Source: Raillietiella orientalis
Taxonomy: Eukaryota
Reading direction: 5' to 3'
NCBI GenBank assembly: GCA_036172245.1
Contig: JAYWIR010000002.1
Coordinates: 6,324,001 to 6,388,000 of the forward strand
DNA length: 64,000 nucleotides
In this document: positions 1 to 64,000 of the stretch, one piece after another
Position numbering within the stretch: the stretch's first letter is position 1
How the letters are laid out: each line of letters starts with the position of its first letter
Translations under genes and position numbers: made by a program
The notes under the pieces: generated by a model
What the model was told of the DNA's origin: nothing
What the model saw: the letters and a program-made list of their open reading frames with translations, nothing else
Database searches by the model: none

Positions 1-439
1 AGAGATCCTCTGCGCCCCGCTGCCGGCGGCGTGAGCGGCTTGTCTGCTCTGCAGGAAGAAAGGCGCTTGACACGAATGTGCCCAGAGCTGACCTCCCTCC
101 TTCCACGGATCGGTCCGCACTCACAGGGACTGCCCTCTCCGGTGGCGGAGCTCGTGTGGAACAGAGAGGGAGGGAAGGAGCGATATTAAACGAATGAGGA
201 TATAAAAGAATAGTCGGACCGGTTCCTCGGTGCATGGCATGATTCCCAAGGACACGACTCGGGTAGGAGAGCGACGGTGGAGGCTGGGTGGATGGGCGGG
301 TGGGAGGCGTGCGCTCGTCGGCAGCGGCCGCGATCACCCGAAAGCTGTACTGAACCTCGCCTCCCGGATTGTGGCCATCCTGTTCGGCTTCGCATGCAGG
401 AGACGGCAGTCGCAAACGGCTTTCCGAGGCAATGGTCAC

Positions 440-740
440 GTCCCTCCTCTCGACGGCTGCCGGTGGCAGAGGGTCGTCAGCAAGGAGGCGAGCAGCAAAC
501 TGGAAAAGAGATGCAGTCCTGCGGGGAGGCATCGACACTGCCCCGGTGGAGCCGCTTTCCTCCCTGGCCCAGTCTTTCCGCACCAGAAGCACGTGCTGAG
601 AGGTGTCTTCCTCCCCCTCCTGTTTTCCCACATGAGGTGAACCCCTTTGGTCAGTCTCTCCGCTGTGCCGTGGCAAAGTTTCCTCGCTTCCGGAGACGGA
701 CCAGCGCGCCGACAAGGCAGCAGCGTTCTGGATGAAAAGG
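440..740 (-). mobile_element. Decayed gag-like zinc-knuckle region resembling LINE (Tx1/L1) ORF1
   Basis: ORF 436..744 reads LSTCFWCGKTGPGRKAAPPGQCRC, resembling the TCxxCGxxGHxxxxCP..C..C double knuckle with His/Cys lost. Confidence 0.45.
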
Positions 741-1390
741 GCATCGGCGTCCTCTAGGGAGGGCCGGTATCTCGAAGTTTCCAAGAAGGATGACGAGAAA
801 CTTCGCCCACCGTCTGTGCGAGCTCAGAGTCAAATGTCGGTACCGACTTCGCGCCTGCACAAAGAGACGGTCATTCGTGACCGGAGGGCAAACAGGAAAG
901 GGGACACTTTCTCGCGTCCCCACTGTGAACGGTCCTTGCACAAAAGGGCCAGCGCCTTGCTTCGGATCTGGGACCGAACTTGTACTGGTTCCCGCGGCCG
1001 ATCCTCGGCAGTGCCTCTGGTCCCCTCTAGCGACGAAGAAGCGAGAGGAGACCCACGGACGGGATCCCCGACTCCAAGGGGGTATGCTGGGAGGGGACCA
1101 TCCTACGCATTTGGTGGAGGGGAGTCCGTTTCTCTCACATTTGGGAGGGAACCCCGAAGGGGTTCGAATTCCTCCCCGGACCTGATTCGAATCCACGACG
1201 CTTGGCGCTTCCGCGGGCGGAGACCGCAGCCACACGGCCGCCAATGTTTCTTCGGCGGAATTTGCTCTGCGCGTTCCACCACACCGACCAAAGTTCCCAT
1301 CTGGGCCGGAGGACTCTCCCACCGGGGTTCCGCTGAGCAGGCGTCCGGGAGATCTCTCCTCCCATCCGTCTTACCAACTCCTGGAAGACT
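740..1390 (-). repeat. Family B body (head not visible)
   Basis: Minus strand GGTTCCCTCCCAAATGTGAGAGAAACGGACTCC...TAGGATGGTCCCC matches the copies at ~29280-29350 (-), 5160-5240 (+) and 17335-17400 (+). Confidence 0.6.
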
Positions 1391-1910
1391 TCCCTCCTTT
1401 CTCCCCCCTTCCTCTTCCTGCGTTCCCCCCGCGTCCTAGAAGGGACGCAGCCGGCGGCAGCGTATCCAGAGATTTACTGCGAGCCGATCAGCTCGTTGCC
1501 TCGCGCGGGAAAGAAATGACCCTCCGAACGATGAAGTGAAAGTGGATGACGGCGTCTCCCGAGGCGGCGACGACAGCGCTCTCCTGGAAGGGAGAGCTCC
1601 CATCCAGGAGAAAGCCGAAGGAAAATTCTTCAAAACACTTTCGAGGAATTCGATTTCGCTTCCAGATTTGCTCCGAGACGACTCCGCGCTTTCTTAGTAG
1701 GGGCGTTAAGAGCCTTCCCCTATTAGGTTCCCGCAGGAGGAACATCTGTTTCTGGAAGAATGTCTCGCTGTCTTCGGATTCTGTGTACAAACCACTCGCG
1801 CTCCCTCCGTCTCCAGCCTCGCCCGTCTTCCGGCGCACAAAGCGACCGCTGAATCCTAATGAAACGGGGCTTTGATATCACGTCAGCGAATGGAATCCGA
1901 ATTGCTTTCC

Positions 1911-2345
1911 ATCGGCGCTTCCCTCTCCTCTTCCCTCTCCCTCCTTTCTTCCTTTGCTTTCCTCCCCTCCTTTTTTCTTTCCTTTTTTTTTGCTTTTCTC
2001 GGAAAAGGGTTTCGGGTACTCGACATCTGCATACGCTCCATGAATTCCATCGACTTCCGCGGAAGCAACATGAACTCAGGTCAACAACTAGAAGCAAAGA
2101 TGCGCGGCTCGAAAGTACAGTGGGAGGAGCATCCTTCTTGCGTGACAGACCGTCTTTTCCTTCCTTCCTCTTCCTTCCCTTTCCTCTTCACTTCGTCCTC
2201 TTCTTTTGCTCCTGTTGTTTTCTTCTTCTCCGGTCCTTTCCTCGTTTTTTTCTCTTCCTCCCTTCCTCCTCCTCCTCCATCTTTCCTTCTTGCTTCCTCA
2301 TCCTTCCTTCCTTCTTCCTCTTTTCCACCTCCCTTCCTCATTTCC
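1911..2345 (+). repeat. Polypyrimidine (CT-rich) low-complexity tracts
   Basis: Near-pure C/T runs at ~1911-2000 and ~2150-2345. Confidence 0.85.
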
Positions 2346-2949
2346 ACTCTTGCTCCTCCGCAGTGGCAACGGCCCCCAAAGAATGCATCCCACTGTGCAA
2401 CTGCGTGGATCCTCCCACACGTGCTGCTGGGACGCACCGGAGATTGAATCGGAGTGTGGAGGCGCATTCCGCTCGGAGAGGCCTTCGCGTTTTCGAACTT
2501 CCCTGTCGCCTCCTCGCTGGGGATCTTCTCCCGCGCAGGGCTCCTCGAGGGACCGACGCCGGTCCCTTCTTTGTGCGCGGACACTTCTGAGCTGGCCGAG
2601 TTTTCGCGGGGGCGTCCCGGCGAGCGCCCACTCGTGAGCGCGAGAAGGCCGCGGGGTCTCCCGGTCCGGGAAGCAGGGCGGTGCACTGAAGGGAGTCTGA
2701 AGGCGACTGGCTCGCGGGAACCTGCGGGCGCATCCCATCCTTCCCTGCTCGAGACAGACCCCTGGGAGTCATCTCCACTGCCCGGGTTCATTCCACCTTC
2801 CGATCGCTCCTCCATTTTCTGGCCCTCTGCGCTCTTTCCCCTCCGCGCCTCCCGATTTCTGTACCCACTGAGAGTGGGTAGATGCGAACGTCATCCTTAC
2901 TGAGCGAGCTTTATTTATTTTTAGTGGATGTCCAGGAAATGGGGACGTA

Positions 2950-4680
2950 ACGTCTCGAGGTGAGGCTCTAGGGGAAGGGGAAGGAAGGTATCCTCGCCAG
3001 TCTCTCTGTCCTCCGAAGACGCCCCGGAGTTGCTGCTTTGCCTGCGGGGAACTCCCAGCTGCTTCCCCGATGGCGGCCCTCATGTTGCTCTGGAAGGATG
3101 GTGGCGAATCCCTGCTTTCTTCCTGGCTCAGCCGAGACATTGCAAGGTCACTCCAGGCTTCTCCTTCTCCCCTGTGATAGGTCAGTGAGTCGGAACGCCC
3201 CAGCTGCAGCCAAGAGCGGAGGACGCAACCTTCTTCACCAGAGAGCCCAATAAGACTAGGGTCCACGAACTGGCGCGCTTCCACCTCCTGCCCCGCTTAC
3301 CGGCTTTTTTTCCTCCTACTCATTGTCCCCGTCCTCTAAGCGTTTCCTAGGAGCCAGCTTCCCACCTCTTATGCTTTCCTTTGGAAAACAAACCTGAACA
3401 GGTGTGAATCCCTGTCCACCTCTTCTAACGCATTTACCCAGCCACCTTCGTTGCTCACTTCTTTGTGGTTGAACCCTCAGCCCAGGCAGTCCTGTCATCA
3501 CCTGGGACCCCATGACGACATCTTGGCCATCACGCAATCTCCAGCAACTCTCCTCCTCCCTCAGAAAGGACAGGGTGCTCAGCCTCGGTTCCTCTAGCAG
3601 CAGGTCCATCGCTTCAACCACTAAAAGCTCCGAGGCCTCCCCGGAAACGCTCACCAAAATGGATCCATAGAATTCGCTTCGCCAATTCCGTGATTCCCGT
3701 GTGCGTACTGTCGGTTTCTGGCTGCGGAAGAGGAAGCCGCTGTCTGCAAACTTCAGCGCACCGTCTGTCGGCACAGAGACGAAATGCTGCAGACGCGAAG
3801 GTGGCTCTTCTCAGTTGTGGCCAGCACGGCCTTCGACAGAAAGAGGAATCCGATCATTCAGTAACGTCACAGGTTTCCCTTCTGCGCATCTCTCTCTTTG
3901 ATGATTGTGAAATCGACTTTCGAGCCTTCATCTTTCTTTTCCTGGCCTTCAGCCTGTTCGGAATAGAAAAGTCAAAAAAAAAAAAAAAAAAGGCGGATCG
4001 TTTTGTGTCGGGCGAAGAACATTTGATGAAGCGGCCCGTGGTTCCAGGCATCCAGCCGTCAAACGCTCGGTGAGCAAGCAGCGACGAACGACCTGCCCGT
4101 TAGAGATGGCTCGCTGGTCAATCCCTCGAGATAACGTCCATTGTTTGACCCCAATCTTCCATCCGTGGGAGAAGGAAGGTTGGCCGTGCCCAGACTATCC
4201 AGGAGAATCCCAAGGTAGCCATCAGGATGAGGCGCTCCTTCCTCCAACAGCATCAAGTGTTGGTCACCAGTTCAGGCTCCAGACTTCGCCCTGACATTCT
4301 GGCCTTTTGCTCGCCAGGGAAACCACCTCGTGCTTGCGATCCTCATCCTTGACACCATCTCGTCACAGTTCGTCATGGACCCGGAGGCTTCCATCGACCT
4401 TCGACTCTGAAATTTCCAGCAGCGGCGAACTCCCTTTCCTCGAAATCGTGGATGTCGGCTTCTTCCCAAACTCCATACCGTGGATCATTCTTGTGTTCCG
4501 GTGAGATGCTGAAGCACTCACTGGAGCACTCATCCCATCTTGTCATCACGCAGGTATGTCGGCTCCCGATGGAATTCCTGTTAAGCAAGAAGATACAAAC
4601 AAAGGGAGTGGGAAAAATTTCCACCATGATGGTGGCCCGTCCTCACGACCGGGCTCGCTGCGGCTGTTGATCTTGGTCCG
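2950..4680 (-). mobile_element. Internally deleted LINE ORF2 remnant (endonuclease and RT pieces)
   Basis: EREFAAAGNFRV (GDFN-like, ORF 4373..4627); EFYGSILVSVSGEAS...PGLRVQPQRSEQRRWLG (RT Y...V.G..S and SGL.+N..KS-like, ORF 3316..3774); YADD not preserved. Confidence 0.55.
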
Positions 4681-4685
4681 TGTTG

Positions 4686-5250
4686 CCGGCCGCGTGGCCG
4701 CGGTCTCCGTGCTTGGCACCAGGCGTCGCGGATTTGAATACCGCCCGGAAAAGGGTGGACGCCGAGAACAGGACGATGCGTCGTGGGTTTCGAGTTTCCC
4801 CAGCAGGATGTCGCTCTGTGACTTACGGGTTTCGGGTGTGGAGGCACTGGCGCAAGCCGGATGACCTCGTTGACTGGCCGGAACTGAAAGCTGACTCTCC
4901 AAGGTCCCTCCAGGGATCAAGGAGCGCTGGTTCCCTTTGGGTTCTCTTCTGGTTGCGAAAAAGAAGCTGCACCATGGAGCTGGTCGATGTCCCCCCTAGA
5001 AGAGTCCTCCCCCTGGGGGTTGCACCCCTGAAGGGGAAGGACGGCTTTCTTCAGGGGACAACCCTTCAGGAAAATTGGAAAGCGTCCCTTCGGGGCTCTC
5101 TTCAGAGAAGGAAACGAGGAATGACCCTCACAAACCGAGTGTTTCAAGAGGGTGGTTCTCTTCGAAGTTCCCTTCCAAGCACAAGAGGGACGGACTCCAA
5201 CCTCCGGAGTCCTCCATAGATTTATAGGGTGGTCCTTCCGGGATTAGCTC
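4686..5250 (+). mobile_element. Family B element with tRNA-like head (SINE-like or LINE 5' end)
   Basis: A-box-like TGGCCGCGG at 4695, B-box-like GGATTTGAATACC at 4730-4742, conserved ATG at 4974 (MELVDVP); homologous to the 13072, 29850, 43310 and 49345 copies. Confidence 0.65.
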
Positions 5251-6524
5251 CTAACTTGAGAAGCTGCTGACAGGGCTGTGATTATTGAGGGTGTGTCCCA
5301 GCGTGTGGTACCTAAGCACCCGAACGCTCCCAGCGTACGTCCCTGGAATGATGGACGTTACAGCACAGCACTCCTTTCTTAGTGCACCTGGTCCACCTGG
5401 CCTTTGTTTCTCTCCGAGCTTTCTCGTTTCCCAGATCCCGGAGATCCTGCAGCGGGCGCTCGTGCTGGCGACGCGGAGAGCCACTCGCCGATGCCGGCCC
5501 TCCTTCTTCCGCCTACTCTCTTGTGGAACCATTGCAGAGTGTTCGTAGGGGCGAGAGACGGCCGGCACATGACAACCTTTTTCTCGACCGGAGGCACTGC
5601 GCATAGCTCGAGCTTCCAACAGACCCCTGAGGCAGCCCGAGATGCCGGGTCTCGACACTTCCAGGCCAGTCCTCTCGATCCAGGCTGGGCCAGTCGGCCT
5701 TGTTTCTCTCTGACCAGGGTTTGGTCGTCGATGCAGCGGCTGAGGATGCAGCCTCATAATTCTTCTCTCCGTGAGTGGCGTATCTCCTGTGCATCCGATG
5801 GGCATCGTTTTCGGACAAGCTCGGAGGGATCTGAGTAAATTAGCCCCATGGCCCGATAATCGGAGGTGCTGGCTGTTGAACTGGAGTGACTCGGAGTCCG
5901 CTGCTGCTCTGTGCACCTACCCTGAGGGCTTCCCGATACGGAACGGCCATCTTCTCTTGCGTTGGATGGCGCTCGCGCTCCAAGTGGAGTTTCTCGATTT
6001 CCTCCTTCGGATGCCCCTGCTTTGCCTTGGCTTGGTCGGGCTCTCCCTCTCCTGTCGAATCTGGGAGCACAACTCATTTCCTGTCAGTTGCGACCGACAC
6101 GAACCCCCCCTCCCGTCCAGACCTCCGTCCGACTGGTGGCGGTGCCTACTATCGCTTCCTCGCCATCGCCGATCGCGTGTCGGGACAGCTCGTGCACCGA
6201 GCGTAGTCGGAAGGGTTGACTCCCTGAGGCAGCTACCCTTCGCGAGATTGTTGGACTCGTCGCTTAGTTCGTCAACCCCCACCCCACGTCGCCCCATTGC
6301 CCGGTCAGCATACTCCTTCGTCGCCTTGTGAGGCGAGTTGCCGCATTTGCTGACCGTCTCCTTGAGGCTTTTTTCTGGGAACGTCGGATCTGATCTGAAC
6401 GTTTCCAGGCACTGTTGGTGCTTGGAAGCGAGAGAGCTCTGTGCATGGCATCCGGATTCTGCCATCGGGATGACCCACAATCCTTTGTAGAGACCACCAT
6501 GGCCAAGGTCTGATGTTTGGTTGA

Positions 6525-8930
6525 CGCCCAGTTGTGCCGGGGAGTTAATTCATAAAAAATAAACATACAGGTCAGTGGCAGGACCAAGCGTCCTGCCACG
6601 TTACATCTATATACGAAAAGGAACCTGCCGAGAACCGGCGCGCAACCCGGCAAGGTTTGCCTGGGCAGCAGAGGGGGATGGGAAACAACAAAAAAATAAA
6701 ACAAAAAATCCAAAAAATTGGGAGGGTTCGGGAAATGGTCACCACTGTCTGCTGGAGGGAGTTTTCTGCATCCTTAGCAGGATGCCGGCAAGTTCCTGTT
6801 TTAAGGTTTCTAAATGGGGCCATCTTGACGCTATCTGCATGAAGATGTTAGCAAAGCAGCTGTCGTCCCTGTCGTCCTGGCCTGCTCGGTCATTGCTCCA
6901 TGCAGCCACGATCCTGTGTAGGCTGCACAGTGATGCTAGGGATGCGGCTGATGTGGGGGCGTCGTGCAGGAGGAGGAGCTTCGAAGCGATCTAGGGTTGC
7001 CTTCAGGGATCCTCAGAGACACGGAAATCGGCTCCCACAAGGGATGGAGGACAACACAATCCATGAGCAGGTGCGGAAGGGACTCTCTTTCCCCGCACCT
7101 TCTGCAGTTCGGGTTCATCTTCTCCCCCCGGGTCCAGTGGTGTCGACGGGCGGTGCAAGGGAGGCCCCAATGCAACAGTAGGAACGTCGACTATTGCCAC
7201 TTCAGAGGGAAGGATTGCACTGTTCCAGTCCGCTGTTTGGTTGGTCAGACTCATGCCCGAAAACTGCTCTCAGCTACCATCCTGCTCCAGATCGGACCTC
7301 CAGAATCTCCGTGGAGTATTTTCCCGTTACCTTCAGGATCCGTAGCCAAAGAATAGGCTCCAAAGAAGCTCGCTCCAAGAAACTTCTGAGCTCCTTCTTG
7401 TCGCGAACCTCCGACTAGCCGGAAGACGGAAGCGCAACCTGCAGCCCTTCGACGACCGAATGCCAGAGAGCAGGAAGGACTCTGCCCCAGAGGCTGCCGA
7501 CGTTTGAGCGCCACCCATCTTCAGAATTGCGAGTGAATCATTGGAGGTTTCATGGAGGATTCTTGACCATCAAATCGCTGTTCATGGAGACCAACAAGGC
7601 CTTTCCGGATGCGCGTCGCATCAGCCACCGCAACCCGAAGCTCTGACGGCGCCACTCCTAAGCATGTGTACCCATCTCCGTGATCCAGTGCTTGGACGCT
7701 TCCGTCGAACTTCAGTTTGCCTCGCTTCCCTCAGTGTGATCTCGACAAAGAACAACGACGCAAGTCTATCTGGGTCGATGGGTAGCCTGACTTTTCAGCA
7801 CTGATCATGGGGCAGGTGGGAGGTCCATCTCGTGTTCCAGCTACCATGGGAGCCATCTGCACGGGCTGGCACGGAGTCGAACGACTCACCCAGCGAGGGA
7901 CGGGAGACAAGTGGAATGGTAGGGAGCTCAGAAGCATCTCTGTTTCCCTCCCCCTGGGAATCCGATCGCCTCTTATGGCTTCTGACTGCTCATGCAAAAA
8001 CGTGTAGACATCTGTATACAGCCCCTTGATGATGTCCTCGGAGATTTCTCTCGCTTCGTCCTCCCTCGGGACCCTCTGTGACGGATCATGCTTCGAACAC
8101 GTTGGTCAGGTACACACATGTTGCGAGGTGATCTTGCAGCGCCACTGAACCTGGTTTGCGGAGCTAAGTTCAGCACGGGGACTTCATAGTAAGGCAAGAA
8201 TCCTCTTTACTAAGGGCAGACGGCCGAGGTGCCAATAAACTGCACTCGAAGTCTAGGAGGAAGGTTTTTCTCATGGAAAGGATACGCGCCGTTGCCTGAT
8301 GATCACTGTTTACGCGCATCTGCTGCTTTTGGCGTCAAAGATAATACTACCATCAGTTCGCTCTTGAGTGCTTCCAAGACGTTGGTGTTCTCCAGAACTT
8401 GTGAAAGATGCTGAAGGTACAGGCATAGCAGCCACTGGATCCAACGCTATCCAGCCATTATATGGTATTCCATTTGATTCCGGGAAGGAATTTTTGGACT
8501 TGTGTGATGCTCTAAAGCAACATCGCCCTGTCTGAGGAATGTGAAATCCTTTCAGACCTTTAGACATGACCGCTTACAATACCTTAAAATCTCGGTGACT
8601 TGTGGGTGATTCCTTTCCAAAGCCTCATACGCAATGTTCGGTTTCTTTGATGGCGGTCTTAGAATTCTTGCCAGTTGGGCCCTGGACAATCTTGAGCCGG
8701 TTGACGAGACACAACCGTCGTATTCTTGCTACGATCCATCGCGTCTATCAGCCTCCTTCCTGGCATGTACTGGTCCAGAGATCTCATGTGCCTTTCAATT
8801 CATTATTGATGGAAGCTCACTTTGAAAGCAGAGCTATTTCACTGTGCCCAACTAGACCGAGCTCAGCGCAGTCGTAGAGTCGTCTCCTCACACCGTAGCC
8901 GCCTCTGTACCTCTGGTCATTCCCTTGCAC
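6525..8930 (-). mobile_element. LINE remnant from RT to 3' end with terminal tag
   Basis: DQYMPGRRLID (~8740-8775, RT Q.GF+PGR-like); HHWTRGEKMNPNCRRCGERESLPHLLMDC (ORF 6936..7175); QIASRWPHLET (~6830); T-rich UTR; AATTAAC then tag TCCCCGGCACAACTGGGCG at 6543-6525. Confidence 0.8.
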
Positions 8931-8979
8931 TTCGTAGGAGGAAGCCACGCTGAGAGTTTTCACCCGGATATGCCGGGGC

Positions 8980-9015
8980 AAAAAATGTGGAACGCTTCAC
9001 GATTTTGCGTGTCAT
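8980..9015 (-). pseudogene. U6: U6 snRNA retrocopy, 5'-truncated (3'-terminal 36 nt)
   Basis: Minus strand ATGACACGCAAAATCGTGAAGCGTTCCACATTTTTT is the U6 3' end (the variant I recall for Drosophila; vertebrate U6 has AAATTCG...CCATATTTT). Insert 8957-9020 is flanked by the perfect direct repeat GGAAGCCACGCTGAGAG (8940-8956, 9021-9037). Confidence 0.93.
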
Positions 9016-9816
9016 GACGTGGAAGCCACGCTGAGAGCCAGAGACGTGGCTTAACGAAACAGCAATGTGTAAGAAAAAATAAATCTTAATCGTGCAGTGG
9101 TATACTCAAATCGCCTCAGTCAGGTAGTTTATTGTCATGACATCTTTTGTAGGACTTTGGGAGTATCATGCTGGGATCTATGAAATCTACAGGGAGAGAA
9201 CATCTTTGTTCATCTTTGCTCTTCATGATAGAAGTAGGCATCATTCTGATCACCGTCAATGGCACCATCGCGTGGCGGTTGATGTTATAAGATGTTTTCT
9301 TTTGTCGGAAGATGTTGAGTTGTGGAAGAACAGAAAGCAATGTGGTTTCTGGCAGGAGGTATCTTCCTCGTATCTCTACGTGGGGCCGTCTCCATCACCC
9401 ATAGCCTCCCGTGATGTACCCCGAATTTCGCTGCTGTCCATCCATCGTACCAGGTATCAGTGCAGAAGTGTAGACTCCGATTGCTACTTCTATATCGACA
9501 ACGTCCCACTGCCTCCCTAGTGCCATCCTACTCCCTATTGGTTTCTGAATTCCTACCGAAGCAAGGAGGTTCGCCGTTGTTCAGAAGAGCTTTTCGTTTT
9601 CCATGAAGAAGGGGAGCGAAAGACCGCAGAACCTGTGGCGCAGACAGGAAGTGTTCAGGAACACAGGATCCGTCACTCGATTCGCTCATGTTCCTCGTCC
9701 GGCGAGGTTGGGAGGAAAATCACTCTGAGCGACAGTTCCATCGTTCCGTGCCGGACTCGACCCTTTCAGGAAAGTGTTCAAAATCGCAGCGGAACTGTTG
9801 AAACACGCGAGGGAAA

Positions 9817-9836
9817 ACACACACACACACACACAC
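9817..9836. repeat. (AC)10 microsatellite
   Basis: Direct reading. Confidence 0.95.
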
Positions 9837-10089
9837 AAATCAAATCGCTCACATGACACTCGTACTTTTCAGACATATTCCCGTTAGCACATATGGGACT
9901 TTGCTCATTCCCTTTTCTGGTATTCCAGTCATGTGTGGAACTTTTGGAACACATACCGGGAGAATAAGATCGCAAGGAACCTCACGCTTTCGCTTGATGA
10001 CTTTTGTTTTATAGGCAGAGGTGCACAGGGAAAAAACGATCCGCACGGATTTCCTTGATTTCTCTTCGCTTCTCAGCCACCAACACTCA

Positions 10090-10500
10090 CCACGTTTTGC
10101 AGGATGAATAATGGAATCGCGTATCCGCGCGATTGTGGAAGTGGAAAGAAATCATCGTCGTCTTCCGGTTGCGAAGCTTCCCGATCCGCGACCCTGCAAG
10201 AAAGGGGGAAAAGAACCAGCTAGTTGCGTGGAGTCCACTGTGTCCCGGCAGGAAACCATGCAAAAATGCGACCAGCCAGGAAGAAGGCAGCGTACACCTT
10301 TCAAAGGGAGCGGCCACTCTGTTCCGGATTCTCTTCACACACCGGCACTTCATTTGCACGGAACCCTGGAGGGGTTTGCGGATACGCAGCCGTGAGAGGG
10401 GATTCCCGCAGATCCCGGGCCCCACAACCGCGTGTTTCTGCCCTGATCGGGCCGTGGCGAAGGACTCCAAGTGACGGGTGCGCGTGCCAACTCTTCTGCT
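10090..10500 (+). mobile_element. LINE RT N-terminal remnant
   Basis: PCKKGGKEPASCVESTVSRQETMQK resembles L+.K.GK+P....YRP+SL.N...K. Confidence 0.4.
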
Positions 10501-10668
10501 TCTCAAGTGCGAATAAACATGGAGAAGAGAGAAAAAAAAGCGGGAAACAGTGTGGAGGGGAATCTGAGATCCCTCAATTTCTAGGCAGAACAATGAAACT
10601 TTCTCTCCATCCCGATTTACCATCATGCGCCTACGACACCTCCACTGGGTCCCGACTTCAGAAGAGCG

Positions 10669-11983
10669 TTCTGTGAACCTGCACACCTCACCCTTCATAG
10701 ATGCGCCGGCAGCGAAGGACTGCTCTCGTTGTTCTCGAGCACCCGTTACAGGATACCAGGATTTGAATTCCCCCAGGTTTCAAGCCTCCCTAGTGGAAGC
10801 CCAAGCCGAGTGTCTCTTGTCCCTGAATGAACTTCAATGGCTGGCGGCAGGAGGCTCTTGAATACTGAGCTGCATCCAGGGAATACGCCCAGAGGAACTG
10901 TGCCCATTGCGGTGCTTCCTACCACGACCTTTAGGAGAAGTAATGCAGGACACGGCGAAGTGGTCCAGCCTGGCCACCACATCTCCCAAGGCCTTGCTGC
11001 AGCACTGTCTGCCCTGAGGGCAAGCCACAACAGCTGCCAGACGGAGACGAGCTGAGAGTTTCCTTGCAACATCGCGGGGGAGGGAGGGACAAAACTTCTT
11101 GGAAGACGCGCGGGTTGGCAGATGCCGCCACTCCGCGTGCTGCGGAGACGGGACTCCTTCGGTGGAGTCCACTTCTGACGAAACTTCTGCGCTCCCTCCC
11201 CAATGCCTGGACGCTTCTGTGTTTCCGCTCTCCTGAGAGCAGGTTATGCTGCTCTTTCCGCACTGGGGTTTCAGGGCAACGAGCACCGGCACCCTCATTC
11301 CCCCCCGAACTGTTGTTCCTGGTGGAGGTCGGCGGAGTCGATCCCGCCGCACCTGCTTTCGGACTGTGGTGCCATGCGGGAACCGTGGGCGGAGGCTGGA
11401 GTCAGCGCTCCCAGGAGACCAGGAGAACATCGCACGCGACCTGCCGCGCCGGTTCTTCGCGCCGGGAGGACTTTCGACGGGCACGGCCATCGCGATGCCA
11501 TCGTCACGGCGCGCCGTGTGCTCGAGAAGGCCACGCGGCGAAGGGAGGTCACCGGGATGGCAGCCGCCCACGTGAGACGGCTGCAAGGTAGTGTCACCTG
11601 CAAGAGGAAGACAAGGAAGAGATCTCCGGCATCCAACGCCGGTCCTGAAGTGAAGGAGCGGCGGACACCGGTGACCCTTGACCCGAGCTTCCCTTTATTT
11701 TATTTTATTTTTTCTCTCATTTCCCACTCCTTTGCGTTCCGCACCTATCCCGGTTCTTGCACATCGATCCCGGTGTATGCGAACCCAAAGACACATTATA
11801 TTTTTCCTTTATTTATTTATTTTTTTAGTCGCCCTCTCCTCTCCCATTCCGGACGTCACGATATCCCGAGTTTGGTATAGGAGCACCCATCCCCTTAGCT
11901 TTTTTTGTCTTACGTAGGGAACCAGCGTGTTCCCAACTGGCTTCTTTTCATAAAATAAACGCCCCGATGTGACAGAGTAGAAA
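10669..11983 (+). mobile_element. 5'-truncated LINE 3' fragment with TSD and terminal tag
   Basis: CSWWRSAESIPPHLLSDC and MAAAHVRR; UTR; AATAAAC then tag GCCCCGATGTGACAGAGTA (11961-11979); TSD ACTTCAGAAG(A/G)GCG at 10655-10668 and 11984-11997 (1 mismatch). Confidence 0.85.
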
Positions 11984-12149
11984 ACTTCAGAAGGGCGAAG
12001 AAGCGTCTCATCTGATAGCGGACGCAGGCTTCTGCGACCGCTATCAGAGTCCATCATCTGAGTCCATTTGCGGCCTCGGAAACCGTGCGCCAAACTTCAC
12101 CTCGCCTTGATCATCTTCCAGGCGATCCCTTGCTCATCGTGTCTTCGAC

Positions 12150-13072
12150 GGAGTCTCCCTCTTCATCCCCCTAGTCCTCTTGGTGCGTTTCGTTTGTCTT
12201 GGATTCGGAACGTGTTGGGGCAGGAAATTCTTCTTGTGTGTTCGAGAGGATCGCTCTGGTCATGAACGTTCGTTCTCTGAGTTTTCTCGTCCGGCTTGCT
12301 TTCTATCTCTTTTTCTCGCCTTCCAAATCACCTCCTTCATTCATCTCAATCAGTGCCATCGGTCCAGCCTCCATCACAACTCAGTTCCCTTTCCTGGGAT
12401 TTTCCATTGTCGATTCCACCTTCCACTCCAAGATCTTCATCCCTGAAGGTTTCCGTGACCTTCCTGTGAGCTTTTGATGTTTGTCTCCACTTTGCTTTAG
12501 CGACAGCAGTCTCTTCTATTGGAGGACGGAGCCGCCGAGATTGGAGGAGTCCCTCCAGAGGGAAACTCATCTCTCCTATGAAAAGGATCCGTTCCTGGAA
12601 TTTATTCACCGAAGGCAACCCGCAAGGAAACTGCCCTTTGTTACACCTCTGAAGAGGACACCAAAGGGACGCTGCCAAACGTCTCTGTAGAATGCTCCCG
12701 GAGGGAGCAGCGCTCTTCTTGGCACCATGGGAGAGGCAGTTCCCTCCGAGGGGGATATCAAATAGCTCCATGGATCGCTTACGTTTCCCTTTTGATAACT
12801 GGAGGAAAATAAGAAAAATTCTGATTGGAACCTGCGCTCCTTGTTTTTTGGATGGACCCCGGAGTCGACTCCCAGTTCCATGCAGCCAACGGGGACATCT
12901 GGCTTCCGCTAACGCCACACTCGAAGCCCACAGGCCAACCGGCGTCATCCTGAGCGGGTGAGGGGACTCGGAATCCCCTCGACTCGCCCCACTTTTCTCG
13001 GAGTTGATCTTCTCCGGGAGGGATTCGAACCTGTGACTCTGGTGCCACCTGCAGAGACCTCAGTCACACGGC
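12150..13072 (-). mobile_element. Family B element with tRNA-like head
   Basis: Perfect B-box GGTTCGAATCC at 13031-13021; ATG at 12771 (MELFDIP); MKEVIWKARKR at 12340-12308. Confidence 0.7.
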
Positions 13073-13379
13073 TGTGGAAGTAGGTATACATTTACAGTTG
13101 TTAGGACAGGCTCACCTGCAAATGCACAAAAGTTCTGCAACGCTGGGACCGATAAGGAGTGCTAATAGTTCCTTTCACGCTGGATTCTCTCTGGTTGGCG
13201 CAAGAGCGCCCGCTTTCCGAAAAAGAAAAAAAAGGTGCAAGGACCGCTCCAGCTTCAGAGTATTTGGAGATGGAGGTTTGCCTTCTGGGCCATTGGGTGG
13301 AGGCGAATTCGGAACGAGGATTTCCCGGAAGCTTCTCGCGAGAATACGGGCTTCGGGAGCACTGCTGTCAGGATGGCAT

Positions 13380-14463
13380 CGCGCTTAAGCTGCTGCACAA
13401 GGATTCTCTCGCGCTGCGGCAACTTCAGTGCAAGTCACTGGGAGATCTCCAGGACTAGACGCAGTGGTTTCGGATAGCTGTCTCGTCCACTGCCGCAGCA
13501 CTGTCTGCAAGTAGCAGCCAACCGGAGGGGTGGAAGTTGTCCTGAAACATCGCAGGAGTCGAAAAGCTCCTCGACGACTGCGAAACGAGCGAGCTGGTGG
13601 ACGATGCCACTCTTCATTCCTGGATGAAGGGAACCCTCCGGTGAAGTGACCTGCTCGGTGTGCCTTTCCAGGGAGCCGTGGTTATTGTCCTGTGCGCGGA
13701 GACTTCTGCTTTTCCGCTTCGTTGGAAACCACAGGATTTCCTGCTGTTTCCGCACTGGGAACTTCCAGTGCAACCGGTGCAAGCACCTCGTTTCCGGGAA
13801 GCTGCCTCCTGTTGCCGAACTGCTGTTCCCGCACTTCCTGCTGGACTGCAGCGCCCGGAGGACACGCGGTGGAGACTTGCTTCGACGCTCTGCAAGATAC
13901 TCCTTTGGACTTGCTGTGAGACGGCGCTGTTTGACAGAAGGCGGGCTGAGAGCAGGCGTTGTGAAGGCAAGGAAGCAAAAGGTCAAATACAAGAAACCGT
14001 TTCTCCTCTTCGTGGCTAGAGGAACTCCGGCTTCGTTGAAAATGCGAGTGGCAGGATGTCTGCTGCATAGCAACAGTCCGCGTTGTGGCGGTCATGTTCT
14101 CAGCGAGGGGAGGTCACCTGCATGGCAGCCGTCTTGATGAGGATGGCTAGGAGGTGGTGCCTCGCCTGCCAGAAGTCAAAGAGATCGACACCATACACAG
14201 ACGCTTCTAGGGAGAAAGGAACGTCTTAAACCAAAGACTCCCTACCCTCCAGTCTTTTTTTTATACTCATTCATTTTCTCCTTCCCCCCCTTCCGAAATT
14301 CCCTGAAAGCCGGGCTACGTCTCGAAGGTAGTTCTCCTTGAACTCCTTTTTGCTGCTACAGGTTCTGTACCTGTACTCCGCGTCCCCCGATTTGTAGGGC
14401 ATTGTCCCCTGATTTGTAGTTTATTTATTTTTAAATAAACTTTCCAGCGTGACAGGGTACAAA
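13380..14463 (+). mobile_element. LINE 3' fragment with terminal tag
   Basis: CNRCKHLVSG...ELLFPHFLLDC; MAAVLMRMARRW (~14122); AATAAAC then tag TTTCCAGCGTGACAGGGTA (14441-14459) CAAA; followed by a short paralogous piece at 14490-14590. Confidence 0.8.
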
Positions 14464-14899
14464 CAAGAATTTTTACGAAGGTGTGGAGGGAAGCGAGGCA
14501 AAGGAAGGAGGTCAAATACAGGGATCCGTTTCTACTCTTCACCACTAGGGGAGCACCGGTTTCGTTAGGAGTGCGAGTGGCAGGGTGCCTGAGACCGGAA
14601 GAACGGAAGGCTTTGCGCGGAGAGCCCGAGATCGCACATACCCAGGGAAGAAGGAAGCACGGAGGAAACGGCGTCCACCAACGTCCTGCAGATCCGGGAC
14701 ACTTGCCGGGAATGCATCTGGCGTTAAGGACTGTCAATGAGCTTGCGGTAGGACGAGAGCGAAAACCGTGGGACTACCAAATGATCGCTCCAAACGTGTG
14801 CCTGGAAGGAGCTAAACTTCTGGAAATTCGAACGAAACTCCTGCAGCTGGGCGGCAGACTACTCACTCCAATTCGAGGTCTGAGGTCGCTCACTGGTGG

Positions 14900-17313
14900 C
14901 GCGGTGAGGGATGGCACAGCCTCCCTATTGCACCGCATTCAGATGCGGCCTGAAATCCGGAAGAAGACACACAGGAGAAGACACACCCGGAACTCAAATT
15001 ATGCTTCAATCAGGGCAGAGAGCCATTTTTGTCGGGCTCTCCGAAGGGTGGCAGTGAGTCCACGGCCGTGTGTCGTTCCAGGGTCCGCCTGGATGCCGTC
15101 AGAAATCCCTGCTGCCTCTTCCAGTTCGAAGGCGATGGCGCCCTTGACAAGAAAAATCCCCAATTGTGGCTCGGAAATCAGATCGTGGGATTCGCGCTCC
15201 CACCAGTGGGAGACCCTGGATAGCTCTCTGGTTTGGTGCTGGGCAGAAGAGCGGACCTCGGCCGAATGCAAGGACTCACGTTCATCTCGGTGCTCAGTAA
15301 TCTGCAATTCGTTTCCCGAGCGCTCTGGAGGGCGCTCTGGTACTGGGCGGCTTTTCCCTTCTGGTGGAGTCCGGCACCGAGGGTTGCCTTTGACCGGCTC
15401 ACCAACCTCAGCCGGTTCCAGTCAAACCCCGAAGCAGCTGCCACCGCTCTTCCTTTACTGTTGTTCAATGAAGTCACATGACGCCCCTCGGCGCGAAATA
15501 CCTGGCGTATTCCAGAAGCCGAACCCGTCGGCAAGTGCTGAAGAAGAACGAGAAAGCGTCAGCAGAATGAAGTGGGACCACTTCCTCCATTTCGTCGTAA
15601 TGACCGCCGTCTTACCCGGGGAAGACAGAAGACCTCACGGGCAAGAAGGATGGGGGGCAAGCAACAATGGAAAACCCGCAACTTTGGAAGCATCCCCACA
15701 ATTCCCGCGCCTTCGGGAGTCAAGAATGCAGAGACCGCTCCGATCGTGGGAGCAGGCAGCTCACTCTCGTATGGCGACTGGGAACTCCGGTCTGCGAGTG
15801 CCAGCTTACCGACACTTGCAGCCTGCAGACCTGGACTGCACGGCGGATGTCGGGAGATGCAGGTCTTAGCTGGAAGGCTGACGTGGATCCGCTCGCTGGC
15901 AAGAATCTTTCTCCTGCAGATGCTGATCGGTGTCAGCACCACCAGACGTTCCACTCCTTCCGGGCACGCATTTGTGGGGCTCACTTGAAGTCTACGATTC
16001 CCACTGTCGTCCTGTCGGAGACTCGCTGACAGTCCTTCACGACAGTGAGTCTCCAGCGAGTGTCCTGGCTAGCCGGCTAGCCTGGCTAGAGAAGTGCTAC
16101 AGCAACCCCTGGATGCGTTCCTGCGTGCCTCCTCGCCAGTCTTGAAGCCGGAACCGAAGAACTTGCGCCTTTCCTCTTGTGTTCCGGGTTGAACGGTGAA
16201 AAGGTCCTCGAGCTGAGAAGGTTGGGAAGGACGCGTAACAACCAAGGCGGAGAAAGGATGGCCTATTGGCCCGCCAAATTCAGCGCTCAGATAAAAGAAA
16301 CTGTTGGCACGTGAGCGAAGTTGGAGGAGCCCAGCTGGGAGCGGTGGAATTGTCGGCATCCAGTCCCCCTGCTCTCTGCGGAAGATCCTGGAGAGTCCCG
16401 ACATGAGCACGTGGGTGAGCAGACCACCCTCGCGTCAACGATGCTCTTCCTGAGGAGGGCACTTGTTGGCAGACAGAGGTCGATGTGGGAAGTCTCCTGG
16501 GAGATCGCAGGCACGCGGAAGCTGATGAGCGGATGGACAATGGGGAAGCTGGCGGATGCTGTTACCCCGAGTGTCCCTCTACGAGGATTACAGCGCTGGG
16601 ACGAGCTGCTCGGCATCCCATTCGAAGACCCAGAGTGGCCCACAGTGCTCAAGGACAGTAGCGCCGTCCCCCTGAAGTGCCCAGAGTCGGCACTTCTGCA
16701 CTGGCGTCATCCTTGCAACGCACTCCGACACCACTGGACGCCGGGGAGCGCAAGCCAGGACCGTCGCAGGTGCGGGGAACAGAAATCCCTCGCGCACCTG
16801 CTTGTGAATACCGTGTTGCCTTCAGGTCACTGCAGGAATGCTTTGGCACGACCCTGCGGACCCCCCGACGGCAATCCCACGGACGTTCTACAACTCCTCT
16901 TCACGCGGGAATCCCTTTCGCCAGCCGCAGCCTTTGCGGCTCTTTGCTGCATCCGTGAGATCGTGGCGGTCTGGAGAGACGGTGAAGAGGAATCGAGCGA
17001 AGCGGACGCCCCACCCAGCTTGCAGTTCTTTTTCTGCGGACGGAAGCCAGATGGCTTCACCTGGGACCTATTCAGACGGACATTGCCGGCATCCCGGAAA
17101 GGATACTCAGGCCTCACCAGGGGGCAGTGATTCCTTCCCGACCCTCTGCAGTTCATTTTATTTTATTTTATGCTTCTCCCTCCCCTCCGGGCTATCGGAC
17201 AGGCAACCCAGCAGGTCTGTGGACGAACTGAGTATGGTGGGATAACGTGTCCCATCACTATTGATGAGCTTATTTTACATTTTAGTAAACTCCCCGGCCT
17301 GTCCGGGTGAAAA
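14900..17313 (+). mobile_element. Decayed LINE RT-to-3' end with terminal tag
   Basis: FVSRALWRALWYWAAFP...LPLLLFNEV (RT-like), SASAEEE in place of (Y/F)ADD, RRRCGEQKSLAHLLVN; AGTAAAC then tag TCCCCGGCCTGTCCGGGTG (17291-17309) AAAA. Confidence 0.8.
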
Positions 17314-17410
17314 TCGGAGACATCCAGGATGAGGAGTTCCCTCCCACGCGTGAGAGGAACGGAGTCCCTCCTCTGGAACCCTCCCTGGATTCAAAGGGGT
17401 ACCCGCTATC
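17314..17410 (+). repeat. Family B internal fragment
   Basis: GGAGACATCCAGGATGAGGAGTTCCCTCCCACGCGTGAGAGGAACGGAGTCC aligns to the minus strand of ~29375-29315. Confidence 0.6.
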
Positions 17411-17610
17411 TTGAGGAGTCAACACGCACCCTCGGGTGGCGGGAGAGTAGGCGCTTTAACATCGTGTGTTAAAGAAGTGCGTGAGCCGCTATGCATACGA
17501 TGGTTTCTGAGGTGCTTGGCGAATCAAAAAGGCAAAAAAAAAAATAAAAGTTTGAAGGAAAGCAGCCAAGACAGAAAAGAATTCAAACGAATTTCCATCA
17601 TCCTCTCACC

Positions 17611-18862
17611 CTTAGGAAACTCGCCCTCGCGGCGAAACTATGCACCATGCCCTGGTGCACACCAGCACGGCTTCTCGCGAAGAGCGCAACCGGCTGCGAG
17701 GGACTCACATCTTTCCTAGTCGCTCGCGAGAGATTGCTGAGGCGTTGCGAATGCCCACCAACTCCATAAGACGGTTTCTCTGGTGGAGGAGAACACCTAG
17801 ATCTCCTGCCTCCCGCGAACTGCACTGCAACCTGGCTACAGGAGTCAGTCTTCGACTGGAGAAAGATCCACGGTTCGAGCGAGGCGTTAACATTCGCAAG
17901 CCGTTGAAGATCATCCGTAACTCGCAGAAGATGCGGTGGGCCTCGTCTACCCCTCTTGCCCCAGTGCTGCGCTCTCCAAGGAACGCAAAGGGATCCAGCA
18001 AGGTGGGAGGTGACTTGCTTCATAACAGCGAAAACAAAACTTCTGGGGGCGTGGACAACTCGGGAAGTGACGGACGCTGCGACTCCGAGTGTCCCACCAC
18101 ACGGACTTGTACGCTGTGGAGAGCTGCTTGGCATCTCTCCAGAGGTGGCGAAATGGCCTTCAGCGTGCTAGAACAGTGTAACTTTCCCCTTCGTGTGGCA
18201 GGAGTTGGTGTTGCTTGTGTTACATGGGGGAATCCCGTTCAAAGCGCGCCTTCACCACTGGACACGGGGGAGCGTGGACACAGTGCGACAGGTGGGGGAA
18301 GAAGGAGACCATCCCGCACCTGTTGTTGGACTGTGCTTCCCTCTGACCTCCTTGCGATCGCCTCGCGACGATCCTAGGAACCCCAGCGGACGACCCCAGG
18401 GATATTTTCCGACACCTCCTTGTGAGCGGTGCCGCACTGCCGCCAACCGCGTTTCTCGCACTCTGCTACGTCCGCGGAATCCTGACAGCCTGGAATGCGG
18501 GAAGAAGAGGTCGAAATGGCAGGTACGGCACCCGCTGGGCGCGGATCTTCCTGAGGACTGCCTCGAGATGGTCCCTCCTGGGCGAGACACAGACGGAGCT
18601 TGCCAGCGTCCTGATAGGATGCCGAGGACGCCTGGTAGTGTACCGTACCGTGTCCTTTCCTCGGTTCTCCCCCTCCCCGTTTTGTGTGTTTATTTTTTTT
18701 TGCTTTTGTTTTCCCTTTCCTCCACGCTGTCGAGGCAGATCTCGCCAATCTGCGTACCACTCTCTGACAGGTTCCATGCATGTGGTAGAACCAAGTGCTC
18801 TACCCACACCAATGTATCTTCATTGCTTTATGTAATAAATGCCCTGGCATAACCGGGTGAAA
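17611..18862 (+). mobile_element. 5'-truncated LINE 3' fragment with TSD and terminal tag
   Basis: RLHHWTRG... zinc-finger region, LRTASRW end motif; AATAAAT then tag GCCCTGGCATAACCGGGTG (18841-18859) AAAA; TSD AT(C/T)ATCCTCTCACC at 17597-17610 and 18863-18876. Confidence 0.85.
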
Positions 18863-21329
18863 ATTATCCTCTCACCAGGGTGGTCACGCCAGACGCGGAG
18901 CGCCCGCACCTCTTGAGCGAGGTAGGAGGAAGGAAGGAAACCGGGGAAGGCACTTAGCATCTCCGGGTTGGCAGCGAAAGGCTCACCGCGGGCCGACCGG
19001 ACCTTTTAAAGAGGACGGCGAGAGAGGCGCGGCCTCTAGAAGAGCTCGCCGAGCCTGCAACTGCACCACCACTGCTGCTTTCTACTTCGTGGGAACTCGT
19101 CGGTACACGGGAGTGTTTCTATGGGAACTGCCCTGGACTGCCCACTCGTCTCCCCCTCCACACCACTACAATGCCTTCGCTACCGCCACCGGCGTGTATC
19201 GAACTCGCCAGCAAGGTGGGAGGGGACAGCAAGGAGGTTGACGCCTTCTCCTCCATCATCCTTGACGGTTCCTTCATTGACATCTCGAGGTCGTCAGCTT
19301 GTGGCGATGACCGCTGGGGACGACCTCTCGTCTCTTGTGAACGGAGCTTGGTACCAGTACTCTTCTGCGGGCGGTGCCGGACGATCACCTTTGTTTGTTC
19401 GGCATCATTTTCCTGAGTGATCGGTGGAGGGCTCCGCTGAGAATCTTTGAACCGGGCATCCCGCCAACAGAAGGACGAACGGCAGCACTGAGCAGAACCA
19501 TCGAGGAAGAAGGTGAGGTCCATTGGCGAGAGGAAAGGAGAGGGAAAGAAGAGTCGTGGGAGAGGGAGACCAGCAAGAGAAGGAGGCGGCCTCCGCGGAT
19601 AGTCATCGTCGTCGACCCAGAATGCCCTCGTTCTGGAGCAAGGTTTGAAGGCTCCGCCTTGGCAATACCCGCGTTTCCAGGAAGCAGTAGCTGCTAGAAC
19701 GGAGGACAGAGGACACCCTGATAGTTCTCTTTTGCAGAAGATCCTCTTCGTGCGGACCCGTGGGACGAAGCACGCTGGAGTCTAAGCTCGGAGCCACCAC
19801 ACCCATCGCTGGCTCCGGCACGGGAATGCTCGGCACGGGAAGAGGCCGAGGAGGGATTTGCTCCAGCTGCTCCCTCGAACGAGCAGCGGCGGAAGACCCA
19901 AAAAGAGGATAGAGACGGATGCTGCCCCGAGTATCGAGCGCGGTATATCTCTTGTGAGGGCCGTCGCGCAGGACGGCAGAGGGACAACTCGCGCCTCGAA
20001 TGTCAATGAGCTGTGCAGCGACGGCCCGTGTTGCCGCGTGCCGAAGACGGCGGGCATCACCCGGCAGCATCGAGCATCGGGAGGTCTGCGTTTTTTCTTT
20101 TTTTAAGACGCGCTCTCGGTCCGCGCCCCGAAGGGGGGGGGGTAGCGACCGAACGCTCCTATCACAGCTCGCACTTTCCCGGAATTACCTGAGACTGCAG
20201 ATCGCAGCTCAACTACCGACCGCTCGCGTCGCATTCTTTCTTCTTTCCTTTTTTGCGCCCGAAGTTGCCCTGGAGACCTGGTCACCCTTCACCCCATCCG
20301 TCAACCGCCTCAGGAATCGAGGCAGCCCTGAAGACGCTTCCTCAGCACCTCCCCCCCCCTCCCCCGAAAATCCTCTTCCGTGCGCGCGATTTGTTTCTGC
20401 AGCAAAAGGAGAGAAAAGAGCCTCCTCCAGGTTCGCGCGTCCCGAACGGGATCCCGCTCGGCAGCCCGGGATCGACGCAAAAGGGACCGCATCGTCCTCG
20501 GAGAAGCAGGAAGCAGTGAGATTTCTTTTTAACGATGGCCGGACCGCCCGCCGACTCGGCGTTCGCTTCACGTCGTCCCTGCAAGAGCACCTCGTAGTCT
20601 TCCGCTTTGCCGGTCCAGGCAGGATCGGCAGCGCCACGTTCGAGGACGGGAGAGGAAAGGGAAGATTGTTGGTTGGAAACTACTCCTGGCCCATGATCTA
20701 ACTGCGAGCAAGCGGCGGGCTGACCCTGCCGCACGCTCGCAGTTAGATCGTTGTCGCTGTGGCGATCGCGAGGGGGTAGATTGTTCCCTCTGGGGAAGAT
20801 TCTTCGAGGTGACAGCAAGCAGGAGCTTTCCTGGATCCAGCAGCCTCGCATGCAAAATTCGGAAGCGTCACCTGCACGCGTGTTCTCTCAGGGGTCGTCA
20901 CATTCTCTCGGCCATGGCCGCGTAAGAGAAGATACGGAAGCTGCAATAGAAAATTCGGAAACGGAGGGTTCCACTTCGCTTGGCTGCAATACATGCTCAG
21001 TCTATAAGCGGTAAATATAGTAGGTCACCTACAAAAGAAATGAAAGGGTTTGGGATATGAAGGATACAAGGTGAGAGACATGCTTTCGTTTTCCTGTCAG
21101 AAGAATTCTAAGGGCACCCCACTCCCGCTCCGGGAAGGAATGTTAGAAGATTTCAAATAGATCGCTGGTCTGCTGAGGATACGGCAAACATCAGGGATGT
21201 CTTGCATCTGCCACATGTGCATCCTTCGAAGCTGATGCTCTTTGGAAGCTGATAGGATGAGCACTCTCTGTCGACTCTACAGATAACAAGATGTTTCAAA
21301 GATGATCGTTGTCATGGCGTTCTTCTGAA

Positions 21330-21640
21330 GGAATCATCCATAAAAATCAAATAAAAGAAACGAATGACCATAGTAAACATAAGTTCCATCGTCCACAAAT
21401 ACATCCTTAAATGTATATGTGCACTTATTTGTAAATGTTTCTCGCCTATTCGTATCCTTAAATACAGGCAAGCTATATCTCTGTATATAATTATACATAG
21501 ATATGTTTGCACATGCACACGCACCTGTATTTGTGAATGTATGTAAACAACTGCACACGCACAAATACATATATTTGTAGATAGATAGATAGAAAAACAG
21601 ATACAGATACGGGTATAGATATCGATATCGATCTATAAAG
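21330..21640. repeat. AT-rich simple-sequence island (TA/CA/GATA-like)
   Basis: Runs such as TAGATAGATAGATAG, ATACAGATAC and CACATGCACAC; the ORFs here are low-complexity artefacts. Confidence 0.7.
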
Positions 21641-21999
21641 TGGTTCCGTTCGGACCACTTCATACATTGTTCTTCCTTCGGGGACAACGAGGAATTCCAT
21701 ATTTCTCCAGGACTGTGATTGCCATGGAGGCCGCAGAGCTGCGGACGGTCCAAAAACGCGAGGGGGGTTCGTAGTGATCTGGTAATGAATAAGGGAAGAT
21801 GGATTTTCGTGCCGGAAGCTCTGTCAGCAATGATCCCTATCGGAAGAGAAGAAGGAGGAGAGAAGGGAGGAAGAGGAAACGGTTCAGCTATGGCGCTGTT
21901 CCTGGCGACACAAACACTGTTGCACAGTCACCTCTCCTTGCGTGACACGAGGTCAGTGGCTCTCTAGATCATACTGCGGACTCCCCATGATGTGTTCTT

Positions 22000-23108
22000 G
22001 CATGCACCATCCTTTTGCGCACCACCGGCAACGAAGGACTCTTAGAGTTGCTGCCGCGCAGCTGGCACAGGATAAGGGACTGAAGGCAAATGGCCTCTCT
22101 TCTGGAAGCCATCGCTCTTCTGCCAATCCATGAATCCGGAACGCCTGCAGGCGGCGGAAACACTGGACCGCTGCCCTGGGAGGGCTTCCGGGAGAACTCG
22201 CTCTCCTCCTTCACCCTCCAAGAGAAGTTTTTCGGGACCGGACGAAGTGGTCCCAGATGGTCTTCACGTCCCTCGTCTGCGGTGCCCTTCGCCCTCAGGG
22301 CAAGCGATGGCACTGACACGCCGGCGGCAGGGTGGCAGTCGCTCCCGCTCAGCATTGCAGGAGCGACCGAGCTCCCGGATGGCTGGAGGACGAACGAGCT
22401 GGTGGCGCCGACGTCGCCACTGCAGGTGAAGAGAACTCCTCCGGTGGAGCGACTACTTGACCGTGGTTCCTGCTCCCTGAAGAACCGATGGTCTCTCCTT
22501 TGGGATGTCGACACTCTGGCGTTCGTGCTGTGCTGCCGATGCTTCTTCTGCGCAGGGGTTCCCGACGCCTCGTTTCCCGGGGCATCCTCGAACCATTCCA
22601 GGTGCAGGACTATCGAACGGTTCCTACGCCTGCTTCTGTGCTTCCGGAAGTTCGTCCGGAGATTTCCTGAGCCCTGAGAGCACGATCAAGGATTGGCTTT
22701 GGCGATTCTTCGCGCGTGGGAGTAGCAGCAGCCTGCCTCGTCCTCGCCACCGTGACGGCACTCCATGTGCTGGGGCCTCGGTCGCAGCCAAGGGCGGTGG
22801 CCACCGGCACAGCAGTTTCCTCCGTGGGAACGGCTGCGAGGTGATCCATCTGGAGCAGGACGTTCAGCGCCGCTTCCAGGAATGAAGGAACAGCTGGTGT
22901 CAGAGACCCCTGTCCCTACTTTTGTTTTATTTATCCATTTCTTCCTCGCCCCCTTCCTTCTCATTGCGGACTGCCCCAGGAACGTACCTGTGTGTCGGTG
23001 AACTCTCCTCTCCAAAAAAACCCTCTTCCCGTCTTCGTTTCGGGAACGGCGCTGCCAGGTTGTCCGCTTGTTTTCCTCTTTAAGGAGCGTCTCAGAGTGA
23101 CCGGATGA
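22000..23108 (+). mobile_element. LINE 3' fragment with degenerate tag
   Basis: HSRCRTIERFLRLLL (zinc-finger remnant); T-rich UTR at 22920-22960; tag GTCTCAGAGTGACCGGATG (23089-23107). Confidence 0.65.
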
Positions 23109-23162
23109 AGGCGGGATCGGCGGCGCGAGTCTGCTGGGCCTCCTGCCCTCCGGATGGGCTGA

Positions 23163-23700
23163 GGCGCGGATGCTCCTGGAATCGTTAACGGGAAGCAGGT
23201 CGCCTGCCCTCCCGATCGCGCCGGTCCGCTCACCGCAACCGATGAACGCACCAGTGCGGCGGTAGATCCGCCGCCCCTAATCGAAGGACCTGCCGAGAGG
23301 CCAGAGAGGTTAGGCTCCCACAGCACAGAGAAGGAGGGAAACAACAAAAAAGGAAAAATACAATGAAGAAAAAATCAATAAAAATAAATATAAGGAACAA
23401 GGAGGGAGTGGAAAGAGCTTCCAGGTGGCAGAGTCCTGCATCCATCTAAGGATGCTGGCAAGTTCGTGCTGGGCATCTTCCGGATGGAAGAGGGGGTCAT
23501 CTCGATGCCATTTTTAGGAAGCGGACCGCGGGACGGATGACGCATCCCCGTCGTTCCTGCCTCTCTCAGCGCGCTCTGGGCGGCCACAGTTTCGCGGAGT
23601 CAGCAAAGTGCTGCTGGGCATCGCGGCTGGCGGCGGGCACCGCGTGCCAAGAAGTCTCTGGGGCTGCTGTCGTATATCCCTAGGGTCATGGAGAAGGAAG
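23163..23700 (-). mobile_element. LINE 3' fragment
   Basis: AACTTGCCAGCATCCTTAGATGGATGCAGGAC ORF2-end motif (~23440-23465), T-rich UTR, CGGCAGGTCC shared with other UTRs; possible decayed tag at 23181-23163. Confidence 0.55.
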
Positions 23701-24764
23701 CCGCCCGTGAGGGTCAGCAGCAGCCCGAGGAGAGGCGGAGCGGGAAGGGGGCGATGGCTCGTTTAGCCAGTTCCGGCTCCAGGGGAAGCGAGCAAGTCAC
23801 GTGACCTCCTCCTCTTCCTTTTTTTTTTTCCGCCACTGTGCCTCTCTCGTTGCCACGGGGAGATGATGGGGGAAGGGAGAGGAGAACGCTGTGCTCCAGA
23901 CCAACAAAACTGGGAGGCCCCTGCATTATTAACGCGATAGGGATCATCGTAATGAGGCCCCACTAAATTTCAGCAGTCAGCGAGAATTACCGGGCGATGT
24001 TGCCGGAGGAAAATATGAAGGACAGAAGGAATGATGACACTAATACATTATTGAGGAAGACGCGCAGCTCCAAGAGGAAATGAATGCATTAATTTTGAAG
24101 ATCCGCTCTGGCGCCTGGGACGTGTAGACGATTCCGTGCTTGAGGGGGACTGGGCGGGACGGGGAAGGAAAGGAGGAACGCTAGGAGGGAGCACTTTCAA
24201 GAGGGCGCGGCGGAAGCAGGAGTGGTGGAGGCTCGCGAACGGGTCGTCCGGGGTCGTGGAAGGCGAGCCCGCACGGAGAGGTTCCCTCCCGTGCCGGGCA
24301 GCGGCAACCCGATGCTTGTCGCATCGGCGGAACGCGCGCGCTGCTGGTGACCCCTTGTCCGCCGCCCGCCCTGTCCTCCCTTCGATCCCACGGAAGCCCC
24401 AACCATCTCCGGTGCATACTCTCCACGTGACGGGAACAATCCTCCGAGGTTCCGACCGGTACCGCAACTTTATTTCCGCGCGGCTTCCGTGACATCGAAG
24501 GGTGGACGCAACCCTGGCACCCCTCCACAAATCCGTCCCGGCTTCGACGATGCCATCTTAGGCGAAACTTCCAGTTGCACCGGTGTCCCTTCCGAGGCAC
24601 GCTTTTTGCTCTTGCGCCAGCGCGCATTAGAACTTCATTGCCTTGGGCAGAATGGCTTCCCCTAAGACCAAGGCTATCTTTCTGAAGAGGAAGGCGCTTC
24701 TGCCACCTCGAATTGGTCTCTACTCCCAGTCGATCCCAGCAGCAGCATTGTATTGACCAGGTAG

Positions 24765-25190
24765 GTCATTGCCTCCGTGTCATCGGCTGATTATCGTGTC
24801 GTCGTCTCATCTCCGCGTTGCTCGCTGATCATCGTGTCGCCGGCGCATCTCCGTGTCGTCAGCTCATCTCCAGGTCAGTGGTTTGCCTCCAGCGCTTCCT
24901 CTCAGCCCGAAGGGACGTCGGAGGTTCGTGGGGACCGGGATGGCAGCCCGTCGGGATGTTCTTGCGCTGTCGCTTACCTCACTCATCTTCCTTGGACCCA
25001 CCGTCGCCCTTGCGGTAAACACCCTCCCCTGCTCCCATTCCTTTCCCCGTGCAAGGCTCGTTGACGTGTCCTCATCGGTTTCAGCCACACGCAGCCAGGT
25101 CCCGTTCATCGTCTTCTTTCCGACCCGCTCCACATTCCTACTGCCTTCCCTTGCGGGCAGTCTCATCCTTCGGCCTCATGAAAAGAAGGC
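24765..25190 (-). repeat. Family C repeat with internal short degenerate tandem repeats
   Basis: CCACGAACCTCCGACGTCCCTTCGGGCTG and GACACGTCAACGAGCCT match 50030-50470 (+). Confidence 0.7.
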
Positions 25191-25379
25191 GAGTTATCTG
25201 GTCATCGGAAGGCATTCTCCCCGAGGCCCGGACGAGAAGCAATGACGGACGAGGGACGTCCGTTTTCTCTGGAAGGACCATTCACCAGTAAAGGGACTCC
25301 CGCCCCCGGCATGGAGAAATAAAAAAAAAATATTATTCCCGCTCGGGTTCTGCAGCGACACGAGTCCAACGCGTTTGCG

Positions 25380-25830
25380 CAGATGCTCTCGTCCCGGCCG
25401 ATCCCAATCCCCCCATGCAGGAATCGGCGGCACCCCATAGCTGGGATCTCCGCTACCACATCCCGACACTCCCAAGGACTAGCTCCGCAGCGTTCTTTAC
25501 CCCGGAGACCGCTCTCCCGTTCGTTTTCCTGGGGCTGCTGGGGCTTGAGATGGCTCGCATCTTCGGCGCGGAGGCAACTGCGGACCCTCCGATGGCACTC
25601 GACAGCTCCGGACTTTATGCATGAGCGCGCGTGTTCGCTCCCGGGAATTTCCTTCCCAGAGGGGCAGTCTCGAGTGCAAGGTCCTCTGCTCGACCGAGCA
25701 GGGCCTCGCCGGCCCTTGCTACTCCATGGGAACGGCTGCCAATTCTCCTCCTGGCTCGTGCGCATCTTCCGGGGTGTCTGCACATCAACTCTCGCCACGC
25801 GGCAGCCGCACGAAGATGCCGCGCTACGGG
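25380..25830 (+). mobile_element. LINE RT remnant
   Basis: GISFPEGQSRVQGPLL...PLLLH resembles F.+..G.RQG.PL.P.LF. Confidence 0.4.
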
Positions 25831-26199
25831 AGAATCACCGAAGACGCACCTAGGCCAACTCCAGATGAAATGAAGGTACAGCAGACCTCAGCTACCGACC
25901 CTTCCCTATTTGAGTATGGACCGGGGTCATCTTTCACATGGGAAATAGGGGGAAGTGCCGACTACCGAAGACTTTTTTTCGTCGGGCCCTTGCAGAAAGG
26001 GGACCCGCCCCGAAGGAACTTTCGGAATCGCTCTCGGAATGGCACCTCGGAAGATATTATCATTGTAGCATTAGATTCTTCATTGATGGCCACCGCAGAA
26101 CACGCAAACACTCACACTGGACACACGTGCGGTCTGCGGCATATGAGTGGCCCCACGAACGATGCAGGTGGTCGGCTCCGACGCGGGGGAGGGGGAATT

Positions 26200-26593
26200 G
26201 GTCTTCAAGAGCCATAGCTTTACCTTTCCTCCTGCCTAGCTTTCCTGGCTTCCTTTATCCTTCCTTGGTAGCTCAGCATCCAGGAGTGTCTGCTGCTGTT
26301 TTCTCCCTCTCATCCTTCCACTCCCTTTCGCTCCATGATTTTCCCGGTTCTTGTGTGTTGATTCCGGTGCATACGAAGCGAACCCAAAGACCTTTGTTCG
26401 TCCCCCTAGATTTCCCTTTCCGCTGTCTTTCTTGTCCCCTCCCTTCTCACGTTTCGGACATCTCGATATCCCGACCTGCGGTGTATCTATCCCCCACCCC
26501 ACCCTTGAACGTCTTTAGTCTCCGATCGGGAACCAGTGCGTTCTCAACTGGTTTCTTTCCATAAAATAAACTTCCTGGAATAACCCAGTGAAA
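26200..26593 (+). mobile_element. LINE 3' UTR with terminal tag (same subfamily as 10669-11983)
   Basis: 26528-26571 differs from 11917-11960 at 5 of 44 positions; tag TTCCTGGAATAACCCAGTG (26572-26590) AAA. Confidence 0.75.
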
Positions 26594-26599
26594 GGCTTC

Positions 26600-26965
26600 A
26601 AGGTCCGCCTGCTTTCAGGTGCGCCGAATGGAAGCGCCTATCTCTCGGTCAAGGAGATGGGCGCGGCAATGCCGCGCTCAACTTGTTGACAGAATCGACC
26701 ACGTGTTTGTCCACAACCACCTGTGCACACGGGTGGGCAACCCAAGCGCGATGTGGTCGATGCTGTCCGACCACTCCCGACTTGCGGTCGAAATCCATCC
26801 GCGCGACAGAGGTCCACCCTCCTGAGCGTGGCTCCTGCCAGGCGATTGAATGAACCTCACAGGAGCACCTCCGCAAATTCCTACGAGGGCTCGAACTGAA
26901 GACGCCCAATGACTGGAACGACTTGAAACGCTCCATCCAAGAGTCCTGTGACCAGTTTCCGTCGG
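26600..26965 (+). mobile_element. LINE APE endonuclease C-terminus plus linker
   Basis: RIDHVFVHNHL...MLSDHSRLAVEI contains the RID+F and SDH motifs of APE-type endonucleases; followed by DWNDLKRSIQESCDQF (W..LK..I...C). Confidence 0.85.
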
Positions 26966-26999
26966 GTCGTCTGTCCCCAGGCTTAGGTGTTGCCTCCCT

Positions 27000-28883
27000 T
27001 GGAGCGTTTATTGACAACAAGAAACTCACAACTTCTGTGGTGGGACCTTCAGTCCCCACCACAGCCAATTCTACAAGGGTCTGCCGGATTCCCGGTACAC
27101 GGAACAGTGACTGTCACCTCGGCAGCGGTGGGAAGGAGGGAAAACAAAAAGAAAATAAAACAATAAATAAAAATAAATAGAAAACATTCTGGAAGATCGG
27201 AAGGGGTCACATGTCGCTTTGTCCTTTGCATCCTTTCCAGGATGCCGGCAATGTCCGTCTGAATAGGTCCCAGGTGAAGCCATCTGGCTTCCGTCCGCAG
27301 AAAAAGAACTGCAAGCTGGGTGGGGCGTCCGCTTCGCTCGATTCCTCTTCACCGTCTCTCCAGACCGCCACGATCTCACGGATGCAGCAAAGAGCCGCAA
27401 AGGCTGCGGCTGGCGAAAGGGATTCCCGCGTGAAGAGGAGTTGTAGAACGTCCGTGGGATTGCCGTCGGGGGGTCCGCAGGGTCGTGCCAAAGCATTCCT
27501 GCAGTGACCTGAAGGCAACACGGTATTCACAAGCAGGTGCGCGAGGGATTTCTGTTCCCCGCACCTGCGACGGTCCTGGCTTGCGCTCCCCGGCGTCCAG
27601 TGGTGTCGGAGTGCGTTGCAAGGATGACGCCAGTGCAGAAGTGCCGACTCTGGGCACTTCAGGGGGACGGCGCTACTGTCCTTGAGCACTGTGGGCCACT
27701 CTGGGTCTTCGAATGGGATGCCGAGCAGCTCGTCCCAGCGCTGTAATCCTCGTAGAGGGACACTCGGGGTAACAGCATCCGCCAGCTTCCCCATTGTCCA
27801 TCCGCTCATCAGCTTCCGCGTGCCTGCGATCTCCCAGGAGACTTCCCACATCGACCTCTGTCTGCCAACAAGTGCCCTCCTCAGGAAGAGCATCGTTGAC
27901 GCGAGGGTGGTCTGCTCACCCACGTGCTCATGTCGGGACTCTCCAGGATCTTCCGCAGAGAGCAGGGGGACTGGATGCCGACAATTCCACCGCTCCCAGC
28001 TGGGCTCCTCCAACTTCGCTCACGTGCCAACAGTTTCTTTTATCTGAGCGCTGAATTTGGCGGGCCAATAGGCCATCCTTTCTCCGCCTTGGTTGTTACG
28101 CGTCCTTCCCAACCTTCTCAGCTCGAGGACCTTTTCACCGTTCAACCCGGAACACAAGAGGAAAGGCGCAAGTTCTTCGGTTCCGGCTTCAAGACTGGCG
28201 AGGAGGCACGCAGGAACGCATCCAGGGGTTGCTGTAGCACTTCTCTAGCCAGGCTAGCCGGCTAGCCAGGACACTCGCTGGAGACTCACTGTCGTGAAGG
28301 ACTGTCAGCGAGTCTCCGACAGGACGACAGTGGGAATCGTAGACTTCAAGTGAGCCCCACAAATGCGTGCCCGGAAGGAGTGGAACGTCTGGTGGTGCTG
28401 ACACCGATCAGCATCTGCAGGAGAAAGATTCTTGCCAGCGAGCGGATCCACGTCAGCCTTCCAGCTAAGACCTGCATCTCCCGACATCCGCCGTGCAGTC
28501 CAGGTCTGCAGGCTGCAAGTGTCGGTAAGCTGGCACTCGCAGACCGGAGTTCCCAGTCGCCATACGAGAGTGAGCTGCCTGCTCCCACGATCGGAGCGGT
28601 CTCTGCATTCTTGACTCCCGAAGGCGCGGGAATTGTGGGGATGCTTCCAAAGTTGCGGGTTTTCCATTGTTGCTTGCCCCCCATCCTTCTTGCCCGTGAG
28701 GTCTTCTGTCTTCCCCGGGTAAGACGGCGGTCATTACGACGAAATGGAGGAAGTGGTCCCACTTCATTCTGCTGACGCTTTCTCGTTCTTCTTCAGCACT
28801 TGCCGACGGGTTCGGCTTCTGGAATACGCCAGGTATTTCGCGCCGAGGGGCGTCATGTGACTTCATTGAACAACAGTAAAGGA
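27000..28883 (-). mobile_element. Inverted duplicate of 15451-17104 with a different 3' UTR
   Basis: 27240-28883 appears to be the exact reverse complement of 15451-17094 (ends checked; multi-frame ORF translations identical); own UTR ending AATAAAC at ~27006. Confidence 0.9.
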
Positions 28884-29850
28884 GGAGACCACAAGGTAAT
28901 TCAAGTACCTTGTGGTCTCTGAAGGGGACTCCAAAGGGGACCTCTGGCTTATTCTCTTCGGAGGAACCCCTTAGGGATCCTGGCTCCACTGTTTCTTCTC
29001 CGAAGGGAACCCGGAATTTCGAGATGCGATCGGCGCAAAACCGGACAGGTCACCATCGCTCCCGGCAGCTTGTCCTGTGCTTCTTCCTCCCTCCACACTT
29101 CGCGCGCTTCCAAGTCCGGCAGCCCCCGACGCCTCTTCCATTCCAGGAACTGCATCTCGCGGCATTCCCCTAGGATGACTCCTTTCCCTCCGTGAAGATT
29201 CCTCTTCCCGCCTTCCACACTGTCCGTGCCACCCAAGGGTGCGTGCGGACTCTTAAAGTTAAAAGAAGGATCCCGGGGGACCACCCTATGGAATACAGGA
29301 AGGTCCTGGAGGAAGGAATTCGTTCCTCTCTCACTCTTGGGAGGGAACCCTCTCCCTGGTTGTCTCCGGAGGGAACCAGGAAAAGACCCTCGCCTTGTTA
29401 CCCTTCTGAAGAGAACCCTGAAGGACCGCTCACGAATCTCTCTGGATGGCTCTCCTCGAAGGGAGCAGCGCGCTTCTTGGGCATTCTGGAGAGGCAACTC
29501 CCTGAAGGGAATACCAAACAGTTCCATGCTTCCCGGTGGAAGGTCTCCCCCCCGAGGAAAGGGAACGGCCCCATTTTCTCAACCTGGAGGGAGCTCCAAA
29601 GAGAACTGACTCCTCGATTCCTGGGAAGAGTCCCAGAGGGTTGACTTCCAATCCCGAAGGCCAGTCAACGGGGACATCCAGCTTCAGCCAGTGCTGCCGC
29701 ACACGAGACCCGTGGGTCAACCAGCGCCGTCTTGTGGGGAGAGTCGAAACCTATGATACAGTCCTCATTCTCGGGGCGTCGACCTTCCCCCTTGGCGAGA
29801 TTCAAACCCGCGACGCCTAGAAAGGTCTCCTAAGAACTAACTCTGCGGCG
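28884..29850 (-). mobile_element. Family B element, longest copy
   Basis: Head GGCGTCGCGGGTTTGAATCTCGCC at ~29817-29794; ATG at 29527 (MELFGIPF...EIRERSFRVLFRR). Confidence 0.7.
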
Positions 29851-30606
29851 CGAAGGGCCGTTCTGCAGCGTCTCCAGCTGACCGAAGGGCAGCACAGTCC
29901 CCAGCCAGGAGTAGAAGAGGCTCCCATGTCCTTCCCACCCCGCCTGGAGAGTGGCAGCAGTGCGTCGGCGAGAGCCGTGTGAGACAACCCAATGCAAGGA
30001 TGCGGCTCCAGATGATGAGAATGCGGAGGCGGCCAGGGGTGCTCGTCCGGGAGGATGCTACTTCTCACCCCAAACGACCCATGGCTCCAGAGTGAAGGGA
30101 GGTGGGAAGGAGCTGCTGTTTGTGGGCTGCCGTGGGTGCTCGCACCGCTCTTGCAGCAGAGCGCGGCTTGCTCCGGTTCTGCTTCGCCAAGGACGGGTTC
30201 CTGGAGTCAAGGTCTGCCCCCCTTGAGGGTGGGATTCGATCGGCAAGGTGCTCAGGACTCCGCGCGCTTCCCGCTCTCTCGTCCGATCCCAGTGTTGGCT
30301 CCGTGCGGTCCTGAGAGGAAACGTTGGTTCCCCCTGCTTTGTCCTCACGAGCGCCCATCTCTGCGCCTTCGTCGGCCAGATAACGGCGCGCTGCTCGGGG
30401 CAGTTATCGCCCTCGAAGACAACCGAGTGACGGAGGCAGATAAGCCATTTGTCGAGAAGGGAGCCGGCGCTGGCTGATTTACGGCCATCTCACGTCTCCC
30501 GCTCCTCGAGACCGTCGCCTCCGCTTCGGAAGGGCCGTGAGAGCGCTCCTACGTTCGCCAAAGCTCGTCGTTGCCGGGGGAGCGAAAGAGGTCGGAGGGG
30601 GCTCGG

Positions 30607-31657
30607 CGTCTCATTCCCCGGCCAGTTCTAATGACCTCGGTGAATCGTCAAGGCAGGTCTTCCCCATGGATCGGGGAGGGGGCAGCACTTTGGGGTTCTT
30701 CCGCCGGCCTCCCGAGGCAGGGGAGTCGGCCGATCTCCCGCTCCTTCCTCTGTCGCGTCCGGGGACGGGATCGGAGCGTACAGCAACGCCGTCCAGAGGA
30801 ATCCCTCGAAAACGCGGCTCCGGGAAGACGGGACAGGACCCCTTCTCGACGGCCGCGTGGGAGAGGGAAACCGCCGCCTCAGCAGCGAGTCGTGTCCCCG
30901 GGAGACGACCTGCGAAGCGGAGCTCCGTGTAACGCCCAGAAATCCTCGAACGGAGCTCGAAGGCACCTATCGCAAGCGCAGTCTGGAAACATCGGTCCCG
31001 GGGGTTCTCTCTGAGTGGGAACCAAAGGAGAACTCCGTGGGTAGAAACCAGACACTTCCTTGAGGTCTGGATTCATCCCCATCCTCCCCCCAGTGAAGCC
31101 TGTAGTCTTAAGCGACCTCTCTTCTCCTTCTTCCCATTCTCTCGCCTATTTATCGGGGGTGGGTGGTTTTTTAAACTATTGCAGTCAGCCGGGACGACCG
31201 AGTTCATCCATGAGGGGTCGGGAGGTCGACAACGGCGCTCGGCCGGACCTCCGACGCGGGAGTTCGTGGAGATCAGATAAAGCCCCTCCCACCGATCCTG
31301 CCTTCCTGCTCCTGCTCTTCCTCCTCCTTCCTTTCTCTTTTTTTTTTCTAGAGGAGGGGAGAGGTGCAGTCGGAGATCTCCTGGAGCTCACGGGAGGGAG
31401 AAAAACAGTTTTCCGTCTCGAGGTGTCCAACAGTGGTCGCTTCCTCCTCGCAGGAGGAGAGAGAAAGAGAAAGGGAGAGGGTGGGAGGAGCCGATCCCGT
31501 TCCCGACGCGACAGAGCAAGGAGCAGGAGATCGGCCGACTCCCCTGCCGCGGGGGGCCGGCGGAAGAACCCCAAAGTGCTGCCCCCTCCCCGATCCATGG
31601 AGAAGACCTGCCTTGACGATTTACCGAGGTCATTAGGACTGTCTGGGGAATGGGACG
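30607..31657. repeat. ~167-bp inverted repeat pair (about 90% identical) around a ~715-bp spacer
   Basis: 30607-30774 vs reverse complement of 31491-31657; ORFs 30537 and 31185 share SSRQVF.MDRGGGSTLGFFRRPP. Confidence 0.9.
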
Positions 31658-32029
31658 TGTCCTTCACTTGGTCCACGGTCCATAATGGCCGTCCTGGGTC
31701 TCCGTCGTCACGAAAGAGGCGCGATTTCCCAGCCCGAGAGCTCCGCTGCTGAGGTCAACCAAGGAGGGAGGGCAATTGGCGGCTTCGAGCGTGCCTCTTC
31801 CGGTACGGTGCGGAGGAGACCCATCCGAGTGCCTCAAACCGGGAGATGGCCAGGACGGCCACCGTGGACCATCGCTCCCGGGACCGGCGAGGAGGCACTT
31901 CATTCCTTCTTCCTCCACCCGGTCCCCTCCCTGGACAGACCATCGCCAGCCATAGGGCTCATCTCTGTGAGGTCCGCTCGCCCAGTCCCATCTGCTTACT
32001 ACAGGCTTTCCCTCCCCGTCCGGAAATCC

Positions 32030-32224
32030 CTTCATAGTAGGGTTTTGTTTGTATTTCTCCTTTTGCTTGTCCCCTCCCCCTCCGCTGGCGAGGCAAACCT
32101 TGTCGACCTGCTTGCCGGTTACTCGGCAGTTTCCAAACATTCTCGGACGTTGCAGGGCCAATGACCCTATCCAAGGGTGTTTATTATTTTCATAATAAAC
32201 GCCCCTGGGCACCCGTGTGCGAAA
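32030..32224 (+). mobile_element. Short LINE 3' UTR with terminal tag
   Basis: CGCTGGCGAGGCAAACCT shared with the 6525-6720 and 18700 UTRs; AATAAAC then tag GCCCCTGGGCACCCGTGTG (32201-32219) CGAAA. Confidence 0.75.
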
Positions 32225-32489
32225 CCACGCGTGCTGCTGTAATCCGCTCCCTGCTCTGCGCGCGCCCTGCTTTTGAGCGCGCTCACAAGTGTTTCCAGAG
32301 TCCACATGCAGCGTAGCGAGCATGCTGTATGGGCGCATGCCACAGGCACACGCATGCATGTTGATGAATGGCAGGTGTCGGGAATCCCGCATCTGCATGA
32401 CCCGTGTTCCGCGGAGCCACGAACCCCCGCATGTCAGACCGTAAACCGGTTGTTCGGGATGCCATCGTGGCGGGTTCAGGTTGAAAGTT

Positions 32490-33555
32490 CGCTCGGTCAC
32501 GTCGGGGAGTTTATTTTATGAAAAGAAGCCAGTTGGGAACACGCTGGTTCCCTACGTAAGACAAAAAAAGCTAAGGGGATGGGTGCTCCTATACCAAACT
32601 CGGGATATCGTGACGTCCGGAATGGGAGAGGAGAGGGCGACTAAAAAAATAAATAAATAAAGGAAAAATATAATGTGTCTTTGGGTTCGCATACACCGGG
32701 ATCGATGTGCAAGAACCGGGATAGGTGCGGAACGCAAAGGAGTGGGAAATGAGAGAAAAAATAAAATAAAATAAAGGGAAGCTCGGGTCAAGGGTCACCG
32801 GTGTCCGCCGCTCCTTCACTTCAGGACCGGCGTTGGATGCCGGAGATCTCTTCCTTGTCTTCCTCTTGCAGGTGACACTACCTTGCAGCCGTCTCACGTG
32901 GGCGGCTGCCATCCCGGTGACCTCCCTTCGCCGCGTGGCCTTCTCGAGCACACGGCGCGCCGTGACGATGGCATCGCGATGGCCGTGCCCGTCGAAAGTC
33001 CTCCCGGCGCGAAGAACCGGCGCGGCAGGTCGCGTGCGATGTTCTCCTGGTCTCCTGGGAGCGCTGACTCCAGCCTCCGCCCACGGTTCCCGCATGGCAC
33101 CACAGTCCGAAAGCAGGTGCGGCGGGATCGACTCCGCCGACCTCCACCAGGAACAACAGTTCGGGGGGGAATGAGGGTGCCGGTGCTCGTTGCCCTGAAA
33201 CCCCAGTGCGGAAAGAGCAGCATAACCTGCTCTCAGGAGAGCGGAAACACAGAAGCGTCCAGGCATTGGGGAGGGAGCGCAGAAGTTTCGTCAGAAGTGG
33301 ACTCCACCGAAGGAGTCCCGTCTCCGCAGCACGCGGAGTGGCGGCATCTGCCAACCCGCGCGTCTTCCAAGAAGTTTTGTCCCTCCCTCCCCCGCGATGG
33401 TGCAAGGAAACTCCCAGCTCGTCTCCGTCTGGCAGCTGTTTTGGCTTGCCCTCAAGGCAGACAGTGCTGCAGCAAGGCCGTGGGAGACGTGGTGGCCAGG
33501 CTCGACCACTTCGCCGCGTCCTGCATCACTTCTCCCAAAGTTCGCGGTGGAAGAA
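32490..33555 (-). mobile_element. Inverted paralog of ~10920-11979
   Basis: 32509-33399 appears identical to the reverse complement of 11070-11960; about 11 mismatches over the next ~145 nt; tag TCCCCGACGTGACCGAGCG (32508-32490). Confidence 0.9.
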
Positions 33556-33688
33556 ACGACGTGCGCGGTGGTGGGGAGCATCACGGTCGCTCGCACGCCT
33601 TGTTTGCTGGGGGGAGGGGAGAGAGGAGGAGGGGGGAAGGGGAAAGAGAAAAGAGAAGAGTTTCGCATTTCCGGATTCGATTCGATTT

Positions 33689-34078
33689 TTATTCAAATTC
33701 GAGCAGTGGCGCGGAACTTCTTGATTTGTTTGGATTCAGAGATGCAACTTTGCTTAAGCAGAAATCAAACTTTAAATCGAAAACGCTTCCTTGCTTCCTT
33801 GTCCTTAAGAGAAAACCTGGGGTCTCAGTCAGATCATCCTTTCCTTCCATCGCGCTCGCCCCTTTGATGCTGTTGAAGTGGAATATAAATTTATTATTAT
33901 ATTGCATTAAGACTGTGGGTTCTGGCCAGTTCCAGTCATTTAAATCTACGTTATTTCCTGCTCTCCAGAGGCGCTCGTGTTCTCTTTCCTTTTTGTTTGT
34001 GGAAAAAGTGTGCAATTCGCTCCCTGATTTCATACATTTTTTATTGTTACATATTATTATACACTTTTTTATTTTCAA
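33689..34078 (-). pseudogene. Possible degenerate THAP-domain ORF in an AT-rich island
   Basis: KCIIICNN...LHTFS...ERLWR...WNWP...FIFHF follows the THAP C-x-C...H.FP...R..W...C..HF layout but lacks the Pro and the third Cys; non-ATG start. Confidence 0.3.
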
Positions 34079-34217
34079 TTCTTTTTAAAATTGCGCGACA
34101 TGCAAGCATTTTCGTGAGGGCACCATTCTGTCTTAAGATGGTGGCTATTCAAGCGGCGGTAAACTCATCTCTTCAGGGGGTGGGTGGTGTGGGAAGTGTC
34201 CGCTCAGCCACCGGAAG

Positions 34218-36330
34218 GTGAAGCAGTCACTCGAGCTCCCCTTGTGCTTGCTGGATCCTGGTGACGTTCTCGAGGGAGAGGAACGCACCCTACACCGACT
34301 TTTTCGGCGACTCGCGAACTTCTGCAGGATCGAGGGGATCCCGGTGGAATATCCGGACAAAGAGCACGGAGAAAAAGGCCGGGGAAAGGAGGCAGGACCG
34401 AAGAGGAGAGGAAGAAGATGTTCCTTCGAGCTCTCCCACCGCCTCCCGTCCAATCGCCCGCGCCACCTGGATTACTCGAGGAATGGCAGAAAAGAAGGAA
34501 AAAAAAAAAGGGATCACGGTCCTCCGCTGTTCCTGACCTTCGAAAGAAGCGACCTTTGCTGAGAGGCGGGGCACATCGGAAGCCGTCCGCACCCTCTTGA
34601 GCGTGCGCCTGGCGCGCAAATGCGGTCCAACGGCATGCCATTTTGCTCTTTTCGAAGATCACCGTCAGTCCATCCTCAGCTGCTGTCGGGAAATGCAGGC
34701 GAGCGCTGCGAAGGTTGGCCTCCATCTCCAGAGTGCGAGCCGTCCACGGCACCTAATTCTTGTGGCTGGGACCTCCGTTCTTCTGATGAGGGGGACGGGC
34801 ACTGTCACTTCGGCCGCTGACCCGTGCTGCTCTTGAGATGAATGCCTCCAGAGCGCTAGGTGCCGTGCATATCATCTCACCTCCAAGACATCGTCCCTCG
34901 CAGCATCCCGCGGTCCCAGGGAACCAGCAACGACTACCTCCACGGCTTCCGGGGCTGCCTCCGACGCGAAGCGGCGAGCCACTTCGCAATCCCTGCTCTC
35001 CTCTTTCCCGTGTTGAGTCTTCCGAAGCGCGTTCACGTGGACGCGCCCCGGCCAAGGCGACCGACGTGTCTTCGCGGGGTACCGCCAATCCTGGTTTTAT
35101 CCCAGAATCGCCATCTGGCACGAGCTGGTCGCGGGAGGTGCCACTGCTGCTGATAGTTCCCTTCATCCGACCGAAGATCCCGGCGCCGCTCCCGGTTCGC
35201 AAAAGCGGGGGAAGGTGCAGTGGGTTTGATGTCATGGCTTTCCCGGAGGCCCCGCACCTTCCACCTGTCCTTTCGGTCCGGTCCCTGGGAGGCGACGATG
35301 CACGCTCGGGCAGGAAGGTGACCCGTCAGCCGGTTTCCCATCCCGTGACGTCAGAGAACCGGGAGCGAGCCGCGGAAAAGTTCGATCGGGATTGGTCCCC
35401 CGGACCTACGAGAGAAAAAGGGGTCACGGGCTGTCGGACGTCCGGGTCGCACGCAACACCTCCCTCACCCTTGCTGTAGGAAACCCACGGGTGCTCAGAA
35501 TTTCTGGAGGTCTCGAGGGCGTTTTCGGCGAGCTCGCATTGCACAAAGAGCGGCCTCTGCAGGAGACCTTATACGGACCCAAGGTCGTCTCTGCCTCCTC
35601 CATCTTTGTTCTTCTCCACGAATTGCGATGGCTGATGCTGATGTGGGTTTCGAGTGGGGACTCTGAAACAAAAAGGACTTCCTCTGTGTTCCGGTTGCAT
35701 CTTCAGACGCTCGTCCGCCCGAACCCCGCGGGACCAAGTGGTGCAGGGAGGATGCTGACTTCGATGCTGCTCTCATCTCCTTCCTCTCCTCGTGGTCCTT
35801 GGATGGGAAAGATGGCGAGAACCCATCCACTGTCATGCTGGACCTTTTCTTCTGATGCAGCGTTCGTGCACCCAAATCCATCGACCACGGTTTGATCTTT
35901 CACGCAGATGGCGTGCTTCTGGGTACCCGGAAGCTCCGCCCAGTTCACTCACGAAGCTGCCGACTCCTGTTTCCTTTCCCCCCGTGATGCCAGAACTGAA
36001 AACACGCTGCCGACAATCAGGAGCTGCTGGGGGTTTGGATCTTCTGACGAGTCCGATCCCCGGAGGTTGCGGGCGGGTCCGCGTGTGTCGCGAAAAGAGC
36101 GACCTCGAGGAACATGGTTCTCGCGCAAAAACGACGCTGAAAGCGCCGCGCACACGCACGGATTCTTCTTCATGACCTTTTCCGGGTATCGCGAGAAGAG
36201 TTCCTGGACCACCCGCAGCCGTTTTCTGTTAATTGAGGACCGACAGCATGCTGCTTTCCTCTGCCACGCCGGCGGGGTGCTTCCTCGGAAAAACTCAGAA
36301 TGGAAGGACTGCTGAGGAGGCGGAGTACAG
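34218..36330 (+). mobile_element. Decayed LINE RT to C-terminal region
   Basis: LCLLDPGDVLEG...LFRRL (LD..KAFD-like); FALFEDHRQSILSCCREMQASAAKVGLHLQ (post-ADD / SGL.+N-like). Confidence 0.55.
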
Positions 36331-36529
36331 ACAAATTCTGGGATAGAGAAGACCCGTCACCTCCTCCGCCTAACTGCCTTGTTCCTTCCTTTGCTTTTTG
36401 CAGGTTCCTTCATTACGGGGGATTGCCCAGCCTTCCGGTGAGCACGCCGGGAACACCGTATTCCTGTGCACGTCATGTTTCCGGCTCACTCACTGGTACA
36501 CCGTATTTGTAGATCTCTGTTTTCGATGT

Positions 36530-38330
36530 GCTGCATTGGTTTCTCAGAATTTTCAATTTCCTCAGGTACTTTGGTATTGGCAGAGTCCCACGATCGCAGA
36601 TGCCTTCTACGGTTGCTATTGCGGTGGAGGGCGCTCTTCACTTGGAGCAGAAGAAGAGAGACCCTTCCTCCGCTATTTTACTCACCCGTTTCCCGATGCA
36701 CGTGCCTCTTCCTCTCGGCGTTCCCATTCGGGATGCGATCTTTGGCGGCGGATGCCTGCGGATGCGCTGGGAGCGCTCTATAGGCGCCTGCACCCGCACC
36801 GCCGAATCCACAGGAACTTCCCACTGCCTCGACGCCAGGCTTAGTCCCTCGTACCGCACGTATTTGAGAAGATGGGAAGGAGCACACTCGAACGGGAACA
36901 CAAGTTCACAACGTAGAAAGCTCTAGAAAGCGATTCCGAGAATGCTATCTGCTGGAGATTCCCTGCTGGGTGAGTTCAGGCGAGGTGCGCTTGAAAGGAT
37001 ACAGTGACTTGACCCGCCGCGATTGCGATCCGGCATGCTACTGGAACAGTGTCTGCAACAGCAACCGGAAAATGAATGCTGGAACGCGATGCGCGTGGGA
37101 TTCTCAGAGGAATATTAGGAATGCTCCTGCAACGGGTGAATAGTTGCCAGGAAACAGCGAGGCAAGCAGTCATAAGATGAGGCTTTCGCTTGCTTGATCT
37201 CCATTGAATTTCGCATCCTTTTTCCCTGGATAGCATCTCAGATCTCAGAGTTAAACGCTGACGTCCACACGTGCTCCTACACTCTTTGTTTGAAAGGTCA
37301 TCTCGTTCTGTCGTCCATCCTCTTTGGCCGGCGCCGCTAGGTGACTTCTGAGAACGCGAATGCAGTCGCTCGCAGCGTGAGTCCGCTACACGTCGCACCT
37401 TTTCTGCGGCAGATCTCCGGGGGCTAGGTCTCTCTAGGAGCCGTGTCAGATGGACCCTCTTCAGCAAAAGAGCCCCTTCGATGGGACCAAGACAACTTTC
37501 GGGCTTGGAGCGGCGACGTCCATTTTACCACCCGAGCAGCGAAATCCAATGACACGGTAGCTGCTGCTGGAAACCGGAGGGGCAACTCGTGCCCACAGAC
37601 ATGCCCCATCGGGAACGAGGTCGGGTTCGATCTGTACTCGAACGGAGTGCCCAGGCACGCCCCTTTTATTGCGCGAACCATCGCACTATTTTCCGGAGAC
37701 TTACGCACCTCCGGGTTTTCATCTCCGTCGAAGGCATTCAAGAGTCCGGCATGCATTTCTTTTACCTTGCTGTCTGCATCGTTCCGACCTTTTGATTGTA
37801 TGGGCATAGTATCCATTTTCTGACCGTGTCGGCTCCGGATCCACTTTCTGATCGATACCGTATCCATCTTCTGGTTGTGACAGCACCGTACTCACCTTCT
37901 AGTTGTGTCGGCTCCGGATCCACCTTTTGGTTGTACGAGCATGTTGCTCTTGCCGTTCAAAGGAGGAGTCAGTCAAACACCCAAAAGATTCTGCAAATCC
38001 TTGCTCTGCGCCCCATAGCAAGGGTCTCGGTTGTCCTGAAAACCCTCGACCTCTACATTCCTCTCAACGAAAGCTCCTGGGCTCTCATCTGCAAGACGAA
38101 AGCTCGGATGGTGACGGTGAAAAGTAGCCGCTGATCGTGCGCTTCGCACGGCTGCTAAACGGAAGATATTGAGCAGCGAAGAAGATGAAGAGCAACGGAT
38201 GAGTGTGTCCAGAAGGCGTCTGTTCTTCGGGCTCACCTCGAGTCGGCTCAAAAGGAAAAATATGGCGTGGGAGCGAGCATCGAGGCACCATGCGGGACCG
38301 CTCTTGGATGCGCTGTCGTCTCGGTGAGTT
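36530..38330 (+). mobile_element. Decayed LINE ORF2 endonuclease-linker-RT N-terminus
   Basis: LSAGDS (~36950); RWDQDNFRAWSGDVHF linker; NPRP / IPLNESSWALICKTKARM across a frameshift (N.RP+.L.N..YK+++K..A.R). Confidence 0.5.
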
Positions 38331-38380
38331 GTATCGGGGACATCAAGGAGTTAGTGACTCCACTGACCATGCCCAGCTGG

Positions 38381-39130
38381 CACCCGGTCGCGCCGGGGAG
38401 TTTTATTCAATGTGAAAACAAACAAACAAACGAGCAGATTGGGGACGCAGTTCGCATGGTTAGCAAAAGGTGCTCATAGGAACGGTTCACCCTCAGGAAC
38501 AGCAGCCTCTTTTTTTTGCTGAATGATGGCGCTGGATGCCGAAGATCTTCGACTTCGGCCATCCTCATATGGATGGCCACAGCGAGGGTGACCTTCATGA
38601 CCTTTCTTCGCTGCGCCTCGAGACTCCAGCACATGGCGGGCCGTGACGATCTGACGCGGACGTTACATGTCGCCATCGCAGCACCTGACTAGAGTTCTCA
38701 AAGCTCTAAGAATGGCCGCAGCAAGTTCTCAACAGCGTGCTCCGCGTGCAGGAATGCTGACTCCAGCCACCGTCAAACTTCCCGGAGGGGGCGCTGCAGT
38801 AGAGAAGAAGGTGCGAGAACGATTCGATCGTCCCACATCTGGAGCATAAGGTTCCTCCAGAAACGAGGCACCGGAGCTGATCGCACCGAAATTCCAATGC
38901 AAGAATAGCACCGCCTCGTTCTTCCAGTTTAAGGGTGATACCAAAATGTTTCAATGCAAAAAGGGTGGCTGTCAGCTCCGGCTCCGGGTAAATTTGTGGT
39001 GCCTGCATGCTCAGAGGGGGCAGCGACGCTCCTTCATTCTGAGGTAAGCTTTCCCAATCGGAGGAAGATGCAGGTCGCTGAGGAGTCGAAGGTCACTGTA
39101 ATCAGGCTACGGATGTTTTCTGTTCCATGG
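38381..39130 (-). mobile_element. LINE 3' fragment with near-consensus terminal tag
   Basis: CSRCGTIESFSHLLLYC (ORF 38706..39008); AATAAAAC then tag TCCCCGGCGCGACCGGGTG (38399-38381). Confidence 0.85.
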
Positions 39131-39899
39131 GGTGACCCACCCATCCATGGAAAGAACGAAGGGGCGTGCCCGGGCGCTCCCATGCTGCGCAGGGACTCAC
39201 CACGTGATAGGGGAGAAGGGAAAGAAGGGGGGGGAAGGGAGCGTCCAGCGGAACCGCTTCGCTTCTTTCCGCAAGTTAGGCGGCTTTCTGATCCTTTCGA
39301 CTTCTGCAGTTTCTAGCAACCTGACTCCGAACGAAAGATTGCTCACTTAAGAATCAATTCAGAGGACACTTGGGAATGCGATTTTTGTTTTTTTGTTTTT
39401 TCGTCTTGTGTTTGCGAAATCTTCAGCGGCATCGATTTTTCTTTCGAACAGGAGAAGGCAATTGGCTTCCTGCTAATGAAGAAAACTATTGAGTTCGGTT
39501 CGGTTCATTACTCAGGATTCTCTCTTGATGACGTCATCCTCCCTTGAAAGTAAAAAAAGACAAAAAAAAAAATTTTTTCTTTGCATCAGTGAATTTATTT
39601 CGCACTTTTTTTCGTTTTTTTCTTTTTTAGAGGCAGCACAAGAAAAGAAAGTTCAGGCGGCGCACACCCTCGCAGCCGTTCACAATTATTCGGTACATCC
39701 CATACATTTGAAAACACTCATTTCCAACACGCCTCCTTCCTCCTCGGGGAGGTCGCCGGAATTCCTTGGCGCACACTGAGTGCATATTCAATTGGACACA
39801 GAAGGTCTATAATTGAAGATGACGTTTCACTCCCCCCCTCTCCTTTCCCCGTTGCCATGAACACAGAAATTTTCGTAAGTTCGGAGGAGCTTCGTTCGG

Positions 39900-40760
39900 A
39901 GTCATCTGCGCTTTATGGTTCCCCCTTTTAGACGGTGCCTCGAGCGCCTCGCAACGGGCGACGCCGGCTGCTTGCGAAGAACGCTGTGCCGGACCGCGGC
40001 GAAGAGCGAGCTCTTCGCGCGGTGGTGACGTCGCTGCTGCGCCTCAAAGGCATTCGATCTACTTTGCTGGTGACGCAGCTCGGAGCCCTCCTTCCACGCA
40101 GCCGCGCGGAAGGACCCTGGGCGGAGGCGATATGGGCACGTGGCAGCAGCGCGTGGCACCTTCCCGCAGCCTCCTCGGATTCCGTTGGTGGGAATGCGGA
40201 GAGGCTTGCCGCGGCCTCCGCCATCTTCATCCAGCACACTTTCGGGAGGCTGTTCAGTTTGTGCCTGCACTTCCGAAGCCTTTGCGGAAGGAATCCCTTG
40301 CCACGGTCTCCTCCTTCGAGCCCTCAAGCTGAACTCTTCGCCTATTTTTCCCAGGTAAGGTCCCACCGTCCACCAGCGTTCTCCATGGGAGCGCGGCTGC
40401 AATGAGGGTGAATTTCTCTTCGCTGTGCTTGCGTCTCGAGGGAAGCGACGATCGAGCGGACGCAGCGACTCTCCACATTGCTGGTTCGGCACTCCCTCAT
40501 CCTCGTCCGCGCTCCCTCAATCACACCAGCTGTCTTTAGGAGGGCGACTCTCAGCAGGGTGCTCCGGGACCGGTGAGAATACCTGAAAAGTGTGGTGGTC
40601 GGTGTTCTCGCTACTCGTGTTCTCAAGGCTAACACTTCTCTGTTCCTTGTGGCTGCAGCATCTTGAAGAAGCAAGCGGAGACCTTTCCACTCGCCTTCCT
40701 CCCAGCACGCCCATCGCCAACGGAAGAGGGAACCGAGTCATCCGATGACGCCGGAACCTC
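39900..40760 (-). mobile_element. LINE RT C-terminus/thumb remnant
   Basis: WMKMAEAAASLSAF...AAGRCHALL resembles W..+..++...+..W....LS..GR..L+. Confidence 0.45.
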
Positions 40761-41149
40761 CGTTGTGAATTCGAGCTTACAGGCAAACGAAGATCTGTTT
40801 TTGTTTTAAAAAAGAAAAGAAATGCAATCTCAAAGGACACTGAGTCTAACGAAATTGAGAAGAATTCCAGACCAACCAGCAAGAGACAAAGTTGAACTTG
40901 CCAGCACAGTCCGCCTAAGGGGATGGAGAGGGTAGAAGAAGAAGGAAGCGAAAATACCTGTAAGTCTTCATGTGGGAGACAGGAGAAGTAAAGCCTCTGG
41001 TATTTTCCTGAAGTCGTCTACATCCAGTGCCGGGTGCAGGCAACTTTCGCCCTCAGTTCGGCGCTGGCATAGTCCACCTCGTCGTCTTCCTCAAGAAGGT
41101 GGTCGTCATGAGGATGGCGTTCCCTTAGCGTTTCGGAGGCTGCTGTGAA

Positions 41150-42110
41150 TCGAGACTATCGAGACCAGCGTGGCAAGAGCTTCAGCATGTCTTTGGGAGG
41201 GGGAGAGGAGGGGCTTCCTAACGGCAGTACGTCGACGGGCAGGGGCTGCTACGTTCTTCAGGAGGAGGTGGAACAGTCCACAAGCACGTGCGGGAAGGAG
41301 TTCGCTTCCTCGGAGGTGGGGAACAGGGACGCGCCATGCACCTTTTCTCTAGCTTCGACGGTCTGCAGGGCAAGCAGGCAGACAACGCAAGGGAGACCTC
41401 AGTGCAGCAGCCGTGTCTCCGCGCTTCAGAGGAAGAGTGGGTATGTTCACGAGGAAGCGAGAACTCGGAAGAATTCAGGCTCTCCCTCTTGCACGGGGGC
41501 TTCCTTGCCTGCTTGTCTCTTGGCCAGGCGCTGCTCACGCCGGTCCGACACGACGCGCAGCTTGCAGCAAGCTCCTGATGTACCTTCATACACGTTGCCT
41601 TCGGCGGGGATGAAGCATCTCGCCAAACGGTGTGCCACCACCGATTGATTCCTAAAGAGATTTTGATTGAAAGTCATTGAGAAATGATTTTGGAAAAAAA
41701 ATGGCTGGTGATCCCGTTCAGACTTTGCACGAAGTGCTTCTTTCCTATCTTTGGACGGATTTTCTGATGAGCTGACATCCCGGGATCCGTCGGCTCATCA
41801 AGAAGGAACCTCGAAATCCAATCAAGCTGCATGCAGTCGAACCTGCGGAAATAGGCCAGCACTGAACCAGAACGCGAGACCCGAGTCGAGAATCACCAAA
41901 TGGCCTGCTGAAGGCGAGGGAAGATGCTCCAGTAAAAAAGAGTTGTCCAGGGTCTGAAGATTCGCGTGCAGGTGACGCGTCCAGAGGGCGGTCGGCGGCA
42001 TCTGACTAAAGCAGCCGCGGAGCAGCTTAGGCAGAGGTTGGAACGAGAGGGAGGCAAAGGCTCCTCTTCTCGGCAAGTCTTATGCTTGCTGCAGTCTCCA
42101 TCTCATCCAC
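41150..42110 (-). mobile_element. LINE post-RT to zinc-finger remnant
   Basis: EEANSFPHVLVDC (~41270-41310); 41610-41835 is a diverged direct paralog of 44243-44460 (CMQLDWI in both). Confidence 0.65.
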
Positions 42111-42112
42111 CA

Positions 42113-42130
42113 ATATATATATATATATAT
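42113..42130. repeat. (AT)9 microsatellite
   Basis: Direct reading. Confidence 0.9.
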
Positions 42131-43309
42131 TGGTGTTCCTTAGCTCGCTTTGCAAGGAATCATGCGTTTCTGGAAAGCAGTACGGATGGTTGTGGGGCAG
42201 GAAACCCACTGCTCGCAAGTGACCTTCTGCAGGTGTTGCGAGGCTGCCATCAGACGTGCGAATGAGGGAAACTGCATTCCTGACCTGGGAGGCGGGAAAT
42301 GTAATTGGACGAATCGAACGGCAGCCACTGGTTACTTCCCCTTCTCCCACGTAATGGTAGTGTTGCAAAAAGCACCTTCCGCGAGAAGGCTGGCATCCGT
42401 GCACCTCTGGTCAAGTGACTTACCAGAGACAAGAATCCACGGTGTAAAAGCTGTTCATCGGGTGTAGCATCTACGACCACTCCAACGTAAGTCCTTCATT
42501 GCCGAAGGAGGGGAGTATGGATTCAGTGATCGGCGGAAACATCAGCTTGCATCGTGGGTGAGTTCTGAGCTGCACGGAGTTGTAACTGTCGTTGTCAACT
42601 TTGAAAGATTGGGACGTGGGAAGGCCTGCCACGGCCTGCTTCAGAAGGGCGTTGGATCCATCCCTCCTGCTGCACAGCATGCTTGTTTCCTCTTTTCTTT
42701 TTTCCTCCTGCAGGAAGACGTGTCAGAACACGAAACCTCGGGATCCGATTGTCTTGGTAGGAATCCATGTCACCGTGCCTTTCGACACACGTGTCGAAAA
42801 GCTGCTTGCGTGTAAGAGGTCACCACGACGGAGACCGTGCCTGCAACTGCAGACTACTTCTTCGTGGGGAAGCAATTGCAGGAAATCCTTCCTCTGGAAG
42901 AGCGAAAATCCCAGTGAAGTTGATGCTCCTCCCTCTCTGAAATACAAGATGATCGATAATCAGAGGCACCGAACAAACCCGTCCAAGGATGGTCACGAAG
43001 CTGGGATTTCGCTTCTCATTTATCCGGAGTGTTTCCTAATGGCCACGCCGGATTCGGACGCTAGGATCGGGTGATGGGTCTGCGTTGGCCACTCAGTTCA
43101 GCATCCGCATTTTTTTTTTCCATTCTTTTCGAGTGCAGCCCTGAGAGGAGGGGGAGGTGAGGGGCATCCAGAGGTGAGCAAGTGCGAGCGGAGACGCCAG
43201 TTCGAGGAAAGGCCTCACCGTAGGGCGAAGCTGTCGTTCTTCACCGCGGGTGCTGTGGGCGGTCTTCGGCTCGTGACAGTAATAATCCTCTTGCGCACGC
43301 AGCCCATCT

Positions 43310-43530
43310 TCTGTGGATGCTGTCCGCGCGTGGTAACAAGCGCTTCGGATTCGAATCCCGCCTGGGGAAAAATCGATGCTGAGAATGGAGGGGCGTCGTA
43401 GGTTCTTAACCCTCAACCTCCCTCCTTAAGGATGACGCTGGATGGCCTACAGGCTTCAAGTGAGGCACTAGTGGAAGCTGGATGCACCCGTTGACTGGCC
43501 GGAGCTGAAAGATTCCTCTTCCGGAATCGA
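43310..43530 (+). mobile_element. Family B head fragment
   Basis: GGATTCGAATCCCGCC at 43347; CGTTGACTGGCCGGAGCTGAAAG matches 4868-4890. Confidence 0.7.
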
Positions 43531-43539
43531 CAATTCGTG

Positions 43540-44460
43540 TGGGAGTTCGTCGGAGAAGCAATCCTATGTAAACCTCTCCTTCCCCCTTTCTTCCCGGTAA
43601 ACGGTTGCTTTCATCCTTCCATGTGGGGTTCCGACCGTGTGGGAGCGAGTCGCCGTGGACGCAGGTCGGCTGTAGGCGCTTTCTGGATGCTCACACGCAG
43701 GCCAGCACGCGGGAGAATCTTCGCGGATATGCTGCCTTGTCCTCTTCGTCCTTGAATCGTGGTCGAAATTTGCAAAGACATCAGGAAAATGCCCACGTAC
43801 ACCAGCAGCCTCATGCACGGATGTCACCATGGTAACGAGTCCATATCGGATGCAGGTGGCAGTCAAGACATCTTCTGTAGCAACAAATGAAAACCGTCTC
43901 TTTGAGGAATTCGCACCAGTAATTCGATTGACTGCTCATGCGCAGTGCACTCTGTTGCTATGATAAGCGCTTTGCAGCCTTGGAGCGATTCATAAGTCTG
44001 CTGCTATGAGGAGACACTTCAGGGTGCTTCTGCGATGCTGTCTCAGTAGACGGGGATGGAGACAGACCTCGAAGCGGATCGGCAGCCCCGTGAATAGAAA
44101 GCACAGAACTTACGACCGAGCTGGGAAGGAAGGGAAGGGGAGGGGAGAAGGGGGGTAGGCTTTGGTTTTTATAGTGCTCATGCGACACAGTTACGAAGAC
44201 AACAACAAATGGATGGCATCAGCTTCCAGGCCTCGACAGAGATAAAGCATCTCGCCGAACGATGTGCCATCACCAATTGATTCCCAGAGAGATTGGATTG
44301 AAAGCCATCCGAAAATGACTTCGGAAAATAACAGGTGATCTTGTCCAGGCTTGTACGAAATGCCTCTTTTCGAGGACCACAGGATCCTGAGATTTGTCAG
44401 CTCATCAAAAAAAGATCCCAGGATCCAATCAAGCTGCATGCACTCCATCAACTTCAGGAT
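43540..44460 (-). mobile_element. LINE post-RT remnant
   Basis: Paralogy of 44243-44460 with 41610-41835. Confidence 0.5.
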
Positions 44461-45759
44461 TAAGAAAACAAGGATAGAAGTGAAATCCGAAAGAAAAATT
44501 AGAGTTATCGAAGAGGGGAGAACTTTTCTTATGCACGGAGAGCGGGGAAGACACACACACAAAAAAAAAAAAGGAACGAGGGGAGGGAAGAAAAAAAGAA
44601 GAAAAGAAAAAAAAACAGCCTCCGGGTAACCATGGAAACTCGAAGTCTCAAACAGAATGTTTGCATTATGCAGAGAGAGACCCTTGAAACAAAGCAACGT
44701 CTAGCATTTCTTTATGGTAACGTTCATAAGTAATTTCATTTATAAGAGTGAGGGAATGTAGCGTGGAGAGAAGAGCGCGATCACGAAAAACTGGAGATGC
44801 AATCAGATGGGAGCCACTGTTGATGAAAGCATCTACGATGACGCAAGAACAATATATGAACTAAAGTTTGCCAAGAATCCAAAAAGTAATCAAGGGAACA
44901 CTTTATAAGTTCAGAAAGAGCTAATCGAATCCTGGAAATTCAGCCGATTCGGGACAAGAGAGACGGTCACTGGGGGTCGGGAAGTTCTCCGGCAGAGAGC
45001 TCTGGGGCCGCTCGATTATGCGTAAGAGGACATTGCTTTCTCCTGGCGGATCAAAAGGCGCGCATCAGGCGCGCGTGGCCTCCGTTCATAGTGCGTGTTC
45101 CGGTGCCCACGTTACGATCCGCACCTGCCAGACAGGCCGTGATTGCCGGCCATCAAAATTTGGAACGGACGAAGCTCAAACCGAAAGGTGGACGGGGAGC
45201 AACTCGTTTCCCGGGAGGCCATCCGACACCCTGAGGCGGCGGAAGGACGGGAGCAGGGATCTCTCACAGGAACCGGAACCACGCTACGCCTCGAAGCTCG
45301 GCTCTCCCGGCGAGAAGAACCGGGTCGGCCTGCAGGTGCTTTAGCACCACTTGAACCTCCCGCCGCAGGAATCCGGTTCTCTTCGAGCTGTGAGACGCTG
45401 AGGGCGCCTACTCGCGCGACCTGTTCCAGATGGAGCGCCTGCCACGGAAAACTGCCGCCTGGGACCATCGGGAGGCACACCGAAAACCCCTTCGACGGCC
45501 ACGCGGGGGTACAGCTCAGCAAACCTTAGACCGGGGTAACGGCGCCAGCAGCAGCACGCGCTGCGCGCAGTACCATGTGGACAACCGGCGGTGGGGCTGC
45601 TACGGGATCGCGCTGACCTGGAACGGTGAACTCGTACAAGTGGATGCATTCGGAGGATGTGAAGAAGATGCAATTCAGTCCCTTGCCGCCGGAGAAGGAC
45701 TGGCTTCTACCCTGCGCCTCCTCTTAAGGGACGGTCCCACCGCGCAGTGGCTAGGAGAT

Positions 45760-46730
45760 GCAGCGGACGAATAAAAATGGCCAAAAAAACATGCGTGGAG
45801 ATGCGCCACGGTGTCTCATTCGGAAATCAGAGGAAGAATGACCAATTTCTGGTCTTTGGAAGCCCACATCCACTGCGCCGAAAGCTTTGGAAAGACAATG
45901 CATCAGGGAGTTGCTGACCGCCCTCCGATAGAACCCATCCATAGACGTGCTAGAAGTCTCCGCCCGTCTAAAGGAATGCCGATTCAAGATTGAGAACCTT
46001 CACGCGGTTACGGAAGGTCACACGGCACTCTCCGAACAGAGGTAAGCTCTGCAGAAAGGATTGAGACAGAAGCTCTTCCAGCTTTAGGACGTTGAGCAGC
46101 TCCAGGACGGCGGAGGCAGGCGTCGCTCTCTCTGACGATTCCTTCAAACGCGGGAGAGTGAACCTCGCGCACGCAGATCGACCTTCTGCTTCGGCGGAAA
46201 GCTGCTGAACTGTTTCCTGTCCTGATAGCCTGGGGCTTGACCCACCAACGCGGCCACCTTGATGCTGAGGACGAGAATGTGATTGGCTCTCGACGGTCGG
46301 TAACTCCATGCGACTCCTATGTTCAAGAGGACCGCACCCACCAGATGACGCCGTAGTCTCGTAAGCTGCACTCGAAAAGGGAGTGCCACTGGCCGTCCTA
46401 AGCACGATACCCTGCAGGCGTCTTGCAGGCTGTCGAAAGTCAAAACCTGCGGGGCACGCTAACGACCTCTGCTCCGCATCGGTCCTCAGCGGCGCGTTCT
46501 TGTACAGGTCTGAGGGAAACTCGGTGTTCTTTCACATAAAGGGACTTCTGGCAAATGCCGCGCTGCTGGTCAGGTCATTCGGGAGCTGAAGAGAAAGGGC
46601 CGGGTAGCATCCGAGTCTGAGGGAAGCAGAGGGTCCTGGGTTCTTTTGGAGAATCACTACATCGAAAAGGGAGTCCATGAAAGAGTTCCGTGGAGCCAGG
46701 TCCGACAAGCGGTGGGGTGAATTCATCAAA
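45760..46730 (-). mobile_element. LINE APE endonuclease plus pre-RT remnant
   Basis: FDVVILQK (D++.LQE), WSYRPSRANHILV (SR+DH+LV), SSTSMDGFYRR (KSPG.DG+..EFY-like). Confidence 0.65.
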
Positions 46731-47069
46731 TCGAACTTTTAACAAACAACGTAAAGTCTTTGTCGTTCTTTCAGTGTTTTCATCATCAACAACTGCACTG
46801 TTTTTACACTGTCCATTTCACTTTGCTTCCACACTTGAACTGCTTTTGAAGTTTGAGTTCGGAGTGGGTGGGAAGTTGTTCCTTTTGCCTGCACGTAATT
46901 GTCAATCTTTTTAAGGATGTAGAGATACGTCCAGGCGGGGACGCTTCTGCAGTTCCTAATTTCTATTTGGATCCTCCTTTCGGATCAGTCCTTTTAGTAT
47001 TTCCAGAGCCTGTATTTCTCTTCTCGTGTTTTGCATCTTCGCCCTTCTTATCACGATTGCTGTGATGAA

Positions 47070-48050
47070 GAAGGCAAGCGTGGTTCGAACTATCGGGTTG
47101 TACAGGGGAAAGTTTCCGTACACCTGAAATAAGCCCTCCAGAATTTCCAACTTCCTGCTTCTCTGCAGGCTGGTCACCGCCTTCATCGCCTGCCAATCAG
47201 GTCGGAGCATGGGGCAGATGAACACATGCAACTGTGTTTCTTCCTCTTCACGCGCCTTGAAGAGTCAGTCCTAGATGTTCCCGGTCCAGTGTTGCAGTCT
47301 GGAACCACTCAGGATCCCTCAGTGATAGAACAGCAGGAGATCGTCCTGGATGAAGGTCACTCCAGCGTTCTGGAACTCTCTGATTGCCATTGAAAGCAGC
47401 AGAAGGTGAGTTCGGCGATGGACTTTATGGACTTCGACACCGAGCAGTCTCCACGGCAAGCTCTCAGAGAGTGAAGGCTAAAGTAAGACATTCCCATGAA
47501 GATCAGACAGGTAATCAAACCCAGTTCGAAGCTGTAAGGGAACCGACAAAGATGTCAAGTATTCTGTCAGTGAGCATCTTTGTAATTCAGATGCTGATGC
47601 AGGCTCATCGTAACCCCATTAAGTCCGGAGGCAGATTTGTGACGATCTGGAGTGTTTCACTTGCAGCTTGCACGCATGACCTTGGAGAAGACACGCTTCC
47701 CGGAAGTTTTTGACACCTGTCATTCCATTCTTAAGCTTCTTGATTCTCGGTCTTTTGGCTAAGATCAAAGTGTCTTAAGCCAACTGCACTCCAAACCGTC
47801 CTCGGAAATGTTGCCTCTGGAAGCAGTCCAAGAGCTATGTATGGCCGTTTCCTCGTTTTCAAATGTGAGGACCTCGAGGATGCAACTCTTTCCCGATGAG
47901 GATGCTCCACAGCATTTCAGGAAAGAGAAAGCATGAGCAGAACGATGGCTTTTAAGTCGAGCAGAGGATGCTGAGTTCCTGGAACGGCCAGTTGAAGGCT
48001 CTTCAAAAAGGATCAATGAAGCTGTTCAGAGGTTCGGAGGCTTCCAAGCG
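47070..48050 (-). mobile_element. LINE linker to RT remnant
   Basis: DLHPGRS (~47345); DWQAMKAVTS...LEGLFQVYGNF (D..KAFD.V...L..+G+). Confidence 0.45.
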
Positions 48051-48939
48051 TGCTGCAGAGGTCGGATCGCGGCCTACTGATGGAAACCGCGCGCTCGACT
48101 TTTGAAAGAGCGAGTGACTGGCTTCCCCGGAGGCAGTTACTCTCCTTGCGTGCTGCTCGTTTCCAGGTGCAGTGCGAGCGAGGGGAGGGGAGGGGAGAGG
48201 AGTTCGGCATCAGCAAGCGGCTCCCGAAATTGGAAAGATTCCCTGGACGAACTTTGGCTTCGAGGGGCGCAGTAAGTGCAGGAGGGAGGGAAATTCATCT
48301 CCGGGTTCCGCCAAGCCAGGTTACAGGGAAAGGAAGGGGTTGGAGCGACCTGCGATCCCGCGCCGCGAAAACCTCATAAAGTGGGATTGATGAATTTTGC
48401 AATTTAGGGGTTTCGGGATGCGTCGGTGAATGGGACCGGCAAGGCGAACGATCCGCCCTCGAGAGCTGTTGCTGCGCCCGTGTTCCTCGGTGGTCGCAGG
48501 ACGCCGCCGCGTCCTCGACGCGAGGAGCAGATGGAGCCACGTCTTTCTGGAGGATGGAAAGCTGCAGCTCCTGCCGCATCGTCGGACGGGGCCGTGCCGA
48601 AAGCCGGAGTGCGCGGATCGAACGCCAGGAAGTCGGGAGCGTGGATCTCCGTTTCGCGAAGGTGACGGTTCTGTGTGCGCCTTCGCCGCGGAGCAGATGT
48701 TCCCACGTAATGGCGAGGCAGGCTCCCGAGGATTCCACCGTCCGCGCGTCGGAGCTCCTGACTTCGGATTTAATTGCATCTGCTCATTTCGGCGAGCATA
48801 ATCGAAAAGGAATCGATCGGGAACGGTGAATGCTCCGGCCTAGTTTATGGGTGGAACGGCAGGGAGAGAGCAAACCGGAATCGGATCGAATGGCGAGTAG
48901 GCGCAACGGTACGGGGGCCATTTCCTCGGTTGGAGGGCA

Positions 48940-49345
48940 ACCACGCAAGTGAACTGCTTCTTGCCTCCTCTTCCTCCTCGTTTGAAGAGAACCCCGAAGG
49001 GACGCTTCCCAATTTCCCCAAAGGGCGCTCCTTCAGAGGAGGGTATATCAACCAGCTCCATGGCACGGCTCCATTTACACAACCGGAGGGTAGACCCAGT
49101 GGGAACGGGCTCCTTGATGTCCTGGAAGGATCCCGGAGGGTCAGCTTCCCATACCGGCCAAAGGAGGCATCTATTTTCCACCGATGTCGCACCCGAATCC
49201 ACAGAGGTCAGCCAGAATCATCCTGCGGAAGGGAGAGGGGGGAGACGCGAAACCCACGAGGCACCCGTTTCCCGGGGTCGAAGCTTCCCCGGGTGGGGCT
49301 CAAACCCGCAACGCTTGGTGCCACGGCGAGGCTCGTCTTCCTCCT
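48940..49345 (-). mobile_element. Family B element with tRNA-like head
   Basis: GTGGCACCAAGCGTTGCGGGTTTGAGCCCCACCCGG head; ATG at 49061 (MELVDIP...EIGKRPFGVLFKR). Confidence 0.7.
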
Positions 49346-50029
49346 CCCGTCCTAAACCGCTTGCGCCTGCTGACAGATTATGCAGGTATCTTTCCCTCCC
49401 GAATCATCCTGGCGCTATCCCCAAACACCGCACAATCCTTTGTTCTCTCTGTCAACACGACATGGTAAATTAAGACGAGGCAGTCGGACTGTGCCAATAC
49501 GGCCGGAACGGATGCGACCAGATTGCTCGCCGAGTGACAAATTGCCGACGATGTCAGCGCAGCAGCGGAATGTTTTCTTCTGGCATTTTACGGCTACAGA
49601 AATTTTCCATGCTCCTGCGGGAGGAGGGACCCACCACAACCCCCATCTTCCTCATTGCGCTCCCGTTCTGAAGGCGCTAGCTGGGGAGGGGGCCTTGGGG
49701 GTCAGGGAACGTGCGAAGAAACGGCTGCCGCACCGAGGGCTCGCTGCAAACCACGCCGGCTCCGGGAGGCGCTGCCGAACCAGAGCAGTCGGCATCGTTG
49801 GTGTGCGGGGAGGTGGGCCTAAGGAAACCCCCCGCGGGGCTGTGCCTCGATGGCACCTCAGGTGCGCCCCGCCTCGAAGCGCGCGGTCGCTGCTGCGGTC
49901 TGACACCTCTTTCCCACCCGGCAAGACCCAGTCAACGTCCAAATGGGAATGCTCGCCTCCTCCGCACTCAAGGATCGTGCCGAGGAGATCCGGCATCGCC
50001 TAAGTTCTCTTCCCACCGCTCCTCCAGCG

Positions 50030-50470
50030 CTCTCTTCTCCGTCGTTCTGCAGGAGATGCAGCGGCAAGACCGCGAGGAAATGCAGAAGGAACACGAAGCG
50101 CGCCGAGAAGAAGAGCGGGACAGTCTGCATGTGACTAGATCCAATAAAGACACGTCAGCGAGCCTGGGACATGGTGGCGATGGAGCCAAGGACGACGGGC
50201 GAGGTTAGCGGCAGAGTAAGAAAGTAACGACGTGCTACCACGAACCCGCGACGTCCCTTCGAGCTGGAGGAAGAGCGGAGGCGAGCCGCTGAGCTGGAGA
50301 TGATCCGAAGGCCTGAAGGTGATCCGTCGACACAATGATCAGCCAATGATCCAGAGATGAGCCGATAGCATGATGATCAGCCAATGATCCGGAACGCGTC
50401 GATACGATGATCAGGCAGCCATCGGCATGGAAGGATGAGCCGACAGCATGGAGATGAGGCAATGATCATC
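50030..50470 (+). repeat. Family C repeat with internal tandem motifs
   Basis: TGATCAGCCAATGATCC x2 and GATGAGCCGA(T/C)AGCATG x2; homologous to 24765-25190 (-). Confidence 0.7.
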
Positions 50471-53400
50471 CTGCAGGATAAACGCAACTTACTAGCTGCA
50501 GGTCTCACTGATGGCAAAACAGATTGACCACTTAAATAATAAATCAGGAAGAGCACCTGTGGGGCCTTCCTTAGTGCATTTCTAAAGAGATGGTAATGAT
50601 GACGACGTCTGAGAACAATGTGCGAAAGGTGGGAATCCATGCGCATGAAGGAAAGCGGTGAGCACATTCCAGCCTCTGAGAGGCACATCAGCTGCATCTC
50701 AAAGGAGGAAAGAGGAACACTCAGCTTCAGACTCAGTAGTTACGGAAACTGAAATGGAGAAGGCGGAGAGGAAGCCGGGAGAGAAGATGTGGTTGGTTGA
50801 GGAAGCTGGACTTGGAGCGAGAGCTGCCCGCTCATCCCTCTAGCTGTCCCTCCCCACAAGCTTTAGGCCTCTGGGTCGCTGGAGTGATCTAGGAGGGCCA
50901 GATGGTCACCCGGAGCTCCGATGACACCCTAATCTGTGGAAGGAGGGCCGTCGCTTACGGGAGGGCCGTCTCTTCGGTAGAATTGGGCGCCTTCTGCCTG
51001 CGGAACCTCTTTCTCTTGCAGAAGCGCCCTCGTTCTGCCCAGGTTTGCGGCCCCGCAGGCCACAAACCCTTCCTCACGCTCTTCTTTCCTGCTGCTCCTG
51101 GATTGTCTCTTCGGTCTTGCCTCTCGCACCCCGGAGCTCGGCGCAGGAGACACCAGCAGTGCGGTCTCTCTGCGTCGGAAGGCGGGAACCCAATAAACCC
51201 GCGCGCTCCCGGAGCCCCCGATCTTCCCGCCGACGTGACAGAACGCGTGTCAGGGAGTGAGCGTGGGTGACTGATCTCCTCTCCCGAGGGGAAGATCCTC
51301 ACTCAATCCTCTTGCTGACAAGCTGACAAGTTCAGTCGGAGATGAGAAACGGCTGGGCCCCCTTTTGCCGTCGAGGAATTGAAAGGTGACGCACGGGCCG
51401 CGCCGGCAAGTGGACGTGGGGAAGATGCCTGTAGCGGGGTGGGGAGTGGAAGGAATGGAACCAGACTTCCCCTTCCCCTTCTCGGAAGGGGTTCCGTTGG
51501 CTCCTGGAAAGAGAAATGGCTGCGCTCCAGCGTACGTGATTGAGAAGAGGTCAAGGGCCCTCCTGCGACAGCCCGGTTTTCGCCCCACGCGCTTTATCAT
51601 TGGGCCACTCTCGCCGCGGTGGTGCTGCCTCACCCAAATAGAGTCTTTGCTTGCGGTAGGATCGAGAGGCGGGAGAGGCACCGAGCTGTCCCCATCAAAC
51701 CTCGGAAGCCCCTGGAAGAGTGGTGGGCGGGCCTTCGGGCTCGCGCGCGCGTGGACGTCGCGGGAGACGCGGGAGGGGGTCGGCGCCAGCGCCCCCTCGG
51801 CCGTCCACGCTAGCGCCAACTTACCGCGCGCGGGGGGTGGGTAGGAGCGGGCTGGCTTGCCCCTCGCGACCCGACTTGTTCCGACGACCTCTCTCCACAG
51901 ACTCAGGACGGCAGGCAGCCCCTGGGAGGGCGCGTCCAGTCGGAGCCACAAAGGCCGCGGGAACCCTTCAGCGCTCCCTCCTCCCTCGTTCGAAAACAGC
52001 CCGCGACGCAGAGCGCGCCCTCCAGCGTCCTCGGTCTCTGTTCCGTAGTCAACGGTGACTTCCTCTGCTGACGATCAGCAGCCAGGAGGCTTGAAGGCTC
52101 CCAACAGGTGGCTGCAAGGGGATGAGCTTCCTGACCCGTTTCTGGGGCTCCAGGTGGGGTCGCCAAGGGTGCGGCGCCCTGAAAGATACGTTCGGCCAGA
52201 CAGGAGGATCCTCCTTCGGTAGGAGAGGGCGCTGCTTGACGGTCCGGAGCTCCCGGAGGAGCGAAATCGAGTAATGAGCTCGCTTCCGAGCTGCTTCCGG
52301 GATCCTCGATGCGGGGAGGGACTCGGGCAGGGTGTGTGTGGGTAGGGTGTCACCGTTGTCGCGTCTCCTTCTACAGCTGCCTCTCTTCCTGCTTCCTCGC
52401 CCAAGCCCTCGTGACATCGGGCGGCACGGGAGCCGTAAGAACGGTTGCCGGCAGCCTCTCTCTTCCAGATAGTCCTTCAGAATGTCCCTGGAGGTTCCCC
52501 CCTGGCGTACGGGTGCCAGGAACCGGCTCACGGCCCCGTGCGCCTCCCACCCCATCCGGCGATGATTCCAACAAATGGAACGGGACTCTATCCCGGCGAC
52601 AATCCCGTTTGATTCTTCTTTGATCATCGATTTCCAATTCCCCAAGTTTCGGATTGCTCCCTGATTAATTTACACAGACTCTTCCCGTCCCGGCCGTTTC
52701 ATCTGCAGGGTCGTTTCCGCTCGCGTCCCGGACGCTTCCAGCGAGAGTCGCTGCAGTATCTCGGCAAACCGAATTCACTTCTCCCTCCTCTTCCCTTCCC
52801 CCCCTCTTCTTCTTCCCTTTCTTTTTCCTTTTTTTGCCGAGCTGACGGGAAATCCGCAAGCGGGCGCGGCACCAGCGAGGAGCTCTCGGGCGTGGGCGTC
52901 GTCTCACCGACGTCACACTCCTCTCTTCCTTCGTCTCCTACTCCCTCCTGTCCAAGTGCGGCAGTTCTTTGGCCAGCGCTCTACCCTTAAAGGTTTAGAT
53001 TCGAGCTTGCCCGGCGTTCTCGTCATCGCCTTGGGGGCTGTCCAGCTCCCAGACTCTACGGAGACATCTGGCAGGGCAGTCATGGCGCTCCCTTGCTCCC
53101 CTCCGCGGGTCGGCGGCCACTTTCGGAAGCGGACAGCGTATCAACAGCAGGGAAGGGAGGTAGGTGTCCTATGCCAGCGAACCGCCGAAACATGACCGAG
53201 CTGGGAGGCAGGAGGGGAACGGGCTGCCCCTCGAGTCCTGATTTGCTGACTTCGCCCGGGTAAGCGGAAGATCAGGTTCAGGCTGCACCGTGGTCAGTCT
53301 CCTCATCTCCCCCATGGCCCAGCAGAACTGTGGGAGGAAACTCCCTGCTTTACAAAAATAACTCTCCTGGAGGAGCCGACCTGCCCTGGTCAGACACCAC

Positions 53401-55899
53401 CACCTTCCCCGCCTGGCGATCCACCTGCGGACCCAGGTACACCGGGCCCGAGCGCGGATCTTCGTGTCTACTTGCACCCTAGGGTGACCAGGGGATCTTT
53501 CTCTTACAGTGGAGGGGACGCCGGGGGTCTCGACCGATCTTCCCGCATGCAGGTCACTAGAAGGAGAGAGTTAAGCAACGCAGGGACGGATTTGCTGTCG
53601 GGCCCGCTAGAGCCGACGTGCAGGGAGCGCCTGCATCCTTCCTGCTTCATCTCTTCTCCTGCAGCATCCACGGGGAGCGGAGGGAGGAAAGGAAAGGGAA
53701 GAGTCACTCCCGGAGGGCGTTCTCTAGGAAACCTCGGATCGCCCTCTTCGAAGTCCAGGACTTCCGGAGACCGACAGGAGACCCGCTGGTTCTTGTCCGC
53801 AGCCTTCGGAGCCGCTCCTCTATCGGATCCGAAGGGTGTGGGGATTTTGCTCTGGGGTTGGGGGGAGGAGGAATTGCTAGGCGGGGGGGCTGCTGCTCGA
53901 TGACGTAAACGGGCCCACAGACGGGGCCGCTTCTGGGAGCTCTTGATGTTCCTCTTCGTCTCCGCGGAAGAATGCTACAAAGGCCGCACAGCGAAGTCCC
54001 GGGAAACCCCCCGGAGCTCCGGGTTCCGGCCGGCGACGTCGGATCAAACGGTCTGCACGCGGAGACCGCGCCCACAGCAGACCCTCCGCCTTGAGGAGCG
54101 GCTCAGACGGACGCCTCCCCACTGCCCCCCTCGCTGTGACTCAGCACCAGGCGCCCGTCCTTCATCCCAGGATTCAGGATGCTCATCCCGCTGGTCTTCC
54201 TCCCTCGTGTCCCACGGGAAGGACGGCAGTAAGGGGAGGGAAGCTGCGAGATGGATACGGTAGGCAGGAAGAGCATTGTACCGAAGCAGCTCTGACCTCT
54301 ACGGAGGTCCTTCGAGTCTTCCCGCCCTCAGAGCTGGCGAGCAGATCCAAGGAGGGAGCAGAGAGAGCTTTGCCAGGGCGACATTCTCTCCGCCTCCGTT
54401 GAGAGCACTGGCCGGCCTGTTTTCTCCCCGCTGCCCAGGGTTCTTCCGAAAACGCACATTCAGAGCACATCGGGATAAAGAGGAGCGTGAAAGAAGGGGG
54501 GACAACCTCTCCATCTGCCCAGAGGGCACGGAAAAGCTCCATTTTTCCCGGAAACAGACGGGAAAAGGTCCTGCTGGAGAAAAGGATGAAAAAATCTGGA
54601 CGGAAGAGAACCTCCTGTTTGCGGAAAGGGGCTGCCGAAGGAAGGAATGCTGGTCGGCAGACCGGGTTTAGCTTCACCAAAGCGAAGAGACCTCTGACCC
54701 CTCTTGCGCGCCCGGGAGGAACCGGCCTCCCTTCACCAGAGAATCGCATCCGGGAGGCTGAGATTCTGCCCGTCTCCTCGGGTGTCTGCAGGCAGCGGAA
54801 CGTCGTCCAGTCCGAGGTCCCACAAAGGACGGCGGTCTCCCCGATCCCCGACTTCCATTCGCGAGAAAGGGGTACTGGGCCTTCCAGGGAAGCCTCGGAT
54901 AAAGTGAGGGACAGCAGTGACATTTCCTGGCAGCTTCGGGAGAGCCGCGTGCGAGGAAGGGACCTCGACTACAAGCTCATTCCTCCCTCACGGCCCCCGG
55001 GAAAGGGGAGTCAATCGGGCGCCCGCCGAGTTCTTTTCAGGGCGTCTCCCGCTACTTCCCACTGAAGGCACGCTGAGGGCCCACAAAAATCCGTCCCTTT
55101 GAAGACGAGCTGCTTGGAACTGACGGAGACCCTCCAGACATTTGGATTCATACAGAGACATCCCGGAAAGGGCCCGTGCACCGCCCTCTTTTCCGAAACA
55201 CGACTCGGGAAAGTGGGGAAGCCTTCCTCCGGCGGTGCGCTTCCCGGAGAAGTCCATGGGTATCGGAGAGCTCCACGGAATTCTATCCGTCCATCGTCGC
55301 CCACTCCACCTCTCGGGTAGACTCCCGCGAAGCTCCGAGTGGGATCAGGAAGCGTTCCTTCTGAAGAGGGAGGGGCACAGACTCCTAGCAGTACTAAAAA
55401 GGGTTGCCGGGGGGCACCCGGCTGCCGGCACATGATTAGGCGGTAGCGATTTGTTTGGTTCCAAGGTGTCAGTCCCTCCTCTCCTCACCGGTCGCGGCTG
55501 CATCCGGGATGCTGGATAGGAGGATCGTATCCTCTCGGTCGACCTCCCTTCCCTCCGCCGGGGTGAAGCGAGCTCTCCGCTCCTCCCGGACGCAGACTTT
55601 TTCTCGTTTTCTTCCCGATGACCCGTGCACGGGGGCGAAGGGAGGAAGGAAACACCTGCCATCTGGCGGTGACCTTCCGAACATACCTTGCGAAGGCCAC
55701 CCCCGCCCGGCTCGGGTCACAGAGCGCCTCCTGCAGCCCAGCGTGAGTCCACCAGAAGGGTTGCCTGGCAAACACAACGCGGCGGGGAGTCCGTCATCAC
55801 CGTGACACCTCCTTGAGGAGGACAGCGAAGTGCCCGCTCCCGATCGACCTTCAGGTGCATACCGCACAGGATGCAGAGCTACGGCGACCCCTGCCTCCT

Positions 55900-58145
55900 C
55901 CGCCCCTTCACCAGCTGGAAAGCCTCAGCATCTTTTGCTTTCCTGGGCTTGCCCTTTCCTTTCTCCGCCCGAGGCGGCGTCGCCTGAGAATCGCCCGGTT
56001 TTCCACCAGTCCATGCGGAACTCTTCGAGCCCTGGCAGAAGACATCTCCCTGATTCCGGTTGCTCGCGTCATTTTCCGTTTTTTTTTTTGGTTTGTTTGC
56101 TGCCGCGATTCTCGCGTCCTGGAGCGACCGGGCATCACGAAAACCGCCCGGCAGTCGTTGCTAAAGCTCTCGTTCTCCCCTCTTCCACTTGCGCCGGACC
56201 CAATTCGGCAATGCCGTTCTTTGGTCAGCCAAGAGACGACCCTTCCTCAGTTCCGGTGTCCAAGCCGCGAGGGTCCGCGAGGAGATGGAGCCCTCCTACG
56301 GCTTCCAGCATTTCTCGTGCCGCGCCATGCTCCCCCCCTTCCTATCTGCGGCTGCTCCGGGCGGCTCTGCTCCCGGATGGGTTAACGGCACACCTCCGGT
56401 CTGATGTATCCGCAAGGACCGCAGAGACTGTCTGGCTGCCGACTCAGCCTCAGGAGCCAGCAGATCCATGGGCATGCGACCGAGCTGCCCGTCGCCTGGG
56501 TTCATCCTGCCGGGCAGCGGGGAACAACGTGTGAGTTTGCAACCGGAAGTGGAGAGGATTACGACGGTCTCCTCCGATATTCCTCGCCCCTGCGTGACCG
56601 TAACACGGGTGGCACCAGGTGCGCACCACGGGAAGAGCCAACCAGAAATGCAGCCCGTCGAGATCTGGTGACGCACGGGGGGCGATGGACAGGGGCGGCT
56701 GAACGCGGCGGAACTTGAGACTGCCACGTGGCGCCAGGTGGACGCGAGGCACGGAATACGTTTTCAGTTTGCGGAAAAATCCGTACGCAGGATGGCTGTT
56801 CAGATTCCCACCGGGGGAAGACGATCAAGGCGCATAGGAGGTGCCACGGCAAACGAGTGTTCTTGAACCAGCAACCTTGCTGGGAGAGGTTGCCGGGAAT
56901 CTTGCTTCCGCTCAGCGCACCGGATCAATCGAAGGCTGTAAGAATACATGAGGATCCCAGGATGGGGTCGAGATCGCCATCGACGCGGGAAGACCTTCCG
57001 ATGAGAAACGAAACCACCACCCTCCCTTCAAGGAGCGAGCCGGATTCCCTCTTTTCTGCGGGACGGAGCGCCTCTCCCGGAGAGTTCGGAGTTTCCCAAA
57101 GACGGCGGGTGTGCCATGCGAAGGCTCCTGGAAATTCCGTCGTTCTCCTAGAGACGGTGCCATCCATCGCGCCTGCGCACTTATAGGAGAAATCCCAGGA
57201 GGTGCCAGGGCGCCTCCTGGGACTCTCGGGACACGTCGCGCGTCCCTCCCTTCATCGGCGGAATGCCTGGACGGCGTGGATGCTCCTGTAGAGTGGGAGA
57301 TAGGACGCACCCTCCGAGGACTCCGTTGCTCAGACGAAAAAGAAGACGAAGAGCCCACAGAGGCCGATGGAATTCCTCTGCGCTGTCCCGTACGAACTGC
57401 GAGATCTTGGAAGCCTCCCGACGGACGCTTCCCTCCTTTCTCTTCCAGTGGCACCGAGACCTCGCTCGAATATCAGCCTGAAGGAAAGGCCTCCAAGGAA
57501 CGCACCCGCTGCGGAAGAGTGGGCACCACTTCCTCTCTGGAATGCACCGGAGAATACAGCAGGGATGCGAACGCATCCTACAGGGGAACGATGCAACTTT
57601 CCGCCAACCACCCGCAGGACCTTCTCAGAGCAAAGTCGACCTGCCCCGGGGGGTCTCCGGCTGCATTCATCGCCTTGTGACTCCTGACACGCGCGCGCGC
57701 ATCGCGGAGGCTGCCCCAATCGAGGAAGGGTGACGGCGTCACCATGGAGGACCGTTTGAGATTGCCATCGATCTGTACGCAAAGGGGAAAAAGCGGCCTG
57801 AAGAGTGGGACTGCCGGTAGCAACTCTCCGGCAGCTGCGGGCCGGAGGAGGTGTGTGTGGTCTCCAAGGCATGGATAAGAACGAGAGGAAGATGTCGAGA
57901 CTTTGGAGATGACCTGTCCCGACGCAGGACCTCGGAAATCGCGCTCATTACCCGCGAGGGCCAGTCCATCCCGTTCCCTGTTCATTTATTTATCACTGGC
58001 TTTCCTTCCCTTCTAGCCAACCCTCTCCAGCCTGGTCCTCAGAGAGGTCGGTCCCTTTCGTTTCCGAACTGCAGATCTTGGCGCTCCCCGACTGCAAAGA
58101 TTTTATTTACTTATTCTAAATTAATGACCCCGCGATTCGGGAAAA
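55900..58145 (+). mobile_element. Heavily decayed LINE ORF2 remnant with 3' UTR
   Basis: RIARF (RID+F-like), KGLQGTHPL (RG.RQG.PL-like), WIRTRGRCRDFG (KYLG-like); UTR at 57970-58125; AATTAAT then GACCCCGCGATTCGGGAAAA (shortened tag-like). Confidence 0.45.
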
Positions 58146-59311
58146 GTCGGGAGGGAAGCGGGGATCCTAGAGCCGGACACCAGGACGCAGATCAAAGAAA
58201 TGCCAACCCATACCTTGAACCTCCAGGGAGTGAAGGACTCTCCGGCGAAACTCCCGGAGCCACCAGAGGGGCCGGCGCAGCAGCTGCTAGGAATCCCCTC
58301 CAGCGGCTTCAGGATTCTCGCAGGGAAGACCGGAGGCGCTGGGGGAATCCGGGCGAAGGGAAGGGTCGCGCCAAACATTCCCCGACAGCTGATGAGTTGC
58401 ACGGCGCGGCGGGGGCTGCTTCCGGCCGCCAGCTGCTCCACCGACCACATCCCGAGCTCAAGCGCAGGCTGCACCTGATCTTCCCCCCGGCCACGGGGAA
58501 GGAACAACCGGATCGAACTCTTCATCAGTGCCACGGGATTTGCGCTTCCAGAGTCGCAGAGTTATGACCAGTATCGTGCTCCAGCCCGTTTCCGTCGTGG
58601 GAGGGGCAGCCCCATCAATCCAGGCGGAAGGGCACCATTCCAGCAATTCATAAATTTCAAGGGGGAGAAATCAAGATCCCGGCTCCCGGAGTCCAGAGGA
58701 AATCTCCAGGGTCCGGACGCGAGGTCGGACGTCGCGATCAATCGCGCTGCGCGGGAATCCGGAAACTTTCTCCCGGCGGACGCATGCAGGGAAAGCAGAA
58801 ATTCCCTCCCCATCTGGAGTGAGGAGAGAGCGGGAGGCAATGGAACCGGTCGAGGTCGTGAGGACGTTTCCAAGCTTCAGAGTTATGGCCATGAGGAGCA
58901 ATGAGGAGGCCGCCGGGATTCGAAGCGATCCTCCACAGAGCCCCTCTCCGTGAAGGAGGCCGAACGAATGATGCGCCTTAGTAGAGCAAGATGCATGCTA
59001 AGGCGTGGACGTGGATCCAGGGGCTCCTTCTGACATCACCGACCACCAGAGTCACGTGTAGCACACCCGGAAAGTTTCTTCCTCCTCTGGAGCCTAAGAA
59101 AGCGTGCTTCTCGGTCACAGTGCCAGACGGACTCCATTCCCGGATAGGGTAAAGGTGTAGGTGGACCTGGCAGCCGCGGGCGGGGTGGTCGCCAAAGCAC
59201 GGGTAAAATGAGAAGATGCTGAGACTGGATTCAGCGGAAGAAATGAAGAACAAATAAATAATTAGGGAACCATCTGGAAGAGAGAGACTCACCCACCCTA
59301 CCAAGAGTTAT

Positions 59312-59907
59312 CACCCGGGTGCGTTGGGGCGTTAGTTTAATGTAAAAGTGAACCTTTACAAAGACCACATGGATTTCAACGGGAACCTGCCGGTATGTAG
59401 GTTTGCCACGGAAGCAGTGAGGAGGGGGAAACAAAAACACAAGGAAACAAAAATAAAAATAAATAAATAAACTTTAAGGGATAGTGGGGTGAGGGAAGCG
59501 GTCACGTTTTGCTGGGGGTGGTCCTCCGCATCCTTTCGAGAATGACAGCAAGCTCTTTCTGTATGCAGTCCTTCAAGTGGGGCCATCTTGTTGCCATCCT
59601 CATGGAACTGACGGCGGAGTGGATGTGAGACCCCTGTCTCTGTGCCCTCTTCTTGAGCCGCTCCAGACCGCTACAATTCCGTGTGGCCAGCAAAGAGCTG
59701 CTAGCGAGGCCGCGGGCCTAAGGGTGTTGCGAACGAAAAAGGGTTTCAGAGTGTCCCTGGAGTTGCCGCCGGGGGTTTTCCTTTGGGTCGCAGCAAAGCA
59801 TTTCCAGAGGGGCCGGAGGGCAACACAATTCACAAGCAGATGCGGGAGGGATTCGCGCTCCCCTCATCTGGCACAGTTCGGGTCCACACACCTTCGTGTC
59901 CAGTGAT
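59312..59907 (-). mobile_element. LINE 3' fragment with terminal tag
   Basis: GERESLPHLLVNC, MRMATRWPHL; AACTAAC then tag GCCCCAACGCACCCGGGTG (59330-59312). Confidence 0.85.
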
Positions 59908-60248
59908 GCTGGCCGCCATCATAGCCATTACCATGGCAGCCGCCTTCGTGAGGACGGCTGCAAGGTGTCCCCATCTGCCAGAAGTAGTCGCCAGGGAGAT
60001 TGCCAGCATCCCGCTCCAGCTGTAGGAAGAAAGGAGCAGCTGAAACTAAGGATCCCTGTCCCTCTCCTTTCCTTTTTTTTTCACTTTATTTACCGTTCCT
60101 TATCTCCCGCTCCTGACTCCCTTAGGAGCCGGACTGCAAGCTAGTGGTCATCCTCATTGTTGTATTTTTGTATTTAAGGAAAACCACCCCATCTGAACTT
60201 GTAATGTATTTATTTTTAAACAAATGTTCTGAAGTGACCGGGTACAAA
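59908..60248 (+). mobile_element. Short LINE 3' fragment with terminal tag
   Basis: MAAAFVRTAARCPHLPEVVAREIA; AACAAAT then tag GTTCTGAAGTGACCGGGTA (60226-60244) CAAA. Confidence 0.8.
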
Positions 60249-60299
60249 GCAAAGGGACCCGTGGTTTCGCCACGCTTCACGTGATCCTGGAGATTCTTC

Positions 60300-60750
60300 A
60301 AATGAAACTGGAGGACGGCGGAAAGACCCAGACATCTTGAACTTCCAGTAGCCTCAAGCAGTGAGAAAAGATCCCGAAGAAACTATCCCGCGCACGGTTG
60401 GGCTCGCAGCCATCGCTCGAGCAAGACCATGGTCAGTACGAAGCTGCTCTTCTACCTGTTTCGGTTGTCCAGGAGGTGAGGCCTGACCACCTAGAAATGA
60501 ATTCGGCTCGTGGAAATTCTGCTACCCTGATGCCGACTTTTTCGAAAATATGAACTTTTAGAGGGTCCTACGCAACTTCTGCATCCATGCCTGGTGTTTC
60601 TAGAATTTTCAAAGGAACAGGGGCTACCTGAAGAATTGAAGGGGGTCTCTGACACAACAACAGCTTCTCCGCACCGTAGCTCTTCAGCGCTGTCCCGGAA
60701 TGAAGCTGCCAAGCTCCCCAGGTGAGGTGTCTCATTTGGCAGCCGACTCA
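60300..60750 (-). mobile_element. LINE APE endonuclease C-terminal remnant
   Basis: TSRIHF (~60500), RTDHGL (~60430) and GYWKF (~60345) occur in the expected order. Confidence 0.65.
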
Positions 60751-61029
60751 CGAAGAAATTCGCTGGAGGAAGGATCTGTGGGGTCGGCAGAGCTCAAATG
60801 ATGGTCTTTGGCTTGGCTTCACGGGTGTACACGAACGTCGGATCAGGTCTGTTCAGGCTCTGCATGGTGGCAGGAAGAGAGAACCCTTTGACATTTTGCG
60901 AATTTCGTGAAGGACATTCAGATGTGATTCTCTGGAAAGACAGTGCAACTGACAAATGCTTCTTTTTCTTTTTTGAAAAAGAGCCGTTGATGCTGAGGCG
61001 TTTATTAAATAGAAAATAAACCAGTTTGG

Positions 61030-61600
61030 AACTCGGTTCCCAGCCGAAAACAAAGTTTATTTGGAGGGTTCACCGACATGCAGGTCGAGATTTCTAAAAG
61101 TCCGGAACGAGAGGACGGAGAGCGGAAATAAATGAATAAAGTGGAGGGTGGAGACGAGGGTCTTTGGTGTGTCTCGTTCCTTCTTGGAAAACCGGGAAAC
61201 GTCCGGAACGAATGGGAAGGGACAAAAGATGAATAAACGAAGGATGGGTGGGAACAAGGGCTACCGGTTCCATCGGTTTCTTCCTTTGACAGGAGGCTCT
61301 GGATGTCAGAGATTCTGTCTTGACTTCCTCTTCAAGGTGAGGCCACCTAGCAGTCGTCCACACGTAGGCGGCTGCCATACGGCTGCCCTCCCTTCGCAGC
61401 GTCACGCCCAGAACGTGGCAGGCCGTGATGACGGCGTAGACGGAACGAATCGTCATGATTCCTGTGCTGGTCGAGAGTACATCGGGCACGAAGGATTGCT
61501 GCAGCAAGTCACGGGCGTGTTCTTCTAGCGCAGGAGTGCTGAAGCCAGTCCTCTGTCGCAGTTCTTGGAGGCCGCTGCAGCCCAAAGCAGGTGGGGACGG
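61030..61600 (-). mobile_element. LINE 3' fragment
   Basis: MAAAYVWTTARWPHLEE; UTR ending AATAAAC at ~61055 followed by an imperfect tag. Confidence 0.7.
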
Positions 61601-61689
61601 TTCGGGACTGTAACCCTCCCCTTCCATCCCCAGAAAAGAGGGTGTAGGCGCTGATTGCATGAAGAATCTCCTACAGGATTGAATGCAGT

Positions 61690-62556
61690 GGTCCCTGATA
61701 ACCGTCACACCTCTTGCTGCAGCGCTGTCTACCCTCAGGGCAAGCAGTGATAGCAGCCAACCGAAGGGGTGGGAGTTTCAAGATAACTGCAGCATCGTAG
61801 GAGTGGAGAAACTTCTCGGCGGCTGCGAGACGAACGAGCAGGTAGACGGCGCCACTCCTCGTCACCAAGCGAAGGAGCTCCTTTGATGGAGCGATCTTGG
61901 CATGTCCCTGGATGGACCCGTGATCCCTTCCGCGTGCGCCGATATTTCCGTGTTCCCGCTCTGTTGAAAACCATAGGATGTTCTGCTGTTTCCATGCTGG
62001 GGGAGTTCTGGCGCAGGTACCTCGCTTCCGGAGGAGTTGCCGTTTCCGAGCTGTTCCAGGTTCAGGGAGATGGAATCGTTCTTGCACCTCTTGTTGAGCT
62101 GCAGCGTCCCGGGGGGCACGTGGCAGCGAATCACTTCGGCGGTCCGTCGACCGCAGGACCTTTCCGCTTTGGACCCGCTGCGGCTCTTCTTCACACAAGG
62201 CGGACTGAAGACGGGCTCTGGGATCGCAACCATCTGTTGCATCCGCGCCATAGAGATAGTCCGCGTTGTGTTGGAATCTCGTTCGCAGAGAATGGAAGTC
62301 ACCATGGCAGCAACCCTCATGAGGACAGCAGCAAGGTGACCTCATCTTCCAGAAGTCGCCAGGGAGATTGCCACGGTTCAAAGAGGTTTCTAGAAATAAA
62401 AGAACGTCTGGATTGGAAGCCGGCCTGCGTGCCGGTAGTTATCCAGGATGAATTTGTTTTTTTCTTTGGTATTTCTCGTGTTTGAGGGGGACTCTTCTTC
62501 CCTTCTTACTTGTAGTTTGTCTTTTTAAATAAACGTCTCAGTGTCTCCGGGTGAAA
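61690..62556 (+). mobile_element. LINE 3' fragment with terminal tag
   Basis: CSRFREMESFLHLLLSC, MAATLMRTAAR; AATAAAC then tag GTCTCAGTGTCTCCGGGTG (62535-62553) AAA. Confidence 0.85.
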
Positions 62557-62599
62557 GACTGAAGTTCCGAGTGCAGAATATTGGTGAATGCAGGAAACG

Positions 62600-63330
62600 T
62601 GCCGGAGTTTACCCTGGACACCGTTGAATCGCGTATCTCTCAGACAATCCTCTTCCGACGGAAAGTGACAGATACTCCAACTTCGGTGGAATCTGCGCTC
62701 ACCTTGATCAAGAGATTTATTACTCTTCGCGCGACGTCCGAATCGCTGCTTATTTCACTGTGACTGAAGAGCAAGACTTCCTAGGTGTCGGCGGGGAGGA
62801 AAATTTCCCGAGCTTGTTGCGCAAAAAGGTTTGCATAGATGCGTTTCTCAGCTCACATGGTTCAGGTTCTCATGACTTTTGAGCTCAAGTAGAGGTTTGG
62901 CTTCTGCAGCTCCCTCTGCAACAGTAATTTGCCCAAAGTCAGTCTTGTATCTAATTTCGATTCAGCGATGCTGCGTTTGCCACGGGGAACGCCGCTCTTC
63001 AATGATTAACGGGCAATTAAGATGCTTGACTGCGGTAGACAATGTCTGGAATAGATTATTCCATGCTGCTAGCTAAGTTGACCCATACACGAAGCCGAGG
63101 ACTTTGCTTTTAGCAAGGAATTACCAAAGGGACAAGCGGGTGTGGAAAAACGCGACGCTGTGCAGCAAGATGAAGATCTAAGGAGATTCCAGACTCGAGG
63201 GAGAGCTTTTCACCAGACATGCAGAGCTTGAGCTTCCGTATCTCGCTTTTGAAGACCCCACTGGACGCTACGAAGAACAGTAATTTCTTTAATTGCTTTA
63301 AAATCTGATGTGCCATTCGGTTTCACTGGA
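62600..63330 (-). mobile_element. LINE RT N-terminal remnant
   Basis: ILKQLKKLLFFVASSGVFKSEIRKLKLCMSGEK resembles +...L..+FN....G.+P.S.+...I.L+.K. Confidence 0.45.
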
Positions 63331-64000
63331 AACGATGGTTGTTCGTTTCCACGTCAGAGGAGAAAACGGCCACTTGAATTTGATTTAATAATTACTTTAG
63401 AAGGATCCTGTTCTACGGTCTCCATGCCTTTCCTTGACGGTGAATTCAACTAGCACGGTTGGCAGGAGTCCAAGAAAAGGCGGACGTGTCATGGCGGTCT
63501 CTTTGAAATAATTCTTCTAGGGAATTTTCCTCCAAATAAGAACATCCTTTGAAGGGTCCTTCCCCCCACCCTCCGCCCCCAAAAGTCAGGACATGCAAGA
63601 ATTTTCGTTCCGATTTTTGATTCTCAGAACCTCAAGATGAAATAATTCCCTTTTATTGCTCAGTAATATTGCTGGACCAGTGTCACGATTGCAATGCAGA
63701 ACACAGGTGTGCGGAGCACGTTTTAGCTCACGGATCTGTCAGGTGCAGTGCTTCCTATCCAGTATTCTCCGACGTTCCCTCTAGAAATCCCTTGTTTTAA
63801 CAGCATCCATCCAGTGTCTTTCGCATTTCCCTAAGAGGAACGGCTGCTGACCGAAATTCGCAATCTCCCGGATGCGCAAAGAAAATTTTCTCCAGTGTCC
63901 CTCGCAACACTCAGATATCTACGACGGCTATCAAAGAATAAGAAAAAAAGGTCTATGAAAGGAAGCCCTACAGCAGTGGCACATTTATTTACATCCCAGT

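Follow-up and report, generated by a model that had tools for sequence, protein, structure and literature searches.

A conserved 19-nt 3' tail, probably functional, on old copies of an L1-like LINE superfamily in Raillietiella orientalis

How is the 3' end of a non-LTR retrotransposon defined when it does not carry a long poly(A) tail? The question is raised by a 64,000-nt stretch of the Raillietiella orientalis genome (hereafter the window), in which the initial annotation described 13 diverse retroelement ends closed by the same 19-nt tag and proposed that the tag serves as a handle for the reverse transcriptase (RT). Each of the 13 reported strings is present exactly once in the window at its reported site; the plus-strand coordinates hold as given, and the four minus-strand copies had been placed by their high coordinate, their starts in plus-strand numbering being 6525, 32490, 38381 and 59312. 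The consensus is GCCCCGGCGTGACCGGGTG, followed by 1-4 A. Both strands of the window were scanned with a position matrix built from the 13 original copies, and the tag proved far commoner than in dinucleotide-preserving shuffles: 14 matches reached at least 16 bits, compared to a mean of 0.08 (maximum 1) in 100 shuffles, and 15 reached at least 14 bits, compared to 0.6. Leave-one-out scores of the original copies range from 7.8 to 22.0 bits, with 11 of the 13 scoring at least 13. Three further copies bring the total to 16 (Table 1). The density of tags is about one per 4 kb, in a region otherwise without recognisable genes. The sole match of at least 14 bits away from an element end, at 31500+, borders a foldback repeat.

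The tagged sequences are indeed retroelement 3' ends, namely those of 5'-truncated non-LTR retrotransposon copies with target-site duplications (TSDs) and ORF2 remnants upstream. Six-frame translation of the entire window yielded 11 matches to the zinc-knuckle and R[WC]PHL peptide motifs of the ORF2 C-terminus, in 9 elements, and each of the 11 has a tag on its own strand 258-626 nt downstream; a C..CG..ES.PHLL..C motif is visible in 6-7 elements. The copies also share a common 3'UTR architecture, with a U-rich tract ahead of the AATAAA signal. Given the same C-terminal motifs and the same 3'UTR layout, the elements are subfamilies of one LINE superfamily rather than the diverse retroelements they had been taken for. 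A shared tag is therefore expected from common descent combined with selection, and nothing supports the suggestion that the tag is a separable adaptor. Altogether, the window contains at least 16 old, mostly 5'-truncated copies that belong to at least three subfamilies.

Assignment to an L1-like lineage, also proposed at the outset, holds in a weak form, through the upstream coding remnants. One fragment matches Pfam zf-RVT (PF13966) with E=0.0016 at 19.5 bits, below the gathering cut-off of 27.5 bits, and a profile of seven window fragments, compared to PDB profiles, retrieved only the C-terminal domain of human LINE-1 ORF2p (residues ~1110-1177), with E of 0.7-1.5. CCHC motifs reportedly occur in other LINE clades too. 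Protein searches found no outside relatives. No RT or endonuclease domain, RVT_1 included, was found in 419 of the 471 ORFs of at least 80 aa and in 6 more of them; this absence says little because the copies are short, 5'-truncated and decayed. Since the window holds no intact copy, L1 membership and activity rest on the weak C-terminal similarity.

Table 1. Tag copies, associated insertions and ORF2 remnants in the window
Feature	Position	Strand	Remarks
Tag, subgroup A	6525..6543	-	Candidate TSD 16 nt, 2 mismatches, 7228-7243 / 6508-6523
ORF2 C-terminal zinc-knuckle remnant	6939..7190	-	zf-RVT match; 530-563 nt upstream of tag 6525-
Tag, newly found	8961..8979	-	21.5 bits; AAAA after; without AATAAAC upstream
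64-nt insert with tag 8961-	8957..9020		Perfect 17-nt TSD, 9021-9037 / 8940-8956
ORF2 C-terminal remnant	11212..11877	+	Upstream of tag 11961+
Tag, subgroup B	11961..11979	+	Candidate TSD 14 nt, 1 mismatch, 10655-10668 / 11984-11997
Tag, subgroup C	14441..14459	+	
ORF2 C-terminal remnant	16543..17127	+	Element of tag 17291+; variant knuckle
Tag, subgroup A	17291..17309	+	Perfect 5-bp stem potential; AAAA after
ORF2 zinc-knuckle remnant	18182..18343	+	Upstream of tag 18841+
Tag, subgroup A	18841..18859	+	Candidate TSD 14 nt, 1 mismatch, 17597-17610 / 18863-18876
Tag	23089..23107	+	TSD 18 nt, 2 mismatches, 20617-20634 / 23109-23126; insert ~2.47 kb
Tag, subgroup B	26572..26590	+	
Homologous LINE 3' end without tag	26980..27012	-	AATAAAC 27006-27012; unrelated sequence in tag position, 6/19 matching
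Tag, subgroup A, weakest	32201..32219	+	Lowest leave-one-out score (7.8 bits); possible indel
Tag, subgroup B	32490..32508	-	Inverted partner of the 11961+ element
Tag, top matrix score	38381..38399	-	23.3 bits; no A-run behind
ORF2 C-terminal remnant	38709..39092	-	Upstream of tag 38381-; intact C..C...H....C knuckle
Probable tag, newly found	56116..56134	+	17.1 bits; T-rich tract before; without AATAAAC
Tag, subgroup A	59312..59330	-	
ORF2 C-terminal remnant	59603..59863	-	Upstream of tag 59312-
Tag, subgroup C	60226..60244	+	
Decayed tag, newly found	60981..60999	-	Consensus at 12/19 positions; directly after AATAAAC 61000-61006
ORF2 C-terminal remnant	61977..62336	+	Upstream of tag 62535+
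Tag, subgroup C	62535..62553	+	

The position of the tag is fixed downstream of the ORF2 C-terminus, usually 1 nt behind the AATAAA signal. The statement that AATAAAC or a variant directly precedes the tag applies to 13 of the 16 copies, with up to two mismatches or a 1-nt shift (exact in 7, one mismatch or a 1-nt shift in 4, two mismatches in 2), and fails for the remaining three (8961-, 23089+ and 56116+), which show no recognisable signal upstream. The presence of the tag without AATAAA at 8961- and 56116+ suggests that it is independent of the poly(A) signal. Relaxed (mammalian-type) L1 elements carry a long poly(A) tail and TSDs with an A-rich start that reflects a TT/AAAA target. Neither feature is seen here. 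The tag is followed by 0-4 A, with no run of more than four in any of the 16 copies; in 12 of them, two or more A are found among the 4-5 nt that follow. The five candidate TSDs open with CTCTC, AGGC, ATTA, ACTT and CAAC. Because of these openings, the terminal A's are not target-derived, and A/T annealing is not evident as a mode of priming.

The same TSDs show that the tag lies inside the insertion, as had been claimed, because they bracket the tag together with its A's. The clearest pair, a perfect 17-nt duplication around a 64-nt insert that ends in the tag and AAAA, has a score reached by none of 400 random control positions; at a score of at least 12.5, TSDs were found for 5 of 14 copies compared to 7.25% of the 400 controls (binomial p 0.0023). 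Both mismatches in the TSD at 23089+ are G/A differences inside CG/CA dinucleotides. Thus, copies that share their 3' end but are truncated to different extents at the 5' end are flanked by TSDs of variable sequence, the pattern by which a LINE is recognised. Insertion into one specific repeated target, as in Tx1-type elements, was not seen: the downstream flanks are mutually unrelated and differ at every copy, so that Tx1-type site specificity is absent.

The location of the TSDs outside the tag and its A's bears directly on the view that the element body is not the template of the tag, which would be either pre-existing target sequence or an adaptor acquired from a separate RNA by template switching. 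What gives this view some appeal is an inverted pair of elements (10915-11977 and 32492-33553) with an interior of ~880 bp that is 100% identical: the identity ends precisely at base 1 of the tag, and the two tags differ at 5 of the 19 positions. However, CpG transitions account for three of these five differences, and the 5' 150 bp of the pair have diverged as well, as would be expected if gene conversion had affected the interior of two old copies. The TSDs exclude the tag from the target sequence, its place within a homologous UTR architecture is fixed, and the tag was never seen attached to an unrelated body. We consider a non-templated origin highly improbable.

Compared to the UTR, the tag is the better conserved sequence, with a pairwise identity of 0.61-0.62; upstream of the tag, the UTR falls to 0.42-0.48 at distances above 20 nt and, beyond 40 nt, to 0.42-0.44, the level of random 20-mers (0.42). 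Measured against composition-matched shuffles, the excess decreases from +0.154 in the tag to +0.078 in the adjacent 20 nt and +0.039 in the next 20 nt. A 3'-terminal block that is conserved across diverged subfamilies is a feature of stringent-type recognition. No other block of the UTR is as well conserved as the tag, an argument that it was under selection in the active lineages. A competing explanation is that the tag has no function of its own and that the elements derive from a few closely related masters, with apparent conservation coming from chance, shortness, or local differences in mutation or alignment. It is compatible with the evidence base, a single 64-kb window of dead copies, with the lack of covariation described below and with conservation of the adjacent 20 nt that is likewise above the composition baseline. 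Nevertheless, the ORF2 C-terminal fragments of the same elements share 26-56% identity with the sequence that heads the alignment, the peptides thus differing by 44-74%, and the UTR far upstream is at the random level of identity; moreover, being CpG-rich, the tag ought to decay faster than its surroundings, not slower. Accordingly, absence of function appears distinctly improbable to us. The reported CpG decay of the tag variants is partly borne out: 46 of the 81 differences from the consensus (among 304 alignment cells) are G>A or C>T, but just 17 of these 46 fall at CpG positions.

The proposed CCCGG/5-nt loop/CCGGG stem-loop found no backing from covariation. None of the five pairs shows a double-sided change, and 76.3% of the cells pair compared to 77.7% in shuffles. 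The conserved part is the 3' half of the tag: the 3' arm plus TG departs from the consensus in 19/112 cells, compared to 31/112 for the 5' arm and 31/80 for the loop. In several copies, the 5' arm reads GTCTCAG, which is incapable of full pairing. A second, variable hairpin is located 26-36 nt upstream, where inspection alone revealed, in the comparison of 6525- with 26987-, a pair of neighbouring double-sided changes; the folding z-score of this hairpin is -0.81 compared to -0.16 in controls. The decayed copy at 60981- has an upstream hairpin of the subgroup-B type.

Taken together, these observations lead us to favour, with a probability of roughly 0.55, the interpretation of the tag as the conserved 3' terminus of one L1-like LINE superfamily, selected as a putative start signal for reverse transcription. 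Under this model, selection in the active progenitors would have kept the tag, and in particular its 3' half GACCGGGTG-A(n); the RT of the element would recognise it, either through a 5-bp/5-nt hairpin or through the plain sequence, both of which are possible; and target-primed reverse transcription would begin immediately behind the tag, at a fixed point. Such recognition would be of the stringent type, as opposed to priming anywhere within a long poly(A) tail, and the putative handle role is plausible. Against the favoured interpretation stand the lack of covariation, the less conserved 5' arm, the absence of an intact copy and, among the ORFs scanned, of an RT or endonuclease domain, the evidence base of a single window of dead copies, and the homologous end at 27012-, which lacks the tag. 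Moreover, the constant spacing of 20 nt between AATAAA and the last base of the tag is equally typical of a cleavage/polyadenylation site. The canonical spacing between the signal and the cleavage site is 10-30 nt.

The latter point leads to an explanation that we regard as unlikely but worth weighing, namely that the tag is mainly an element of 3'-end formation, a spacer that separates AAUAAA from the cleavage/poly(A) site and perhaps contains a hairpin that fixes the cleavage point. The tag would then be kept since the element, wherever it inserts, must itself form the 3' end of its RNA, and reverse transcription would simply begin at the start of the poly(A) tail. The tag and the preceding C span 20 nt, well within the canonical range, the signal or a variant stands directly ahead of 13 tags, and a U-rich tract precedes it; 3'UTRs of non-mammalian vertebrate L1 are alike, with a T-rich/pyrimidine tract and then AATAAA (PMC5381506). 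However, two or three copies carry the tag without an AATAAA-like signal, and the A-run does not exceed 4 nt even where the TSD is perfect, which leaves a need for positioning of the RT beside the tag.

A bolder extension of the favoured interpretation is that an L1-superfamily lineage swapped poly(A)-dependent priming for an obligatory, portable tag, GACCGGGTG-A(1-4), that remained unchanged while ORF2 and the UTR diverged deeply. We hold this to be quite improbable; if true, gaining the tag would suffice to mobilise any RNA, for example a SINE or a cellular transcript, and the lineage would stand as a natural link between the stringent and the relaxed mode of LINE recognition. No SINE-like carrier of the tag was recognised in the window.

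The tag is real and probably functional; tails of this kind have been described before in other LINEs, and the elements are not of a new type. It appears to be a clear addition to the small set of L1-type LINEs with a specific 3' tail instead of long poly(A), and it bears on stringent template recognition as the ancestral state of the L1 clade, the model of Ohshima. In practice, the tag in its AATAAAC context is a sharp annotation marker for the 3' ends and the orientation of an abundant repeat family.

Conserved 3' tails in L1-clade LINEs are already known: conserved 3' ends with a hairpin have been described in monocots and Chlamydomonas (Ohshima 2012, PMC3472496). In the monocot group 1a (LINE1-1_ZM), the divergence is 0.144 over the last 45 nt as opposed to 0.570 overall (PMC3472496). 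As in the tagged elements, which are L1-like, conservation is far higher over the last tens of nucleotides than elsewhere in the element, and this end has hairpin potential, interpreted as stringent 3'-end recognition. However, the monocot stem varies with compensatory changes whereas its loop and flank are conserved, the tail is common to SINE partners (ZmSINE2/ZmSINE3 and sorghum SINEs), and the end consists of poly(A) repeats; in the tagged elements, the stem sequence is conserved without covariation, the A-run does not exceed 4, and a partner SINE was not seen. Among 15 families of green-algal L1, 2 end in (A)n, 8 in other repeats and 5 in none (Ohshima 2012, Table 1, PMC3472496). The Chlamydomonas pair L1-1_CR / SINEX-3_CR and the green-algal L1 families without an (A)n tail, all of the L1 clade, resemble the L1-like tagged elements in lacking a long poly(A) tail and sharing a tail sequence; the sequences are unrelated to the tag as far as can be told.

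Outside the L1 clade, the tag can be likened to the conserved 3'-terminal RNA element that UnaL2 (eel) and ZfL2 (zebrafish) need for a defined start by their own RT (PMC3472496; see also PMC4176376). These are L2-clade elements that end in a short repeat such as (TGTAA)n rather than A(1-4), and their hairpin is experimentally proven whereas that of the tag is putative. In silkworm SART1, a specific 3'UTR element and terminal A's likewise direct a precise start of reverse transcription (PMC3472496), but SART1 belongs to the R1 clade, is telomere-specific and has a real poly(A) tail. As described by Boissinot & Sookdeo 2016 (PMC5381506), non-mammalian vertebrate L1 elements resemble the tagged elements in the poly-pyrimidine and T-rich tracts of the 3'UTR and the AATAAA end, after which they carry a poly-A tail where the tagged elements have a conserved 19-nt block and 0-4 A. 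Finally, a stem-loop ahead of the A-tail, read by the L1 RT, has been proposed for human L1/Alu 3'UTRs (Grechishnikova & Poptsova 2016, PMC5135761); the proposal is computational only and concerns a stem of 8-10 bp with a bulge in elements that keep long poly(A) tails, unlike those described here.

Each of the 13 tag strings listed in the initial annotation was found exactly once in the window, the position quoted for minus-strand copies being the high coordinate. When a position matrix built from these copies was run over both strands, the tag proved to be commoner than chance, with 14 sites at 16 bits or more compared to 0.08 on average in 100 dinucleotide-preserving shuffles, and 15 compared to 0.6 at 14 bits or more. 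Leave-one-out scores of the 13 tags ranged from 7.8 to 22.0 and were at least 13 for 11 of them. Three further copies, one of them decayed, were added by the matrix scan and by listing AATAAA-like signals, for a total of 16. The exception among the matches of at least 14 bits is a 15.8-bit string in the right arm of a foldback repeat, at its inner edge. This site is not an element end and shows neither AATAAAC nor a T-rich context; the inverted arms of the foldback (156-168 nt, 93% complementary) lie ~740 nt apart.

Positions in the window of tag copies, associated features and other repeats
Feature	Position	Strand	Remark
Added tag copy	8961-8979	-	
Added tag copy	56116-56134	+	
Added tag copy	60981-60999	-	decayed
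zf-RVT match	6939-7190	-	
Second hairpin	6574-6598	-	example site
Second hairpin	17235-17257	+	example site
Second hairpin	11996-region equivalents		example site
LINE 3' end without tag	26980-27012	-	AATAAAC at 27006-27012
Foldback arms	30607-30774; 31491-31657		
Tag-like string in foldback	31500-31518	+	
First inverted pair	10915-11977; 32492-33553		
Second inverted pair	15447-17104; 27230-28887		
Long poly-pyrimidine tracts	1918-2340; 31296-31348; 52774-52837		CT-rich, low complexity
Repeat family	41601-41838; 44233-44445		not tag-associated
Repeat family	4714-4994; 49041-49323; 29574-29818		not tag-associated
Repeat family	24774-25003; 50178-50393		not tag-associated

The tag is tied to coding remnants. 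A cysteine knuckle, C..CG..ES.PHLL..C, is common to six to seven elements in the translated regions upstream of the tags, and a second peptide motif, R[WC]PHL, lies nearer the tag; a tblastx self-comparison of the window was noisy and served only as a pointer to the latter, which was then tested separately. With the whole window translated in all six frames, regular expressions for both motifs gave 11 matches in nine elements, all located 258-626 nt upstream of a same-strand tag, an association that does not depend on using the tag to define element ends. Pfam scans of stop-free ORFs (119 of at least 150 aa, 300 of the 352 of 80-149 aa, and six more at E<=1) gave no curated hit and no reverse transcriptase (RT); the sole relevant match was zf-RVT (PF13966; E=0.0016, short of the gathering score), ~400 nt upstream of the tag at 6525-6543(-). 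A profile built from seven ORF2 C-terminal fragments (A1) matched only four PDB sequences, all human LINE-1 ORF2p, weakly (E 0.7-1.5) and in the C-terminal Cys-rich region (residues ~1110-1177). Taken together, the peptide motifs, the zf-RVT match and the weak A1 match identify the carriers as LINE copies whose ORF2 C-terminus is probably of L1 type. Searches of longer proteins with A1 and with the protein query P0003 found no relatives; the single full-library phmmer match of P0003, a 4282-aa protein (E=3e-4) that matched in 35 stretches, was judged uninformative, and in the ESM Atlas 11 of 30 matches fell within the zf-RVT family set, with no useful taxon.

Alignment of the last 160 nt revealed a shared order: a T-rich and poly-pyrimidine tract, a GC-rich box, a variable hairpin, a T-rich stretch, AATAAAC, the tag and A(n). 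Compared with the first sequence in their alignment, the C-terminal pieces of ORF2 show 26-56% identity, and together with the common layout this implies that the carriers are deeply diverged subfamilies of one lineage. Hence, the different UTR groups of the initial annotation are real, the copies falling into three subgroups plus a few singletons, but they belong to one superfamily rather than to unrelated elements; the separable adaptor thereby loses its main argument, and that proposal is unsupported. Some shorter tracts that resemble the long poly-pyrimidine tracts of the window are part of LINE 3'UTRs. One subgroup A element with the usual UTR layout, ending at 27012(-), has a homologous 3' end with AATAAAC, but a different, unrelated short hairpin-forming sequence takes the place of the tag; either a deletion or rearrangement has occurred here, or the element represents a subfamily that ends in a different tail.

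Across 90 pairs of copies, with the apparently gene-converted pair left out, mean identity was 0.61 for the ungapped tag, 0.60 for the preceding 20 nt, 0.48 for the next 20 nt, 0.42-0.44 further upstream and 0.42 for random 20-mers. The excess over composition-matched shuffles is +0.154 for the tag compared to +0.078 and +0.039 for the two upstream segments, so that the tag is conserved beyond its adjacent UTR. Because the copies are dead, this pattern reflects constraint in active progenitors. The conserved core is the 3' half, with 19/112 mismatches to the consensus in positions 13-19, compared to 31/112 in positions 1-7 and 31/80 in the loop. Transitions make up 54 of the 81 differences from the consensus (28 G>A, 18 C>T); only 17 of these 46 G>A and C>T changes are at CpG positions, so that the CpG decay suggested previously holds in part. 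We regard it as improbable that the tag has no function.

To find insertion boundaries, we searched upstream of every tag for a second copy of its 3' flank, with 400 random positions as controls. The copy at 8961-8979(-) has a perfect 17-nt duplication around a 64-nt insert that ends with the tag and AAAA; the copy at 23089(+) has a duplication of 18 nt around a 2.47-kb insert, its two mismatches both being G/A in CG/CA dinucleotides; and there are three weaker candidates. A score of 12.5 or more was reached by 5 of 14 tags (binomial p 0.0023 against controls), whereas among the control positions 12.5 was reached by 7.25%, 15 by 1.75% and 17 by none. Between tag and duplication stand AAAA, A, AAA, GAAA and T, and the duplications begin with CTCTC, AGGC, ATTA, ACTT and CAAC, which implies that the A's after the tag are part of the element. 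The target sequence appears different from the TT/AAAA site that mammalian L1 uses. As originally proposed, the duplications place the tag inside the insertion; the target-site motif reading was accordingly rejected, and we consider it very improbable that the tag is a target sequence or an adaptor. A terminal inverted repeat or Helitron end was likewise rejected, given the A-run, the duplications and the ORF2 remnants.

We put the probability that the tag is recognised by RT, as a putative start signal, at about 0.55 and thus call this reading likely; RT would then start at a fixed place set by the tail, that is, by stringent-type recognition. A fixed start is suggested by the retention of the tag across diverged subfamilies, by the A(1-4) end, fixed even in the copy with the perfect duplication, and by duplications without an A-rich start. 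The main rival, which we consider distinctly less probable, gives the tag a primarily 3'-processing role, as the spacer between signal and cleavage point in a polyadenylation site that the element itself carries. The distance of 20 nt from AATAAA fits such a spacer; however, the copies at 8961-8979(-) and 56116-56134(+) carry the tag without AATAAA, and the A-run is short and fixed, at most four A's in all 16 copies, both of which suggest more than a spacer. AATAAAC or a variant was said to stand directly before the tag; the signal is exact in 7 of 16 copies, has one mismatch or a shift in 4 and two mismatches in 2, and is missing from 3.

The hairpin proposed for the tag is a property of the consensus. 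The best-kept copies do fold, with a 5-bp stem and a 5-nt loop (-6 to -8.7 kcal/mol), but in the 16-copy alignment no pair changed on both sides, and 76.3% of stem cells pair compared to 77.7% with partners shuffled, so that evolution lends it no support. A second hairpin of 6-11 bp, 26-36 nt upstream of the tags, may be the true structured element of the tail: its stem sequence differs among subgroups, inspection of two subgroup A elements, those with the tag at 6525-6543(-) and with the end at 27012(-), revealed two adjacent double-sided changes, and its folding z-score is modestly lower than in controls (-0.81 vs -0.16). The window has no Rfam match at gathering thresholds; with no matching context by eye either, a tRNA-like or histone-type 3' stem-loop was rejected.

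Two inverted pairs of LINE fragments are roughly symmetric about position 22,200. The first is 98.5% identical overall and 100% identical over ~880 bp of its interior, with the tag differing at 5 of 19 positions and ~10 differences in the first 150 bp; the second, 99.9% identical, ends 187 nt before the tag at 17291-17309(+). We read each pair as old inverted copies that have undergone gene conversion, with an assembly effect as the alternative; separate inheritance of LINE bodies and tags would be another explanation, with nothing else in its favour. The three dispersed repeat families not associated with the tag show 67-84% identity. The window seems to consist of gene-poor repeat DNA (56% G+C, near-normal CpG o/e of 0.88, no N), in which a tRNA scan found none and the sole tandem repeats are poly-pyrimidine arrays plus three short arrays.

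A search of viral contigs gave no match, and hairpin terminators of a GC-rich giant virus were rejected, there being no long ORFs or Pfam domains. A metagenome pattern scan returned seven loci, all on GC-rich contigs without T-rich/AATAAA context and therefore read as chance matches. In the paper library searched, no paper contained the literal motif. The tag is genuine: a conserved 3' tail with clear limits, carried by an L1-like LINE superfamily. Conserved tails in L1-clade LINEs have already been described. Ohshima (2012, PMC3472496; 2013 review PMC3747384) describes LINEs of the L1 clade, in monocots and Chlamydomonas, whose 3' end is conserved and has a hairpin; he also counts the L1 families that lack an (A)n tail and proposes stringent recognition as ancestral in the L1 clade. 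Boissinot and Sookdeo (2016, PMC5381506) portray non-mammalian vertebrate L1 3'UTRs as T-rich and pyrimidine-rich, ending in AATAAA and poly-A, and a 3' stem-loop is proposed even for human L1 by Grechishnikova and Poptsova (2016, PMC5135761). By its described features, the tag adds another case to the conserved L1-clade tails.

Follow-up and report, generated by a model that had tools for sequence, protein, structure and literature searches.

A 64-bp insert on the minus strand of the window (the whole 64,000-nt stretch of DNA that was analysed) joins the 3′-terminal 36 nt of U6 spliceosomal RNA to the 3′-terminal 23 nt of an abundant retroelement, and both parts lie within one perfect 17-bp target-site duplication (TSD). 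The evidence supports one retrotransposition event, in which U6 was linked by its natural 3′ end to the very 3′ end of this resident retroelement. The composite occupies 8940-9037 and, read on the minus strand, is made up as follows.

9021..9037, minus strand: 5′ copy of the TSD, 17 bp, CTCTCAGCGTGGCTTCC (read from the sequence; repeat search)
9016..9020, minus strand: extra ACGTC at the 5′ junction, not part of U6 (sequence; Rfam alignment)
8980..9015, minus strand: 3′-terminal 36 nt of U6 snRNA, ATGACACGCAAAATCGTGAAGCGTTCCACATTTTTT, 5′-truncated and ending in six T (RF00026 positions 71-105)
8961..8979, minus strand: 3′ tag of the retroelement, 19 nt, GCCCCGGCATATCCGGGTG, with a possible 5-bp hairpin CCCGG/CCGGG (tag match; model R1)
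8957..8960, minus strand: AAAA, the end of the element tail (copies C, E and A end in the same AAAA)
8940..8956, minus strand: 3′ copy of the TSD, 17 bp, CTCTCAGCGTGGCTTCC again (sequence; repeat search)

The two copies of the TSD are identical at 17 of 17 positions, and the 17-mer occurs exactly twice in the window at 0 mismatches, against 0.03 occurrences expected and with two occurrences in none of 100 shuffles. The window has three perfect direct repeats of 17 bp or more whose copies are separated by no more than 200 bp; the TSD is one of these, the other two are located at or beside tandem arrays, and the TSD is the sole such repeat outside tandem-array regions. It encloses the whole composite, and neither internal repeats nor an inner TSD were found within the 64-bp insert. 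A single perfect TSD around both parts, with no inner repeat, implies one integration event, and a perfect TSD accompanied by an intact tag shows that the element family was active recently. The insert itself carries no promoter and is a non-functional, dead-on-arrival by-product.

The U6 part was recognised by the Rfam U6 model (RF00026), positions 71-105 of which align to 9016-8981 with a score of 21.6 bits and an E value of 0.0057 when 601 nt are searched; in a search of the whole window the same match has an E value of 0.6 and is thus not significant alone at that scale. The gathering score, 44, is out of reach because the match covers just one third of the model, the other two thirds of U6 being absent. 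All of the strongly conserved U6 consensus positions match (AUGACAC, GA and UUUUU), and the stretch is nearly identical to the 3′ end of human U6. An initial annotation, made from the sequence, had described a perfect 17-bp TSD around the last 36 nt of U6 ending in six T, and both parts of that description are borne out. Allowing up to 3 mismatches, the window contains no second copy of the U6 36-mer, and Rfam returned no further U6 match in it at E ≤ 1. At gathering score the window contains 0 Rfam RNA genes, and at E ≤ 1 only 3 weak matches were obtained across it, with no other small-RNA fragment adjoining a tag. In the insert the natural oligo-T 3′ end of U6 is directly joined, with a 1-nt ambiguity, to a retroelement 3′ part; U6 is present as 36 nt only and not at the full length typical of L1-type chimeras.

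Copies of an abundant retroposon family, apparently TSD-flanked and variably 5′-shortened, regularly end in the tag at their 3′ terminus. Tails were sought in the window by regular-expression scans, by listing all AATAAA sites and with a covariance model, R1, built from ten tags. Compared over 23 nt, the sequence at the end of the insert found 0 matches in 100 shuffles and is most similar to two tags on the plus strand.

18841..18863, plus strand: closest tag, 2/23 mismatches, ending the ~1.25-kb copy E and preceded by AATAAAT (sequence match)
17291..17313, plus strand: tag of copy C, 3/23 mismatches, preceded by AGTAAAC and an upstream hairpin (sequence match)

Model R1 identified 13 sites in the window at E ≤ 0.063, comprising the 10 training sequences and 3 new ones.

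59308-59330, minus strand: tag site outside the training set
60226-60248, plus strand: tag site outside the training set
6521-6543, minus strand: tag site outside the training set

The tag of the chimera is the best match to R1 (30.1 bits), but it is among the 10 sequences from which the model was built. Two further tails with decayed tags, both on the minus strand, were recognised from AATAAAC and upstream homology: that of copy D (near 27005) and one near 60999-61006. The 64 kb hold 14 non-chimeric tails, and in 14/14 an AATAAAC-like motif, with a T-rich stretch upstream of it, precedes the tag; the motif is exactly AATAAAC in eight tails, and in the other six it is AGTAAAC, AATAAAT, AATAAAAC, ...AAACTAAC, ...AAACAAAT or GAATTAAC. 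Only one of the 15 tags, that of the chimera, is preceded by anything else. The base directly before the tag is C in 12 of the 14 tails and T in 2, and after the tag come 2-4 A in most copies, these A-runs being short and fixed. A specific 3′ terminus with a short terminal run and no long poly(A) is thereby common to diverged copies. As 20 nt separate AAUAAA from the A-run, the tag may be no more than the end part of a transcript that follows its polyadenylation signal. In a metagenome scan with the AATAAAY-tag pattern, 2 loci of the same sequence were found and were rejected as chance, since they lie in bacterial-like coding DNA without the T-rich 3′ region; a scan of viral contigs with the tag pattern, which has 17 specified bases only, gave 8 loci.

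The copies to which these tails belong have bodies in at least two lineages that are only ~60-70% alike, one containing A, B and the copies that end near 14460 and 26594, and the other C, D and E. Copy E, a relative of C and D, is 62% identical to D over the body. The four copies compared in pairs below are located as follows.

10915-11984, plus strand: copy A
32487-33553, minus strand: copy B
15447-17313, plus strand: copy C
26990-28887, minus strand: copy D

With their candidate TSDs, varying 5′ ends and short, fixed A-runs, the non-chimeric copies look like TPRT products. For copy E, the candidate TSD at 17597-17610 matches the 3′ flank at 13 of 14 positions, and for copy A the candidate at 10655-10668 does so equally well (13/14), the match in each case starting at the end of the A-run; by our own arithmetic, a 14-mer with 1 mismatch is expected ~0.02 times per copy when 8 kb and 14 offsets are searched. 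Other, weaker TSD matches may be due to chance. The window as a whole (1-64000) is gene-poor and built of repeats, with at least 15 retroposon tails. On the plus strand, 10655-18876 carries four copies head to tail, with ends at 11984, ~14464, 17313 and 18863. Copies A and C have minus-strand counterparts in B and D, at the similar spacings of 3.47 versus 3.6 kb, although a large inverted duplication accounting for A...C and D...B was rejected, the intervening DNA being unrelated.

The element was called a LINE in the initial annotation, and in this respect nothing in the window shows it to be one. A Pfam search of 382 stop-to-stop ORFs of at least 90 aa, covering the whole window (119 of at least 150 aa and 263 of 90-149 aa), returned 0 families, and neither an RT nor an endonuclease domain was found in these 382 ORFs. 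The non-LTR class is assumed here from the anatomy of the copies, which would suit a LINE and a LINE-type enzyme. A 271-aa ORF (16315-17130) stops 160 nt short of the tail of copy C. It was suspected of being a diverged LINE ORF2 C-terminus, but no credible homologue was found: there was no match among longer proteins, and the sole marginal match (E 3e-4 among 1.84 billion representatives), a repetitive one to a 4282-aa protein with 35 matched stretches, was rejected as evidence.

Structure in the tail was considered at two places. The CCCGG/CCGGG hairpin of the tag (5 bp, -8.1 kcal/mol) is not unusual for its composition, given a z score of -1.6 and a fold at least as stable in 17 of 200 shuffles. 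Among the ten aligned tags, none of the 5 pairs changes on both sides in a compensatory manner, and paired cells make up 78% versus 78.2% in shuffles; in decayed copies the stem is just broken. A second hairpin is located 26-36 nt upstream of the tag in 8 of the 14 copies, for example at 6575-6599 (minus strand), 17234-17258 (plus strand) and 27034-27063 (minus strand), with stems that differ from copy to copy: GGGAAC/GTTCCC, GGTAGA/TCTACC, GTGGCAGGAC/GTCCTGCCAC and CTGTGGTGGGG/TCCCACCACAG. A stem score of at least 9 was reached by 4/14 copies versus 1.5% of 2000 random 63-nt segments, and a score of at least 6 by 8/14 copies versus 27% of random segments. In the 3′ UTR, this upstream hairpin may be what is really recognised. 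The U6 chimera does not have the hairpin seen in 8/14 copies, which argues against the tag as the whole recognition signal. The tails resemble those of stringent-type LINEs (Hayashi et al. 2014, PMC4176376), as these are characterised in the part of that work drawn on here, in that diverged lineages share a 3′ terminus which is short and conserved, could fold into a hairpin and closes with a short run; they differ in that the tag hairpin shows no covariation and recognition by an element protein is putative in the present case.

U6 ends in six T, the tag begins with G, and their joint can be placed with a precision of 1 nt. A T (AATAAAT) stands before the closest tag, that of copy E at 18841, so either U6 or the element could have supplied the sixth T; microhomology at the junction amounts to 1 nt at most. 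Read on the minus strand, the chimera contains neither AATAAAC nor any other element sequence beyond the tag and AAAA. The initial annotation had noted this absence, had correctly counted 2 differences in 19 positions between this tag and that at 18841, and had placed the junction on the boundary at which element copies pass from AATAAAC to the tag; the junction does lie there to within 1 nt, and all 14 of the other copies make that passage at the same boundary. Its wording that U6 was fused exactly to the first base was too strict: the joint is at tag base 1, with an uncertainty of 1 nt owing to the sixth T.

We propose that the insert is a chimeric retrocopy that was made in a single event by the machinery of the resident, non-LTR-type element, through a template switch from element RNA to U6, an explanation that we hold to be probable, if by no means assured. 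Reverse transcription would have been primed at a nicked target site on element RNA, and the terminal AAAA and the 19-nt tag would have been copied first. On reaching the AATAAAC/tag boundary, or 1 nt short of it, the enzyme would have abandoned its template, and synthesis would have resumed on the natural 3′ end of U6, in its U-tract, to stop after 36 nt of U6 had been copied. Finally, the cDNA would have been joined to the upstream end of the target with 5 filler nucleotides, and staggered cleavage of the target would have yielded the 17-bp TSD. The choice of a template switch over prior ligation of the RNAs, like this order of events, is our reading of the anatomy of the insert and of four considerations. 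Published chimeras of the same architecture have been read as products of template switching, mosaic copies in the window are consistent with frequent exchange of templates, U6 is 5′-truncated, and a chimera without the upstream hairpin fits a start on complete element RNA better than the recognition of a ligated U6-tag RNA; not one of the four points is decisive. Weighing against the proposal are microhomology of 1 nt at most at the joint, the lack of any RT or endonuclease domain in the 382 ORFs, a tag hairpin supported neither by covariation nor by folding energy, and the E value of 0.6 for U6 at the scale of the window. If a switch did occur, 23 nt of its own tail are all that the element need copy before its reverse transcription passes on to a cellular RNA, and it is from this basic step that SINEs are believed to arise.

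Because a single event is available, a template switch is indistinguishable from reverse transcription of a U6-tag RNA that had been ligated beforehand, and the ligation-first scheme, though unlikely in our estimation, is the alternative that fares best. According to this scheme, an RtcB-type ligase would join the 2′,3′-cyclic phosphate of U6 to the 5′-OH of an element fragment cut at the AATAAAC/tag boundary, and the chimeric RNA would be reverse-transcribed in cis from the tag, with 5′ truncation occurring inside U6. The natural oligo-U end of U6, here six T, is as this scheme predicts, human U6/L1 pseudogenes made in this manner having 5-7 T and TSDs of 6-19 bp in the portion of the report on which we rely (PMC6789731), and a specific site of cleavage would account for a junction that falls on a recurrent boundary. 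Neither a cleavage site nor a ligase is in evidence here, however, and for a ligated RNA without the upstream hairpin, recognition would have to rest on 23 nt alone. Moreover, U6 is of full length in the human cases described there (PMC6789731) versus 36 nt in the present insert.

A different role for the boundary was envisaged in the initial annotation, which held that a discrete ~23-nt tag RNA, either a cleavage product or an initiation template, can be appended to cellular RNAs and suffices to mobilise them. On this view, the RT would copy the tag RNA as far as its 5′ end and from there pass directly to the 3′ terminus of whichever RNA it met. The AATAAAC/tag boundary would then be an obligatory joint even in ordinary copies of the element. 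The comparison of copies A and B bears on this idea. These differ at 13 positions in the first 155 bp and at none in the following 891 bp (11070-11960), and after the C of AATAAAC they differ at 5 of 19 positions, starting from tag base 1 (11961). The U6 junction and the change in A and B from 0/891 bp to 5/19 nt differences are thus two independent observations on the same base, and the tag is common to lineages whose bodies are far less alike. The A/B pattern can reflect a tag that was exchanged or mutated separately, or gene conversion that homogenised the core of inverted copies ~21 kb apart; core conversion is the simpler reading, and the 155 bp at the 5′ end differ too. Over 1658 bp, copies C and D share 99.9% identity, and over the last ~210 nt they are far less alike; both nonetheless retain an upstream hairpin, a T-rich stretch and an AATAAAC-like motif at their ends, a pattern that is apparently a 3′-end swap between lineages. 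The A/B break fits the boundary of the initial annotation and the C/D break, ~210 nt from the end, does not, so exchange points are not confined to the edge of the tag. Either the family recombines often during reverse transcription, or nearby inverted copies have gene-converted their cores. A broader form of the idea would make the boundary a dedicated joint and the last 23 nt a separable module, whether a discrete small RNA or a fixed release point of the RT, which is copied first, is re-assorted between lineages and at times becomes attached to a cellular RNA, U6 being an example. We find this broader form decidedly unlikely, and the narrower one, in which a discrete tag RNA is passed to any 3′ end, a shade more so, there being only a single chimera. 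A discrete ~23-nt RNA and a tag sufficient to mobilise cellular RNAs both rest on that one event and are not supported as stated.

An origin as the 5′-truncated copy of a multi-copy, U6-headed SINE, in which a master U6 gene or retrocopy with a downstream tag was mobilised repeatedly by the element, likewise has little to recommend it. Such an origin agrees with the classical model, in which a SINE is born when it acquires a LINE tail, and the run of six T between U6 and the tag, which would terminate Pol III, speaks against it. SINEs with snRNA-derived heads do exist, as SINEU documents in the portion of the report that concerns us (PMC4494074), but the window has a single U6 36-mer when up to 3 mismatches are allowed, and no further U6 match at E ≤ 1. 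Finally, that the insert is not one chimera at all but two successive insertions, read-through from a U6 gene into its flank (which the initial annotation had named as evidence against its own interpretation) or a chance resemblance has hardly any probability, for despite the weakness of the U6 match taken alone at the scale of the window, one perfect TSD encloses both parts, positions 71-105 of the U6 model with 21.6 of the required 44 bits do not constitute a gene, and the tag matched nothing in 100 shuffles.

The chimera belongs to a kind already described in platypus, lizard and human genomes; what is particular to it is the 23-nt element part, the long perfect TSD, the unclassified partner and a probably non-vertebrate host, the CpG o/e of 0.88 being a composition that we take to be unlike that of bulk vertebrate DNA. 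Chimeric U6/L1 pseudogenes of mammals were reportedly described by Buzdin in 2002. In the literature that was searched, few cases are documented outside vertebrates and Magnaporthe. The partner of U6 in platypus is L2 or Mon-1, and almost all of 40 U6-L2 chimeras have a 5′-truncated U6 upstream of a short L2; U6 chimeras of Anolis involve L1, L2, RTE and a SINE, and the authors read the chimeras of both species as template switching, to go by the sections of that report used here (Doucet et al. 2015, PMC4476161). The present insert is like these in combining a 5′-truncated U6 that has its natural 3′ end with a short piece of an element of the specific-tailed LINE type, flanked by a TSD (PMC4476161). 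It is unlike them in that its partner is unclassified, no RT having been seen, and the element part is only 23 nt; its TSD of 17 bp also compares with TSDs of 1-9 bp in 72.5% of the 40 platypus chimeras (PMC4476161).

In the mammalian U6/L1 chimeras, as they are presented in the part of the report cited, full-length U6 ending in 5-7 T is followed by a variably truncated L1 within TSDs of 6-19 bp (Moldovan et al. 2019, PMC6789731). The oligo-T end of U6 is directly joined to an element 3′ part in these chimeras and in ours, each representing one event; in contrast to their full-length U6, variable L1 with poly(A) and demonstrated RtcB ligation (PMC6789731), our insert has 36 nt of U6 and a tail of 19 nt plus A4, and its mechanism is the one that we infer above. 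A non-vertebrate precedent is provided by MINE of Magnaporthe, in which, according to the passages of the report drawn upon, a non-coding RNA is fused to the 3′ part of a 5′-truncated LINE/SINE within direct repeats of 10-20 bp, and for which switching at specific, preferred template sites was reported (Gogvadze et al. 2007, PMC2104539). MINE and the present insert have in common a cellular non-coding RNA and a retroelement 3′ part, although the 5′ partner in MINE is the 1.1-kb WEIRD RNA rather than U6 and its copies are many (PMC2104539). SINEU illustrates that heads derived from snRNAs can found SINE families (Kojima 2015, PMC4494074, in the portion used here), and it too combines an snRNA-derived 5′ part with a 3′ part recognised by a retroelement. 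Unlike SINEU, which is multi-copy with U1/U2 heads and poly(A) (PMC4494074), the present chimera occurs as one copy in 64 kb and consists of a U6 3′ fragment with no promoter.

The 5′ junction of the insert also bears a trace that could relate to its joining. The filler ACGTC and the last two bases of the TSD together form CCACGTC, which recurs 27 nt upstream at 9049-9043. Recurrence of a 7-mer no more than 60 nt upstream on the same strand was seen at 0.9% of 20000 random positions, a figure to be read with the fact that CCACGTC was noticed post hoc. Possibly the filler was templated from the flank during 5′ end joining. About half of the copies of zebrafish ZfL2-2, a stringent LINE, have extra nucleotides at the 5′ end, as stated in the part of the report cited (PMC4245944). 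The target site contains an 8-bp inverted repeat, AAGCCACG (9052-9045) and CGTGGCTT (9030-9023). Across the window, GC content is 48-62% per 2 kb and TpA o/e is 0.44. A longer inverted repeat, of 168 bp with 92.9% identity and arms ~700 bp apart, lies at 30607-30774 (plus strand) and 31491-31657 (minus strand).
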